Under the pieces are notes generated by a model. That model was not told the origin of the DNA and did no database searches. It worked only from the letters and a program-made list of their open reading frames with translations. From Raillietiella orientalis (lineage: Eukaryota), in assembly GCA_036172245.1 (NCBI GenBank), contig JAYWIR010000004.1, positions 4,216,001-4,280,000 on the forward strand: a DNA stretch of 64,000 bases, given 5' to 3'. The translations under genes and the position numbers were made by a program. Each line of letters opens with the position of its first letter. Position 1 is the first letter of the stretch. Shown here in pieces: positions 1-64,000 of the stretch.

Positions 1-2308
1 AGAAGCATGAGATGCTCTGAAGACATGGAACTTCGAATGAAAACTACAGGCTTCGGCGAAAATACCTCATGGGTGGTACGCGTAAGTACAAGGAGTAATG
101 CGTCTTTGCGGATAACTCCCCACGTCCTCTATGTGATCAGCATGCTTCACACAAAACCTTTCCAAGAGTTTCTCGACTGGAGGTATTACCAGAATAATGA
201 TGAGCACATTCTGTGAAATTTCTTCCGCGAAACTTCCGCATCATTATTCCGATTTCTTAATCATTTTTGCAACAGTGTTTGTATTTTGTAGAGCAAACCT
301 TGATCCTCAAGTCCTGCAACACTCAAAGGACATTTACGTGTTCTGCCGATGTATAATCGGTATTTTGGGCGAAATCTGTTTCTGCCAATTCAAATGGTGG
401 CTGCCTCTGACAACCATCTTCTGATCCTCCGGAATCCCGATCAGATTTCTGCCGCCCTCAATCATCAAGGGATAGGCGTTTTGAGACGCGGTTTACCATG
501 TTACTGGCTGCTCAACACGTTCCCATTTCTTCAAAGAGTCTTCCTCGATGGTTCAAATGCTCTTCTCAAAATCTTTTCCCCTTTGGTTGGGAGTTGAAAT
601 GCTCGCGAGACGAGAGCAGGATCTATCGGTGAGCAATAAATGCTGCTACAGGGATGTGCAAACGGGGTGCAACCGGAAACCTGATGAAGACCCCGTGAGT
701 AAAATCATTTGCCAAAGAGTAAAGAAGAGTCATCGATTCGAAATTCCCTTCTGTCCAAATAATGTTACAATGAAGTGACCAATCGCATCATTCTTGGAGA
801 AAGTGATAGAATGGCGCAATGCCTTCGAAAGCTTTGTGCGTTTTTTTTTTTTTTTTTTTTTTCGGGTTTCGATTCATTGATATATAGGGATATGTTGGAA
901 TTGAATTCAGAATTATAATCGGCAAGTGAATTCATTTGAGAGGCTTCAGGAGGTGCACATGAGACGGGTTTGGAGCGCTCTGTGAGTACTCTGGCGGAAT
1001 CGGAAGAGTTTCAGTGCAGACGCTACTTGTGCATATTGATTTGCTACGTAGAATTCCCGAAGAGCTTCTGGAGATAAGCACTTTCTCGTTTCATAGCAAT
1101 GTAAAGATTTCCTAGCAAATTTAGGGAATTAGGGAATTTGAGATCAAGTCTGTTCACGAAATAGTGCATTTGTGCCGCTTTAGAACGCTTCGATTCCGAT
1201 TTTGGTAGTACTACGAAATGCATGCTTTCCATTTATCAACATGCGGAATATCACTTGTTGGAGTGACATGTATTTTTTGCTTGCAAATCAGGCCATTTTT
1301 TGACAGTCACGTGCACCTGTGTGTGTCTGGAGAGCGTGCGATCCCCGAACGTGATTCTCCATTTTCGAAAGGCTTACGAAGAACATCTAAGCCGCTATCC
1401 CGTGATTTTGACAAGCTTGAGCAAACGAGACTCTCACTCGGAGGTTCGCTTTCATTTTTCCAACTCCTGCGGACGCGCAGAAGATTCTTCCAGAAATCCG
1501 ATGGTGCTCCCAGCGCTCAGGGGAAGTGATCGTTTTTATGTCTCTGAGAAAGCGCACATCTTTGGCGAACACGTACGGACTTCTGCTCCAACTTGCGAGC
1601 TCTCAGGAGCCTTTCGGTTGCTTGCTTTCCACCGCCACCATCACCCAGCGTAAAAGTCAGATCGTGCGATGTGTGTGCCAAGAAAATCGCAGCACAATTT
1701 TCGAATCTCGTGGGAACGTCTTTGGCTTTCACCACGAACCAAGCCAGCCGCGCCAGGAACCCGAACGTGACTCTTTTCATCTGGAGCATGAAAGGGACTC
1801 AGAACCAGAAATTAGATACCGCTAATCTTCCTGTTTTTTGATGCTTTAATAGACGAAGATCCGAGGGTGGTCCTGTAAAGGAAAAAGCGGAAGGCGCTCA
1901 TGCTATATACACACCACTTTGCTTCCAAAATGCTGCGGCTGAAAACAACTTAAATTTTTTTCTTTTGCAGAGAGCCCCGAATTCATTTATCCACCCTCGT
2001 TTATTTTCTCACCTCTTTTTTTTTCTTTTAGATGATTTGAGAACCGACTGAGACGGCGCGGAGAATTTCCACGTTTTGCACTGTGAGAACTACATGTGAA
2101 AGTACTATTAAACGGGAAGCCTTGTATCAGAGCTAGCCTCGCTCCTTTTTGATCTGTGAAGGGATCAGATAGTTTGCATAGAAGTAGTTGAGTTTCGAGA
2201 TTTGGTGGGAGGACTCAGGAGATTTAGAGAGGAGGCAGAAACCTGGAAAAGGTAATGGAAAGTGGTCCACCGTGTCCGTAATCTCGAAGTCTTTCTTCAG
2301 CACAGAAA

Positions 2309-3445
2309 ATGGTTCTTTCTATCTTGGTGTTTCCCTTGCTTTGTGGATTGTTCCATGAGGCGGGTGCAAACAAAGTACTTACCGAAGAGAACGAAAAGCT
2401 GAGTTACTCCTTCTCTAACAAAAGCTCGAAATTCGACGATCCGATCCTCAAATACAACAGCACAAGTAGAAAAAACGAGAATCTTAGTGATTACCAGCCG
2501 TGGTTTCTGCGGAAAGGATACAGCGCATCCAAGGATACAGAAGAACAGAGCTCCCTTTTTCGAGGCAACGGCTTTGCAGATTTCCTTTTATCCTTTCTCA
2601 AAGTGTTAACTGACGAGAAGTTGGTAATGAAGTTCGTAGAGACAGTGACTGCAAGGGCAAGAACGTCAGAGGACGAGACAGATGAAGTTCATCACGCGAA
2701 GATTCAAGGCAATCTACTGGAGCAGTCCAGTTTCTATTCCGACCCATCTTTGAATACCTTCTTCCAAAAACTTTCATTCCATTTCCTGAATTCTCTAGTT
2801 GATCTGTTAATCGAGAAGGAAAATGATGACGGTGGGAAGGGTCGCAGCAACGAAGCTAACCCAGGACTCCCGGATAAAATTTCAGATCCGGAGAGCAGAG
2901 ACGGGGTGCTGAAAGCTTTGAACGAGACTCTGAAAATGCTCGAACTGGTGCAGACTTTCCTTGAAGCAGGGGATCAAAGAAAGAATGATGATCCATCCAT
3001 CATAAATGGTCCTACGGGATCTCTGATAGATGAACTTTTTCCCGCACCGTCAGAGACCAACCCAGAAGTCACTGAGCCTCTGCTCAGGCGTTCAAAAAGG
3101 AAATTAAAACGTGGCATTATTCCTGTTGCCCAACCCATGTTAGGGAGGAGGGGCGTAAACTTTGGGATTTCTTCTCTCTTATCAGGAGTTGAAGAGACAT
3201 TGCTCAGACTTTTCTCATCGTTCGGATCTCTTTCGCAGTCTCTAGGACGGTCGGCTGGTGATTCCTCTTCCTTAGATGAGGGAGGGTTTTCCTTCTCAAG
3301 GAAAATCATGAAAATAATTGACGCTGTGCTGAGAAATGCTATTGTCAGCCTGATTAGCAGGATCATTGAAATGATCATCAGACAGCTCACTTCCTTGAGA
3401 GACACCAAACAAAGTAATAGTACCAGTAATTCACTAGATGGATAG
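2309..3445 (+). CDS. Secreted orphan precursor, 378 aa, single coding exon: signal peptide, acidic N-glycosylated pro-region, furin-type site RRSKRKLKR, C-terminal amphipathic helices
   Basis: Long ATG-to-TAG ORF; N-terminus MVLSILVFPLLCGLFHEAGA; sequons NKS, NST, NLS, NET; RRSKR at 3086-3100; AATAAA ~110 nt after the stop. Confidence 0.8.
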   Translation: MVLSILVFPLLCGLFHEAGANKVLTEENEKLSYSFSNKSSKFDDPILKYNSTSRKNENLSDYQPWFLRKGYSASKDTEEQSSLFRGNGFADFLLSFLKVLTDEKLVMKFVETVTARARTSEDETDEVHHAKIQGNLLEQSSFYSDPSLNTFFQKLSFHFLNSLVDLLIEKENDDGGKGRSNEANPGLPDKISDPESRDGVLKALNETLKMLELVQTFLEAGDQRKNDDPSIINGPTGSLIDELFPAPSETNPEVTEPLLRRSKRKLKRGIIPVAQPMLGRRGVNFGISSLLSGVEETLLRLFSSFGSLSQSLGRSAGDSSSLDEGGFSFSRKIMKIIDAVLRNAIVSLISRIIEMIIRQLTSLRDTKQSNSTSNSLDG

Positions 3446-3557
3446 CAGGATTTAACCAGTGATTTCAACGGAGATTTAAGAAACGGGAACTGTATTCTGA
3501 TAACATGTCAAATTAGCAGAGAATTACAGATTCCAATCAAGGACGTTGAACTGTAAG

Positions 3558-3563
3558 AATAAA
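3558..3563 (+). promoter_or_regulatory. Polyadenylation signal of the 2309-3445 gene
   Basis: AATAAA 113 nt downstream of the stop, followed by T/GT-rich sequence. Confidence 0.5.
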
Positions 3564-3784
3564 AATTTCCAAAATTGTTTATTCCTAAGTGCAAGTTGTG
3601 ATTTCGCGCCAAATGACCATGTGGGCAGGCTAAGAGGGCGGAGTTGATGGAAAAATAAAAACCTTAAAATGAAAAGTTAAAATCGAAAGTAAAAGTAATC
3701 CCATCTTGAAATGAGAAGCTACGCTAGAATAAAAGAAAAAATTCTTTGTAAAAAAATTTGCTTCTTTCGAATTCTCCAAGACAT

Positions 3785-4099
3785 AGTCTCACGATCCCTT
3801 GACTTTTGCTAACAACCCCAAGTTCACCCGGCTACCGTTCCCATAACTTCACGGGTACAAGTTTCAGCTTCATTCCTGAATCCAGATTGGGAAACCTAAT
3901 GACTATTCGAACAAGGAGCAGCTCTGTGTGTTACTAACCGAACTTTCACATTCAAGTGCGCACGTATAGGAGCAAAACGATTCTTCCGAGGGCTATTCAT
4001 TTTGAATCTGCAGATACGAGCTTGCTGTGGGAACTTTACGCAGCCGTTCCAAGAGTAATGAGCTTTTAAAAAGGCACGGAGATCCACATTTTGCATCAC
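3785..4099 (-). mobile_element. Decayed LINE reverse-transcriptase fragment
   Basis: Stop-interrupted LGFPIWIQE*S*NLY...NGS...KGS* resembles the L1/Tx1 segment GF..WI..LY...NG...RGVRQG. Confidence 0.3.
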
Positions 4100-5612
4100 A
4101 TCACATCAGTCGTCAGGCATAACGTTAGGAGATGTCCTCCGTTTTTTTCCTCTGATGGCAAAAGTGCGTTGCAGCTTTTTGTTTCGAAAAATAACTCGTG
4201 ATGAAACGAACAGCTCTGAGCTGTGCAAAAGCATCACGAAGATATTCATAGCAAAGGCAGCTGGCTGTCAACGTCAGCGGTCATCAACATCACTGGTCTT
4301 CTGTTTCACTATGCGAATCGATTCATTTTGAAGAAAATTACTGGGGGACTCGGTTTATATTTATCTTTCGTTTAAGTGAATTGGAAAAAAAAGAAATTTT
4401 CAGAGCGCGCATGCCATCAATTCTGTGCTAATGGTATGTTTGGAATTATTGAGGCAAACACGAAGGTTTATTTGTTTTCTATCTGCCTGTACCTCTGGCC
4501 ATCGACTTGGAGCAGTGGTCGTGTAGTGCGAGTTGGGAGAAGGCCTGTCCTGATTCGGGTGAGTTTGGAAAAATCGGAGCCTGGCTGCTTTCTTTCGTGA
4601 CCGTGACACCCGTTTAGAAATGCTGCACAGCTCCAGGATGCTCCTTGAGAAGGGAATCCGAAAAACCGCAGAATTCCAACTACCAAATCCTCCGACTTTC
4701 TCAGTTGCCTTCTTCAAATACTTCCGTATTCAGCAGAATGAAAGTCAATGTTCCTGGGAAGCCACATGGACAAAGTGATCTTCCAACATTGTGGGCAGCT
4801 CTGCCAAGGTGCAAAGTGTTAAGCAGCATGAGGTTGCGTATCGTTGCAATATGCTTTCTTTTTTAGGAACATCATTTTTCATACAACCTTGAAAATTACC
4901 GCCATTTTTCCCCTACCGGCGGCGTTATACTGTTGAAATCCTGGTACATGTCCATCTACAACTCGAAATTCTTTTGCGAAAACTGCTGCAGCATCGGTAT
5001 CTTTTTAAATAACGGATTTCTTAGGTTGCATGTGTTCGATACGGAATTCGATTTTCACTTTCATGTTGGTTGCTATCGCTTCTGACTAGTGCCCCGCTAA
5101 AAGATGTACGTAAATGTACGAAAGTCATACTTCATCAGGATCGTTGATGGTGTGTGATTATCACAAAACTCCTCCAATCTCGGAAAAGATGTACGTGGTT
5201 TCCTGATGGGACCACTGGTCTGATGCATTTTCATTTGCTGACATTCAACTGCTTCGTGCGTGCTCTCAAAAACGGTCGATTATTACATCAGTTGGATCTC
5301 ATCTCACATCCAACAGATTCGGATTCCATGGTTACAAAAAAAAAAATAAAAAATCGTTGCCTTTCATCTAGACAACAAAAAAACCACTTGCTCTGGGAAT
5401 GCTCTGTGAACTTTCCCAATCGGCGTTTCTTGTGGCTCAGCGTATTCTATTTATGCTCTGTAATCCTTCCCTCAATTCCGAATTCAATTATTAAAGTTCC
5501 GGGATCCGAGTGGTCATCCTGCAAGTAGAAAATCAGGGAGAGAGTGCTCCTACTTTAGCTTCTTCTTATTACGGCACCAATTTAGGGTAGGGTCCTTTTT
5601 AGTCAAATACAT

Positions 5613-6400
5613 TTATGTGTCCAGCTGTGCCACCTTCAAAACACCCGTAAAGATGTCCCCAAATGAACTCGTGGACTGAAATGCACGTTCACCGCAAGAA
5701 TGCGGTAATGAGATGACCACGTTTGCTCGTAACTGTGGCTTGTAAAACCGGAGGAGGATTCGAATAGTCAGTCGAAAAGGGCGCCGTGGTATCAGACATG
5801 CTGCAGAATGTTCCCAAACAAAACGGAGTCCCACATTGCTCAGCCGTACACTACGTGAGTGACGGGCAATGTCTCTTGACCATGCGAGTTCTGCTGTGAT
5901 CGAATCTAGAGTGGCGCTTGCCTGAAAGCAAAAACCCAGTCGGTCACAGAGGCTGGTGGCTGCATAGCCAAGTTCAGTGAACTGATGGTCATCAACTTTC
6001 AGCTTTTTGAATGCTAATATCGTGGCGGAAGCGTTCCCGGGTGTGAAAGCTCTTGAAGCCACACGCAGAAAAGTGCAAGTGGACCCAACGTGGGTGACGG
6101 CGGCAGGTGAAAGCACTCGCAGGGAATCGAATCATGTGCGCGGGATCTAGCGAAGCGAAAAACTTCAGAAAAGAGATCCCTGAGATCCCTGAGAAGAGAT
6201 CCCTAGGATCCCTGAGAAGTTCTCATACGAAGTTTCGACTTCCCAAGATCTGCCATCTGTCCAGAAAGTCTGCAACACACCACTGCACTGGAGATGGCAT
6301 CAAGCCATTCACGGAAGAAATGTATCGATTCGAGTTTCCTTTCGGCCTCGGGAACAAGCACCTATTGGGAGCTTACACGAGCACATTTGTTCGAGGGAAA
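5613..6400 (-). mobile_element. Decayed L1/Tx1-like ORF2 remnant (endonuclease end plus RT)
   Basis: ETRIDTFL (cf. SRIDY), TILAFKK, ISSLN in a shifted frame (cf. RPISLLN), SRDI, FYKPQLRANVVISLP...GERAFQ (cf. LY...VNG..S...RGVRQG), in the expected order. Confidence 0.5.
6171..6218. repeat. Short imperfect tandem repeat of GAGATCCCT-like units
   Basis: aagagatccctgagatccctgagaagagatccctaggatccctgagaa read directly. Confidence 0.7.
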
Positions 6401-6860
6401 TTTCCTTCCGAACCAGCAGAACCATTCATTCACCAAGCAATCCCGTAAACGATAAATGCTAAGATTTTTATCAGAAGGGAGGTTCTGGCATTCAATTCCG
6501 CATTGCCACACCGGAGCGTCTCGAAGAGTTTGAATATTTGCCATTCAGATGCAAAAACTCCAATGGATTGATTCCATATTATACATAATCCAAACAAGAG
6601 TTTGCTCATTTTGCCCCTCGCCCACTCTCTCTCTCTCTTCTTTTTTTGAAGATTAATTGCAGTTCGTTTTGTTCAAGAAAGCAACTGAAGGGACCAATTT
6701 TCCTCAAAGGAACGCAAAACAGATGTGTTTCAGGAAATCTTCAAATCGGATGCATTAAAAAACGCATAGCTCTTTTCTCAGAACTTTAATGTATTTGGGA
6801 AAATCCTTCTTCTAATACAGTGATCCATCTAACCGAACCACTGGAGAGTTTTGTCGCGCG

Positions 6861-7845
6861 TCTTCTCTTTGACAGAAATCTTCCTTGCAAAGGGCTGAAA
6901 TGTGGAGTCTCGTGGCTACGTATCTTGTTCATCGGCACTCGTCTTCCACATCACCTCCACCGTCTTTTAAGGCTCTCTGCCGGAACCAGGCCCTGTGTTT
7001 CTTGTCGACACAAGTCCTCTGAGGTTCGCCGGCGCCTGGCTGAATGCTGAAGAACTGAGGAAAGACTGGGTAGCGCCCCCGTCCGCAAACCGACGCGGGC
7101 GCCTGGCTCTCCCCTGCGCGAGAAAACGGGGGGCGTCTTCTTGCCGTTTCGTCTTCTTGGACGAAACGGCCTTCCGGAGCCGGAAGCGGCGCGCCGTTTG
7201 CGCCCTGCTTCGCGATGCCGGCGAAAGGAAGGCACGTCCCGCCCGGCTCACCCACCCACCGTCTTTGCTTGCTGGGGAGGCCGTCTTGGATTTCGCCTCG
7301 AGAGGTCGCACGATGCCACTCGGAGAAGGACCGCTTCTCCGTTCCCGTCTCCAAGAGATCGGTTCTCTTCGCGCGTTTCATCCCCAAGCGCAGTGCGACG
7401 TCGCTCGCGTCACGCCGAGCTGCTGGCAGCTCTTCCCGAGATCTCTCCCGAGATCGTGTGCTGGCTATCGCGAAGCAAACCGTGAGAGGCACAGCTTCCC
7501 CCTGGTTCCGGGACAACCGATTCCTCCGTCCGCTCCAAGAGTCGGCTCTCCACCTGTCTTTTTTGACCGCTCTCCACGTTCGTCCCGAAAGTGCGGTCTC
7601 CGCGAGCGTTATCTGAGCGCTGCGGGTGTCCGTCGCTGTTTCTTGCTCGGGGACTCTCCCGGAGATCCTGGCGGCTGTGGGTGCAAGTTGTGCTTGTGAC
7701 GCAATCGGCCATTCCCACGGCACCCTGAACGCCGATCGCACTGGTGACATCTGAGGGCGCGTTCGGAAACTCCGTGATCGAAGGGTGAAGTCTTCAAAAA
7801 CGGAAACTCGAAAACTGAAGTCGCCATTCCCGCTTGCTTTCAAAG
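6861..7845 (+). repeat. Copy 1 of a ~985-bp GC/CpG-rich direct repeat; contains a degenerate LINE ORF1 (RRM plus zinc-knuckle)-like frame at 6995-7699
   Basis: All ORF translations match those at 57515-58429; the only difference I saw is one extra G near the 5' end of copy 2; GQPIPP...SRKCGLRE...RRCFLLGD..GDPGGC resembles Tx1 ORF1 tandem CCHC knuckles with lost ligands. Confidence 0.9.
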
Positions 7846-10800
7846 TTTTTTAAACAAATGGAGCCTATTTTATGGAATGGCTGCAGGACAATTTTTGATT
7901 ACTCATTATTATGTGGTTATTATTGTTTAGACGACAGATGTTCTAAAGAAGGAAGCTGATTGTGTAAGAGAATTTCATGGTTAACATCTCTATACTGTTG
8001 ACCACCGATTTGTAGTTGTGGCCTCTGATCGATGAAATTTCTTCAAAATGAGAGCTTAAGAACTTATCCATTCCAACAAAGAAACATCTTTACGGGAGTG
8101 ACCATTCAACTCGTCAACCAGTCATTGCAAGCATCATCTTCCAAAAGGGTTGCAGGAGTTTCTACAGTCTTGTGGGAGATGCAACTTTAAGGAATCAACT
8201 TCCGAGCATCAGGACATGTTTCTGTGAGCTTGCTAGTGATTCTAAACAGCGTGAAGAGTAAGTTTTCTTGTACTGTCTGACCCCTGTCAACCAGGAAGCG
8301 ACGATGGTCATTAAAGAGTGAGGACACGAGAGAGTAAGATGGTGCTTGTCAAGAATCAGTTGTCCATTGTAGTCACATCTGTAGAAAAGTAAGTCATATC
8401 CACCACAGTCAGCTAAGTCACATCTGTATTCTCCTGCCACTAAAACAGCAAGTTCTTGGGTTTCGCAAGCAATCCTTTGTATCCTAGGAACAGCAGTCGT
8501 GACATATTTAAAGGTGCTACCTTTTTCGAGATGGTTTTGTTCCAGTGAGTTCATGCTAAGCAAATTACCAGAAACCAGAGAAAAGAATGAATCCCTCTCT
8601 TTTTTTTTTGGAATTCTTTACAAATCTTCGAGCTCCGATTACTGAAAAACAGCCAACAGATAAGGTTCGTTCTAGCATTTTCTTAGTTTATCCATTTGAG
8701 GTTCCAGCCGGTCTCTTCCTTAATCATACTGATGGCATAGCATCAACCGAAAAGTGGGCATGTTGTATGCCACTATAGAAAAGCTGGATCTCGTGAACAG
8801 ACTGCATGTTTTCGTATGCCATCATGCGTGTAATCAAATTGCAAATAAATGGAGTTTAGCCGTTGCCATGCATTTTCTAATTCGCTTGTGGACTGCGAGC
8901 TGCATCTTAAATCACAGATCTAAAGGATTCAATTTCCAGAAAATAAAGAACCAAGAGGAATACCGTAGCTGCAGAAAGCATGTCAGCATCTGCGTCTACT
9001 TGCCACCAACTCTTCCATGCAACTGTAGCTTCCACAAATCAAAGTATCATAGTATAAATAAATCGTATTATCATGAAATACACGGAAGTGCCTTTTTTTA
9101 AGAGAAATAATTCCTTTTCATAAAAGTGTTCTTTTTCATTTAGAAATCTTCCATCAGCAAGCAGATTGCTGTGGACCTGCTTATCACATACTTTCAAGTT
9201 TCATTCGAAAGTGCAATAAAATGCCTCCAGCCTTCAGAAAAACCTTTCAGACATCAGACATCTTGTAATCATTCCGTGCTCCAATATCTATTGAGGAATA
9301 GAAGCAATAAGAACAAGAGATTGAGAAAAACTCAGTTTTGACCACTTCCATCACAGAAGGGTGTGATGAGCAGTGAGTAAACATAGATGTAGGTCTGAGA
9401 TTTATTTGAGCATGAGAATGGAGAGGCTTTCACTAATTTAAACGAAGAAACGAAAGTTAGCAGGGGCTACAGAGGTCGGAGTAAACACAATACACAGAAT
9501 AGGGACACTTCTGTGCATCTTTCGATAACTTTGCCTTCTCATTACTTCCAGCTGATTATATGTGGCATTGGTGACTAATCGTTTATTTTGCCATTTCAAC
9601 GCACCATGGTTTCATGGTGCAGCTTGAAATCCCATCCTCAAATTTAAGAAGAGATTGAGCACTGTGGCATCTACTGTGGGATCATGAAAGAGATTGGATA
9701 ATAATAGCCAAATGACTGGTTGTCCTCTCACTTTGCAGGAATTTTTTTCCAACGCATCTGACAGTCGACTTAATGGTACTTTTTTGCTAACAGACGGAGA
9801 GTAGAGCTTGGATGGGCTCCGTTAAAGCATCACGGTTGTTCTTTCTTTGAAATGGAAGACTCCCATTAGCTGCTCAACCTACTTGTGCCTTTTGTGCTGA
9901 ACAAAAGAAGCAGTCACCAGAGATAACGACAAGCATAAGACGAGAAGAACTCAATTCCAGATGTTCCACAGTTCCGTTTCCTTCTGCAGCTTCTTGAGGG
10001 AAGTTTGCCGATACTCCAATCCAAGAACTCCTTTTCATAATTTATCCAACTCGATCCCAGCTCTGATTTTCACAAGCAGCGTGTGGCATTCAGACTTAAT
10101 TCTTCAGCCCTTTGCTCTCCGAGACATTGTCTAAATGCAAACTTGGATACCAAGATGACGCTTTCATAGAGGGAGGAAGGTTTTTAGAAGTTTTGAGCAC
10201 ACGAGTCTTTGGAATTACATGATTATAAACATACTCTTTGTATTTAAGTATTTAATTATCGGGAAAAATACATTAAAATATTTAACATACTAAAGAATCC
10301 AAATATTCATTATAAGAAATGTATTACGAAACTGAGACGTCGGAGAGGAACCACAGTGTTGTAAATTTTGATTTTAGACTCTTGGAGCGGCTGACGGTCA
10401 GTGCTGACTGCTGAAGAAGCAAGAAGCATTCGGTAACGATGCTTAAACAGAAAATCTCCCTCATGACGTCCCTCAACGTTCGATGAGATCAAAACTAATG
10501 GGAGCTTCTGTGATGAACATCAATCATGGACAGATAGCAGAATCCAGTAAGGTACCGGAAAAGGACCGGTTTCAGCACACAAGAATTCTGCGCACGTGTT
10601 TTTGTCTTTCAGGGTTGTAGTTGGCATTCAAGGTCATGAGTCAAACATTATTTCATGGCTGCTACATATGTTATGTATGATTAAAATCCATGATTTCTGT
10701 GCTCCACAGAAGGACAGTCAACACACAACCTGATAGTTAATAATATGGTGTTTAATAAAGTGTGTTTAAGTGGCAGGATGCAGTAACCATAACTGTGCAT

Positions 10801-13299
10801 CGCATTAGTGTTCAACTTGTCAGAAAGTGGGAAATATCTCATAAGCGCATCAGAAATACTTTTCTCAGCACCGGGATGAGGTGGAGCTTCCTTACAAAAA
10901 ACAGTCAGGGTCCTATCCAGAAAAATGATGACGCGATAGAATTTACACCGGGAGACGGAGATGTAAGTTAATGAGCATTGGAAGAAGTTCGCGTCTCTTC
11001 CTAGAGTCCTTATCGAGAGCGAGGATACTGGCTGGGATAGGTTCTCATGCTGGTAGATGCTTCCATGGGAAAGCTTCAAGAAACATCTCGGATGAGAAGT
11101 TTCCACCAGAATCCTGGATGCAGGATTCGGCGTACGTGCAAGTACCGAATTTTTATGACCCATGACCCCGATATTGACAAACTGAGAAGCGTTGATTCCA
11201 AGTTCTCGGGAACAAGAGCTTAAAATTTCATCATAGTTGATCGGAAAGATCCATCATCAACAACTCTTTGGTATGCATAGTGAAAGAAAGAGTCCTTGCT
11301 CTTGCAGACGTGATCAAGGTCACACAGAATTCAAGCGTGTTGGTCAAAACTTCCACCAAACTAAAAATCCTATTTTTCATGATGAAAAAAAGCCGGGAAA
11401 TCGAAAAACCACCATCATGGCTTGGAATCGGATCTTCAGAACCTGGGAAAGTCTAGAAACTCAACGATTAGATTGGGTCTAAAAACAAATTTCTGAAGGA
11501 TCGTTTGGCAGTATCGTAAACAAATGATCATCAGTGATTTGAGATTCAGAATTCATGACTTCTGGCTGCCACTTAGATTTATACATGTTACAGTGACCCC
11601 ATTAAATGGGTAGGAAACACAGAAAAGAGTCCCTGAATAACGTGTGCAGATGTAGACTCACTTGAGCTCAGAAATCAGAAAGGGTTTAAAATCGATAATT
11701 ATTCAAACGCATAAAATATCTGAATGCAATTCATCCTAGCAGTAAAACTGGGACCAATGTGCACCAGAAAAGGATGAACTCGAGAGTATGCTTGGAAGGA
11801 AAGGAGATCCAACACAAAACGGGATGATCTAAATTTGCAGGGCACCAAGATCACTGTATGCTGAATAAACAACTAATGAAGGGGGGATGCGGGAAAGCAT
11901 CTTAACCCGATAGAAGGTCCGTATTTCTTGTACATTTTTCAAAATGAAGAAGCATGCAAGACCATGAACCACAACAAGAATGACGGATGGAGAAAGTTGG
12001 AAGGGTCAAACGCAAGTCAGATGGCAACAGTTTCTAGAAATGCCACAATTTCATAGGGCTCATATTTTTGGCCTATTTCTCCTGAGATGTTGACCTGCAC
12101 GAATCGCCAGTATTACGTTGCATTGGCTTATCCTGAGTTCATTTGCAATCCGAATTTGTATCCGCATTTTCCTTTGTGAGAGCTTAAGACTTTTGTTTCC
12201 CGATCCATCGATGTCACTTCCTGTGTCCGGAGATCCTTCCTTCCAGCAGCTCCGAATAAACCGGTTACAAACTGGTGCTCGTGAATGAGCTGTTCTTGCG
12301 ATTACCGTCTTCACTCGTGATCCATGTATACGGATATGTCCTGAACATAGCCATATACGTGATGTTTATTTGACCAACTGACTTTGTTTAGTTCTTGGAA
12401 GCCTTTTGAACATTACCAAGAAAACTTTTGGAATACGGTATAAATTGTGGGTCTAAAGCTATATTTCACTCTCTTGTTTGCCCATGATCTCACAGGTCCT
12501 GGTGGTCGCTAGTACACTCACTTCCTCGAACAACTCTCGGAAGACTTTATGGTGCTTTTCCGGATATGTCCTTTACACGTTCTGTTTATTCACTTTGGTT
12601 TCTAATTTGATGCTTTTCCAGAGTTCATATTGCATTCCTCTCCACCCAAAGCACACTTAGGGTTAGCGGAGCCGAAGGAAGAACAAGCCGCCGGAATGTA
12701 AGAAGATATGAAGAAGAAAAGATATTGAAAATGAAGATATTTTATCATTCACTGATTTTCACCGCGCGGTTCAAAAGCGTTTTTATGCGTTTTGAAACTC
12801 CGTCCTGTTGCGGCTTCCCATCCATTTTCCAGCTTTTTCCGGAATCTCGTAAACCTGTTTTCTCATTTAACTTTGACTTGGGGAGCTCCCCCTTCAAGAA
12901 CCGCTCTCTCAAAATGTCGTGTCATGTCCTCTCGTTCTCGAAGTCATGGATAGTACGCTTTGTCTTCCCTGTTGGACAGTGGAGAGATCGTCCCTCATTT
13001 GCTTGGTCGATATGTTGTCTACAGCTGATCATTGTATTAGAAGTTTTTGTCCTGAATGCGATTCATGGGATGCTTGGTCTCGACAGTGAGAGTCTTGGAC
13101 GCGCACACAGTCGGAGATACACCGAAAAAAAATACCCCACAAGACCCCGCGACAGAGGGCGACACGTTTTTCTACATGCACATGGATCTCTTCGTACTGA
13201 AATGATAATTTTCAGCATCCTGCATTGAAAGTTAGAATGAATTATGGCCATGGCTTAGTGGAGTTTGAATATCTCCGTTTCCCTTGCCAATAGGTAAGC

Positions 13300-13850
13300 T
13301 TTTCGCTAAGAAATCAGTGAAAACTCGGGAGAAACATGATGAGGAAAATCATCCGAGCCATAGATTTTCACGCCTTGATTGCATGTTTGCCACCATCTTC
13401 GAAAAGCACTGGCATAGGTGTACTGCAGGGTCAAGTGGACTCCAGGTGTCAGCAATGCGGAGAAAAGGAGACTTTCCTGCATTTGCTCATCCAGTGCTGC
13501 GGCTTGCAAGAAAGAAGGGTCAAAGTGGCACATAGCCTATCCCTTCCCCTTCTGGCCCGGAAGAACTGTTCAGGCTGTTCTTCCGCAACGACAGTCTGCC
13601 GAAGTAGGCTACGACTCTATTTGTGTGTTACCTACACGCTATAATGAGATCCTGGCACGCAGAAGACAATCAAAAGCGAAAGACCGACATCCTCCAGGTA
13701 TGCAAAGGACCGCTGCGTGTGGCGCGCAGCTGGGCATATCTGAAATGGAAGGTCGGCGAGGAAGATACAGCAGCCGATTGTCAGATGCCAAAATCCTAGT
13801 CACACCGCTCCCAAGACTCCATCTCCTTTCCCTCGCCCCGCCTCCATAGG
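13300..13850 (+). mobile_element. L1/Tx1-like LINE ORF2 3' fragment with CCHC zinc finger
   Basis: IDFHALIACLP...DSRCQQCGEKETFLHLLIQC matches the C-x2-C-x3-ET-x2-H-x4-C motif of non-LTR ORF2 C-termini. Confidence 0.7.
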
Positions 13851-16080
13851 CTTCCCTGAACGCTGTGGCTAACTTTCCCTCCCGCTGGTATAAGAAAAAC
13901 TGTTTGCTTATTTAAATATTTTCAAGTGTGAATAAGCGTGTTGGAGCATTCAGGCATGAAGTGTGGGTCTCCTTTCCTAAGATGTTAAGCGAAATACTAT
14001 TAAGGTATCAGAAAACTCTGCTTTGGTGAGCATGGGAACTCATGGAGCAGGGCAGTTTTGCAGTTTCAGTTTTATGGACAAATGACAGTGCACAAGTGTT
14101 GCAAGAAACGCTCTTTTCTTTCGGTTCGAAACGTATGATTTTCGTTTGATGCAAGCCCTTCTCGAACCAGCATTGGTAATTTCAGTTTGGAGCCATGGCA
14201 GGTTGCTTTGAATTTACGCAGTCAACAGCTTCCATCAGAAATTCATTGCTGAATTCTTGTAGTGATGTTACTTCACGTATAAATGAGAAACTCTGAAAGC
14301 ATCGATTCGAAATCATGCCAAAAAAAAAAAAAGTGGGCAAAGAATGAGTAATAAATATTAGGTCAATTTCTAAATTTATCCCGTTCTTCCAAAGCAAAAC
14401 TCTAAGACCTTGTACATGAAGGAGTTGATGCAACAGCTCTATTCCAGAGACAGCTAAGTGATGGTTTCAGGGCAACAGAAATCATAATCTAAAGGAATGC
14501 AAAATGAAGTGACAGCATATTGGCCTCTTGCGCTAATCATATTCCATAAAGTCAACAAATTGTACTTCATCATAATGGAGTAGGACGGAGCTGAAATTTA
14601 GGAGGTTTAAGGGCCAATATTCAGGAGTGCTGAAAACCATTACTCTGAATTGGTTGATAAAGAAAAGAATCGTTGGGAAGTCCAGCTGAGTTCCACCATG
14701 CTGAAATAGGCTTTTAATTCTCTAGATGGAACTTGCTTTAAACTGATTCAGAAACTTGGAACCAGCAAATTCATGCCACAGTCATATGCCAGCATACTTA
14801 TCCATCAAAAGTTACAGTGAATCGTCCCAATTCTCAAAATAAGGCCAATTGCCAAAGGGGTTTAAACATCTGCTTTAAACAAATTAATATGGAGACAGTC
14901 TTTGAAATATGCAGGAGTATTTTCCGCAGATTCCTTTGCTACCCACAGTGATGTACGAGCGAACCATTCGTGTAGAAGCGACTCATTTGAAGCATGTTCT
15001 TCAAGGTGTGGTACCACTGATCACGTAGAGAACTTCAGTGTCACTGAAGGAAATTTACTGTGTAAGGCATGTTTGTATCTGGCAGCCCTTATTATCCATT
15101 GATGGCCAATAATTCCCAATGCTATGCTTTTCTTATTCTCCACAGCACTGCCAGCTCCTCATTCAGAAAGATACCTTTATATAGTGTTGGAGTACCAACA
15201 AGATCATTGGGATTTCTGCAATGTCGTGAAGAAAGAGGGATTTTTCCTTTTTCATAGTTATGTTGGTTTACTTAACTTCTGCTGACAATGCTTTTTCAGG
15301 CAATTCAAATTTCAGTTGCTTTGTTCTTTCACGTATTCCAGTTCAATTTAAAGGGAAATGATTGCAGAGAACTCAGGACATTGAAGGTATCTTCAAACAG
15401 AACGAAAATCCAAGATGACCTCCATTTTCCAGATTTGCTTCAGAGCACAACGAACCTGTGCAAGATTTTTTTTTTCCTTCGGTGAGTGAGGGAGTATCCC
15501 ACTAGAAGAACGTGATTCTGGGCTTCATGGATGCAGTGTCCTCCGAAATGCATCAACAGTGTAGACAGTAGTGACTACTGTTTACATTGTCGATTTATCT
15601 GACTTGTAATTGGTTAATTCCTCCAATTCAAAATTTATGGGAGAAAATTGTGGAAGATGTTGACCTTTTCTTGGACTTCAAGGTTGTGTTGTTGATCTGC
15701 AGTGATTTACGATTATAATCTCGAGAGATTATAACCGTAAGTTCATTTCTTATTTCGAAGCATCACATCTGAATAGATGTGATGGCAAGTTAACAAAAAC
15801 AGAAAGCCACATCTGAACTCCAGAAAGAATATTATGCAGCCCACACTGTTTTAGGCTACAGATTGGGCTTACCTCTGAAGTTTTAACATTCATCATTGGT
15901 GGAACATCCTATGAAAGACTTTCTGAATTTCTACCCTCTTGGCTGTGTTGCCTGCACAGTTGATGGATGAATATTATATTAAATTACGAGCTTTATCTAC
16001 GATTGAGAGAATTAAATTTTATTTGTCAATATATTTGCTCATTGTCCAATTGGGTACCTTGTTCAGTACATATGTCGTAT

Positions 16081-16086
16081 TTTATT
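16081..16086 (-). promoter_or_regulatory. Candidate polyadenylation signal for exon 16228-17366
   Basis: AATAAA on the minus strand ~142 nt past the stop; a second one at 16018-16023. Confidence 0.45.
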
Positions 16087-16227
16087 TGGGGCCAGAATAG
16101 AAACGATCCACAACACTGTTCGTGACACTAATATGACAGCTTCACACTGACTTATCTTCTTCATTTCTCGGTTGCTTTCTTTCTTAAGGACAGATTTTGC
16201 TGAATACTTAAATGGCTGCATAAAAAC

Positions 16228-17366
16228 TCAAGGATGTAAAACATTGTTTATGTAGTTTCCAGATAAGATGAGCTTGTCATTTATGTTCTCAAAAGTGGAA
16301 ACCAAGAAGTAAATTTGGAATACGACATAAAGCTTTAGGAGTCTCTTCAACCGCATAAGATGACGAGCAATCGGAGTATTAGTCAGTCCTTTCCTTGCAC
16401 TGGTGAGAAAAAGTAGCAAAGATCGGATGCTGTTTAGTACCGAGAGCACTCGTTGTATCTGACTCCATGCACGGGTCGCTGTTTGAAACTTTTCATACAC
16501 TCCACTCAGCACCCGATATACCATCTGAATCTGAGAGAAACTGCTTTGTAACGAGCGAAACTTTTGGAACAAGTTTCTTTGTGTAGAATCAAGCTGGTTG
16601 CTAGGAGCTCTCTCGTTTTTTCTCAACAGCGAGCGGAAGACTGCGTTTGCTTGTGACTTCCCTCTCATGGAATTAAGCACATGCATTCTGAGAGTATTAA
16701 TGAAAGCTGTTAATCTGTTCTTTAGCATTCGAGAAGTTTCTTTTGCATTCATGGGTGCAGGCATAAATAATCTGGCAAATGGTTTGGAAAAGGAAGGAAA
16801 ATTGGCTTCACCTCTTGGGGTGCTTAGCAAGCGTCGAATTTTTTGCTTTAATGATTTCCTCATTAGCAGAGGATTTAGCAGTAATCGCTTTAAAAGACTG
16901 AAAGTCATTTGTAATGGACGCATTCTGTTGCTCGAAGAACTACGCATTGCCAACGAAAATACCCTCTTGAGAATTTGGAAAACCATTCTTAGCGACGAGC
17001 TGTACACTTCTCTACTAACATTAAATCCAGATTGTATAAAAAAGACGAAAAGCTGAGACAAGAAGTTTCTGATTTCTTTGAAAATATAAACTCCATAAAA
17101 CAAAATGTTCAGCGGGTAACTAATAATGAGATACGTCAGGGAGTACAGACCATTCAACAAGAGACCAATGTATCTAGAAACGACATTGGTTATGTCCCTC
17201 CATAAGGGATTCTCTTCTACATTTGAACCTAAACCAAAAAGAATCACCAGTAGTCGAGAGAGACCGCTATTGGGACCGAACAGAAAAGGTGAAAGTACTT
17301 TCAAAGGAGTTTTAATGATTCGTTTGGGATCTACAAATCTCCGTCTTCTTATAGGCAGCTGCGGCT
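16228..17366 (-). CDS. Terminal coding exon A (378 codons after the junction) of an orphan basic amphipathic protein; starts (x)PQLPIRRRR/FVDP
   Basis: Open frame over 1.1 kb with no usable upstream ATG; strong acceptor ttgcattgtgttctttAG ending at 17367, phase 1; length 1139 = 2+3n to TGA; paralogous to exon B. Confidence 0.75.
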
Positions 17367-18234
17367 CTAAAGAACACAATGCAAATACATAGTAATTAGA
17401 AACTACATTTCTTGAATTTTTGAACTGATTTAAGAATAAAATACTTCAACAGTGATATTGCGGCTTGAAAGGCTTTTCAGTGAAAACTACCAAACAAATA
17501 TTCAAAAGCAGCGCCCCAAACAGATGACTCAAGGAGCCATCATTTTCAGAAGCAATGAAAAGCTCCTTGGAAACAGCAATATCTAGCACGTTTTACTTTG
17601 GGTATTCACAAAAAGTAGTGCACAAATCGGGAAGTTCGTGCATTCTCATCAAAATAGACCCACAGAGTTTTGTTTTGAAGAGCAGCTTCAAACGTTCCAA
17701 ATGTCAAGATGAAGGTTTGGTTTCCAGCTTTTTATTAAGATAATGAAAAGCTGTATGTGTTTGTACTTTGGAATTCGTGAGCACTCGGAGCTCTTCGGAA
17801 CGAATGAGACCGCTCACAGTGGCAGTTTTGTCACAGACTCATCATGGCGCCTAAAACATGGTATTGTGGATTTTCAACTTTCTGTGTCTTATCGGTGGCC
17901 ACCGATAATTTGATACAGTATTACAGATTTCAGGAAGGATGATTTTTCGTTTTCGTAATGAGACTGATCTCGCTTCAGTCTAGGATTTTTAAAGAAGGAA
18001 ATGAAAGAATCATCATTAGGCGCTTCAGAATAACTCTTCGAATAGTGGAGGTTTTCAAAACAAACAGTTTCATGCTTAGAAAATGCATTTTTATTTAGGT
18101 GGGAGTTTATTTTCATTGGTTTGGTTGCCACCTGAAATGAAGAGGGCTCTGGAAACATCTCCCAATAGCTCATGGAAAATTCTGATCATCAGACGTAATC
18201 TTCTTAAGGGAAAATCTCTAGGCATCTGGATGAA

Positions 18235-18240
18235 TTTATT
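18235..18240 (-). promoter_or_regulatory. Candidate polyadenylation signal for exon 18554-20334
   Basis: AATAAA on the minus strand ~315 nt past the stop. Confidence 0.4.
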
Positions 18241-18553
18241 TTTTCTGAGATTAAGTGATCACTATCTGTGTGCACAGATGTTGATCCCACATTTATAAAT
18301 GATCACCGGCTTTCTTATTTCAAGATCCGTAAAACTGTTTCCGAACCAGATCGACAGCTCGACTTAAGCTGAATTATGTCTGTCCACTCACTGAGATGAG
18401 GGAGGAGATTTTTCATAGTGCGTATTTGTTCCAGAAGCCACCGAAACTTTGAACTCATTGAATGAACATTTACATCTTCAGTTCTTATCCATCCTGCTTA
18501 TTAGAAAGCCTAAGAAACTCTCAAACAAAAATCTCCGCTTCAGATAGAATCCT

Positions 18554-20334
18554 CTACGTTCGAGTAGCGTTCGTTAATCGTTTCAAGATTCTCATCAGTG
18601 TGCCATAAACACTGTTCAATATAGCCTGGCTCAAATCTTTGGCTTGCGAATGCTTAACAAGTGTTTTCACAATAGAAGCCAGTGTCTGCATTAGGATCTT
18701 TGTGAAGAAAATAATGGGTTCAAATAGAGTCACAAAAGTTCTGTCCAATGAACTTTCTTTCTTTACTATGGAGACTTTACTTGGAGGAATTATTTCCCTC
18801 AGCATCTCTAGGAAGTAACGCGATAAAAGAAGTTTCTCGTTGTCAGGTTGCGTGAAAGGTAGCGATCTAAACAGAGTCTCATTATCTCTGATTGACTCCA
18901 ATGCAGCTATCGGCCGCATCCGTACATCTTTGTGAGTTCCGATTCTGCAATTTGATGAAAGCTCTCTCCTTGAGCCATTCATATCTGATGCTTTCGGATT
19001 GCCAAGATGGTTCAGAAATCTGTTGAAAGAACACGATGGGATTTCATCTTTGAAGGAATCATCTAAGCGGATAGTGGAACTGTTAACAAGTAAGGGTCGT
19101 TTTTCTTCTTCAGCAGTTGCCGATCCGTTGATGTTTTGAGAGTTTTGAAACACTTTATTTGTCGCAGCTGTTCTTTTCCTTCTCATTTGTTCCCTTTGCA
19201 CTAGGGGAAGTTTCCGTACCTCCTTAGTTATGGAGTCTGTTTCGCTCTTCCTTCTCTTGTTACCGAGCGGTTCTTTGGAATAATCCTCTTTGAATAATGT
19301 GCTGGATTTGTTAAGGTACTCCTCAAGCTGTTCCAGAACTCCATTTAGTATGACTGCTCCTGCTGAAGTGACCAACAGGTTATTTACAGCGGATGGCAAG
19401 GCTACTTCCGCCTTGTTTCCCTGCTGCCTGTCCAGAGCACCCATCTTTCGATAAGGTGGTGGCGAGGCCTGCCTGTTCCGCTTCGCCAAGAGGAGGAGGG
19501 GGGTGACACCTGTTGAGCTAATGGGAAACCCGCTTTCGTTCTTCGGTGCGTCTTTGCCCATGGGTCTTAGGGGGACACTGGGAGAAGATGGGTGCTTTTT
19601 AAGGCCAAGATGAGTAGAGGCCAGGAATGCAATCGCCAAAGGGGCAGACATTAACAAAATGGTTCGAAGATTCGCTTTACTTGGAGATGAGCTTCTACCA
19701 CCTGATTTGTGATCTGGGGATCCAAACAGTCTCAATAATGCCGCTTTGTTCCTCAGGGAGTGAGTTCTACTTGAAAATCTGTTCGACTTGGCTCTGTTTC
19801 TCAAACGTCTGAAGATGCTCGACTCTATGAGGTGAGGGATGGAAAATATCCTGTGAACGAGAGAAAAAAGCATTCGCGCTTGTGGGATGTCGACCCTGGA
19901 GTGCAACATTCCGGCGATCCATCTTGACAGTTTGATTTGGAGCCTGACAAAGGATCGAATCTCACGAAAAGCGAAGAGGGTGAGATTTCCCGAATCTCTT
20001 ATGTGATTCAGTAGAAAATTCAGGATGATACTCAGAATGGTGTTGGAGACTTGAACTGCAGTGTTTACGAATGTGAAGAGAGTGTTCACTCCGCTGGCAA
20101 TAAGCTCGGCAGCTCCAAACAAAAACACATACAGGTATCTGCCGATTATTCCTATCAGGGACAAGAGTGGGCTCTGAGGTATGAGTCCAGATCTCAGGTT
20201 GGAAAAATACAGAAGTGCAGTCAGATTTGGGGAGTTAGTGCTTCTTCTTAATATAAAGGCAATCACATCAAGGATCTTGAGCTTACTGAATCTTTTCTTT
20301 CTCTTTTTTCCTTTTCTAGCCTCTTGAACATCGT
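18554..20334 (-). CDS. Terminal coding exon B (592 codons after the junction) of an orphan basic amphipathic protein; starts (x)DVQEARKGKKRKKR/FSKL
   Basis: The frame extends upstream of the tracked GTG to acceptor tgcctgtttgtttttaAG ending at 20335, phase 1, with an in-frame stop overlapping it; length 1781 = 2+3n; shares motifs with exon A. Confidence 0.75.
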
Positions 20335-20788
20335 CTTAAAAACAAACAGGCACGGTTCAGTAAATTCTGGAAACAGACCTTACGGTGCGTTTAAAATCAT
20401 TTGTTCAGATAGCAAGAACCCTTCTGTTATTAAGACAATATCCAGCCTTTGTTAAAGTTCAACGTATATCGTTGTGATAGTCATTATGGCGCTGCAACGT
20501 CTTCAAAACGTACTGAGCATCTGTGTTCCTGAAAGAGGCCTCCTAACATCCGCAAGCAAACCATGTTTTTAAGGTCTAATAAGGGATTAAAGGTTTGGCA
20601 TGACAGTGGAGACAAGGAACCGGACTGGATAAAGGCTTTCTTAACTACAGATGTTGTGACGTAGCCTTCCAACACATTTCTTACATAATATCTGTGCGGC
20701 CCGTACCAATCAAGTCTGTGTTTTCAAGATGGGTGACACCTGATAATTACCCGATAACTCAGACTGCAAGAGTCGCTCCTCAACTCAC

Positions 20789-20899
20789 CCGGAAAAGTTG
20801 CCGCGCGCACGCAGAATCTGTACGCAAAATCCTCAGCACTTTTGGAAACATTTTTTCCATGTAAGGGAGTTTTCGATCCCTTAGTACTGGACGCAATGC
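20789..20899 (-). CDS. Candidate symmetric phase 1-1 internal exon (111 bp, GIASSTKGSKTPLHGKNVSKSAEDFAYRFCVRAATFP)
   Basis: Acceptor gctgttgatctcAG, consensus donor G|GTGAGT, open frame, phase-compatible with exons A and B. Confidence 0.3.
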
Positions 20900-23800
20900 C
20901 TGAGATCAACAGCGAATGATGATTCAAAAATGTTGAGCATGAGCCATTAGGTGCTTGTATTTTTCAGATCATTCGAACCCTGATGACCATGACATAGACT
21001 AGACTGGCACAAAAGATAGATAAAGCGGCAGCCTTCACTCTGATGAGAACCTCTTTTCTATACAGCGCTACCACTTGGTTACTTGGCCAAGACGCGTTGG
21101 AAAGTGACACCCAAGTTGCCTATGGAAGAAGCATCATTTATTTCCCAATCCACGTACCTTTCTTGATCTTTGATGCTTGTGTTTGAGCACTGTGAACACA
21201 AAGTGGACTTGGAATAGAGAATTTTAAAAAAATCAATTGAGTGAATGCAAGACTTTTCGGCGGATGGTTTCCCTGCACTCAAAAAAGAGCAACAGAAGAA
21301 GAATGAGAAGCTGCTTGACTGAGAAGGCATGTTGCAACAGATCTCTCTTCTCCAGCTTAACTTCTTCTAATGGTGCTCTCAAGAAACCGTCGCAATTAGC
21401 TGTTTCTCAACAACGAACCCTGGTATCATGCTCGATTCATCAATTCCCTCTAACAGGTCACATTTATCAATGTCTTCAGTTTCTGTGGGTTTTCGAGGAG
21501 CCAGCCCTCTGTGAAGCAGCGTTGGAGATTTTGAGAGAAAACGTAAGGAAGGCTACATTTAGTGGATTGTATAGACTAAAAGTAAAGGCAATCCTTTCCT
21601 AAAGGCCTTGCATACGGAACAGTTTGAGGGCTTCCGGTGCTCTTCATTTGAATCATCGGTAGCATGTTAGCTATGTCACTTTTATCTTTGATCAGTGAGA
21701 ATTTACGCACTTGTTGTATACACGGTACTAATATATGTGTGATGAGTACTTCCCCCAAACTCCCATACTTGCATGTGCATGCAGACAGTTGTGTACAAAT
21801 GCATTTTAGTTTCTCTCATCCTATACACGAATATTTAGAGATATGCGCAGAAGCATATACCTGTGTGTTTGGGGAAGGCCAACAAGTCGATCACATCATG
21901 CTGTGATAGGTTTGATTTCCAGCATAACAAGAAGTAGCCCTAATGAAATGGGGGCATGCATTTCCAGTCTTACAAAACAATTCTAAAGTCAGTATTAAAA
22001 TTATGGTAAACGAATTGAAATGGTAAACGTCTTTCGTATATATAAAATTATGCAAAAAGACCTTAATTAAAAGTAGATATCAGTATGCATTATAAACATA
22101 AATATATTAAACACGCTTGTGTTATGCATGGCATTCCATACAATGTTTATAATTGTATAATTTGTCCTAGTTCAAGGAATTTCTTGACCATGAGCATTTG
22201 AGCCCCCCAATACTGTCAAAACCTAAAGCGAATGAGGAAGAAAACCTTGTAGTGTATCAGCAGACACTTGCTGGTGAAGAAGACATTCGCATGGATCCAC
22301 GGTGAGTGACAGATCAGTTGCAAAACCAGAGAAATGTGTGGACTAGCTGCTGATCCTATGGAGGATGCTTCCTGAAGTATTCTCAAAAAAAAAAAACAGA
22401 AAAACACAGACACACAGAAAAACATGTGAAAACACGAAAACCAGAAACAAGAGATTCTGTACAGCGACTCAAAAATTCTCACTGCCCTGAATGCACACGA
22501 GAGCGTGCAAGACTCAAAAGTAGCACGTCCATTCCTTTAAAGAAAGACGTGTGCACCTCTGCAGACAGCAAACCGGATGCTGGTTTTAGAAGTGCTCGTT
22601 ATGATATGGCATAGCGAGCGAGTGCATCAGTCACTTTGCTGTTGTAAGCTCAGTTTATCATTTGTATCTTGATCTCGGTGTCCAGCTCTGGAAATAGCAT
22701 TTCCAAAGGACTCCGTTTACGTGCACTTCTAAAACCAGCGCTCGGTTCGTTGTCATTGGGGAGTTAGAATGCCCATCAAGACGCTCCTTGAACCTAGGAC
22801 GAACGTGCACGTGCAAAGGAGGCGACGTGCACGTGCACGTCCAGGATGAGATTTTCAAAGAGTATACGAACAGAGAGCATTGGATGAGCTCACAAGTGAT
22901 GGTGACGGATTATGGTCGTCTATGCGAAAAGAAAAGAAAATTGGGCACTCTCACATGCATCTGCTAAAGAGTCAAAACTTTGAATCTGTAAATCGTGTTG
23001 CATTGATATGAAGTCTGAAATGAAAAGAAGCTTCGCTGAGAGATGTTGGCGTCAGATGCAAGGATGAGCTCACAACAGCATTCAAGATCAAGTGGGTTTG
23101 TTCGAAGCCAGACGACTTTTCTTCTTTCATCTCCAATTTCCCCCAAATGCATCCTTTTCCTATCAACACAGATGAAATCGAAAATTGAATTCTGTGGTCC
23201 TCTGTTCATCCTTTGGATCCCAAGCAAAATGTTCACCACAATATCAGCACAATTATGAACGAATGTCTTCATCATCTTTGCCTGTATGTCTTCTTATCCA
23301 GTAGCATTTCGATGCACACTTTCGATTTCTGCTATCTGTCCCCGCATCTTACATAGTTTCCCTTTTGTTTCCCTCATGCATACTGTTCCTTCCGATACTG
23401 AAGGATGGATGAACGTGCACTGAGGACGTGAGCAATGCTCTCGCAGGAGTCCTGTAAGAAACGTTACATGCCCATGATGTGAAACCACTTAATGGGAACC
23501 TGGAGTTATGTACTTGAGGATACTGCAGTGCTTGCAGACCATGCTGAATTCACTACTTGCAATTTCGGTGAAACTGTCCTTTCCGTAAAATTTCTAACGA
23601 CCTTCTCTTGATTTTGAAAATACGATAAAACTTCTTTTATGTTCTTAGTCATATCCATTTTTTTTGCCGGTCATTGTGAAGTGATCTTGTCATGTCTCAG
23701 TTTGTCAGCTCCTTGAATTCCTGTAACATCAAAAGCTAAGGATTCTTTTTCCCTAGGAATGCAAAAGATGATTTTAAAAAATAGATACATAAACAACACT

Positions 23801-24339
23801 TTGGCTTGTTATCCTTAATCAGAAGGTTCCTTTTCGCCATCAGCTTTCTCCAGTATCACCGTGTTGGTCATGTATTTTATTTCTTGCGGACTGCCAACGA
23901 ACCAACTAGTCAGCTGACCTATTCAACTGGAATTTTTATCACTAAAAAAGGGAATTGAATCTTCACTCGGTGTGTTGCAGTTGTGGGCAGGCGTGTGTCC
24001 TCAGTGTGTTTCCGTATACATCTTTGCAAGCTTTGGTTTCTGTCACCAAAATGCAATCTCCACCATCTTTTCAGAGAATGCCGCGTGAGATAATTGATTA
24101 TTTCAGTATGGGGATGCATGGTATTGCAGGACTCAGAAATCGTCTAGTGTCAGTTCCAATAATTGGATTTTCTGGATTCTAAAGGCAGCGTTCCTTAGAA
24201 AAATTCTGCTTGCGAACCACGTGAACGACTCATTTCTCTTTCCATCAGGCTTGAGATAGGCTACTAAATTTCAACTCATGGCACTTGCTATATCACCAGC
24301 AATGCTCCTTTCAATGAGACATGCTTTCCCAAAGATTAA

Positions 24340-24702
24340 TTCTGAGCATTAGTCGATACCAGACCGCCATCATACGATCTATTCCATATGATTCCCAGAC
24401 ATTTCTGCGGAGTCCAGGCGACACGTATCTAAGTTACAGAATCGTGCTGAAAACATTTCAGTAACGACGGAGACATCTTGCTGCGTTCTTCTGAACCCGG
24501 CTGGCCTTTGCTGAGAGTGCAACCACAAGGTTGAGACCAAAGAATTAGGGATCCAGCGTGAGCAGGGAAGCATCAGCGATCGCGTTATGGTTAGTAAGAG
24601 ATTACTGCGAGGGGGAAACAGCTGAGCTTTTACCGGGGAAAGAAAATTGCCTGAAAAGTCAGCAAATGCGAGGAACCTGCTAAGATGGGAACCGGAAGTC
24701 AC
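24340..24702 (-). mobile_element. Decayed LINE RT fragment
   Basis: NLLLTITRSLM...QRPAGFRR...CRLDSAE pattern resembles ISLLN.DYK / Q.GF..GR / LD.EKAFD. Confidence 0.3.
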
Positions 24703-25199
24703 GTTTCGCTAGCTTGTCGAGAAATCATGTAGATTTAGTAGGTTTTCCTGTGTTCATTTTTAGCTTTTTCGACAGAAGCAAACTCTAAAAACGGCAAGTT
24801 ATGACAGAACTAAATATTTCTTAATAGCGGATTCCTGCAAATAGAATTCCACATTAATGAGGAATTGTACAGGCTGGATGAAGAGCGGAAAAGTCCAAAA
24901 TCCAAAACGCCATCCTAAACACGTCATAACTTCCATGGCTGCAGGTTTAAAGTGCAGCCTCCTTTCACTAGAGGGAAGAGTGTGGTCGTACAGTGGGGAA
25001 TATTGAAAGCTTTCATTGCACCATTCTTTGCTTCTTTCAACTGCTCCGTTGTGACCTTCTGCGAGAAGGATCTGTTCCAGAGGTGTATTTGGAGGCTTAT
25101 TGGAAGGTTTTGAAGGATTCCTCACTTGAAAGGTGTTCAGTAGCTTCCGTTTGTTATTAATGAAATCAGCAGCCAAACTTTTTCGATTACACGAGTAAT

Positions 25200-25720
25200 T
25201 CGGACGTGAAATCATGTGCTGCCTTGAAACTGAACTACAAAAACCGATTCCCGATGGAAGATTCGTTTTCTCATCTCTTCCTCTTCGCGTCAGCAGTGTC
25301 TCGTTTCTTTCAAATGAGTACTTTGACAAACTCGAACACGCGTGGGAGGAAACCACCATCATGAACGCACTGTGCGAGCGTTCCGAGATCGCCTGCTTAT
25401 CAGAAAACACACAAGAAATCATCCATCTTTTCTCTTTCCGAGTACGTCGGCGGTACACCACAGTCTCATTGACACGTAGCATCGCACTGGCTCGTTAGAG
25501 GGGAGCTGAAAGAAACGGACCTACTTCGAAATTTGACAGAGTAAGGGGTAGTGGGAAGGTTTTGCGCACAAAGGAACGCACAGCAAAATATTCTTGTTTC
25601 TCTTGTATCACTAGAAAAAGAAGACGTCCTGAGAAACCACTTGAAGTACTTGGAACGCTGCCAAATATGGTCAGAATATCCTGAATCGCGTACGCTTTTC
25701 CTTCGGACCTGAAACAACAT
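25200..25720 (+). mobile_element. Decayed LINE ORF2 linker between endonuclease and RT
   Basis: SVSFLSNEYFDKLEHAWEE and later RTKERTAKYSCF...RKRR resemble the N.SLL...W and GEK.TKYFF segments of L1/Tx1 ORF2. Confidence 0.4.
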
Positions 25721-28700
25721 GGCGAAGTGTTTTTTTGTTCACGAATTTTCAATCACCATTCGAGGAAACGCTCAAGGCTTCGTGGGAAAAGCCGAAGCAT
25801 CCTCCGCCTCTTTCTGAAGCGTTAACAACGTTTTTTGCTTTGCTCTCGCACGTCCTCTCTATGGGCAGGCCGCCACACCAGTTCACCTCATCTCATAGGC
25901 AACAGTTTCTTGCAATCTGCTCTTTCTTAGTGAAAATACTCTTCCTACAAAGATATTTGGCTAGAAGAGAGTGATGGAAAGCATTCCAGCTGAACCGAGA
26001 GCAAATCTCTAAGAGCCACTCGTGTGCGAAGTGTGGGTCGCGACCCTCTGTGGGGGTTGCAATTGGAATCCTGGTAAGTAACGTAAGAATAAAGCAAGTA
26101 ACATACTCTGGAGATTTTGTCTCGGCTGCCCTTAGCTGATTATATTATACACGCGTGTGTGATGTATGAAAACTATAAACAGCAACTTTTAAAACAAAAG
26201 GTTTTAGCACGATGGACTTAACATGAGAAAACCCGCATAGATTATGCATATGAAAAGGGGGGTTTGCAGCGTCGACCTTGTCCAGTGGACTGCAAATCGT
26301 CTTTAACATTGCTAATAAGTATTGCGAATTCTCAATCACACGCAAGCAAATTTTTTTTTCCAGATATAATACCTGGTTTGACAAGTAAATTTAATAAGTA
26401 CTCGAACCAACTTCAGATTAGGATAATGGCTGGTTTGTTTAATAATAGGGTTGGTTTGGCATTATATAACCGTGAGGAATCACCAAAGAATCTGCTTGTG
26501 CACAGTGAGAGCGAACCCAGAAGTTCTGTCTGGTCTTCCCAGTGCGATAAACACTGGTAGTTTTTTTTTTTTTTTACTGTGCTCGGTGCGATCTTCGTTG
26601 AAAACTATGATTAGGAAGGACAAAGTCAAGAAGGGTGCATGGATCAACAGGTAGTGTCTTGCAACAGAATAGCTCTCAAGCAACAAGTCATCACGTAGGA
26701 ATCAACACGTTACGAATGCTACGAAGGGCAGCAGAGAGGACCCCTTAAGGAAAGTACTTGAAAAAATCGCCTCCATCTGGATAGTTATTTAGAAGTGGGA
26801 TTACTTAGTGCGGTGACGAGCTTCGGTCCACTACTGGAAGCAGTGTATGGATGTACGTGGAACGAAACAAGACTGCAAGCAGTGCCATCAGAATCATCAA
26901 ATCGATCGGATTTTTTTCCCAAGAGGATCGCTGCTGGTTCCTCGTTGGAAGGACCGGTTTTTGACGAAAGATACGTTTCCGCAGGTCGGTGACCCAAGTC
27001 CGGAATGAAATCTCATAGATGAAATCAGTTCGTAAAGAGTTCTCGGAGCTGCAGGAGAGGAATAAGTGAATCCGATCCAACTGATGCGATGGATGGGCGC
27101 AATACAGTTGGGAGGTTCATATAGGAAAAAGTGTTGTTCGGAATCGAGGAACACTGTTTGCTTCCCAAGAAGAGGTAAGATCCATCTCATGGTATTCTGT
27201 CTTTATTTATTGGGCATGAAAAGAAGAAGAAGAAAAAAAAAAAGAAACATGGAGCAGTTGTTAGTTCCCAGGAAACTGGAAAAAACCACGACCAGAAATG
27301 ACTTTTGAATGTCGTGAACGAATACTTCCGAGTTTCTGGTTCGTGAGAAAATCATGTGGAGGAACGCAATTTCTTTTACTCTGTCAGATTTCCTGGCACG
27401 TCCCTCAGAAGAAAGTGGAAAAGCCATCTGGAGGTGTTTTCGGTCCCTTGAAACATAGCAAAGGCAGTAGGCCAGGAAACAAAGACTCATCCCAAACAAA
27501 ACGTCAGCGGCGAATTACATCTTTGATGTCACCCACAGGTCGCTTAATGAGGGATTGTTTGCATCAGTTCTTAAAGAGGCAGGCACTCGGCAGAAGAACC
27601 TTATTCTACCTCCATAATGTATCGGAGGCGATCTTGTAAAGGTCGCGCGCTCGGCCATGCTTATGAATCAGAAGAAATGCTTGACGTTTGATCCTTGGGA
27701 GGAGCGTCCATTTCATTTCTAATCGCCACAAAAGGGATCTCGCTGTAGGAAGTCCGTTTACCAAATCAATGCGTTCGAACACTTAAACGAGATGAATTCT
27801 GATACCTAAGGATGATCAAAAACGCCTCAGCTCCCGGAGCAAAATTGCGTCTTCAGAAAATGGGATATAAATGTGGAAAATTAGAGCAACATGGAGGTGC
27901 GTTTCCATGGACTTCTGGAGCAAAAATAGGGATGCAAAGGGACTGATTTGCGGTCACTGACCTTGTCCCAGGAGAACTTTCGTCCTGTTATGGAAGGATA
28001 GGAAATCCGTGGTTGAGTTTGCATCAGAAAAAGTGAAGTTAATTATCAGTGAGGAGGAAAAAAGCAATTGTGCTTCAAGAATTTCATTCTACAAGAACAT
28101 CCTGTCGTATGTGCTTACAGAGTTTAACTGAGATTTTCTAGATCCTTCATGTGTGAAATGGAATTCGCTGTGCTGTTGAGGAGAAAATGTTGTTGTCTTA
28201 AGTCTAAAATTCATCCTCATAGTTCATACAATGCCGGGAATTATTCTAATTCGAATCTCATCAATCCCTCGTATGGCATTGAATTTTCCTACACCTCTGT
28301 CCCATTTGCAATCCTATATTTTTCAGCGAGAATATTAACTCAATATGCTATGATATTTGTAACAAAAGAAATGCAGGAGATTGCATTGCATATTTTTAGG
28401 GAAAGTTGAGATAAAAAAGTCTGGAAACCGCTTCCCTGAACATGATCTTTGCTGTTCCACATAATAACCGGATAGAAAAAGAGTAATAGTGAAGTATTAT
28501 TACTATGAGTGAAACTACAAATAGAAATACTGGAAATTTATAGCCGAGAGGATTTCATTTCTCATTTTTTATTCTTCCAATCATGAAAGAATGCAGTGTT
28601 AATGAGATGCTAATAATCTCAATTATGTCTTTGACACTGTAGGCGTCCGTGCTGCCAAAGATTACTGTATTCTGGAATTCATAACAATGTATTTATAACT

Positions 28701-29562
28701 TTTGTATACAACATAAATAATGGGCTAAAATGATGAGTTTTCACCTCTTGTTCTTTATACAAAAAGCATTCTATTGGGAAGATTGATGAAAGATGAATTT
28801 ACAAGTTTCAAGAGCCACCGAAAGACAATAAGAAAGTGCACAAAGACAGCAGCGTTCTAGTCTGAATTAATGGTAATTTCTAACAACGAAGTTCATTTTT
28901 CACAACTAAATCAGATACATGACTGTACAGTACACGCTGGATGGCGAAGAGTAGAGTCACCATGCAGCACAACACCATGGAAGGTTAGCAAAAAGAAAGA
29001 TAGTTGTTTAGGGTCCATCAGAATTTTCAAGATTATAAATCAATTTAAGCATATCATGGCAAATATCTTTCTCAACTGTGCTATAGATATTGATAAATGC
29101 CATTCATCTTATGATGACATGGATAATAATGGAGGGATCCTCGATCAAAAGCCTGGAGAAAAGCTAATTTAATCTTTGGCCAGGATTCACGAGAAGGATG
29201 CACAATAAAAAAAATGCAATAATAAAAGATGCCGGTCGTATCTTTCTATGTTTTCACGAGTCGAAGTTTTGGCCCAATAGGGCGATAGCAATCTTTTGTT
29301 CTCCGGAAATAAAATTAAAACAATCTATTACAGAATAGTGATTTACGCCACTAAGAATGAATGTATCAATTAGTGATTTTCCGAAAACTCCTCAAAAGCT
29401 ACTCCATACAAAATTTTAGTTCACCTTTCGGTGAGAAGACGAAAGAAAGGAGATAACAGGAGATTTGCTTCTCGCAAGCTGATAAAAAATGCATTCCCTA
29501 CAGTCCATGCATAATTATTGTGTCTTTTAAGACTTTCGTGCTCTGTTTTCTTTCAAGGGCAA

Positions 29563-29605
29563 CAGAATTGCTAAACTCTTTGAACATTCGAGTTCGAATG
29601 ATTGA
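29563..29605. repeat. 43-bp direct repeat, partner at 31986-32028
   Basis: 39/43 identical by manual alignment; all four differences are transitions. Confidence 0.85.
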
Positions 29606-29752
29606 CAAGAGCACGAACTGTAGTGGCAAATTTTGGAGATGGATGGCTCCTGGTTTTCATGAGAAAGATGGGGAGTATGCGTACAGAACCACATATCAAG
29701 GGGTCATCACGGGTACGAAGTGCCTTCCGTGAAGGTTTCATCCGCGTCCTAC
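29571..29752 (-). CDS. Candidate short phase-1 terminal exon (GRTRMKPSRKALRTR...NHSNSNVQRV*)
   Basis: Acceptor ctgtatgtatctttAG, length 182 = 2+3n, basic N-terminus; compatible with the donor at 31625. Confidence 0.25.
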
Positions 29753-31625
29753 CTAAAGATACATACAGTTGCAAGAAGGACAATGGATCAACAAGAAATC
29801 ATTTCCTAAATGTCATAAATATCAGGTTCTTGTGATACCGGTGACGGAAAATCATTTCTCAATAATTTCTGGGTCATTTTTGAGAGGTTGCTTTTTCTTA
29901 GCAAGCATTAGAAAAGTGTTCAAAGAGTTCCGGTGGGTCCCGAATAGTAATCGAGAACGAGTGATTTCATGTCACTTATTCTTGGTTACGAAGACGACCA
30001 CGAGTTTCAAAATAAAGGTGCTCTTCAGGAATGTGGATTGAAACCCCAATTAGCAAGTTACAGGCTGCCTCGAGAGAATGAAAATCGCGTTAATGTCTAT
30101 GATATTGCAGCGTTTTTTTTCTAATCACTGAGTTGATTTTATTATGCTAATGATATTAAGCAAATGAAACACTTTGAAAACGAAAACCTAAACCATAGTT
30201 TCCAAGGAATGATTCTGGTCGACTCCGTACTCTGTAAGATTCAATCAGTGGTCACGGCAGGGCAATTTCGTGCACACTTCGCATAGTCTTCCACGTCATG
30301 AGTTCCCGGAGTTGGGAGAGAAAAGCATTTGCTTCTTGCTAGAACTGATTTTCATCTCGAATTTCCGTTCTGATATGCCATTCTTATGAGATCGGCAGAA
30401 AGGCCGACTTGGAAACCGAACCCTGCTGTATTTTCTTAGGAACGGAAAGATATGCATGCTCAGTGAGCAATTTCCAGAAAAGAAATCGTTTATTTCTTAT
30501 TTTTTGTCCATCGATTCACGATGCAATTATCTCAATCTTTACCGCGATTCCAAAGCCGCTGATTTGTGATAAATCATTTTTTATGGAACTGCCCAAAGTT
30601 TTCTGAATGCTATAATAACGAGAGCATTTAAGATAAGAATCCAACTGCCCTTCTCTGCATCTTGGATCTCGGAAAGTACTGAAAAGGGCATCTTTAGAAT
30701 CCATTCATCTCCTTCCTGTTCGCATCAGTCACCAGAGAAAAAGATTTCGAGTTTCTTCCCAATGCTTTTTTTTTTCGAGAGCAAGCAATCCTTTAGAACA
30801 TTGCTTCGATGATACGGTACAACACTGACCAAGAGCGCGTGTAATCCAAGAGCACTTACGAGAAGGAAAGTGAACGAATTGCCACAGTCACCACCAATCC
30901 TTAGGCAGGATGCATCGATAGATTGGATCTCTCGAAGAAGATTCCCAGCCCGCAAATCCATTCACACAACACTGGAATCTTCAACCTATGTAAGGGATGG
31001 TTTTGTTTGGTGTTACGTGTCCAAGTTGGCCTCGAAACACGAAAAGGACTGGGAGCACTGAGCTTCTGTTTCGGTAAGAGAGGTCATCCAGAAGGTAACG
31101 TGAGTTTCCGTTCCATTTCAAAGCCCTCGAAATTTTCCGACTTTTTCCTCATCGTGGTACACACGAGAACGCCTGTGGATCTATTCCAGGTATTTTATCT
31201 GCCAAGTGCGCTGAGGGTACGAAAGGCAAAGCAAAGCAATCAGTTTGCTGGCCCTGATTTCTATTAATTATGCATTTTATCCATTGCTGCTCTTCACATT
31301 ACTGATTTTTTTGAAATGCATAATTTACGCTGTTGTCAGTTTTTCCCTACGAGCAGTTTTTCACAACGAACTTATTTTGCACTGTTCTTTCACATGTTTG
31401 ATATCTTAGCAGAAGCAGCGTCTTCCTGTTTTTGTTTACATCAGACGGAGCGTATGAACAGAAACTACGAATCGCAAAGGTTTTGCTTAGTTTTCGGCGA
31501 CCGTTTCACGACAGTCGCTCGAGAACGAATTATGAGTGCCGCATCGGAAGCTGAGGAGATGCTTTCAGGAGCGTTCCCAGACGCGTGCTTGCATTCAGAA
31601 AATAAATTCTGCCGAAGGAACTTAC

Positions 31626-31887
31626 CGATGGGGTTTTCCGTTGCTTTCGCATTTTCTTGAGAATTGATAGGTGATTCGAATTCTATTGGAAGCTCTGCCA
31701 AAGTGGTGTTTATATTGCAAGAAGCTTCCATACGAATGTTCCCATAGCCATCCAGAGAAAGGCAGTTCGTGATGGAACTTAGATCGGTTTCTGTGCTTCC
31801 CGCAGCTCCGTGGATGCACGCAAGAAGGGCTGCTACCAGAAATGGAATGGCAAACTTGTCATTGAGTGAAAAGAATGCAAATCTCAT
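31626..31887 (-). CDS. First coding exon with signal peptide and acidic two-Cys pro-segment (87 codons + 1 nt)
   Basis: ATG at 31887; FAIPFLVAALLACIHGAAG hydrophobic core with small-residue cleavage site; consensus donor G|GTAAGT at 31625, phase 1. Confidence 0.6.
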
Positions 31888-33469
31888 GTCTAGTCACTGA
31901 AACACAAAGATTCTTAAATTTGCACATTAGTATTGATGAGGATCATGAATATTAGAAATGATGGGAGGAAACTTGCTTTACGGACCAGAATCGTTAAACT
32001 CTTTAAACATTCAAGTTCGAATGATTGAATGCTGAGGTAATTTTTTCCAGGAAGGAATCGGGTGCCAATATGTCCATGAAACGGCATGATCCAAAGGGTT
32101 TCTCTTCACGAAAAGCGAAATGCGAAATTCCCTGGTGAAATTTCGAGATGAAAAGCGCAGTCGTGGCAGCGCTGTATTTATTGCGATCCAGCACTTGGAG
32201 ACAGCCGAACAAGAAACGTTTTCAAGATGATTTGTGAGAAGTAATTCAAGTAGAAGGAAAGAAAAAGCACAACCCGGGTGCTCTTCTTAGGGGCTGCGAG
32301 AGTGTAAACGTCCCTGAACGCCTGCATGCCGCGGAATGTTAAAGGCAAAAGACACGAAACGCATGCTAACGAGGATCAAAATTCATGATTGTGGAAAATC
32401 ATCTTGATAGAATACAGGAGAGTAAAGTTCGACGAGTGGCCATCAAAATTAGATTCGTTGAAGAATTCGAATATGCTCCTACCTTGATAGAACATCGAAC
32501 ATGGAACAGAAGGCCACGCAAAGCGAAATTTGAAATTAGTGGTAACTAACCAGTACCTAAGAAATAGAGGAGGAAAACTGGGAACAACATTCCTCATCGA
32601 TAATCTGCTCATTCGGATCTCTGGTCTCAAGGAAAAAGATAAAATCGCAGCATGATTTTTTAAGCTGCATCGCTTTAAAGAGAGACTAGAAGCGAACATG
32701 AACAGCTAGAAGAACGAGTGAATAGAGGGGCATAAGCGCAAACACGACTCAGGTCATCTGCAGAAATACGGTCATCTAGAAGACTGAACTGTTAAAAAAC
32801 CAAAGGCATCCACAATGTACGTTTAGAAATAGAAGACGATTCGCAAATGTGTACAAAAGAGATCCAGAGGAGTAGTATCAGCCTTGTCGGCAGAGGCAAT
32901 GAACTCAACCTTAATTAACTATTGAAAGTATTCGACTACTGACAGATTGAGAGGGTACACAGAGATAGAATGTGCACAGTATACTAATTGCTCTAGCTAG
33001 ATGAAGCAATAATTTCACATGTGACGCAACATGAAGTAGCATCCATAATTTGTTATCTCTCCCAGAAAAAAATGAATTCCAAAAGCTCTACTTTCCATTG
33101 CTTACGGGATGAAGAATATTTGAAGCAATTGCAGAAAACAAATTAAACAACGTATTTCCAAGATATAACCTCTGTTCTTCTTCAGTAATGATCTTTCTCC
33201 TTGTAACATTCAGAATTAACATCTATATCTACGAGGAATTCTTGCTCTATAAGTAAAAACCAATTACAGAGCAAGCAATGGGAATGGCAACAAGATGACT
33301 GGATGATGAAAAGATGCATCTTTGCAGGAATCCTACTTTGAACACAAAAACTAAATGATGGTGACTTGCTATTATAGAAGTGTTGCTCATCTGCCTCAAA
33401 AAGCTTGGTGGAGCGATGTTTTACCCCTTCGCACATACTGCCCTGCAGATAGGATAGGACATAGGCCAT

Positions 33470-33860
33470 TATTTCTGTGTTGTCTTAATTCGTATTTCCC
33501 AAGTTCCACGAGGGTCCCTTGAGGGACGCAACCCCGCGCCGTAGACTCGGTGGACATCCGCTGGAGTGCCCGGGACGAATGGGGGCACATCCCGGACCTC
33601 GGAGGTTCCGGAAGGGGTCAAGGCGAGGCCAACCATTCCACGGACCCTCGCAAGAGCGACTTGCATACGGCAGGGAAGAAGACGGGTTTCCCCTCTCTCC
33701 TCTCGTGGCACCACCCCTCCCTTCTTGGAGAAGATGAGCGCCTGCTTTCCGCCTGTGGGCAGCACCTGTGTGGCCAGGCGAGGAGGCACGTCCCGATGCA
33801 AAGGTGCATATGGAGGCATCTTTAGACCGGGACGAGAAAGGGAGCTCCTGCGCCAGTTTC
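33470..33860 (-). mobile_element. Decayed L1/Tx1 ORF2 3' fragment
   Basis: HRDV..RLATQVLPTG...GET...TWEIR follows the RLAH..LPT...C..C..ET..H...IW..R layout; GC-rich island. Confidence 0.5.
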
Positions 33861-35432
33861 GTGTTTTCGGAAAAAAAATAATCTGAAAACTAGGAAGGAA
33901 TTGTAGATTGTAGATCAAGTTGTATATTGTAAGAAAGTAGTTGACTATTTTGATAACAGGAACAATACCTTCGAAATTCTCAGATGCAATCAAATCGGAT
34001 AACGTGAAGAAAGCTGTTAGTTACAAAAACCCTTATTTCGTGCGAATGCCATGAAAGTCTTCTTGGGGCATACTGATTTATACGAATTCTTGCTTCGATT
34101 TCTGACACCGACTCGAATGAAAGTTTCACAAAAGTAAACAACCAGCATTCCACACGAAAACTGTGGGCGCGCATTTAAATTTGTACTGTAAGTACGAAAC
34201 AACTTTTACACCGAGAAAGTCGAGAGACAAACAGATCGTGCGTTCAGTCATGAATTGCATTTAGCTAACTTGGAAACATCATGATGTGAAAGACAGAGCT
34301 CCATCAACATCCTTCAGTTTTCATTCATCAGTACTTTCGACGAGTTGAGAGTAAGTAGCCAATGCAAGAAACCGCAAACATGACGTGATTTTTAAATAAG
34401 AAGCATCCGTCATAGATGGCATTCATCAGCGAAAGGTCGGAAATCTTTGCTGCCTCGTAATGGTCCATGAGCTATGTGGATAATGAGATCTTTCGCCCCA
34501 AAGTCTCGGGAGAAGGATGTGTCTATCTCGAGTTTTCAAAAGCAGAGCATTGGAACTGCTTTGCGATTTTTTTTTTCCAAATGCATGCGGCACAGCAGGT
34601 TGGAAGAAACGAACCACAACCATAGATCTCAACTTCAAGGTTCTGAAGCAAGAAACTATTTTACAGAATGCGCAAACTGCATGAGTTGTTGCAGTGCCAC
34701 TGTAATTGTACGAGCTGATTGACTGAACCAATGAGCTGTTGAACAGAGAATCAAGAACTCCCTCAAATGTAATGACTCTCGCCAGCTCCAGATTTTGCTT
34801 CAGGTCGGAAGAGTGATTTCAGCAGATGAACGCACTCGTAATTTGAGCATCTGCTTTTGCATGCAAGCACAAAAGACTTCCGGAATTCGAGAAATTGCAT
34901 CCTTAGATGCATCCCCTTTGTGAATTTTCGAAAGCTTTCCTGAGGTTCATGGCTTCAAAATTGGGGATAAGGACATTCAGCCTTCTCATGAAATATTACA
35001 GCTTGCATTCGGAGAAATGTCGAGAAAAAAATAAAGCAGAGAAAGGAAAGGGCAGGCGTGTTTTGAGAATGCGGCTTTCTATTCTTCGATGCTCTGAGCA
35101 AACTTTCGTTTTCATTTGGGCACTCGGGGCTGGAAATTTCATGGGCATATTTGGTTGTCATTCCCGAATCTTATGAGCAAAGAACGAAAGCTAATGTTCA
35201 TGCTCGGTGCTCATCCACGCTCCCACATCCTCAATTCCTTCCATTACTATTATTAATGTCGTCAGGAAGGAAATTTGAATTTCCTCGCAAATACATCCTT
35301 CCAAGTTGTTAGCTGATTATTAACAGTAACGATCATAAAGGCCTTAATTTACATGCGATCAAAAGACCTGCGAGAGCTAAAAGAGCAATCGAGGAGAGTC
35401 TTTGGATTCTTGATCCATAACGTGTGAGAAAA

Positions 35433-35449
35433 ACACACACACACACACA
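35433..35449. repeat. (AC)n microsatellite
   Basis: acacacacacacacaca. Confidence 0.8.
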
Positions 35450-35723
35450 TACAAAAACACTGGGAACACTCACCTCTTCGTTTTAATCGTAAGCAGTGTT
35501 GCTGTCCCTCAGTTGTAGTGTCCACTATTTTCTTAATTTAATGCTTCCATCGAAGAGAGAAGGGGAAGAAAAAAAACTAGCAAGAACAGTGGGATCGTTG
35601 CTGCACTTTCGAGAAAACCTTTAAAGACATCACTGCAAGATGATGTTAGAACCCAAGAAGAAACTTTCCCTTCTCCACATTTCTTTTATTCAATGTGTGT
35701 CAGTGAAGGTATGATGGGGCAGT

Positions 35724-36430
35724 TTGAGAGACACTGCATCACAAGATCCATGCCATCGGTTACGTGACGCTCCACATCGTGTGTGCTGTTTGAAGCTGAC
35801 TACCTGCTACCTCGCAGTCTTCTTTCCTTGTGGTTCTCCCATCGACCACCTCCTGAATTGGCGCGATGGAACTCCGCCTCGAATGGGATTTCCCATTTTC
35901 CGCTCTAGCTTCTTATTTGGAGCAGGAATTTTCTTTCCTCACGCGCCTGGATTTGGTGTCTCGGGAAGGAGTTCCTTTTTTTTTTTTTTTGGCTCAAGTA
36001 TAACGAGGCAATTTATTCCGGGTGTTTTATAACAACAAGAAGCGGAACATGCAATAAACGGACCTTGCTGCTGTCTGTGGTCTGCTCTTGCGATCGAATC
36101 TGGTGGAATTGCTTCTTTTGAGCTGAAGAATTTCTGCCTGTCGAGATAAAACGGATGCGTTTTTATCAACATGCGGCCATCTGGATCCTCAGTGCTTGTA
36201 TTTTCGAAGGACACGAACTTATGCCTTCCAGAATTCCAAGTCCGCTGCTCTCTGAGATGAAGGATCAGTTTAAAGAGGTGGTGCGATCTTCGATGCAATC
36301 AATTTTCGGGAAGACTCAAGCCAACGCTGTGCCAGCTTCGGCTAAATCACCTCACCTTTGCTGGGGTCCATGACTTACGAAGTGAGCGAGCTGGAAGAAG
36401 GCAAACGCTGCGAAGATGAGCAGATGACGG
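35724..36430 (+). mobile_element. Decayed LINE RT C-terminus and post-RT region
   Basis: FCLSR*NGCVFIN (cf. W..LS..GR..LIN); IPSPLLSEMK...FGK...SPHLCWGP*L (cf. P...FLW.GK...P...GG.GL). Confidence 0.4.
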
Positions 36431-38279
36431 ACCGATTCCTATTCGAGGTGAGCGTATCGGAAATACTGGTAATGAGTCATTCTCAAGGCGCTTTGACATG
36501 TTAGGAGGAAGTGCACTTCACATATCTCATTGCACACGAGCAACTTCCAGAAGAACCAAGAAATGTCTGAAAACAACGACCAGAACCTTACACAGATGGA
36601 TTACGTTCGAATTTTTTGTGCTAGATGATGGACAATGACTCTGGTTCTTGCTTGATAAACTTTGAAAGCAGCATAAAAAACCACATTTTTTTTTTCACAT
36701 TTTTGTTTTGTGAGGGAACTGATAAAAACAAATAACAAAACTGATCAAATAGCTCATAATGAAATCAGGATACTGAAAAAAACTGATATGCAAATTACTG
36801 TTTTCAAAGCATATTCTGCTCAAAATCTCACATCGATCTCGTGCAGGATAACTTGGACGCTACCGTATTGGTGATCTTTGGAGTCTTTTTGCTTCAACGG
36901 AAGCAATTTATAGAATTGTATCCATCAGCTGCTATTAGCGAGCCAATGCAAAAAAAAAATTTGAACATTTGTGTGAAGTGTCAACTACTGAACCAATAAA
37001 AATGGATCGAGCCAAACTAAAAAATGAGCTGTTGATGAGCTGCTGGAAAACAGAAACGCTACCGCATGCTCAAAACTGCTCGGGCACAAAATGGCGTGCT
37101 TTTGAACACTCTGCAATACGGAAATGCGGAGCTGTTTTCGGACTAGAAGAGGCATGATGACTCTGAGAGTATGATTCGGTACTTTTCGTCGGTCATCCTG
37201 AGCAGTCACAGAAAAAGCATGCTTTAGGGACCAGCGTTTCACCGGGAAATTTTTCTGTGCCGGAAGAAACGCCGCTAAACCTCTTTTTGGTATTCTTCAT
37301 ATTTGGGATAAAACGTGTTTTGGTACTGCGGATTCTTATTTTGAATATGGTTATCTTGGTAGCCCATGATAATACAAATTTCAGATGCCTGCAATTCCGG
37401 AGAGCGAGAATGATGTTTCAGATCTCTGCTCTTCATTACGTAGCAATGAGCTTTTTCCCCACTGGTTGATTCAGAGGTTTTTCGGTATGAAAATGTAATT
37501 CATCGCTTCAGAAAGAAAGAATAAGAAAAGATCAAGAAAAAAAAATCAGACCAAAGAGACGCTGATCATCACTGATGGAAGTTCTAATATCACATGCAGG
37601 AAAGTAGTTGGAAGCAAACTCCTTTCGTAAAAACATTGGCTTCCCATTCTCTTACGAAAGAGAAAGCTCTGGATTGTATTGCTTCAAAAGAAGCGTGCAT
37701 CAAAAGCATGAGTAATGTGATTGAGATTAAAAGCTGCAGGAAGTCCGGAAAACGGAGAGCTGAAATTCACTGGCGTTTTCACTTCTGCATATTTAATGTA
37801 CAAAAGTGAGAACTTTGATCTCTCTTCAAATGGCCTTTTTTCGATCGTTTAAAAAGATTTCTTATTTTCTGTCTTTCCTGTCTGATTGAGAACTTCATCG
37901 CCGATGCACATTCAGTTGGACTATTCCCTTAAATCAGCACCCTACTCCGATACTTCGGTTTCTTCATTCGGTGCCGAACTCATGGTTTTCCGAAAAATTG
38001 GTACTTCAACATTTTCGGTGAGACACAATCCTATCAATCAAAGTGGTTGCTGACCTTCCCTGACTGCCACCTTCCGTCTTTATTCTGTGTCCTTGCTGCT
38101 GATTCTGCCTTGGCACTGGAAATACTCTGGGAAACTTCTCTTCGTTGTTAGAAGCTTCGGGGAACTAAGCTGACCACACGTGAACGAAACAAACTCGTCG
38201 ATTTTATCATCGTTAGATCTCTCATGCGAGCCCCAGAAGGGAACCTCTTCGTTGTTCTATCCGTAGGGACTGCCCGGTT

Positions 38280-38880
38280 TGTGGGGCCGCTCCTCATTCT
38301 CTTCTCCGAAGGGAAACCGAAAAGTATCCGCTCCTGAATTTCTTCTCCGGAGCGAACCCGCAAGGGAACCGCTCCTGTTTACTCCTCTGAAGAGACTCCC
38401 GAAGGGACGCTTCCAAGTTTCTTTCGATGGGCGCTTTTCTAAGGGAGGGACGCGGCTCTTACACTCTGGAAAGACAATCCCCCGATGGAGGTATCAACCG
38501 TGGTACGAGATGGAGGGTCTCCCCAAAGGAGGGGGAGAGCTCCATTTTCACAAGTGGAAGGAATCAAGGAGCTGGAAGGGAACTGGCTCCTTGATTCCTG
38601 GAAGGACCCTGAGGGGTCAACTTCCAATCCCAGCCCAGTCAACGAGAGCATCCGGTTTCCGGCTTCCACCAAAGCATGGCCTACCATGGTCATCCTGCAG
38701 GCGGGACTCGCAAACCCACGACGCGGATCCTTCCCCGGGTAAGATTTGAACCGCAAAGCGCTCGGTACGGTGCACGGAGACCGTAGCCAAGCGGCCTCCA
38801 GCGCGGACACATCGGTCAGGACCACACCTTGGTTCCTGGAAGCGAGGTGCTCAGGACATTCAGGTATGGAAACTGACACT
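38280..38880 (+). mobile_element. Decayed LINE ORF1-like fragment
   Basis: GC-rich island; GRFQVSF (RRM-like), then two eroded knuckles LQRGHIGQDH and CSGHSGME. Confidence 0.4.
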
Positions 38881-38972
38881 TCATTGTGTCGGTTTCCATA
38901 CCTGAGTTCGAGTACTTCAATTGTACTAGAATAAAAAAAAATGCAACACTTCTCATTTTCAAACCGTTGTCT

Positions 38973-38978
38973 TTTATT
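38973..38978 (-). promoter_or_regulatory. Candidate polyadenylation signal for the 39368-41296 gene
   Basis: AATAAA on the minus strand ~390 nt past the stop. Confidence 0.35.
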
Positions 38979-39367
38979 TAAAATGCATGCAAATTCTGGA
39001 TATCGAATATTCCTGTTGGTGGCTGCAGGTGGAGGTGCAGCGTCTCAGAACTTCAACTCGTTTCCCGACGGTCACGTGGACTAGCGGCAGTTTTCGCCGA
39101 CAAGCGCATTCATCGATTCGATAGTTTCAATATGGAGAAAATGTTCATTCCGAGGCATCGTTTGTATGTACATAAGTCTTGACAGATAAGCCGATATCGA
39201 TGATATTTCACAATTGAATAAGAACGAAGCATAAGAGTGTCCAAAGAAAAGAAGACGAAAAACAATAACAGAACACGAAGATGAAGGCGATGTTCGTGAC
39301 CATACTCAAGTGAAAAGCACTGAACGAATGGATGGAGGGGTTCCATAGCTCACTTCCATGGCTCTAC

Positions 39368-41296
39368 TTAATTGATAAGTTCTTCAACCACAGTAGAGTT
39401 TGTTTGACTATTGACATCTTCAGTGGAATGGCTGGTGGCGTTTCTTAGCAGGTCATAGTCCAGGAAATCATCAAAATTTCCGTTGGAATCGTTCATAAAC
39501 AGTCCTTGGAAGTTGTCGAGTTCGAAGTCACCGGAGGAGAGGTTCCTGTTCAAGAAGAGATCCTTTATTCTCTCTAAATTTCCGTGCTGAAGCGCAGACT
39601 TCAGTGACTGAGTGATCATGTTTTCCAAGGATTCCGGTTCCCTGAACCGATGACCAAAAATGCCGTTCCCACTGATCAGTGCCAGAGCAATGATGGCAAC
39701 CGAGCTCAGAATGACAACACGGATTGGAGCAGCCAGCAGCTTAGACAGCATGCGTGATACTCTTTTGCCTCCGTCCGTGGCTCTACTCGTCGATGGCTTT
39801 AAGAAGGAGTTCGAGTTTCCATCCGCGTTTAAGTTTCTCAAAAGCAGATCGGGCAAAAGAGACTTGCGACCGCTCATGATCATGTCCAAACCAAGCAGAC
39901 TTGTGATGCCGAGGCGTTCCAGAGGGCTGCTTACCAAATGGTCCAGGAGTTGGCTGATTTTTCCTAATGGAGAGCTTTGTAATCCTTCCTGCAATTTGCG
40001 AAACGGAAGCTGCGCTCTCGAGTTGCTTCTGCCGAGGAATCTGGAGAACAGCGCTCGGGCAACAAAAGTAAGCAGCTTAAGCAAAACCTTTCCCTTCCTG
40101 TTAGGAGCGGAAAAATGCTTCCTGAGCAAAGAAAACAGTAGTTTCAGACGGTGCAAAGCGACCAGAGGTATGATCGTCAGCAGTATGGGGAGTTTGAAGA
40201 TGAAATGAAGAACCACAAGTACGAATACAATCGGTAATCTTTTGAGTAGATGAAGCAGAAAGAAGACCACCGGACCCAGAAGTTTCAAAGAAACATATCC
40301 ATGGGGCCTTTGTTTTGGCATTCGCAAAAGTAACCGACGTATGAACTTTGGACCGCGCACTTGCGCATTCGTTTCTCTTGACTGGAGAAGCTTTCTCAGG
40401 ATTGCCTTCACACCGCTGAGAGGCTGTGCTGCTTGTGACTGTACGTGGCGCTTCTGCAGTCTCATCCCAAGCTGCTCTCCCGTCTCCAACCTTGTGTTGT
40501 CTTCTGTTCGGTCCCAGCTTTCGGATCGAACAAGCCTTCTGCTTCTTATCCCCTGACTGTGGTTCCCATCGCTCGGCATAACGTATTGGTCGAAATAGGC
40601 TTTCCGGGATGAGTCTGCAATTAAGGATCCATTCCTCAAAACGATCAAGTGGTCTTGATTCGAATTCCTCTGTGTATGCTCAGATATCACAAAATTCACA
40701 GGACTGGATTCTGGAGGATACCTGCTTGCATTGCTAGAACTCAGTCTGTAGCTCTTGGCCCTCTTGGTCTTCATGCTGAAGTAACGAGTGGTTTCCTCTT
40801 TCAAATGGTTAAGGATCCCTGAAATGCTGTTCTCGATCTGTGTTCTAATTTGGTTCAATATTGAGAGCCAGGAGTTATTAGTGGCTTTTTTTTGACTGGC
40901 TGTGCTCTCATCTTCATCGACAAGCGATCCAATAGGTGGATACGTGGGACGACTGTATGGCACAGTGAATTCATGCGTTGTGTTCATGCTGGATTCTTTT
41001 GGATCATCTGATTCATTTTTCACCGTTCGTTTCAGGAGACCGTCTGCTTGGTGCTCATCGAGGAAACTGAATGGAGCTGCTTCTTTGGAAATCAGAGAAC
41101 CCTTTATGGTGGAATTTGAAAAATCTACACCTTGAATTCTTTCTTTGGTAGTGAAGCCAGCTCTGGATTCGATGACAGCTTCGAGATCCCCAGAATGGTT
41201 TTCTGCAAACGGATGCTCTTGATCGTCAGAGCAGAAAGCAACCGGAAGCGACAGGAACACAAAAACAGAAACTGAAGTCACTTCTATCCACATCAT
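39368..41296 (-). CDS. Secreted or membrane orphan precursor, 642 aa, single coding exon: signal peptide, N-glycosylated pro-region, RSRR and RLQKR sites, basic domain with long hydrophobic segment, TM-like helix, acidic tail
   Basis: Longest ORF in the window; first in-frame ATG at 41296 gives MMWIEVTSVSVFVFLSLPVAFC; many N-x-S/T sequons; hydrophobic blocks at ~40120-40290 and ~39670-39745. Confidence 0.85.
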   Translation of the reverse strand: MMWIEVTSVSVFVFLSLPVAFCSDDQEHPFAENHSGDLEAVIESRAGFTTKERIQGVDFSNSTIKGSLISKEAAPFSFLDEHQADGLLKRTVKNESDDPKESSMNTTHEFTVPYSRPTYPPIGSLVDEDESTASQKKATNNSWLSILNQIRTQIENSISGILNHLKEETTRYFSMKTKRAKSYRLSSSNASRYPPESSPVNFVISEHTQRNSNQDHLIVLRNGSLIADSSRKAYFDQYVMPSDGNHSQGIRSRRLVRSESWDRTEDNTRLETGEQLGMRLQKRHVQSQAAQPLSGVKAILRKLLQSRETNAQVRGPKFIRRLLLRMPKQRPHGYVSLKLLGPVVFFLLHLLKRLPIVFVLVVLHFIFKLPILLTIIPLVALHRLKLLFSLLRKHFSAPNRKGKVLLKLLTFVARALFSRFLGRSNSRAQLPFRKLQEGLQSSPLGKISQLLDHLVSSPLERLGITSLLGLDMIMSGRKSLLPDLLLRNLNADGNSNSFLKPSTSRATDGGKRVSRMLSKLLAAPIRVVILSSVAIIALALISGNGIFGHRFREPESLENMITQSLKSALQHGNLERIKDLFLNRNLSSGDFELDNFQGLFMNDSNGNFDDFLDYDLLRNATSHSTEDVNSQTNSTVVEELIN

Positions 41297-43849
41297 TGTC
41301 AAACTCTTGAGAAGATTCACTGTTTTTGAAGGAGAAATACCCTTTCTTGGAAATAAGGGTGGGAATTTCCTATTGAGAGATCTTTTTATCACTTAGTAGG
41401 GTATGCACTCTTCCATAGAAGAAAACCATAATAGTTTCGTGATGTACAGAAAGTAGGAAATAATGATCAATCTTGATATGAGAACCTCCATTGATCTTTA
41501 CCGGTGGTCTGCACATGAGTTAATACTCGCATTCATGTTTCATTTCTGGAAGCTGCTCCTGAAACATTCACGACAGGGAACTTGTACTATATTGGCACAA
41601 AACAGTTAAAAGTGCTCTTCTACTGGGTTTCGGAAACAAAGATTGGTGAGTCTTGTTAAAAGTCTACGGTGCAAGTCGGCAGCTCTCTTTCAAATCATGA
41701 ACACTTGTTCTAATACTAGGGGACAAGTTCATCGGTTTCTAAAAGTGCTCCCTCCTGAAGCGGTGAAATTCAGAGCTGTCTTCAGAAACCTGAAAAAAAA
41801 AAATTCATTAAATCTAGCAAGCATTTCCCTCGATTACTGATTCAGCTTCATGATAGTGGGAGTGTGATTTTCGGTTCATTAGAATCGAAAGTCGTGACCG
41901 CTCCCTTGAGAGTTCAATCCACTCAATTTCACTTGAGCGATTGGAAAACAAATTGCTTTAATAAGAACATGTAAAAATAGCATATCATGTTTTTGAAAAC
42001 GGATTTTGTTGGCTTACTACAAACTGAACGATTATTTTATATAGATATATTACATATTAGAGTCAACTCATATGTAATTATCTCATTCGACAGTAGAACC
42101 TATCAGGTACTTTATTTCCGAGAAATGACCCATTCTCTAATCAAATGCAATGTTCCGTTCCTATTTGGATAGTTTTCAAATACCCCATTTCCAAAAAGTG
42201 GTCTATTAGGTTACTGACTATTCTTGTGAGCATTCTTTGAGATAGCGGAAAAGCGGAGCATGATCGGTTGTACAGCACACACTTTTGAACCTGCTCACTT
42301 GGTGTTGCTTGGCAACCAAAATTTCGAGAACTCTTGGTGGGAGAAAATTTTTACTCATCAATTCTTAATAGAAATCGCTGCTAATTTCGGAGAGTTAAAA
42401 ACGCAACCTGTTTACCATCAGTTGATGTCTTTCGGACCTCTTTGAGTGTTGCTGATGTTAACAGAATGAATGCGATTCCATCAAAGTTCGAGAAAATAGC
42501 TGCCGATCTTAAAAGATCTTCGAGTGATTTCTGGCGACATGTATTCGTCAATCCTAATGGATTTTCACACGATAATTTTGAATATCCAAATTTTCACCTT
42601 TCAGAATCAAGCGTAGTTGACTTTAAAGACCCTGAACTTTTCGGTTTCTAACACCTTCGTTTCGAGGTTGTGGAAGTTTTTCAAATGCTACCACAAATTG
42701 AAACAAACAAACAAACAAAAAAATCCTTTTTTCAATCTAAAATAAACTTCTTCCAAATTGATCCCAGCGAGTATGTGAAATTTATTTAAACAAACCAATC
42801 AGTTCCCCGATTTTCAATACGGAATTATGAAACCCGAATCACAGTACAATATTGACGATGTAATATGCAACACAACGTGAAGCTTCCGAGCTTCCAGGTT
42901 CCAGGAATCTTAGCTTCGGGATGCTTAAGTTGCTTATGTTCTAAATCTCTACAATCATACAATGAGACATGAACCTTCGAGTCCGGGTTCACTGGACCAA
43001 CCAGCCATATCTTATCTTACTTTTATTATAAATTCGATACTCTCACAATAGAATAAATAAGAACGAATGACAGTTGCTTTCTCGAGTGCAGAAGATAAAC
43101 GGGCATAGGATATGAAAGTCAGTATCAAAATCATATGGAGAGAGCACTTTATGAGAAAATGGATAGCGTTCTACTTTCTTAAGCGTAAAATCGAATTAGG
43201 GAATGAAATCCTGATGTAACTCACGTTCTTTCATTTCCTGGTTTCCTCAAGTACTTCTGCACGCTTCTGTTTTTGTTCTCAGCTATTCGCACCTCACCAT
43301 TTACTGGCAAATTATAGTGAGTACGTTCTGAGGTGAATCGGTGATAGCAGACACCGTGCCTGTCTACGGAAGTTATAGATTTCCGTAATTTACATGATGA
43401 CGCCACACCTGTTGGATCGCCCGTTTAGTAAGGGGTTATTTTAAATTGCACGGTCGCAGATTCTTTAACGCCAGCCACACTGCAGCCGAGTCAGTTAGAC
43501 TCGGTGTGCGGCACGAATGCCGTCCCACGATTATCTTGCGAATCGCCGTAATGTAATGTAAGTACGTCCAGCTTACTCATCCGCAAGAGTCGTAGATGGA
43601 TGCATTACGTGTGTGCGCACCTGCAGGGTGTACCCACACAAAGACATGCACACTTCTTTTTGAGCAGTCTGGAAGCGTCGATCCCGAGTCCACTCGTACT
43701 TTTCGAATTCGCTCCGAGACTTAAAGCGCTCCCACGAGGATCTAGGGAGTGGACCAACACTCGGCCATGAGAGGCAAATTGACACGCCACGTACAGTGAG
43801 TTATAATTTAGTTGCTTTTGCATCTCCCCGGTGGCTCAAGGTCCGCTAC

Positions 43850-44247
43850 CACAATCCGGAACCAATTCAGGGATAGAAATTTTTCATTTCCACGGCGGGA
43901 CCGTTCTTCTTTCTATTCGGAAACGATCTGCTAGCCGCTCATCATCGCTCTTTTTCCGATGCTCGGACTTTCGAACCCTGGATCCCGTTTCCTCTTCTGC
44001 CTAAGCAAAGAAGAATGGATAATGACGGCAAGCAAAGAAAGAAATTCGGACTGCCTTGGCCGGCTACGCTAGAAGGAAGCGGCATGCACGTCTGAAGGAG
44101 AAACCACCACCTCCTACTGCGGTCGGTCAGAGTGGACTGTGGGTTTGAAATCCTGAACGGGATCAACGCACAAGGCAGAATGTTCCGGGAGAATTCTGAG
44201 GGTTGTCGCTTTGGCTTCGTCGTTTCAGCGTGTGCGAACCGAAGCAT
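43850..44247 (-). mobile_element. Decayed LINE RT fragment (QG motif region)
   Basis: SSVAGQGSPNFFL...LL...NGIQG.KV then LADR and GSGL (cf. GVRQG.PLSP.LF, I.GI, YADD, SGL.IN). Confidence 0.4.
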
Positions 44248-44689
44248 TCCGAAAGTGGTCCGGCCGCCTCATAAACTTAAATGGACCATTCCTTAGAGCC
44301 ATAACTGTGACATACAAAGAGGTCTGTTGCAGTTTGGAAGAAAAATCGTGTTTTTTTTGTTTTTTTAAAAAACAGAGCTATTAATGCACCCAAGCGAAGA
44401 GTGACCATCCCTGCGCATGAAAGAGAGGAGCAATGATGCGCTTTAGTAGTTTGGATCAGGTTCCCTCACGATCAAGGTCTGATCTACTCATTAAAGGAAA
44501 GAACAGTTGCACTTTTCATTGGGTTCCAGGTCATCGGCTTGTTTCAGTGTGCTCCGACACTTCCTGCTCGATTCCGCTATTGCGCCTAATCTTCGAAAAA
44601 GAATTTGCAAAGAAACGGTTTTCCACGGACTTGCGAAGACGCTTTTCTTGCTGAGCCTGACGAAGAAGCGAACTCACCCTCCTAGACAG

Positions 44690-45050
44690 TTCGTTCACTC
44701 GATGTCACTCCCGTGGACTTCCCCATCCAGGACCGCCTGTGGTCTTGGGTTTTGGGTTCCAGGAGGCAGATTCCCCTCGTGGTTCGGGGAACCTGGCTCC
44801 AGGGATCGATCGAGCCATTCGGAAGTCGCTCCTGGGGAGCATCGGAAACTCCCCAAGAGCTTGCAATCGCGGTGACAGCACGCCAGGACGGGAAAGTCCA
44901 CGTCAGAGACGGCGAAACGCCGCTACCCCGTCGTCGTGGACCAGTCCGGGGCTAGAAGATCAAGGGATGGGGACGCGCGTCTCCCACCGCGGAACTCGCA
45001 CCGCAGCAAAGATGGGACGGAAGCTCGGACCAGAGGCGAGACGGACAAAA
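44690..45050 (+). mobile_element. Possible decayed LINE ORF1 fragment
   Basis: GC-rich island; PVDFPIQ...GTW...GSR...ETPQELAI...VHV has a Tx1 ORF1-like layout. Confidence 0.3.
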
Positions 45051-45149
45051 AAAAGCAGTCTGCAATCTTCTCCGACTTCCAAGATGGAGCATTGCCCCCC
45101 TCTCTTCCCCCTTCCTAGTGGATCGTAGCGGGGTGACGCCTTTTCTGCT

Positions 45150-45660
45150 CCTTCGCAACCGTGACGCAGGCCAGACGCCCGCGTACTGCCTCAGAGACAT
45201 CCTCATAGAATGATTCGCCGACTGGAGCACCCTCTGCCAGAAACCGCTCGTCGCTGTCCGTTCCCCGCCTTCCTCCCGGCCCCTCAAGTCCCAGAAACAG
45301 CGGTAAAAGAGGATTAGTGAGATGATAAGATAAAACTTGGGTGCTGGAGTTGCAATCAGAGTCAGGATTAGAAACACCACGAACCAGTCCACGTACTGGA
45401 GCATTTCCACGACTTCTGGAGGAAGTTCCCGCGCCGAGAGCAGCAAACCAAGAGAAGCGGGAATGCCGGGGAACACTATTGCTGCACCAGGAAAATTCGG
45501 TGGCTCCTTTGCATCCCAGAATCGAGTGCGAATGTCGCTCGTTCTGAAACAGCCAGCTCCCGGCTGGCCACCTGCGAAAACTCAGACTCATCTCTTGACT
45601 TTCAGGGACGTCGGACGAACGCGAGATGCAAATCGACACGAAAATCTCTGCCGTTTCTTC
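45150..45660 (-). mobile_element. Decayed L1/Tx1 ORF2 3' fragment
   Basis: ERHSHSILGC (eroded ET..H...C) then FYLIISLILFYRCFWDLR (cf. IW..R); resembles 62620-62962. Confidence 0.5.
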
Positions 45661-46379
45661 CCTCGTGTTATCCGAAACCACCGAAAGGAAAGAGGAAAGA
45701 GAGGAAAAGAAAGGAAAGGAATCCCTTAATGAATCCAATTTTCCAGCTACTTCGTCTCTGCAAGGAGGAGACCGACAGCTCTCTTCCTCGAACCCGACGA
45801 AGTTTTCTGCCAACCTCACACGCTTCTGAGTTGATTGGATGAAGAAGAGGTTCCGTCTCACAGCATCCTCCTTCTGCCTTTTCGGTAAAGCTGTCCAATG
45901 TCTCTCAACATTCGGATGGTGCGATTCAGTTCATTCTGCACCCATGGTACATTCCTTCGTTCGACGGTTCCCTCAGATGTTGAAATAATTGCATTTCCTC
46001 CGGGTGCTCGAGGGATGTCGTGCAGCTTGGTTTCACATCTCTGCATACTTTTGTGATCATTAGGCGGATCTTGTTTTCTTATTTCATCAAGGGAGTTTCA
46101 ACCTCCGAAGCAGGCGAAGCCTTTGGTTTTCTGTGAATTAATGGGTGGGTCCTGCATCTAAAAGTCTTCGAGTTTATTCTGCTCTACGATTCGCCGTTCC
46201 ACGGGGAATTCTCTAGTGTGCACGCCGACTGCGACCTAACTCACGAAAGAAGCGTTTCTTTTTTCTTTTGACCTCATGTTCTGGAATAGAGGATCGGAAT
46301 GGTTTCTGTCTTCAAAAACGAAGCCCAGATTGGGATTACCGGTTCCAGGAACGCAGTTGAAAGCCGTCTGCGTCTAGCA

Positions 46380-47040
46380 CGGGACTATGAGAATCCTCCA
46401 GCAAGAAGGCTAACAGGAAACCCAAGACGATTTTCAAGATAAGGTCTTTGCTACACGCACAACTAGCCTTGTTTGGAAATGCAACAGACACCGACGTATT
46501 GACTGAAGCCGACAGTGAGCCCAACTCACACGTGTGCACGCATGCATGCACGAACCCATTACGTGGGCAAGTTAACACGCGTTAGGTGCAGTTCCCTGGC
46601 CTTTTCATTTTGGCTCAAAACGGAAAGAACCAAAGGTTCTTCTGCGCAGATGCTACTGATCAGTATGAATTGACTGACGTCTTGGGAAGCTGCGAATGAC
46701 AGGGAAACTTCCATGAATTTCGAAAAGAAATTTTCATGAGCTGGAGAAATTCGAACCCTTTCTTTGGGGTTTGAGAAATCGTGAGGAAAGAATTTTCCAC
46801 CATTTCTGCCACTTCTTTGAGACGGGCCCTGTGGTGAGAAGTGGAAAAGACAGTAGACTAATTTCAAACATATGGAGGGAACTGCTTCCGGAAGCGGAGG
46901 AAACGGGCAAACCTAGTAATAGAAGTAATCGACAAATTAGTAGAATCAGAGCATTACTTCTAAAAGAAGAGTTCTGAATCGCTCGTATAGAGACCACCCG
47001 AAGGTTTTCATAGATCTGACGACACATCCTATCCATTTTC
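46380..47040 (+). mobile_element. Decayed LINE apurinic-like endonuclease domain
   Basis: QETQ (cf. QETH) and LISNIWRELLP...SNRQISRIRALLL (cf. L.D.WR..HP...SRIDY.L), in correct order. Confidence 0.5.
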
Positions 47041-47699
47041 ATCTCGAGAAAAAATATAGAGGTAAGTACCAACCTGATGATTACTTCAAGGTTTTCGGAT
47101 CCTTAATCCATTCTCCAGAGTTGGGCCTACTTGTGAAAGAGCGGATTCCTTCAGCGCGAAATCATGAAGCATTTACTGTCATTAATCTTAATAAAGAATG
47201 ATGAGATCCAATAATATAAGGGAAATGGGATCGTAATTTAAAATGTTCGATTATCCAGAACTGTTATAATAACGAAATGAAAAGATAGTTCGCAGTTTCA
47301 TTTCGTAACGTGGGTCCTTCACACTGAGTGCTCTGAAGAAATCTGCTAGAAGACGGGATGGACATTTAGCATCGTAAAACGCAGCATTTGCTCGTGCTCA
47401 CCGAATGCGTCACTTTTTTTATACGACCTTGAATGCTTCTCATTGAAATGGATGTTGGTGACCGATTAAATTAGATGAAGTATTTCAGCCTGTAACCTGG
47501 AAGCTCCGTGTGAGTTTTTATCAGTTCGCGACCCTCCTTTGAGCTGCGTCTCTTTCTTCGACGGACTGTACTTTGGCTACGTGCTCTTCCAGAAACTGGG
47601 AGCAGCTACCGGAAATTGAGAGTCTCAGCTACTTGTTGCACATTCAACAAACTCCGCAGACTTTCGTGCATCTCAGGTATGAAAGGATCTCGGGTATGC

Positions 47700-48300
47700 A
47701 CCAAACAAACTTAATTTTCGATGTGCCCCAAAGCATCTTGCTCTTTCAAATAGTGACTTTCAACAGAGCTCTACCCCGAGTGCGTAAATCTCCGCAGAGA
47801 ACCGAACGTCTGCCAGTTATCTTGTGCGAAATCTTTCCGTTGGAAAGTTCGGAAGCTGCAAACGCAGTTTTTCTCACGAACACTTTCTCATCAGGATATG
47901 AATCAAGTAACACTTTTGCTCTACATTTGAGCTTAAGCTCGATCGCCCAGACGCTCTGTCTGATGACTATGAGGAGACCAAATCGCAGATCCCCTGGGGT
48001 CCCTGACTTCTTATTCCTGATAAAACGACCTCCTCGGTCATATTTCTATAGTCCATATCCAATGCATTCAGAAAACTGACTTCAGATGCAGCGCATAAAG
48101 GGAACGATACCCGCTGCAACAGGTCCTCACATTTTCTTGCTTTCCACGTTGCTAGGGAATTTTTCTCTGCGAAGCCTGCTGTTCGACTAGGGAGCAAGCT
48201 TCGCGGCAAGGGCAGCACTTGACGCCAATATTTTCCATAATCTTTGAAAGTGTACCCGTTCTCCCCACTGGCTCGTTTTCACGATTAGACGACACCTTTT
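47700..48300 (-). mobile_element. Decayed LINE RT N-terminal fragment
   Basis: LNALDMDYRNM (cf. ISLLN.DYK), SGRSSLSSN (cf. GRSI.DN). Confidence 0.35.
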
Positions 48301-51300
48301 GTTGACTTCGAGATTCCAGTCGTCCTTTTCGCCTCACACTTTCGTGGGTTCGTGGCCTGCAACTATGGAGACTCATAATAGAACCCTTTTGCTGCAGGAT
48401 CATCTGCTCTGATGAAGAATTACGCTGCCCCGAAGAAAACCACCGTGAAGATTCCTGCAGAAATCCACCCTTACTCTTCTTCCCCAAGCCCTCCTCATCG
48501 ATAGGTTTCGAGAAGTATAGATAGCCTGTTTCTTGCAGCCGTGTGCTGAAATCTGTTTACAAGTCCCGACACATCTTCCTTGAAAAAATGAAGTGAAACC
48601 GAAACCAGAAAAAAAATTTCCGAAAAGCTGGAACGAAAGACAAGATTCCGTCATTTCAACCACCGCTTATCCTGTGATTCTTTAGCAACATTTACTTCAA
48701 AAACTTCTGCTTTGCCGAGTCGTAGCTTGTTGATTCCTTTTGCCAAATTCCAGCTCAGAAAGTGCCAGGATAGCAGTCTGCTTGAGTGGATGAAAATACT
48801 GGATTCCAGGTCTTTCCTGGGAGAAGCAGATGCTAGATGAATGCACGCATCTGAACGCCTTATTACGAGCCCTACGATTCGCGTTCGTTGTTGGACCTTC
48901 CAGCAGGGTTCCCCATTGTGTTTGAAAATAAATAAATGGGGTTTACCCGGTTCTGCGTAGATGCATTGCGGTACTCATCGTTTGTGACTGTTTGTGAATA
49001 TTTTGAGGTCAACAGTCAGGTCACACGTTCGAGTTTCTTATATTAAATGTATTAGATATTACAGTTGCATCGAGGAACTTCGATAAATCAAGAAAAATGA
49101 GTGTATTGAGTTTTAATAATGGATCCGTTTTGAAGTCAAAATTGCTAATAACAGCAAAATCTGGTCCTCTGGTTTACGTTCACAACTGTGGAAAGTTTTT
49201 TAATTACTTAATTAATTAGTGACGCTTTACTTTTTTTATTCATCATATCATTCAATCGAGGTATCATTGGGACCTCGATAGCAGTGAAGTAATGACGCGA
49301 AGAGCATTATGTGCTTTAACATTCTTAGGTGCTTAATTCCGCCAAGTGAGTTACTGAGGTCTCAAAACAAACCAAGCAAAAGACACCAGTGAGCTCAGAT
49401 TGGTGAATTTTCGTCGTTATCTTTGACTACCGAGCTTATAGAATTTAGGTTCAGGACTGCGTTCAATCAATCCTTACAGACTGATGACTGTTTAGAAGTT
49501 CACGGGGGGCTCTCATGGTCGATATTTGCTGCTTCGCATACTAACACAGGTGTTTCGTAAACATAAATCCACGCGAAAATGAGGTCATGAACACGAAATA
49601 AACTTTCGGAATATCTGTAGAATGCCTGTCAGTTTCAACTTTGAGACTCTCATCCTCAGTCATCTTTTACTCACACATGAGATTTTTGTTGGAATCGTAT
49701 TACATTTTCCAACTCATTATCCACGTCATATGCTTAGAAGGCGGAGCTCTGCTCTGCTCCTGGTTTCGTGCAAAATGTTTATTCCTTTCATGGAAAAGGA
49801 AAGGTTCGTGAAACTCAGAAAGCTAAGAGCAAAAAGACAGATTGTCTGTTAAAGCTTGTAGGACATTGCAAAGCATTTTCGCTCACTGTTCCCCTGCGAT
49901 TGATCATTCAACGAATTGCAAACTCGGAAACAGCCGGTATTTTTCTCAACAGAAAAACGAAATCAAGAAAAGAAAATTAATTGTACTATGATTCGACTAT
50001 GTAATTATGTAAGCATTACTTATCGGAGTAATTGTAATCAAAAAGTAAGGAACCGAGCTCTTCTTTTTTTGGGGAGAATGCACAGCATACCCTTATGCTT
50101 TATCTAGCATTGATCTGCAAAACTGTACCAGATCTTTCGTTTTTAGTTTTTTGCCCTTCATCCTTGTTTGAAAGTTATATATTTAATATAATGAAACAAA
50201 TCTTAATCAGATCTTGCACTGCTGCTCCAGAAACTTCGTTCCTCAATGCATTTGCTTGTAACGGATAGACAATTTGTCATGTCTGAATCGAAAGACGCTG
50301 CTGGTACTTTCTACCGCCACTTTGTCAGATGCTTTGCTTGCTGCTATTAGAAAATACTCGTCTCGCTTTTCTCGTATGATGGATGCGTTCTGTTTGCAGC
50401 CTCCACCGATTCTCACTGCACTTTACATAACTGCACATCTTTTGGAGGGCAGTGTTTCCGAAAAGGAAGCATTTATTCCTGTTGCCATGGAAATGTGCCC
50501 TTGCCGTGCATACTGAAAAGGACATTTTGGCGATCACAGAAAGAGGATCGAATAGTGAGTTCGTAGAGTTTGTTTTCGAAAGATTCCCTTTGTCTTCTGG
50601 CGAATGATATCAGTAGCGGAATTCTGAAATCACTTCTCGAGTAATGGATAACGACGGTCTTCCAAACCATAAATTTTGTTTGTTTGTTTGTTTGCTTGTT
50701 TTTCGGGAGGTGGTATCCTGCACAAATGGTTGAATCCAAATTCTGCGCCAAGGCACTGTTCAAAAAGAGTGGTGCAGCAGCTCAACCATCCCCTTCTTTT
50801 AAAACGGAACGCAGTCGCGGGCTGTTGCCGTCCACTGAAAGAAGTCAGTGACTGCTGCAGTGATTCAGTGAAAGTGGTCTCCCTCTCTCTTTCTGCTGCG
50901 GAGTAAAATGATGAGTACGGAATCAATTTGCTCCTCCTCCAAAGAATAAATAAAGCACCCCTTAAGACAAAGGAAAATTCGTTCGTTATGTAAACAGAAG
51001 AACCTGTTGATACAGTGAGTCAGCAGGAAACCAGAGTGGAATGAAAAGGCTAATCAAAGAACCAAGTCTGAAGACTTGAAAGGGATTTCAAGCGAAAAGC
51101 CGGAAGAGCTTTCCTTTTTTTCTTTCTCTCTAGAAGAAAATGATCCCATTTCGAGAATCCTCACAATGCTTGGAGGCTATGCATTGTATTGCATGAAGGT
51201 CGAATCGATTCAAAATAGTGATGCAAGTTTGAGTGCAGATGAATTTGATCTTCGAACGAGTGAATAGAAGGGGTTGTCTGTTTCTGATAATTATTACTCG

Positions 51301-53636
51301 ATAGCTCCCGCATAAGTTTCCTCTGCTTATCAAAGATGCTTAAATCCTCTCACTCTGGTTTCCGTCAGTACTTCGTATTTTCAGATTGGAATAGTAGAAT
51401 TCGAGTTGGAATTTAGTTTCATCTGTTTAGCATCAAAATTCAAGGTCTCCATGATATTCTCCGGAAATTCTTTTTCGAACTCCGAGATCCTTCCGCGCGT
51501 TTCTTCTTGAAGGTACCGACCGTCCACAGCGTTTCCAAGCTTTCTTTTTTCTGTTCCGCAAATCTGCATCTGGAAAGTTGGAATTTCTGTCTTCCACGAG
51601 CTGTGCAGCTCTTACGGAGCTTTAACCAACCGGAGATTCCATTGCTCCCTCAACGTAAAGTGTAAGGAATTCATGGAACACAGTGTGCAGATGGCACGAT
51701 GTCAGCGTCAAACAAGGCAACATGTTACGCGCAACACCAGTGTTCCGTAAAAAATTATGAAAAGTTTACATGATGAAAATTCGAGAATAAATGTCCGTTT
51801 CGGTTTCTTAACCCTTATATTTACTTGCTTAATTTATTCATGGTTAATATCTACCTACGCTATAAAATAACCAAGGTGTTCCGTTAAAATTTCAGGATTT
51901 GTGGAGTGTTACTTCATAGGAAAAGTTTGGGAGACGCTGAAATAAGATATTATCTATGTTGGCATCAATTCTTCGACAAAAAAGAAGTCCTCGGGCTAGT
52001 TAAAGGGATTAGCTAAACTGTAAGCTTTCTAAGGTTTCCGTGGACTTTTCCCATTAGAATCTACTCTTAATTTCAATCTAAAGTGACAGACGGTTTTACA
52101 TGAAAATACGTAATGAAGAACAGAACCCTTTTTGCATTTTTGAGTCACTGAGAGTGACTGCAAGCAGATGATTTCAAGAAAGTACATTAGCTCAATGTAC
52201 TAACGTTTGAAAGCGTTGGATGCAATGGCTTGTGTCCTACTCAACTATTTTTAACAAGACAAAAACGATCACCATGTACTAAACTGTACAGGCAATATCC
52301 GGAGAGTGTGGAGTAATATTAGCGGTTCTCTAAAACGTCAAAAGCGTTTGCGGTTCAGCTATGGAGAATACACAAACAAATAGGATAAGCGATGATAATC
52401 TTATCAACGAGTATTCTCATTAAGCAATTATTTTCTGATTTTCTATCTATGGAATGCGAAGGAACTGAGATGAAAATTTCAAGGTAGGAGAAAGGTACTG
52501 AGACATCCGAATCGAAATGGACGTCGAGTGAGGAAACCAGGCAACTTGAGTTGTTATCGATTGCTCCAGCAGCATGAACTGCAACCATAACATTCTAATT
52601 AGATAGAGCATCCGAAGTACTAAAACTCGACACCCATTCTGGTTGTATTCTTCCTAAAAGACGTCCTGCAAAAAGCATCTGAGGAACAAAATCAATCTGA
52701 GGGAGCTATCGCAAACATCAGAAGGGCAGCTTTTTTGTCGAAGAACCGTTGTCTCCGCAATGAAGACGCTAACATAAATAATGACTTATTTAACTCATGT
52801 CATCTTCCATGAATTCTGATAATAAGTAACTGCATACCATGGTCTCCAGGAAACGAAATTCGTTTGGGAAGCGTACTACCAAGTTGCATCTTTCGTATAA
52901 TGGAGCATCAAACGAGATTTGAAAAGTAAAAGGAATTCCAGCGATAACGTGTAATTTTTATTCACCCTCCCCTCCCCCTCACACACACTTGCACCATCTC
53001 CCAGCATGTAAAAAAGCTATGATCACGGAACATCAGTCTAGAGAAGCACTTCAAACTTGCCAATTCTCATGCTTCTGCTATGATTAACTGGCTAATTACT
53101 TTGTTTTCCTTCAGAAACTTTCGCTTTCATGGCCCAGTGATGCAGCACAAGAACACTCTCTCCATTTGGTCCGTTCAATACCCTATTCTGTTTCTATTAG
53201 CAACACCATGTGCTTTTGGTGAACGAAAGGATCGTGTCCAGGAAGCGAAATTTTAAGACGAAATGCAAGCAGCGTTTGTATATTGAAAAGAAATGGGACC
53301 ACCGCTTCATTTTTCAGCAGTTAGGGAGTGCATTCGATCTCGGAATACAAATTGGTACATTAGTATGTTGGCAACTGGATCAAAAGTAAAAGTTTTCTCG
53401 AGAAGGAGGCGTCTTTAGGAATAGCAAAATTCATGCACCAAGAAAAGAATCTTCTAAACCTGCGGAGGCAAACGGCATCCACAGGCTCTGCCAAATGAAC
53501 CAAAGCAAGCAAGCAGGTCTCCTCCACGTATTCGGAGTTTGTCATCATCAGAATCTCACGTTTTGAGTTTTGAAGAGCGTTTTTCTAGGCTAGAGAATCG
53601 TGGCAGTGGTACAGCGGAAGAACTCCGTTACGTAAC

Positions 53637-54390
53637 TTGGAATCCATAAGGTTTGAGCTTCTATCAAACAAGCGAGATTTTCGAAACGGAGACAACGGCA
53701 GGGGCGTCTCGTTGTTTCATTTCCATCAGCTGCCATGCGATTCGAATCGCAGCCAATTTTGGGGGTTTCTTCGCACCGAAAATTGCTGTCGTTTAGGTGA
53801 ACCTTGCATTGGTGCGGCACCGGCCGGTACTCCTGAACTTCAGAGATCGAAGGTTTACTCCCAGTCCATTCCCGGCCGAAGCGAAGACTCTTCCAGCCGA
53901 GATGCTGCAGTAAAGAGCACCACGGCATTTAACAAAACCGTCGAGGAAGGAAATACCGCGATGGTTATGTAATGTGGGGCTTTTATTTAAGTCCACAAGA
54001 ATTCTCTGCAGAACACAATCTTGGTATTCCATCTTGGCGAAACGCACCTCCAAGGCACTAATTGAAACGCAGAATTTGCAAGTGAACTGCGAACCACTTG
54101 ATTGGCAAAAAGTCTTCTTTGGGCAAATGAGTGGGCCTTAGTTCCTGCTGCTGCTACCACTTGCCCTTTTGGCTTATGGAGTTTTATATCAATACCACGG
54201 TCTGTAGTGATGCTTGGTGACGGAGTTGCACTTGTTACGAGCTCTTCTCTACGATTCCCTTCAAAGAGAAGAAGCTCTTTTGAAGGCGGGTTTTCAGATG
54301 AATACCTGACCATCTCTCGCTGAGCGGAACGAACCACATCGAAGATGCTTTCAACGGGACAGAGAAAAGTCCATGGGATGAAAATCGTTG
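53637..54390 (+). mobile_element. Decayed L1/Tx1 RT domain
   Basis: LLSNKRDFRNGDNGRGVSL, SIPGRS, LQVN, MLGDGVALV, AGFQMN, KVHGM match K.GD...NWRPISL, PGRS, VNG, YADD, SGL.IN, KYLG in order. Confidence 0.55.
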
Positions 54391-57300
54391 TTTCAATACA
54401 CATACTTCCGTAATCGAAACTTTTGTTGTTGAACGTTGGTTATTCCGATTGAATTGTGTGAATTAAATTGTATTTAGCAACTGCGATTTATTAAGTAGTT
54501 TCTTTCAAAGCAGCTAAGAAATTTCGCCTATCTAGAGATAATTGGAATCTTCCCACCTTTGATAATTCGAAGAGACCTTCATCACTTTGATTCGATCCTC
54601 TTGCAACTTCTTGTCCGAAGAGAACATCTCATCTTCGAGAGCATAGCTTTAGATCCTAACGCCTATCCGTGTTTTTATTTCGTTGAAATTCCCATTACTT
54701 CCTCATCACCGTGGAGCATGGATAACTATTAGGGAAACCTACTCCTATTTTTAGAAGCATAAAAGCGAGATAAGGTAAAAAGACGAAAATTCTAACTTCT
54801 ATACATTTGGCAGGACGGACTGACTCATTTTTTCCACTTCTTTTTTTTTTTTTTTTTTCAATTTTTACAAGGATACTTCAGCATACTCCTTCTTTAGGGC
54901 TCTCGGAAGATCTTCGGAAGCAGCAACCGAAAAAAGAGTGTTCTTATTTCTCTTTAGCACAGATGTATTCACTGTATGTTGTTTTTAGCTGTTGACGGTC
55001 CATTTGCACCAGAAAGAGAGAAGTATTGGCAACATGCTGAGTGACAAAAGGGATTGGTAAACGGATTAATTTTTTTTTTCTCTTCTATTCTTTGGGAAGC
55101 AAAACAAAGCAGTGCACTTGTTGGAAGTGCACTGTTTCATTTCAAAAAGCGTCCCCAGGGATAATCGGAACCCATTTCACACCAAAATTCGAAAGTCTTG
55201 CTAGGAAATGAAAACAGAAGTGGGATGCGCGGCTCAATCAGCTTCCAAAACTTACGCGTCTTACGTTTCCAATGAAAAACGAAAAAGTAGCGTCAATTTT
55301 GTTCACGTTTGAAAGAAATGAGACCCAAACTAATAAACTGACCCATCGAAAGACCAGGTTGATCCTTGGATTTGCAGCGTTCCATCTTTGCGTTCACGAG
55401 CAGATGGAGTTTGGAGATTCTTTTAGCATGAAATCAGAGTGGCAGGCTAATCATTTTCGAGATTAGAAAGCACTCTGTTCAACTTTTCTACATCTACAAT
55501 GTTATTTGAATCATTCTAAAGCAACATACCACTCGGAACTCAAGAAATCTGATAAGATTTACCTGCTACCACTTTTTAATTCTTAGGTCCCCCTCTTAAT
55601 CAGTTCTCTCTCAAGATGGAAGTACTCACGTTTAGAACAAACTGTGGGTGACAGCTTGCAAAAGATATGTTAAGAACAAAACAAGTAACATCAGACTAGC
55701 GTGTTCAGAGAATTCACTTTCATCAGATTATGTCTATGTAGGTCACGTGCTCATCATCCCATTTCTCTTCTATTGATATATTGAAAGCCTTTGTCTTGTT
55801 AATATTATTGGATGCCATTTCATAGGGTTTTGAAAAGTCCGTCTTTTGTTAGTGGGTATGGCAATCACGGAAAGATATTTTTTTTTTCTGTAATAGATAT
55901 GTGAAGAACTCTCCATTGCCGGAATATATCTACGTCGTTCTCTGAAGATTCCATTAGTTTAAATTTATCACTGCAGACATTGCGCCGCTTTCGTAACAGG
56001 TTCCTACAGGAAGGATAAGCAAGGATCAAAATAAACACAGGTCCATGAGAAAATCCCGATTTTCCTCGGCTGGATAAAGATTCGATTTCTATGAGGTTTA
56101 CTTTCTCCTAGAAAACGGAGACAGTCTAGGGAGGAAAGTGGTGATTTCAGACGATCATCGCCTCAAGTAAGCAAAAACTCTCAGGCCTTCTTCGTTGGCC
56201 TATCCTTTTACGATTCTACTGGAATTACAACTTAAAGAATTGGAAGGTGACTTGTTGCTCGCATTTCCAAGACTTGGCATGTCTGGATCGACATCCAGAC
56301 TTCCAGATGAAGAACCTATGTCTTGTTAATATTATCATGTTCAAAATCAAAGCTGGTCCATTCTGAGAAGTTCGCAATCATATTGCGAACTACGGGTAGT
56401 TTTCTCCTAAAGAGAAGTCGCCATGGATCCCATGGCTGCCCTGCACTTAAGGACGCATATACTGTGTAGTAAATCTCGAGAAAGATTCTCAGAAAAGCTG
56501 GAGAGAAACTGAAAGTTGCGCGAGATGCACGTCAAAACAAGATCGTAAAATGAGAAGAGTACATTGTATATCAACGAAAGTGATTTTTCATATTGGATTA
56601 TGGAGGCAAAGATACAGTGGACACGAAATTTGCCATTTCATCAAAAGATGGTGATTCGGAAAGCTTCCTCTGCTGCGCACTACACACAGAACGTGCAAGA
56701 ACCATACTGTGAAGGCAGAGTACTGAACACAAGTTGATCAGCCTGTAGTGACCAAACCCTCTCAGAAAATCTTACAACCAGAGAGACCTTCTACATCTTG
56801 TGTCTCATCTCAGAAAGTTGATGGAGCTATCCGGTACTGAAATGACCTTTCCTCACAACATGATTCTCCTCGCACCACTGAAACCAAAAAGGGATGAATC
56901 AAAGACTACATTCATCACGCCATCGTTTCCAATAGTGCTGTCCAAGCTCCTTAAGCTGCTTGCCAACAAAGTCCAGGTTGCGCAAGTGTGACCAAGTGAC
57001 AAACAAAAGATCCAACGCACTGGGCAGCACAATGGATGATACGATTATCGCAACATTGGAATGTAAGTTTCAGCACAGCCGCGTGCCACAAGAGATGGGT
57101 ACCAAAGTGAACTTTGGAAGCAATGGCCACCGCAACCGCGTGATTCGTATATGCCACCGAAGACACAGCAGCAAGGTAAGTGCAGACAGATGCACCGGAG
57201 CAACCGTGGTAACTCGCAAAATCGGCATTCAGTTTCAAAATACAGAGCTTCCACTTCTCCTCTTCTGTGAGCAACACTGCTAAAAAGAACTGCTCGGGAG

Positions 57301-57445
57301 ATGAATTGAACGAAGTATGCCAAACTATTGAAATCTGGTTTCAGCGCCGATGGGACCCATTCGATTTCCTTGTAGGTGTCTGTGTAAAAAGCAATCTACG
57401 AAAGGTCCGCTGACTATGAAGTTCACTGAATAAGTCTCACCCGCA

Positions 57446-58431
57446 TCTTCTCTTTGACAGAAATCTTCCTTGCAAAGGGCTGAAATGTGGAGTCGTCGTG
57501 GCTACGTATCTTGTTCATCGGCACTCGTCTTCCACATCACCTCCACCGTCTTTTAAGGCTCTCTGCCGGAACCAGGCCCTGTGTTTCTTGTCGACACAAG
57601 TCCTCTGAGGTTCGCCGGCGCCTGGCTGAATGCTGAAGAACTGAGGAAAGACTGGGTAGCGCCCCCGTCCGCAAACCGACGCGGGCGCCTGGCTCTCCCC
57701 TGCGCGAGAAAACGGGGGGCGTCTTCTTGCCGTTTCGTCTTCTTGGACGAAACGGCCTTCCGGAGCCGGAAGCGGCGCGCCGTTTGCGCCCTGCTTCGCG
57801 ATGCCGGCGAAAGGAAGGCACGTCCCGCCCGGCTCACCCACCCACCGTCTTTGCTTGCTGGGGAGGCCGTCTTGGATTTCGCCTCGAGAGGTCGCACGAT
57901 GCCACTCGGAGAAGGACCGCTTCTCCGTTCCCGTCTCCAAGAGATCGGTTCTCTTCGCGCGTTTCATCCCCAAGCGCAGTGCGACGTCGCTCGCGTCACG
58001 CCGAGCTGCTGGCAGCTCTTCCCGAGATCTCTCCCGAGATCGTGTGCTGGCTATCGCGAAGCAAACCGTGAGAGGCACAGCTTCCCCCTGGTTCCGGGAC
58101 AACCGATTCCTCCGTCCGCTCCAAGAGTCGGCTCTCCACCTGTCTTTTTTGACCGCTCTCCACGTTCGTCCCGAAAGTGCGGTCTCCGCGAGCGTTATCT
58201 GAGCGCTGCGGGTGTCCGTCGCTGTTTCTTGCTCGGGGACTCTCCCGGAGATCCTGGCGGCTGTGGGTGCAAGTTGTGCTTGTGACGCAATCGGCCATTC
58301 CCACGGCACCCTGAACGCCGATCGCACTGGTGACATCTGAGGGCGCGTTCGGAAACTCCGTGATCGAAGGGTGAAGTCTTCAAAAACGGAAACTCGAAAA
58401 CTGAAGTCGCCATTCCCGCTTGCTTTCAAAG
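57446..58431 (+). repeat. Copy 2 of the ~985-bp LINE ORF1-derived direct repeat
   Basis: Same orientation as copy 1, offset ~50.6 kb; identity runs from tcttctctttgacag to cttgctttcaaag. Confidence 0.9.
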
Positions 58432-61400
58432 ATTTTTGACTTTAGAATTGCATAAGAGGGGTAAAATATACAGCGTATTTCCATAACCTGTACAACAGGA
58501 TCCCTTGGTTCGACTGAGAAGACGTACCAGATATGCTGCACTTCCAACAAACTCAAATTTGACGAACGCTTGGCCGCCATCATGGAAATCAGAGTCTCTC
58601 AGAGAAATTCTCAGAGAAATGTTAGCTTTTTCGCAAATTTATAAAAGTATCACACAGATTATTGCCATTTCGTATTTCATCACACCATTTTCTATCAATT
58701 TTCTACGATTCCACACGTGGAAACATGTAATAGCAAAATAATTCTGCGTGAGAGCGAGCGAATGAATTTTTCAAGATAGATAAAACTACTCTCTGGTGGC
58801 AGATGTAACGAACATTCTCCTCCTTTGCTAGGAGCAGTGATAGAACATGTTCTGATCTCAAGTTCGGAACGTGAAGTGGTTCGTCCTTTTGAAGAAATAA
58901 TTGGACGGTTGGTGCTTGACGACCACATTGATCGAAGGAGAGGTCTGGAAGAACGGCAGAAGCAGGAAAAACTCTAATGATCAACTCAAACATAAGTAAA
59001 GAAATCACCAAGAATTTCCAAGTATCTCAATGATATTGAAGTTGTTCAAATTCTTCCAAGAATTTGTCTTCAGCTCCAAGGAAATACAGCAAGGATTCTA
59101 TTTCAGTATAGACATTGAATAATTGCGACGAAATTGTGGAGTTGGTCTTCCATCGCATCCTTTTACGTCTCTATGGATACTTAAGCAGTGTGAGAAATAG
59201 AATCTGGATGAATTTGTAAGGGGGGAATTTACCGTGGTCAAAGAGCAGGTGCAAGATAATTTCCAGAAAAGAATTACCGGAGAACATGATTACTATTAGT
59301 TAAAAGTTATAGCGATGAGAATTTTTTTATAATCAAATAATTTGATTTACAAAAGGGCAAATATTCAACTATCGAGGTCTTTGAAGCATTCCTTTATCTA
59401 ATGGAAATAAATGGGCTGATTCCTTTTGTGTTTTCGTTTCAGTGATCAAAGAATTCAGCTCACTGGACGAGTTCTATATCTCGATATAAAACGTCTAGAT
59501 GAACTCGTCTCCTTGTGGTCTCAGAAGAACACTCTGCTGCAGACGGCAGACGAGTTTTTAGCTTGCCTCAATCCCTGTTCCTAAGGCACCTTTCCACATT
59601 AATCCACAAGCTTTTGGTCAACTTCGGTTTTCTGAGCTTCGATTCGCGAAACAAACTCACAACGGACCTGAGGAACTTTATTCTCAGCAATTCAGCTATC
59701 CACATTATACAAAAATAAGAAATTCTCACATTTATTTATAGCGCAAATTCTCGATAGTAGTTTTACAGTTTATCTCAGGATTATTTCGAAGTGATTTCTA
59801 GATTCCTTAGTTTTGTTTAGCTTTTTATTTGAACTCATGACAACTGCTTCAAAATATTGCAGTGATCCCATTATCTCTTATAATTACATGTGCTTTGAGT
59901 GTTCCTGAACAGAAGGAATCTGCAATCGCATAAATACGAAATTATATCGTTGTTAAATAATCAGAGAATCTGTTGATCCTTGAGTTATCAATCGTAATAA
60001 AAATCGCTTCCTAGAAGGAAAAAATTTGTTAACAGAAATGTGAAGAAGGAGGGAACTCCCACTTATTAATGGTACAACAGTGCGTACAGACTTAAATCAC
60101 GCGCACTCTGTTGTTATTAATTCAATAGTTAGAATGTAAAACTTTATGAGGACTTTGTTAGTTACCTGAAATTAATTGCCCTGTTTGTTTGTTTTTTCCT
60201 GCCTAAAACCTCCTTTATGGTCGAGAATACAGAGATGACCTGGAGTGTGCCTGAAAGCAATGGACTTTGCCGGTACATTAGTTTCCTGTCTATTGGAGCT
60301 ATTGATCTATATCAGGAGTTTTAGTGAACTTGTCTTCAAGACGTAGTTTATTTGAACGGTTTTTCGGCTCATCACAAATTACGTGGAGACGGAATTTTAC
60401 ATCGTACAGAGCGAAACGTCACTCAGAGGAAGAAATACGAAGGACGAATCACTTTCAAGGACAGTTCGATGCCTTCTCTGAAGTTAATTATGGAATATGA
60501 AACTGTAGGCAAGTGATGAAAATTCATGCAGTATTCCCCTTCATGCATACATTTATCTATTTATGAAATAAAAACTTACGTCATATGTTTGTGTATAAAA
60601 GAAAGTTTCAGCAAAATTATCACACGGCAACCAAGCACAGATCACATGCTTCCGGAGTTCAGAGATAGATATATTCATTTCTCAGTTGACGTAATGAGCT
60701 AATACTATTCAATTTTGAGCTAGAATACTTTAGCCGTACTGCTCGAGCAGATTTAAGGAAGGCATTTACCGTATGTAAACTGCCATTCATCTCACAATTG
60801 GCATGATTTCTTGCAAACTGCAACCAGTAGAGTTTTGGAGAACAGGCGGCCATGTTGGCCAGCTTTCCCTTTGGCTGCTTATCTTCGAACTTTTGTATCG
60901 AAACTCGAACTCTCACAGCACAAAGAACATTATGGGAGAGGAATGCTGGTACATTGCTAGTACATTTCATAGTTGCTATTCCATAATACACGTACAGCAA
61001 GTTTTCTGTTGTTATAGGATATTCTAATAGATTAATAGATTTGTTTTTATATCATTCCGCTTCTTTTCATTAAAAACTTTCTTAAATGGCCTCAATCGAA
61101 AGGTACAAAAGGTTTGGACGCTTACCGATAATGAGATTTTGCATTAAGTGATTGTGAAGTCTCTCAGGAAATAAAGGAATCATGAATTTATGATCAGACT
61201 ATAACTTCAACTATGACTTCAGATTCTTTGCATTCCATAGAAGCAACAGTTCCATAAGAACAACTATAGAAGCATTCTATAGAAGCAGCAAGGAAAATTG
61301 GTTGGGAAACGAACTGCTCTTCTCGGGAGTTGGATGATGTTAAGAAGCTGGAGTCTGAGGTTTAGTCTGAGGTTCTTACCAAGTATCAGAATCTATTTGA

Positions 61401-62000
61401 TATGTCTTTGATCTCTGTTTTTGAACACATCAACCTTCAGAACTGTATTTGAACTTCATAGAGGTGTTCCGTATTCCTAGGACAGGAGCAATCGAGATTT
61501 TTCTTATAGACGCAGTGTTTTATGTGCTTTCGATTTTTCAGAATCACAATACATTTCGATGACGGGGTTTTGGTAGCATCAATGCAGCTATGTTCAGAGT
61601 CTTGGCATCTACCCAGAGGTTCATGTTCCAGACATTCAATGAGGAGGCGGAATCATACGGCATATTATATATTGGCATATGTAAAATCGACCAGGCATTT
61701 TGGGTAAATTACAATGATGTCTTCTTTCCCGTTGTTTGCCGGGAACCAACGTTGTTCTTCAAAACGTGGACAATGATGGATGGAAAATAAATAAACACGG
61801 ATAAGTTTTAATCTTTTGACTGAAAAGCCGGCTGATTGAAAAGAGAAAAACTGTTTGCGTTCCAACACTGAGAGCTCAGATGAATTACAATGACTGCGAC
61901 TCATATAACATAAAGATTTGGAACGGTAACTAAAAACAAAAGGTGTTCAGACCCAATAACTGGAAAACTTCTAAACACCGGAAATAACAAGTGCATAAAG

Positions 62001-62029
62001 TTTTTTTTTTTTTTAAAAAAAAAAAAAAA
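62001..62029. repeat. T14-A15 self-complementary homopolymer junction
   Basis: Read directly. Confidence 0.8.
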
Positions 62030-62619
62030 GCACATAATTTTCCTCTTCAATGGTCGTTAATTCTTTCTCTAAAATTACAGACTTCGATTTCTCTGTTTGC
62101 TCTTTCCTTTGTTCTCATGCAAATTTGAAAATGTTTTGCAGCTTAGAAAGAACGCTTGCATTTGTTGCCCTCAAGGTACAAAGAGAATTCCCATAGTCTC
62201 TTTGAGAGAAATCTTTCCCGTGCCGACGGTCCAGGTTAACCAAAATATGCCGAAATGTCAAATGGCGAATTGCGTCAAAAGCCAAAAAAATTCAACCCAT
62301 CGGCGATTCGTCAAGATGTGCGAGCGTGTTCCTTTCTTCCTCTTTCTTTTTTCACTAAAAAACAATCATTCCTTTCATTCCTTTAAATACACTGGTCCAG
62401 ATTCAAATGGACGCTTCATATCCGTGCTAACACAGGATTCTTCCGTGCCCTGAACACATTTTTTACCCAGAATCGGATGCGAAATGTTGAGTAGTCAAAA
62501 GTGCGTGCCAACACGAGCCGGACTTCCGTGATCGCTTCTCCAATCTCTGGGATTTATATGTATTTTCAAGGATATAGTATGACAAGGAGATAGGCGAGAA
62601 ATGGGCTCCCATGATCACG

Positions 62620-62962
62620 AAAGAAGTGCAAATGTCTCTCAAAAAACAGCAAGTATCGAGGAATGACTCTCGGCTTTGCCTCCGAGGGAGGTCTGCCGTT
62701 GTAGGAGCAACTTGGGCACGGGGAAGTGATGAAATGTACCGGGGAATGCAAGCATCCCAGGAGGCAGGAGGATGCGCGTCAGGAAGGAGGCGGTGTGCTC
62801 GGACACCCAGCATTCCTCAGGTGTAGTGGAAACATCGGATGGGTAACCGCCCTTGGTGCGAGAATATCCGTGAATCACAGAGGAAGGAGGCACGGGCAAT
62901 GGAGATTCTGGAGGCTTCTCCCCTTCATCTATCCATATCTATTTTGGGAACTACAAAGATAG
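62620..62962 (+). mobile_element. Decayed L1/Tx1 ORF2 3' fragment
   Basis: VLGHPAFLRC...W...FWRLLPFIYPYLFWELQR (eroded CCHC then IW..R); GC-rich island. Confidence 0.45.
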
Positions 62963-63539
62963 CGGGGTCTCTGTTTTCCACAATCCGAGGATATTTTTTT
63001 ACATAAGGAAGAATTTCAATAACCTATCTTGGAGGAAATTTACCTCAAAAGAAGTCGCAAATGCTTGTGGAAAGTTCAGCGTTAGACATCGCCACGGCTA
63101 CGGAGTCATTCTTGACATGGTAATCAGATCACTGTCGTCACGACAATTTCTCTATCCCATGCGAGGAACTGGTTTGCTTGGCAACAGGATGTTTCCCGGA
63201 AGTACGAACCTAAGTGCTCATAAATTCTTTATGCATTCTGCAGCTGCGTACTCGGATGATGCCACCAGGTCCTTCATCTCCGTTAGGGATTTCAACTTTC
63301 CAGAACACCTAGGCTCAACTGCCGCTACCTTTTTTAAGATGCGGTGGCTTATCTATCACCGACAGAGAGATCTAATCGAGTCTGAGCTTCTGTTTCCCAC
63401 GGAATCTCGTTCCTCTTTTCATTAGCGAGAATTCTTTAGCAGCCCTGGTTCACGTCTGGCTTGAGCCAAGCGCTCGGAGCTTGGAAGGTGGGAGCTTTGA
63501 AAAAGTTCGATTGCTTCAGCGGAAGGAGCTTTCAGTGGA

Positions 63540-63900
63540 ACCTCAGCGGCGGAAGAAAGGCCACACTGAGTGGAAGAGCGAAACAGATGGGATAGCGCGC
63601 CATCTTGAAAGTGGCCACCAGTCTTCACATATCCATGTTGCCGAGTCACACCAGTTTTCCTTTCTCCTTCCCCCCCCCACTCTCAGTTCAGGCGGCGGCT
63701 GAATTTCACCAAGGCGGTCCCTGGTACGTCTGTTTGTCGATCTGGGGAGAGAGGAAAGCAACCAAGCGGTTGAAAGGGAGAGGAAGCCTTGACATGGCCG
63801 CCGCCGCGACTCGCGCAAGGGAAAGCGAGGAAGAGCGGCGAATAGACTCCGTTAGGCTGGAAGGAGACGTCTCCAGGAGAGAGGAGGAGATGAGATCACG
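63540..63900 (-). mobile_element. Possible decayed LINE ORF1 fragment
   Basis: IQPPPELRVGG...ICED / GGHFQD resembles IP..L.VG...C..C...GH. Confidence 0.35.
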
Positions 63901-64000
63901 ACGACAGTCGAGCTGCGCGTCGTCAGAAGAGAAGGAACAGCAACAGATCTTTTTTTTTTTTTTTTTTTTTTTACTTCCCCCTTCTCTTTATAGAAGAGGA

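Follow-up and report, generated by a model that had tools for sequence, protein, structure and literature searches.

The 64,000-nucleotide stretch of Raillietiella orientalis DNA analysed here (GCA_036172245.1 JAYWIR010000004.1:4216001-4280000; hereafter, the window) carries four long open frames, ORF1 to ORF4. ORF1 (gene 1, product P0001) and ORF2 (gene 3, product P0002) are complete genes with one coding exon each, while ORF3 and ORF4 are large 3' coding exons. The features are as follows, a slash marking a cut or splice position:

2282-3445, plus strand: ORF1 open frame, 387 codons, Met at 2309
2309..3445, plus strand: gene 1 (ORF1), 378 aa plus stop in one coding exon
2309..2368, plus strand: predicted signal peptide of gene 1, aa 1-20, ...HEAGA/NK, cut placed by eye
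3086..3112, plus strand: polybasic junction RRSKRKLKR of gene 1, P0001 aa 260-268
16228-17445, minus strand: ORF4 open frame, 405 codons
16228..17366, minus strand: ORF4, large 3' coding exon; an early RRRR precedes very basic amphipathic helical sequence of net charge +41
17338..17349, minus strand: RRRR of ORF4, P0004 aa 33-36, 6 codons past the acceptor
17367..17368, minus strand: ORF4 splice acceptor AG, phase 1, tgtgttctttAG/AG, read from the sequence
18554-20335, minus strand: ORF3 open frame, 593 codons
18554..20334, minus strand: ORF3, large 3' coding exon with an early KKRKKR
20291..20308, minus strand: KKRKKR of ORF3, P0003 aa 10-15
20335..20336, minus strand: ORF3 splice acceptor AG, phase 1, tgtttgtttttaAG/AC, read from the sequence
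31626..31887, minus strand: candidate 5' coding exon, with ATG and predicted signal peptide (…FLVAALLACIHGAAG/STE), ending ATCG/GTAAGT
39368-41392, minus strand: ORF2 open frame, 674 codons, Met at 41296
39368..41296, minus strand: gene 3 (ORF2), 642 aa plus stop in one coding exon
39653..39751, minus strand: second hydrophobic segment of ORF2, aa 516-548, Kyte-Doolittle (KD) value 2.42, likely a transmembrane helix
40124..40282, minus strand: hydrophobic block of ORF2, aa 339-391, KD up to 2.56, likely membrane-embedded
40535..40546, minus strand: RSRR of ORF2, P0002 aa 251-254

All four frames are genuine coding sequence. Sixty first-order Markov simulations of the window gave a longest chance ORF of 182 codons on average and 266 codons at most, and simulations with each frame's own composition (300 per ORF) gave maxima of 196-235 codons; the observed 387-674 codons lie far above these values, and the frames are therefore not products of chance. 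Cysteine usage leads to the same conclusion: pooled over the four ORFs, TGY (Cys) codons occur 5 times in frame versus 83 and 76 times in the other two frames, and TGG codons 7 times in frame versus 35 and 34 times out of frame. With 76-83 Cys codons in either of the alternative frames of this DNA, base composition does not account for the scarcity, and this frame-specific signal indicates that ORF1-ORF4 are translated. The depletion is present in each ORF (observed versus expected, in turn: 1 vs 6.9, 1 vs 11.2, 2 vs 9.5 and 1 vs 9.7; pooled Poisson P 4.5e-11), giving 5 Cys in 2018 residues. The sole Cys of ORF1 and that of ORF2 each lie inside the signal peptide, and the sole Cys of the ORF4 frame sits upstream of the splice acceptor, the exon itself having none. 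The four products are also near-identical in an unusual composition (L 13-16%, S 11-13%, C 0.2-0.3%), and the parts that follow their polybasic sites contain 35-39% L/I/F/V/M and 13-16% K/R, with net charges of +6 to +41. A previous sequence-only reading had proposed four long coding exons here, with at most two Cys per product; both proposals stand, and the inner ends that it gave, 17366 and 20334, each directly follow a canonical phase-1 acceptor.

Gene 1 starts in the context cagaaaATGg and has an AATAAA at 3558-3563, 113 nt past the stop. Its product consists of a signal-like N-terminus (KD 1.78 over 19 aa, also recovered by a signal-like scan), an acidic N-half (net -15, 4 N-X-S/T sequons), the junction RRSKRKLKR and an amphipathic C-part (net +6); a cluster with 5 of 6 residues K/R appears in 3.8% of shuffles of this protein. 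Gene 3, with an AATAAA at 38973-38978, 390 nt past the stop, encodes a predicted signal peptide, a sequon-rich N-part (8 sequons, net -6 before the junction, then +32), two basic sites (RSRR, and RLQKR at P0002 aa 279-283), a basic hydrophobic middle and an acidic, sequon-rich tail. Signal-like N-termini and acidic, sequon-bearing N-halves, as earlier claimed for these two complete genes, were recovered; hydropathy and a visual check for small residues at -3/-1 served to recognise the signal peptides.

The exons of ORF3 and ORF4 would belong to one or two spliced genes. ORF3 (AATAAA at 18235-18240) encodes KKRKKR, a basic hydrophobic part (aa 16-250; net +24, hydrophobic moment z 2.5, with segments of KD 1.84 and 1.71), then a stretch rich in sequons and, at the C-terminus, an amphipathic helix. 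ORF4 has its AATAAA at 16081-16086, 142 nt past the stop, and contains no window with KD 1.6 or more. Between 17367 and 39367, six candidates combine an ATG with a phase-1 donor; only in 31887-31626 is there a signal-like segment (KD 3.08) together with a consensus donor, the donors being scored with an approximate consensus matrix. Its signal peptide is followed by a 57-aa acidic part (net -7, one sequon), and its GTAAGT donor is of phase 1, matching the acceptors of both ORF3 and ORF4. We infer that this newly recognised exon is joined to ORF3, across an 11.3-kb intron, or to ORF4. A signal peptide is thus present or acquirable in three products: ORF1, ORF2 and the candidate 5' exon joined downstream.

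Topology was derived from a crude Kyte-Doolittle hydropathy window. In the basic part of ORF2, mean values reach 2.56 over 46 residues and 2.42 over 33 residues, and there is no sequon; because of these strongly hydrophobic stretches and the lack of sequons, the part looks membrane-embedded rather than released as a soluble peptide. All 12 sequons of ORF2 fall outside residues 255-584 (P 1.7e-4 by length), a placement that fits both ends outside and the basic loop inside. The block at aa 339-391 has a 15-residue hydrophobic/basic period (lag-15 z 3.83 vs a 95% shuffle limit of 3.19), and the low-confidence AlphaFold model of ORF2 places helices at 337-395 and 524-551. In ORF3 a strongly basic stretch lies on the predicted luminal side of the first hydrophobic segment, which would break the positive-inside rule unless it were cut off. 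The helical character earlier ascribed to the basic parts is suggested by sequence periodicity and by AlphaFold models: i+4 and i+7 periodicity exceed the shuffle limits in ORF1 and ORF2, whereas in ORF4 i+4 (z 3.29) is marginally over the 95% limit of 3.24 and i+7 (z 3.14) is under it, and the AlphaFold models are of low confidence (pLDDT 43 and 38). Amphipathic periodicity, in line with the amphipathic domains proposed earlier, is significant in the ORF1 C-part (hydrophobic moment z 3.9) and in ORF4 (z 6.0). A reading of ORF4 as a leucine-rich repeat protein was rejected: a designed-LRR PDB match has E 7e-4 overall, but every stretch has an i-E of at least 1.4, there is no Pfam LRR match, and lag-24 self-similarity (z 2.94) is below the 95% limit of 3.24.

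Each product carries a polybasic site, in agreement with the earlier reading: RRSKRKLKR in ORF1, RSRR and RLQKR in ORF2, KKRKKR in ORF3 and RRRR in ORF4. Charge and composition switch at these sites, and hydropathy gives no hydrophobic window before them in the signal-bearing products, the 5' exon being joined by inference. The motif R-X-[KR]-R (found as RSKR, RSRR, RKKR, RRKR, RRRR and RLKR) occurs at least once per product; over all products, in which K/R content is high throughout, the enrichment is modest (6 observed vs 1.8 in shuffles, P 0.0115), and within single proteins the motif is at chance level (P 0.08-0.38).

Taken together, we lean, with somewhat less than even confidence, towards three or four adjacent, taxon-restricted genes for secretory, membrane-associated, convertase-cut products, most likely old tandem relatives that diverged fast. 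Genes 1 and 3 would have one coding exon each, and gene 2 would be spliced, the signal-peptide exon 31887-31626 being joined in phase 1 to ORF3; ORF4 would be the 3' exon either of a fourth gene or, as an alternative to ORF3, of gene 2 itself. The products would enter the secretory pathway, the acidic, N-glycosylated part facing the lumen or the outside, followed by the polybasic junction and by a basic, Leu/Ile/Phe-rich helical part without Cys or Trp, in or on the membrane. In ORF2, and probably in ORF3, this helical part would be integral, with two hydrophobic segments around a basic loop, and in ORF1 and ORF4 it would be amphipathic and surface-seeking. Convertases act in the secretory lumen, where the site would lie, and a furin-type enzyme therefore probably cuts the junction, separating the glycosylated part from the membrane-associated part.

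The sequence-only reading took the products instead for soluble secreted pro-proteins, in which an acidic pro-piece neutralises a cationic amphipathic domain until a convertase frees it onto foreign or target membranes, as a defence, venom-like, adhesive or gamete-coat effector. The signal peptides, the acidic-then-basic layout, the polybasic sites at the switch and the modest motif enrichment are all consistent with it, as are the strongly amphipathic ORF1 C-part and ORF4, which lack a clear transmembrane window, and the Cys-free mature chains, like linear helical peptides. We nevertheless regard it as unlikely: (i) the "released" parts, of 110-580 residues, would be much longer than known linear peptide effectors, which are far smaller; (ii) the ORF2 middle, with 46 + 33 residues of transmembrane-grade hydrophobicity, would be insoluble; (iii) the ORF3 exon runs on for 340 sequon-rich residues past its basic part; and (iv) the ORF3 gene would have an acidic pro-piece of just 57 residues and net charge -7, against +24 or more in the basic part. 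Hydra antimicrobial peptide genes offer this reading a documented analogue (PMC10945409). Of the claim to a convertase-activated effector, then, the layout and the modest enrichment speak in favour, and the membrane-like basic part of ORF2 and the chance-level motif within single proteins speak against; secretory or membrane glycoproteins are suggested, and an activated effector is possible.

The membrane-associated, tandem-gene reading must also be weighed against one in which the four genes are unrelated orphan or young, possibly de novo, neighbours, alike through local base composition and with polybasic sites by chance. BLASTP found no similarity among the four products, 4 of 6 region pairs are at chance (z -0.03 to 1.34), the per-protein motif frequency is unremarkable at a K+R content of 12-16%, and AlphaFold is not confident. 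Searches of Pfam, PDB sequences, two large protein collections and the ESM Atlas returned no relatives of the products, in line with the earlier remark that no known domain was recognisable, and neither did those of viral and metagenome contigs; the language-model "recognition" values, 1138 and 1063, are such as shuffled sequences usually give. The genes thus appear taxon-restricted, which could be a data gap, as the searched collections may hold few proteins of this eukaryotic lineage. On the other side, the Cys depletion is frame-specific in 4 of 4 ORFs and not a matter of base composition, and 387-674 codons are not expected of very young genes. Moreover, ORF3 and ORF4 agree in acceptor phase, in a polybasic run plus Phe 6-12 codons past the acceptor, and in a collinear alignment from RKKRF/RRRRF over ~175 residues (z 4.65, 1/1000 global shuffles; z 2.96, 10/1000 block shuffles). 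The ORF1 C-part and ORF2 middle also align (z 3.96, 0/1000 global shuffles; z 3.26, 9/1000 block shuffles). The near-identical unusual composition also speaks for a common origin. The earlier notion of a family is nevertheless weakly supported, as only these two pairs reach P ~0.01 by block shuffles; similarity among the four products is marginal, and independent origins seem to us doubtful.

The surrounding DNA had been described as LINE relics. Pfam matched none of the 465 other ORFs of at least 55 codons (117 of 90 aa or more, 348 of 55-89 aa), which lends that description no support, although very decayed relics would escape; the only internal repeat of the window is a 996-bp element in two copies. 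The CpG o/e of the window is 0.86, which excludes a vertebrate source. It is disfavoured, and highly improbable, that the genes derive from the envelope-type fusion glycoprotein of a virus or retroelement, as domesticated copies or as relics. ORF2 does run, in an order resembling class I fusion proteins, from a signal peptide through 8 sequons and RSRR to hydrophobic helices and a late transmembrane-like helix, and Phe directly follows RKKR in ORF3 and RRRR in ORF4. But such glycoproteins normally have many disulfides and the mature chains here lack Cys; the residues that come immediately after the basic sites are charged and not fusion-peptide-like; and we found no Pfam match, no relatives in viral contigs, no repeats flanking the genes in the window and, in the 465 other ORFs, no sign of gag, pol, RT or integrase.

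A bolder version of the convertase-cut, membrane-associated reading, which we consider quite improbable, is an undescribed lineage-specific family of ~400-700 aa, cysteine-free, convertase-activated, membrane-active proteins, whose 5' exon may be common to alternative ORF3 and ORF4 "warheads". If it were true, a glycosylated acidic part would hold an extremely basic, amphipathic or hydrophobic helical part inactive until cleavage, and the genes would encode effectors of a new class, for host defence, gamete interaction or adhesion, far bigger than classical cationic peptides.

Several known systems share parts of this architecture. As in furin/proprotein-convertase substrates, R-X-[KR]-R occurs in each product and the site is predicted to be luminal where a signal is present, although here there is a motif match alone, modestly enriched in total and not per protein. 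Class I fusion proteins have a signal peptide, a glycosylated surface part, a furin site and a hydrophobic fusion/anchor part; ORF2 has a similar order, with helices and an anchor-like helix after its furin-type site, and the products differ in being Cys-free, in the charged residues after the site and in having neither viral relatives nor nearby retroelement genes. Exchangeable apolipoproteins are secreted, Cys-poor and built of long amphipathic helices, and the products here are likewise secretory by prediction and Cys-poor, with i+4/i+7 periodicity, but they have no Pfam or PDB sequence match, are far more basic (up to +41) and also contain glycosylated acidic stretches and, in ORF2, segments of transmembrane-grade hydrophobicity. 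Hydra antimicrobial peptides (AMPs) are small, and their bipartite precursors are short, releasing peptides of tens of residues, whereas the products here have 378 to ~680 aa, of which the basic parts make up 110-580 aa, and transmembrane-grade segments occur in ORF2 and ORF3. Hydra AMP genes (arminin, periculin and others) are taxon-restricted, tandemly clustered paralogues with no homologues outside their lineage, their precursors carry a signal peptide and divide clearly into a negatively and a positively charged part, and most of the peptides have a complex cysteine pattern (PMC10945409). The products here have no sequence similarity to Hydra AMPs and are almost Cys-free, and the genes are adjacent, yet their paralogy is marginal (P ~0.01 in 2 of 6 pairs); the two share a signal peptide followed by an anionic N-part and a cationic C-part, an order seen in ORF1, in ORF2 and in the putative 5' exon/ORF3 product.

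The four long open frames of this stretch, ORF1 to ORF4, whose predicted proteins are P0001 to P0004 in the same order, belong to three or four real genes.

Long open frames of the cluster
ORF1: 2282-3445, plus strand, 387 codons, Met at 2309
ORF2: 39368-41392, minus strand, 674 codons, Met at 41296
ORF3: 18554-20335, minus strand, 593 codons
ORF4: 16228-17445, minus strand, 405 codons

First-order Markov simulation of the window, run 60 times, gave a longest ORF of 182 codons on average and 266 at most, and 300 sequences simulated with the composition of each individual ORF had maxima of 196-235 codons. All four lengths exceed every simulated maximum and the frames are thus not due to chance; they lie where the sequence-only reading had placed them. 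Since relatives for a dN/dS test are absent, a frame-specific signal was sought: pooled over the four ORFs, Cys codons number 5 in frame versus 83 and 76 in the two other frames, and Trp codons 7 versus 35 and 34. Against an expectation that respects the position-specific base composition of each ORF, Cys is depleted in each one (observed/expected 1/6.9, 1/11.2, 2/9.5 and 1/9.7; pooled Poisson P 4.5e-11), and its content is 0.25% in ORF1-ORF4 versus 3.5% in the translated background ORFs of the window. ORF1 and ORF2 each have their sole Cys inside the signal peptide, and ORF4 has its one Cys upstream of the splice acceptor, so that the mature chains of these three products are Cys-free. Over about 2000 codons Cys and Trp are almost wholly excluded, a selective signature that is clear and open to test. 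The sole listed sequencing run, of DNA at low coverage (X1, share 0.08), yielded short contigs that match the window exactly, the ORFs included, and left parts of the stretch uncovered.

In ORF1 and ORF2 the initial Met leads into a hydrophobic, signal-like stretch, and position -3 relative to the ATG is A. ORF3 and ORF4 lack such a start and open directly after a canonical acceptor, a polybasic run following 6-12 codons downstream. To find 5' exons we searched minus-strand positions 17367-39367 for frames that open with an ATG and run to a phase-1 donor, scoring donors with an approximate matrix; six candidates emerged, only one of them with a signal peptide.

Splice acceptors and candidate 5' exon (slash, junction; sequon, N-X-S/T)
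ORF3 acceptor: tgtttgtttttaAG/, exon from 20334, minus strand, phase 1
ORF4 acceptor: tgtgttctttAG/, exon from 17366, minus strand, phase 1
Candidate 5' exon: 31887-31626, minus strand, ATG at 31887, signal peptide ending in FLVAALLACIHGAAG/STE, 57 acidic residues, one sequon, donor ATCG/GTAAGT

As the donor phase of this exon is compatible with the acceptors of both ORF3 and ORF4, we propose that the exon and ORF3 form one gene, gene 2, whose parts would be joined across an 11.3-kb intron; ORF4 would serve as an alternative 3' exon of gene 2 or, if it belongs to a separate gene, as the 3' exon of that gene, for which the scan gave no 5' exon. We infer the pairing, with ORF3, ORF4 or both, from the sequence. 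A 22-codon ATG-initiated frame at ~18455-18391 on the minus strand, about 1 kb upstream of ORF4, ends at CA/GTGAGT in phase 1; it has no signal peptide and falls under the donor threshold. It might serve ORF4 as an alternative first exon, one that would leave the product with no signal peptide. Splicing of ORF3 to ORF4 was rejected by eye: the lone GT just before the ORF3 stop is weak and in phase 2, and the ORF4 acceptor is in phase 1. AATAAA lies 113 nt past the stop in ORF1, 142 nt in ORF4, about 314 nt in ORF3 and 390 nt in ORF2, a placement that is weak gene evidence when taken alone. The proposed 11-kb intron, which separates ORF3 from the candidate 5' exon, also contains a Cys-rich open frame of 231 codons (24799-25494, minus strand), which is within the chance range (simulation maximum 266), has no Pfam match and is probably non-coding.

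No known domain had been recognised in these proteins, and the searches uphold this: (i) the best Pfam matches of the four proteins, Med30 (E 0.1) and DUF1477 (E 0.55), are both far below the cut-off; (ii) a word-indexed search of 5.8 billion proteins with P0001, P0002 and P0003 found no relative, phmmer with P0002 against 1.84 billion representatives returned 0 matches, and the ESM Atlas held no usable match to P0002 or P0003; (iii) no relative of any of the four was found among PDB sequences; and (iv) none was found in metagenome contigs (P0002, P0004) or viral contigs (P0002, P0003). The window's own proteins are themselves absent from the collections, so coverage of the lineage may be poor and the label 'orphan' is provisional. 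ORF4 was also considered as a leucine-rich-repeat protein and this was discarded, its PDB match to a designed LRR being sub-threshold (every stretch at i-E 1.4 or worse), Pfam LRR giving no match and the 24-residue periodicity not being significant.

In ORF1 a predicted signal peptide precedes an acidic N-half (net -15, 4 sequons), the junction RRSKRKLKR and a 114-residue C-part that is strongly amphipathic (hydrophobic moment z 3.9). The N-part of ORF2 after its signal peptide has net -6 and 8 sequons versus 3.1 expected; after it come RSRR and RLQKR, a basic part of 306 residues (net +32, 39% L/I/F/V/M, 0 sequons) and an acidic tail with 4 sequons. The ORF3 exon comprises KKRKKR, a basic hydrophobic part of net +24 and a 343-residue part with 7 sequons and a terminal amphipathic helix. 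In the ORF4 exon RRRR is followed by 369 residues whose net charge is +41 and whose amphipathic signal (z 6.0) is the strongest of the set. Self-similarity at lags 4 and 7 goes beyond the shuffle limits in ORF1 and ORF2, and in ORF4 is marginally over the limit at lag 4 and just under it at lag 7, a pattern such as amphipathic helices would be expected to produce. Residues 339-420 of P0002 (~40037-40282, minus strand) are built of ~15-residue units, each a hydrophobic stretch ending in one or two basic residues or His, and the lag-15 self-similarity of ORF2 has z 3.83. AlphaFold single-sequence models were of low confidence, at pLDDT 43 for P0002 and 38 for P0001, too low for a fold match to carry meaning. 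The motif R-X-[KR]-R occurs 6 times in the four proteins versus 1.8 expected from shuffles (P 0.0115), its count in any single protein being in the chance range (P 0.08-0.38). The polybasic sites of all four products mark the acidic-to-basic switch, and those of ORF3 and ORF4 lie just inside the exon that opens the basic part; it is this position that argues in their favour.

The sequence-only reading had suggested that the four products may be cationic effectors activated by a convertase, which is unproven for any of them. The data allow it for ORF1 and ORF4, which have no window with a Kyte-Doolittle (KD) mean of at least 1.6 beyond the signal peptide and look surface-seeking, not membrane-spanning. 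For ORF2, and probably ORF3, it is made doubtful by their membrane-anchored look. By crude KD hydropathy calls, on which all the membrane-segment assignments are based, ORF2 has hydrophobic segments at residues 339-391 (KD up to 2.56) and 516-548 (2.42), and none of its 12 sequons falls within residues 255-584 (P 1.7e-4 by length). A topology that places both ends outside and the basic loop inside would suit these data, and on that view ORF2 would be an integral membrane glycoprotein and not the precursor of a released soluble domain. Weaker candidate segments in ORF3, at 54-82 (KD 1.84) and 220-246 (1.71), have a basic stretch between them in a layout parallel to that of ORF2.

Any kinship among the four is faint. 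BLASTP found no similarity among the proteins (best E 0.021, ORF3 versus ORF4), and tblastn of all four against the window itself gave no match below E 0.8. In whole-protein Smith-Waterman comparisons with 25-residue block shuffles, four pairs had z 2.2-3.2, scores reached by 2-7 of 200 shuffles, and ORF1-ORF3 and ORF1-ORF4 scored at or below the shuffle mean. A second test was confined to the parts downstream of the polybasic sites: ORF3/ORF4 gave z 4.65 with global shuffles (1 of 1000) and 2.96 with block shuffles (10 of 1000), in an alignment that opens at RKKRF/RRRRF and is collinear over ~175 residues, ORF1/ORF2 gave z 3.96 (0 of 1000 global) and 3.26 (9 of 1000 block), and the remaining four pairs were at chance. 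All four share a rare composition and adjacency, and ORF3 and ORF4 also acceptor phase and position. These shared features and pair similarities lead us to favour old tandem paralogy as the probable origin of ORF1-ORF4.

The surrounding sequence had been described as LINE-relic DNA, for which we find no support: Pfam matched none of the 465 other stop-free ORFs of at least 55 codons, and the window is essentially unique DNA except for one two-copy element. This 996-bp element (6857-7851 and 57442-58437, direct orientation, 99.7% identity, 50.6 kb apart) is relatively GC-rich, with several open frames on each strand, the longest of 308 codons, and no Pfam match; it could stem from a recent duplication or represent a mobile element that is young and non-autonomous. 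In a block of 52% GC at 44495-45930 both strands carry overlapping frames that stay open for 126-271 codons, without Pfam match, and similar multi-frame openness is seen at 33472-34020 and 38267-39044; a 41-bp tandem repeat of 2.2 copies (38287-38377) lies just downstream of the ORF2 3' region. Neither Rfam families nor tRNA genes occur in the 64-kb window, and the CpG observed/expected ratio of 0.86 (range over 8-kb segments 0.65-0.96; GC 43%) shows none of the depletion usual in vertebrates, so that the genome is not a vertebrate one.

We tentatively read the locus, at a little short of probable, as encoding secretory-pathway glycoproteins in a cluster that has diverged fast; their basic helical part would stay in or on a membrane, and they would probably be cleaved at a luminal polybasic junction. 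If this reading holds, the locus would illustrate compactly the rise of secreted, membrane-interacting effectors and their divergence past recognition within one lineage, and the pairing of an acidic pro-piece with a cationic helix, a design of small peptides, would reach proteins of several hundred residues. The present practical value is in annotation: three or four real genes in an otherwise empty-looking stretch, including one with a newly proposed, candidate 5' exon and 11-kb intron. The four proteins could be placed neither among the antimicrobial peptides of Hydra nor in any other known family to which they were compared. The genes for those Hydra peptides, taxon-restricted, tandemly clustered and charge-bipartite (PMC10945409), are the nearest documented design to this locus: layout and genomic style are alike, while size, cysteine pattern and sequence differ.

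Follow-up and report, generated by a model that had tools for sequence, protein, structure and literature searches.

Two long open reading frames (ORFs), close together on the minus strand of a 64,000-nucleotide stretch of Raillietiella orientalis DNA—the window, as we shall call the whole of it—raise a simple question: where do the proteins they encode begin? ORF A spans 17445-16228, and ORF B opens at 20335, with a TAA immediately before it. At 405 and 593 codons, respectively, both exceed the longest ORF found in 100 local shuffles (391 codons), and in both the first in-frame methionine lies approximately 150 codons in, which bears out the claim of a first-pass annotation that neither has a signal-peptide start. 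Being longer than chance allows, and startless, each therefore needs a coding exon upstream. The same annotation proposed that one exon, encoding a secretion leader, serves both. This is also the account that we favor, at a probability of roughly 0.3 for the explanation as a whole.

Two terminal exons without a start

ORF A can be entered in phase 1 at its best acceptor, gtgttctttAG/AG (slashes mark exon boundaries in DNA and cleavage points in protein), which begins a terminal coding exon at 17366. Exon A (17366-16228, minus strand, like all features described here) comprises 378 full codons plus a split junction codon, and closes with a stop at 16230-16228. The sole usable upstream acceptor for ORF B is tgtttgtttttaAG/AC (tttttaAG/AC at the junction itself), and exon B (20334-18554) continues from there for 593 codons to a TAG at 18556-18554. 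Because the frame of exon B opens exactly at its own AG, phase 1 is forced. Both acceptors had been described as good ones in phase 1; the phase stands for both, but the acceptor of B is weak, with A at position –3 (AAG).

Soon after each predicted junction comes a basic cluster followed by phenylalanine, as previously noted: RRRR-F in A (17349-17335), the Phe being residue 11 past the junction, and RKKR-F in B (20302-20288), the Phe being residue 16. These clusters may be furin/kexin-type convertase sites. Each exon has, besides its own stop, its own AATAAA, 142 nt on in A (16086-16081) and 314 nt on in B (18240-18235), and here, too, the earlier description was accurate; against the 41-43 occurrences of the hexamer per strand in the window, each is weakly significant (chance p ~0.09 and ~0.19, respectively). 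AATAAA also lies less than 400 nt past the stop of g2309 and of g39371, two complete single-exon genes for secreted proteins. The products of both exons would be very basic (net charge +45 for A, +49 for B). B has two transmembrane-like stretches past the basic cluster, at residues 55-79 and 221-245, and the corresponding hydrophobic segments of A are weaker. AlphaFold2, run on A without an alignment, returned an all-helical model of pLDDT 52.9, unusable for fold search.

A and B resemble each other, if faintly. BLASTP pairs them at E = 0.02, and their N-terminal 200 and 220 aa, respectively, align colinearly from the basic-Phe motif, with R-X-K/R-R as the anchor (RRRR/F in A, RKKR/F in B). 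In 1000 full shuffles the Smith-Waterman score of 68 was never reached, and in 1000 block shuffles it was reached 7-12 times (p ~0.01); their flanking DNA has no detectable similarity. Judged by this alignment, they are probably very diverged paralogues, copies of one terminal exon. That one or both startless frames might instead be decaying gene fragments, or that they are spliced from B to A as a single polyprotein through a donor internal to B, we consider very improbable. Sites for such a splice are present (for example, GAG/GTACGG at 19220, and an acceptor at 17358, both phase 0), but B has its own stop and AATAAA, and that both frames have stayed open, over 405 and 593 codons, despite divergence almost past recognition, argues for selection on each.

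Kinship to other proteins was sought widely. No homologue was found for exon A by word search, for exon B among 1.84 billion representatives, or for g39371; the ESM Atlas search with B and g39371 found nothing; and of the 164 pattern matches of exon B to metagenome contigs, none was confirmed. Pfam searches with the leader, both exons and both single-exon genes (g2309 and g39371) yielded nothing better than E = 0.09. Searched against PDB sequences, B reached E = 0.17 at best and A reached E = 5.5e-4 with no passing stretch, a match that we read as compositional because the target is a Leu-rich protein. Exact look-ups of four proteins, the first with a query that began one codon before the Met, returned no match.

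The window as a whole was similarly silent. Of its 121 ORFs that are 90 aa or longer, Pfam matched none of the 97 scanned together—the other 24 being five scanned separately, seven overlapping the latter in other frames, 11 from a GC-rich repeat (overlapping frames or second copies), and 38443-38739—and it matched none of 150 of the 252 ORFs of 62-89 aa, the other 102 lying beyond 42.3 kb. Neither genome contigs nor metagenome contigs contained an exact match to a 36-mer of this GC-rich repeat. Other genetic codes lengthened no ORF meaningfully, and shared promoter k-mers, and the motif ATCTTTGTGTTTCAG, occur at chance level.

The leader exon

Far upstream of B lies a more conventional beginning. 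The leader exon (31887-31626) starts with ATG at 31887 and encodes a peptide whose N-terminus, read directly from the sequence, is MRFAFFSLNDKFAIPFLVAALLACIHGAAGS: a signal peptide of canonical form, ~30 aa long, followed by an acidic piece of ~57 aa. At 262 nt the exon must end in phase 1, and it does so at ...CCCATCG/GTAAGT, directly past 31626—a perfect GTAAGT, and the consensus phase-1 donor that the first-pass annotation reported. There are just four GTRAGT hexamers on the minus strand between 33000 and 16000, this donor among them, and it is preceded by an open frame of 89 codons. TTTCAG precedes the leader ATG by 9 nt; in three of four genes, TTCAG is found no more than 32 nt before the ATG, versus a background of 6%. 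A scan of the minus strand from 34000 to 17367 for ATG, signal peptide and donor together produced two candidates, the leader and one internal to B; outside ORF B, no other ATG exon of that interval combines a hydrophobic core with a donor scoring 2 bits or more.

When the leader, the 111-nt exon described below and flanking DNA were used to search for paralogues, the sole result was a 43-nt island at 32028-31986, which begins the approach to the leader ATG at a distance of ~100 nt, with a second copy at 29605-29563 (90.7% identity). The island contains the palindrome CATTCGAAC.TGAATG.

Two other ways of starting A and B were tried and rejected. One is an AUG supplied by a flatworm-type spliced leader: the acceptor of B used in phase 0 meets a stop after 23 codons. 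The other is the signal-peptide-like exon 21330-21158, which ends in phase 2; both downstream acceptors then meet stops. As for trans-splicing of gene starts in general, the TTCAG motifs just described are what it might leave; searches of the window found no SL RNA, no member of any other Rfam family and no tRNA, and no in-frame ATG follows the acceptor of A or of B.

Predicted joins of the leader to A and B

Both terminal exons lie downstream of the leader on the same strand, and the predicted joins are open: leader plus A gives 466 aa and leader plus B gives 680 aa, the lengths that had been calculated before. A 111-nt internal exon candidate can be inserted as well, at 20899-20789 (gatctcAG/GC ... 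CCGG/GTGAGT), 454 nt upstream of B, in which case leader, 111-nt exon and B give 717 aa. Donors (31626, 20789) and acceptors (20899, 20334, 17366) are all phase 1. The 111-nt candidate has no in-frame ATG; its donor is the best in the region, at 6.9 bits on a generic weight matrix that, as for all splice scores here, was not built for this organism, and it is the only internal candidate of phase 1 at both ends on the minus strand between 31626 and 20335, where the plus-strand control gave none. The introns implied from the leader are long—10.7 kb to 20899, 11.3 kb to B and 14.3 kb to A—next to other candidate introns within the window of 49, 83 and 454 nt. Seven AATAAA hexamers, the number to be expected from the background rate, fall inside the would-be intron.

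The joined precursors had also been said to share the layout of the single-exon genes. That likeness proves to be loose: there is no significant similarity of A or B to g2309, z scores against g39371 are 2.5-3.3, and the pro-piece shared by the joined forms would be ~60 aa, versus ~250 aa. No significant similarity to g2309 or g39371 spans the predicted junction (p 0.07-0.42). That the leader joins B we would put at even odds; that A and B share it is a more tentative proposition.

The leader has a possible rival partner nearer at hand. At 31210, 415 nt past the leader donor, is a strong acceptor, ccctcAG/CG, which scores 6.1 on the same generic matrix, versus 1.1 for B and 1.6 for A. Joined to it in phase 1, the leader would run for 20 codons to a TGA (31210-31149) and yield a small secreted protein of 107 aa; unspliced, its frame continues for 53 codons past the donor and yields 140 aa, a length with p ~0.1 at the stop-codon frequency of the window. 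The locus may thus consist of at least three independent units, in which the leader belongs to one of these small proteins, and A and B are very basic, non-secreted proteins of membranes or organelles with short 5′ exons that go undetected or look like chance. RRRR and RKKR would then be the positive cytosolic flank of a first hydrophobic helix, or a targeting or NLS-like signal—a reading with which the transmembrane-like segments of B, the weaker ones of A, and the net charges of both agree. We hold it to be about as probable as the shared leader. Short first exons are easily overlooked, and candidates are present; moreover, the long intron proposed between leader and B contains ORF C (25482-24799; 227 aa, own ATG, no signal peptide), whose ATG has TTTCAG 23 nt before it. 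No homologue of ORF C was found, and no AATAAA occurs within 900 nt of its stop. Against independent units stand the two separate sets of unseen exons that they require, the length of the 31210 exon (20 codons is what chance would give), and the poverty of the leader read-through: no AATAAA within 900 nt, the nearest being 971 nt off, and a codon score that is poorer in the reading frame than outside it, by a log-odds test that is weak and has too little power for calling short exons. Nor does B have any first-exon candidate above chance save the leader.

The 111-nt exon could also be real and the leader irrelevant. Its donor, the strongest in the region, would suit a gene whose alternative last exons A and B share upstream exons, 20899-20789 included, and whose true first exon is 23003-22955 or one that we have not seen; duplication of what seems to be the terminal exon alone would suit it equally. 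The named candidate ends at a phase-1 GTGAGA donor and has TTCAG 11 nt before its ATG, but encodes no signal peptide. It occurs at chance level, however, and the leader would be left partnerless; we regard this arrangement as improbable.

Does A share what lies upstream of B?

The shared-leader account makes a further demand, that A, too, draw upon the exons upstream of B. Between the stop of B and the acceptor of A are 1,187 nt, the ~1.2-kb gap in which the earlier search had found no signal-peptide exon, and we find no signal-peptide start in it either. Neither the leader nor the 111-nt exon has a detectable copy there, so that the duplication was apparently limited to the last exon, leaving A dependent on the exons upstream of B.

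A might nonetheless be a separate gene, with leader, optionally the 111-nt exon, and B making up a gene whose first intron is long, and A downstream beginning at a small first exon of its own that encodes no signal peptide. The example to hand is 18458-18392: ATG, MSSKFRWLLEQIRTMKNLLPHL (MSSKFRW...), and a TCA/GTGAGT donor in phase 1, which fits the best acceptor of A across an intron of 1,025 nt. Every argument that connects the leader with B applies here unchanged. But ATG...GT candidates of this phase-1 kind are found at the rate expected by chance (8.3 expected and 11 seen in a 15.6-kb stretch, with donors of at least 1 bit); this one sits between the stop of B and the AATAAA of B, within the presumed 3′ untranslated region of B, with no TTCAG-type acceptor signature before its ATG; and of the two paralogues one would be secreted and the other not. 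We think a separate A unlikely.

How one leader might serve two proteins

If A and B do share the leader, the locus might work as follows. A and B would go back to one terminal coding exon and have diverged greatly since it was copied; neither could be translated by itself. Most likely one transcription unit uses them as alternative last exons, and its upstream coding exons lie beyond B: the leader (31887-31626), with the 111-nt exon (20899-20789) as an option. Transcripts that end at the poly(A) site of B would give leader (plus 111 nt) plus B. Were the weak AAG acceptor of B skipped, and transcription to read through, leader (plus 111 nt) plus A would result, instead; a weak acceptor at the proximal of two last exons is what a skippable exon might be expected to have. 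Either precursor would enter the endoplasmic reticulum and lose its signal peptide, and a furin/kexin-type convertase would then cut at RRRR/F or RKKR/F, just past the splice junction. Released would be a very basic, helical, partly hydrophobic protein with phenylalanine as its first residue.

Tentatively, then, one signal-peptide exon would act here as a common secretion module, spliced across introns of more than 10 kb to mutually exclusive, fast-diverging exons that each encode a whole protein of ~380-590 aa and each open with a convertase site; from a single promoter and leader would come several unrelated-looking, very basic, effector-like proteins. Further payload exons may exist elsewhere in the genome. 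Should the splice prove real, A and B would be overlooked by gene finders or given wrong starts, and these two large orphans would have to be counted among secreted proteins that a convertase processes, both from a single locus; the case would also illustrate how secreted proteins can diversify by duplicating a last exon and retaining one leader. Otherwise, the region is a run of lineage-specific genes of the ordinary sort, whose first exons have escaped notice.

Comparison with known systems

Economies of this kind have been met before. In CALCA, the calcitonin/CGRP gene, common 5′ exons encode the signal peptide and pro-piece, and are joined to mutually exclusive downstream peptide exons, one of them with its own poly(A) site, from which the peptides are released at basic sites. 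CALCA is a conserved vertebrate gene, and its exon choice is tissue-specific and experimentally proven. The arrangement proposed here is alike in having a shared 5′ signal-peptide exon and exclusive terminal exons; CALCA differs in that its products are small hormones and its exon choice is proven. Two-exon genes for secreted or exported proteins, such as the PEXEL genes of Plasmodium, carry the signal sequence on exon 1 and a cleavage motif a few codons into exon 2, much as our candidate junction does, but they join one exon 1 to one exon 2 across a short intron, and their RxLxE/Q/D motif is cut by an aspartic protease, whereas the site here is polybasic.

Another precedent is SPAG11/EP2, the mammalian epididymal gene for beta-defensin-like proteins. 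Its exon 1 supplies a signal peptide and an identical N-terminal piece common to the isoforms, a furin-like RVKR is present, and alternative splicing provides dissimilar C-terminal peptides (PMC1524968). SPAG11 products are 65-89 aa long and their splicing is documented by cDNA; the candidate payloads here are of 378 and 593 aa and would lie beyond introns of more than 10 kb. Insect serpin genes splice one secreted body to alternative last exons born by exon duplication (PMC12758981). Those exons are short, clearly homologous and swap a loop only, whereas here the whole mature protein would be swapped. The logic of a shared leader is thus already documented for small peptides, SPAG11 and CALCA among them, and what this locus would add is scale and lineage, rather than principle.

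Two long frames without a start

The window is eukaryotic DNA (GC 42%, TpA o/e strongly depleted at 0.56, CpG o/e not depleted at 0.86), and searches of it for tRNA genes and Rfam families returned no match. Long ORFs are few, and only four stand clearly above 100 local shuffles, in which the longest ORF was 391 codons: g2309 (2309–3445, plus strand), g39371 (41296–39368, minus strand), and exons A (17366–16228) and B (20334–18554), both on the minus strand. According to the first-pass annotation, A and B are possibly mutually exclusive last exons spliced to a single upstream signal-peptide exon, the leader, which is then removed at a basic site. The features it described in all three exons are present where it placed them, and the first ~150 codons of ORFs A and B contain no in-frame Met.

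ORF B opens at 20335, immediately 3' of a TAA, and so has a sole upstream acceptor, tttttaAG/AC (exon start 20334, phase 1; slashes mark exon borders). ORF A opens at 17445, and the best of its 11 AG sites is ttctttAG/AG, at 17366, likewise in phase 1. Both acceptors had been called good. The phase stands for both, but B's AAG is weak (splice scores here are rough because they derive from generic weight matrices), and this counts against a shared leader. A basic cluster followed by Phe does lie just beyond each junction, RRRR-F 11 residues on in A and RKKR-F 16 residues on in B, where cleavage would release the leader; an equally possible role for the cluster is that of the positively charged side of an initial membrane helix, and in both proteins hydrophobic segments follow it, those of B including Kyte-Doolittle TM-like stretches at residues 55–79 and 221–245. 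Each stop is followed by AATAAA, as described (after 314 nt in B and 142 nt in A), although this motif occurs 41–43 times per strand, and its nearness to the stops has a p of only ~0.19 (B) and ~0.09 (A).

The two products are strongly basic (net charge +45 for A, +49 for B) and rich in Leu, Ser, Arg and Phe. Pfam found no domain in A, B, g2309, g39371 or ORF C (25482–24799, minus strand) at E ≤ 0.01, and searches of collections with A, B, ORF C and g39371 found no homologue; comparison of g2309 comprised an exact look-up and the Pfam scan. An AlphaFold2 model of A, built with no alignment, is all-helical, and its pLDDT of 52.9 is too low to support a search by fold.

A and B as probable duplicates

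BLASTP aligns A with B at E = 0.02 only. A local alignment of A 1–200 with B 1–220, colinear from RRRRF/RKKRF onward, scores 68, a value reached in 0 of 1000 full shuffles and in 7–12 of 1000 shuffles within blocks of 10–40 residues. By this alignment, an ancient duplication seems to have given rise to A and B. The distance from B's stop to A's acceptor is 1,187 nt, matching the annotated ~1.2 kb, and duplication seems to have been limited to the terminal exon, since near A there is no second copy of the flanking DNA, the leader, or the candidate 111-nt exon that precedes B. That the frames have stayed open despite such divergence, for 405 codons in A and 593 in B, is an argument for translation of both; in that case, A would most simply borrow B's upstream exons.

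The leader and a candidate exon before B

The leader (31887–31626, minus strand) runs from an ATG at 31887, with the start MRFAFFSLNDKFAIPFLVAALLACIHGAAGS..., to ...CCCATCG/GTAAGT after 31626, and its length of 262 nt places the donor in phase 1. Between 34000 and 17367 on the minus strand, a scan that required an ATG, hydrophobic core and donor yielded only two candidates, the leader and one within ORF B; GTRAGT hexamers number only four between 33000 and 16000 on that strand (31626, 30860, 20789 and 18392). Joined by script from their coordinates, leader and A give an open frame of 466 aa, and leader and B one of 680 aa, the lengths previously annotated.

Between leader and B, a distance of 11.3 kb, the sole phase 1-1 internal-exon candidate is 20899–20789 (gatctcAG/GC...CCGG/GTGAGT), 111 nt long, open, and lacking an in-frame ATG; the plus strand of the same interval, as control, has none. 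Leader, this exon and B together form an open frame of 717 aa. Slightly upstream, 21330–21158 (minus strand) has a signal-peptide-like start, MPSQSSSFSFFFCCSFLSAG..., and extends to a good donor, AAG/GTACGT, in phase 2, incompatible with use as a start for either the 111-nt exon or B. A 43-nt island occurs twice on the minus strand (32028–31986 and 29605–29563, 90.7% identical) and contains the palindrome CATTCGAAC(T/C)TGAATG. The leader ATG begins ~100 nt downstream of one copy, which is directly followed by a possible donor, GTCC/GTAAAG; the island might represent a duplicated 5'UTR exon or promoter element.

Is the leader shared?

Viewed as a whole, the locus has one 5' part with no visible 3' partner and two 3' parts with no start. 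The three share a strand, follow one another in the order required, and are all in phase 1. A single splice model accounts for this at once, with the caveat that short exons are easily missed. Several observations count against it. The leader ORF continues past its own donor to 140 aa, and 415 nt beyond that donor, at 31210, is a much stronger acceptor, ccctcAG/CG, joining to which adds 20 codons before a stop. The proposed introns would be 10.7–14.3 kb long; other visible candidates are ~49 nt (g2309 5'UTR), 83 nt (leader 5'UTR) and 454 nt (before B). Within the would-be intron, in the same orientation, is ORF C (ATG 25482, 227 aa). It is likely but not certainly real, since ORFs of at least 231 codons arose in 14 of 100 shuffles. 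ORF C has no signal peptide, Pfam match or homologue and probably constitutes a lineage-specific gene of its own between leader and B.

Separate first exons are one alternative. Both A (18458–18392, TCA/GTGAGT) and B (23003–22955) have ATG-bearing, phase-1 candidates that lack a signal peptide, which weighs against the shared leader; the frequency of candidates of this type is what chance predicts, 3 seen against 2.9 ± 1.7 expected with donors of at least 3 bits, and 11 against 8.3 with donors of at least 1 bit. Also unfavorable to sharing, the contiguous secreted genes show no similarity that extends across the predicted junction (p 0.07–0.42), and the resemblance of A and B to g2309 is not significant, and to g39371 marginal (z 2.5–3.3). 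On sequence grounds, we give the leader roughly an even chance of joining B, directly or via the 111-nt exon; that A and B have upstream exons in common, whichever these are, appears a little less probable than that; and the shared-leader model, which combines the two, we would place at about 0.3.

Other elements

The two contiguous genes, g2309 and g39371, are single-exon orphans with clear signal peptides, polybasic sites (RRSKRKLKR and RSRR, respectively), and, by eye, several N-X-S/T sequons in the N-terminal half, eight of them in the first 250 aa of g39371, which is strongly hydrophobic at residues 334–392 and 517–549. TTCAG with a pyrimidine tract lies at most 32 nt upstream of the ATG in three of the four ATG-bearing genes, g2309 (2296–2308, plus strand), the leader (31900–31888, minus) and ORF C (25510–25483, minus), compared with 6% of ATGs window-wide. 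The pattern suggests that this organism regularly has introns in its 5'UTRs or uses spliced-leader trans-splicing. A 34-codon, ATG-started open stretch at 30961–30860 (minus strand) ends in a phase 0 donor, CTC/GTAAGT, that would suit an acceptor at 25392 within ORF C. Besides the 43-nt island, the only repeat in the window is a GC-rich direct repeat of 996 nt (6857–7851 and 57442–58437, 99.7% identical, 50.6 kb apart). Several of its frames are open on each strand, it has no Pfam match, and it probably represents either a dispersed repeat or a solo terminal repeat.

Comparison with known systems

The logic of one leader with alternative terminal exons is established, and systems with which this locus can be compared include CALCA and the two-exon PEXEL genes. 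In SPAG11, exon 1 encodes a common signal peptide and N-terminal piece, followed by a furin-like RVKR motif, and alternative splicing attaches dissimilar C-terminal peptides (PMC1524968); in insect serpins, duplicated terminal exons are swapped (PMC12758981). Payload size and intron length would set the present locus apart.
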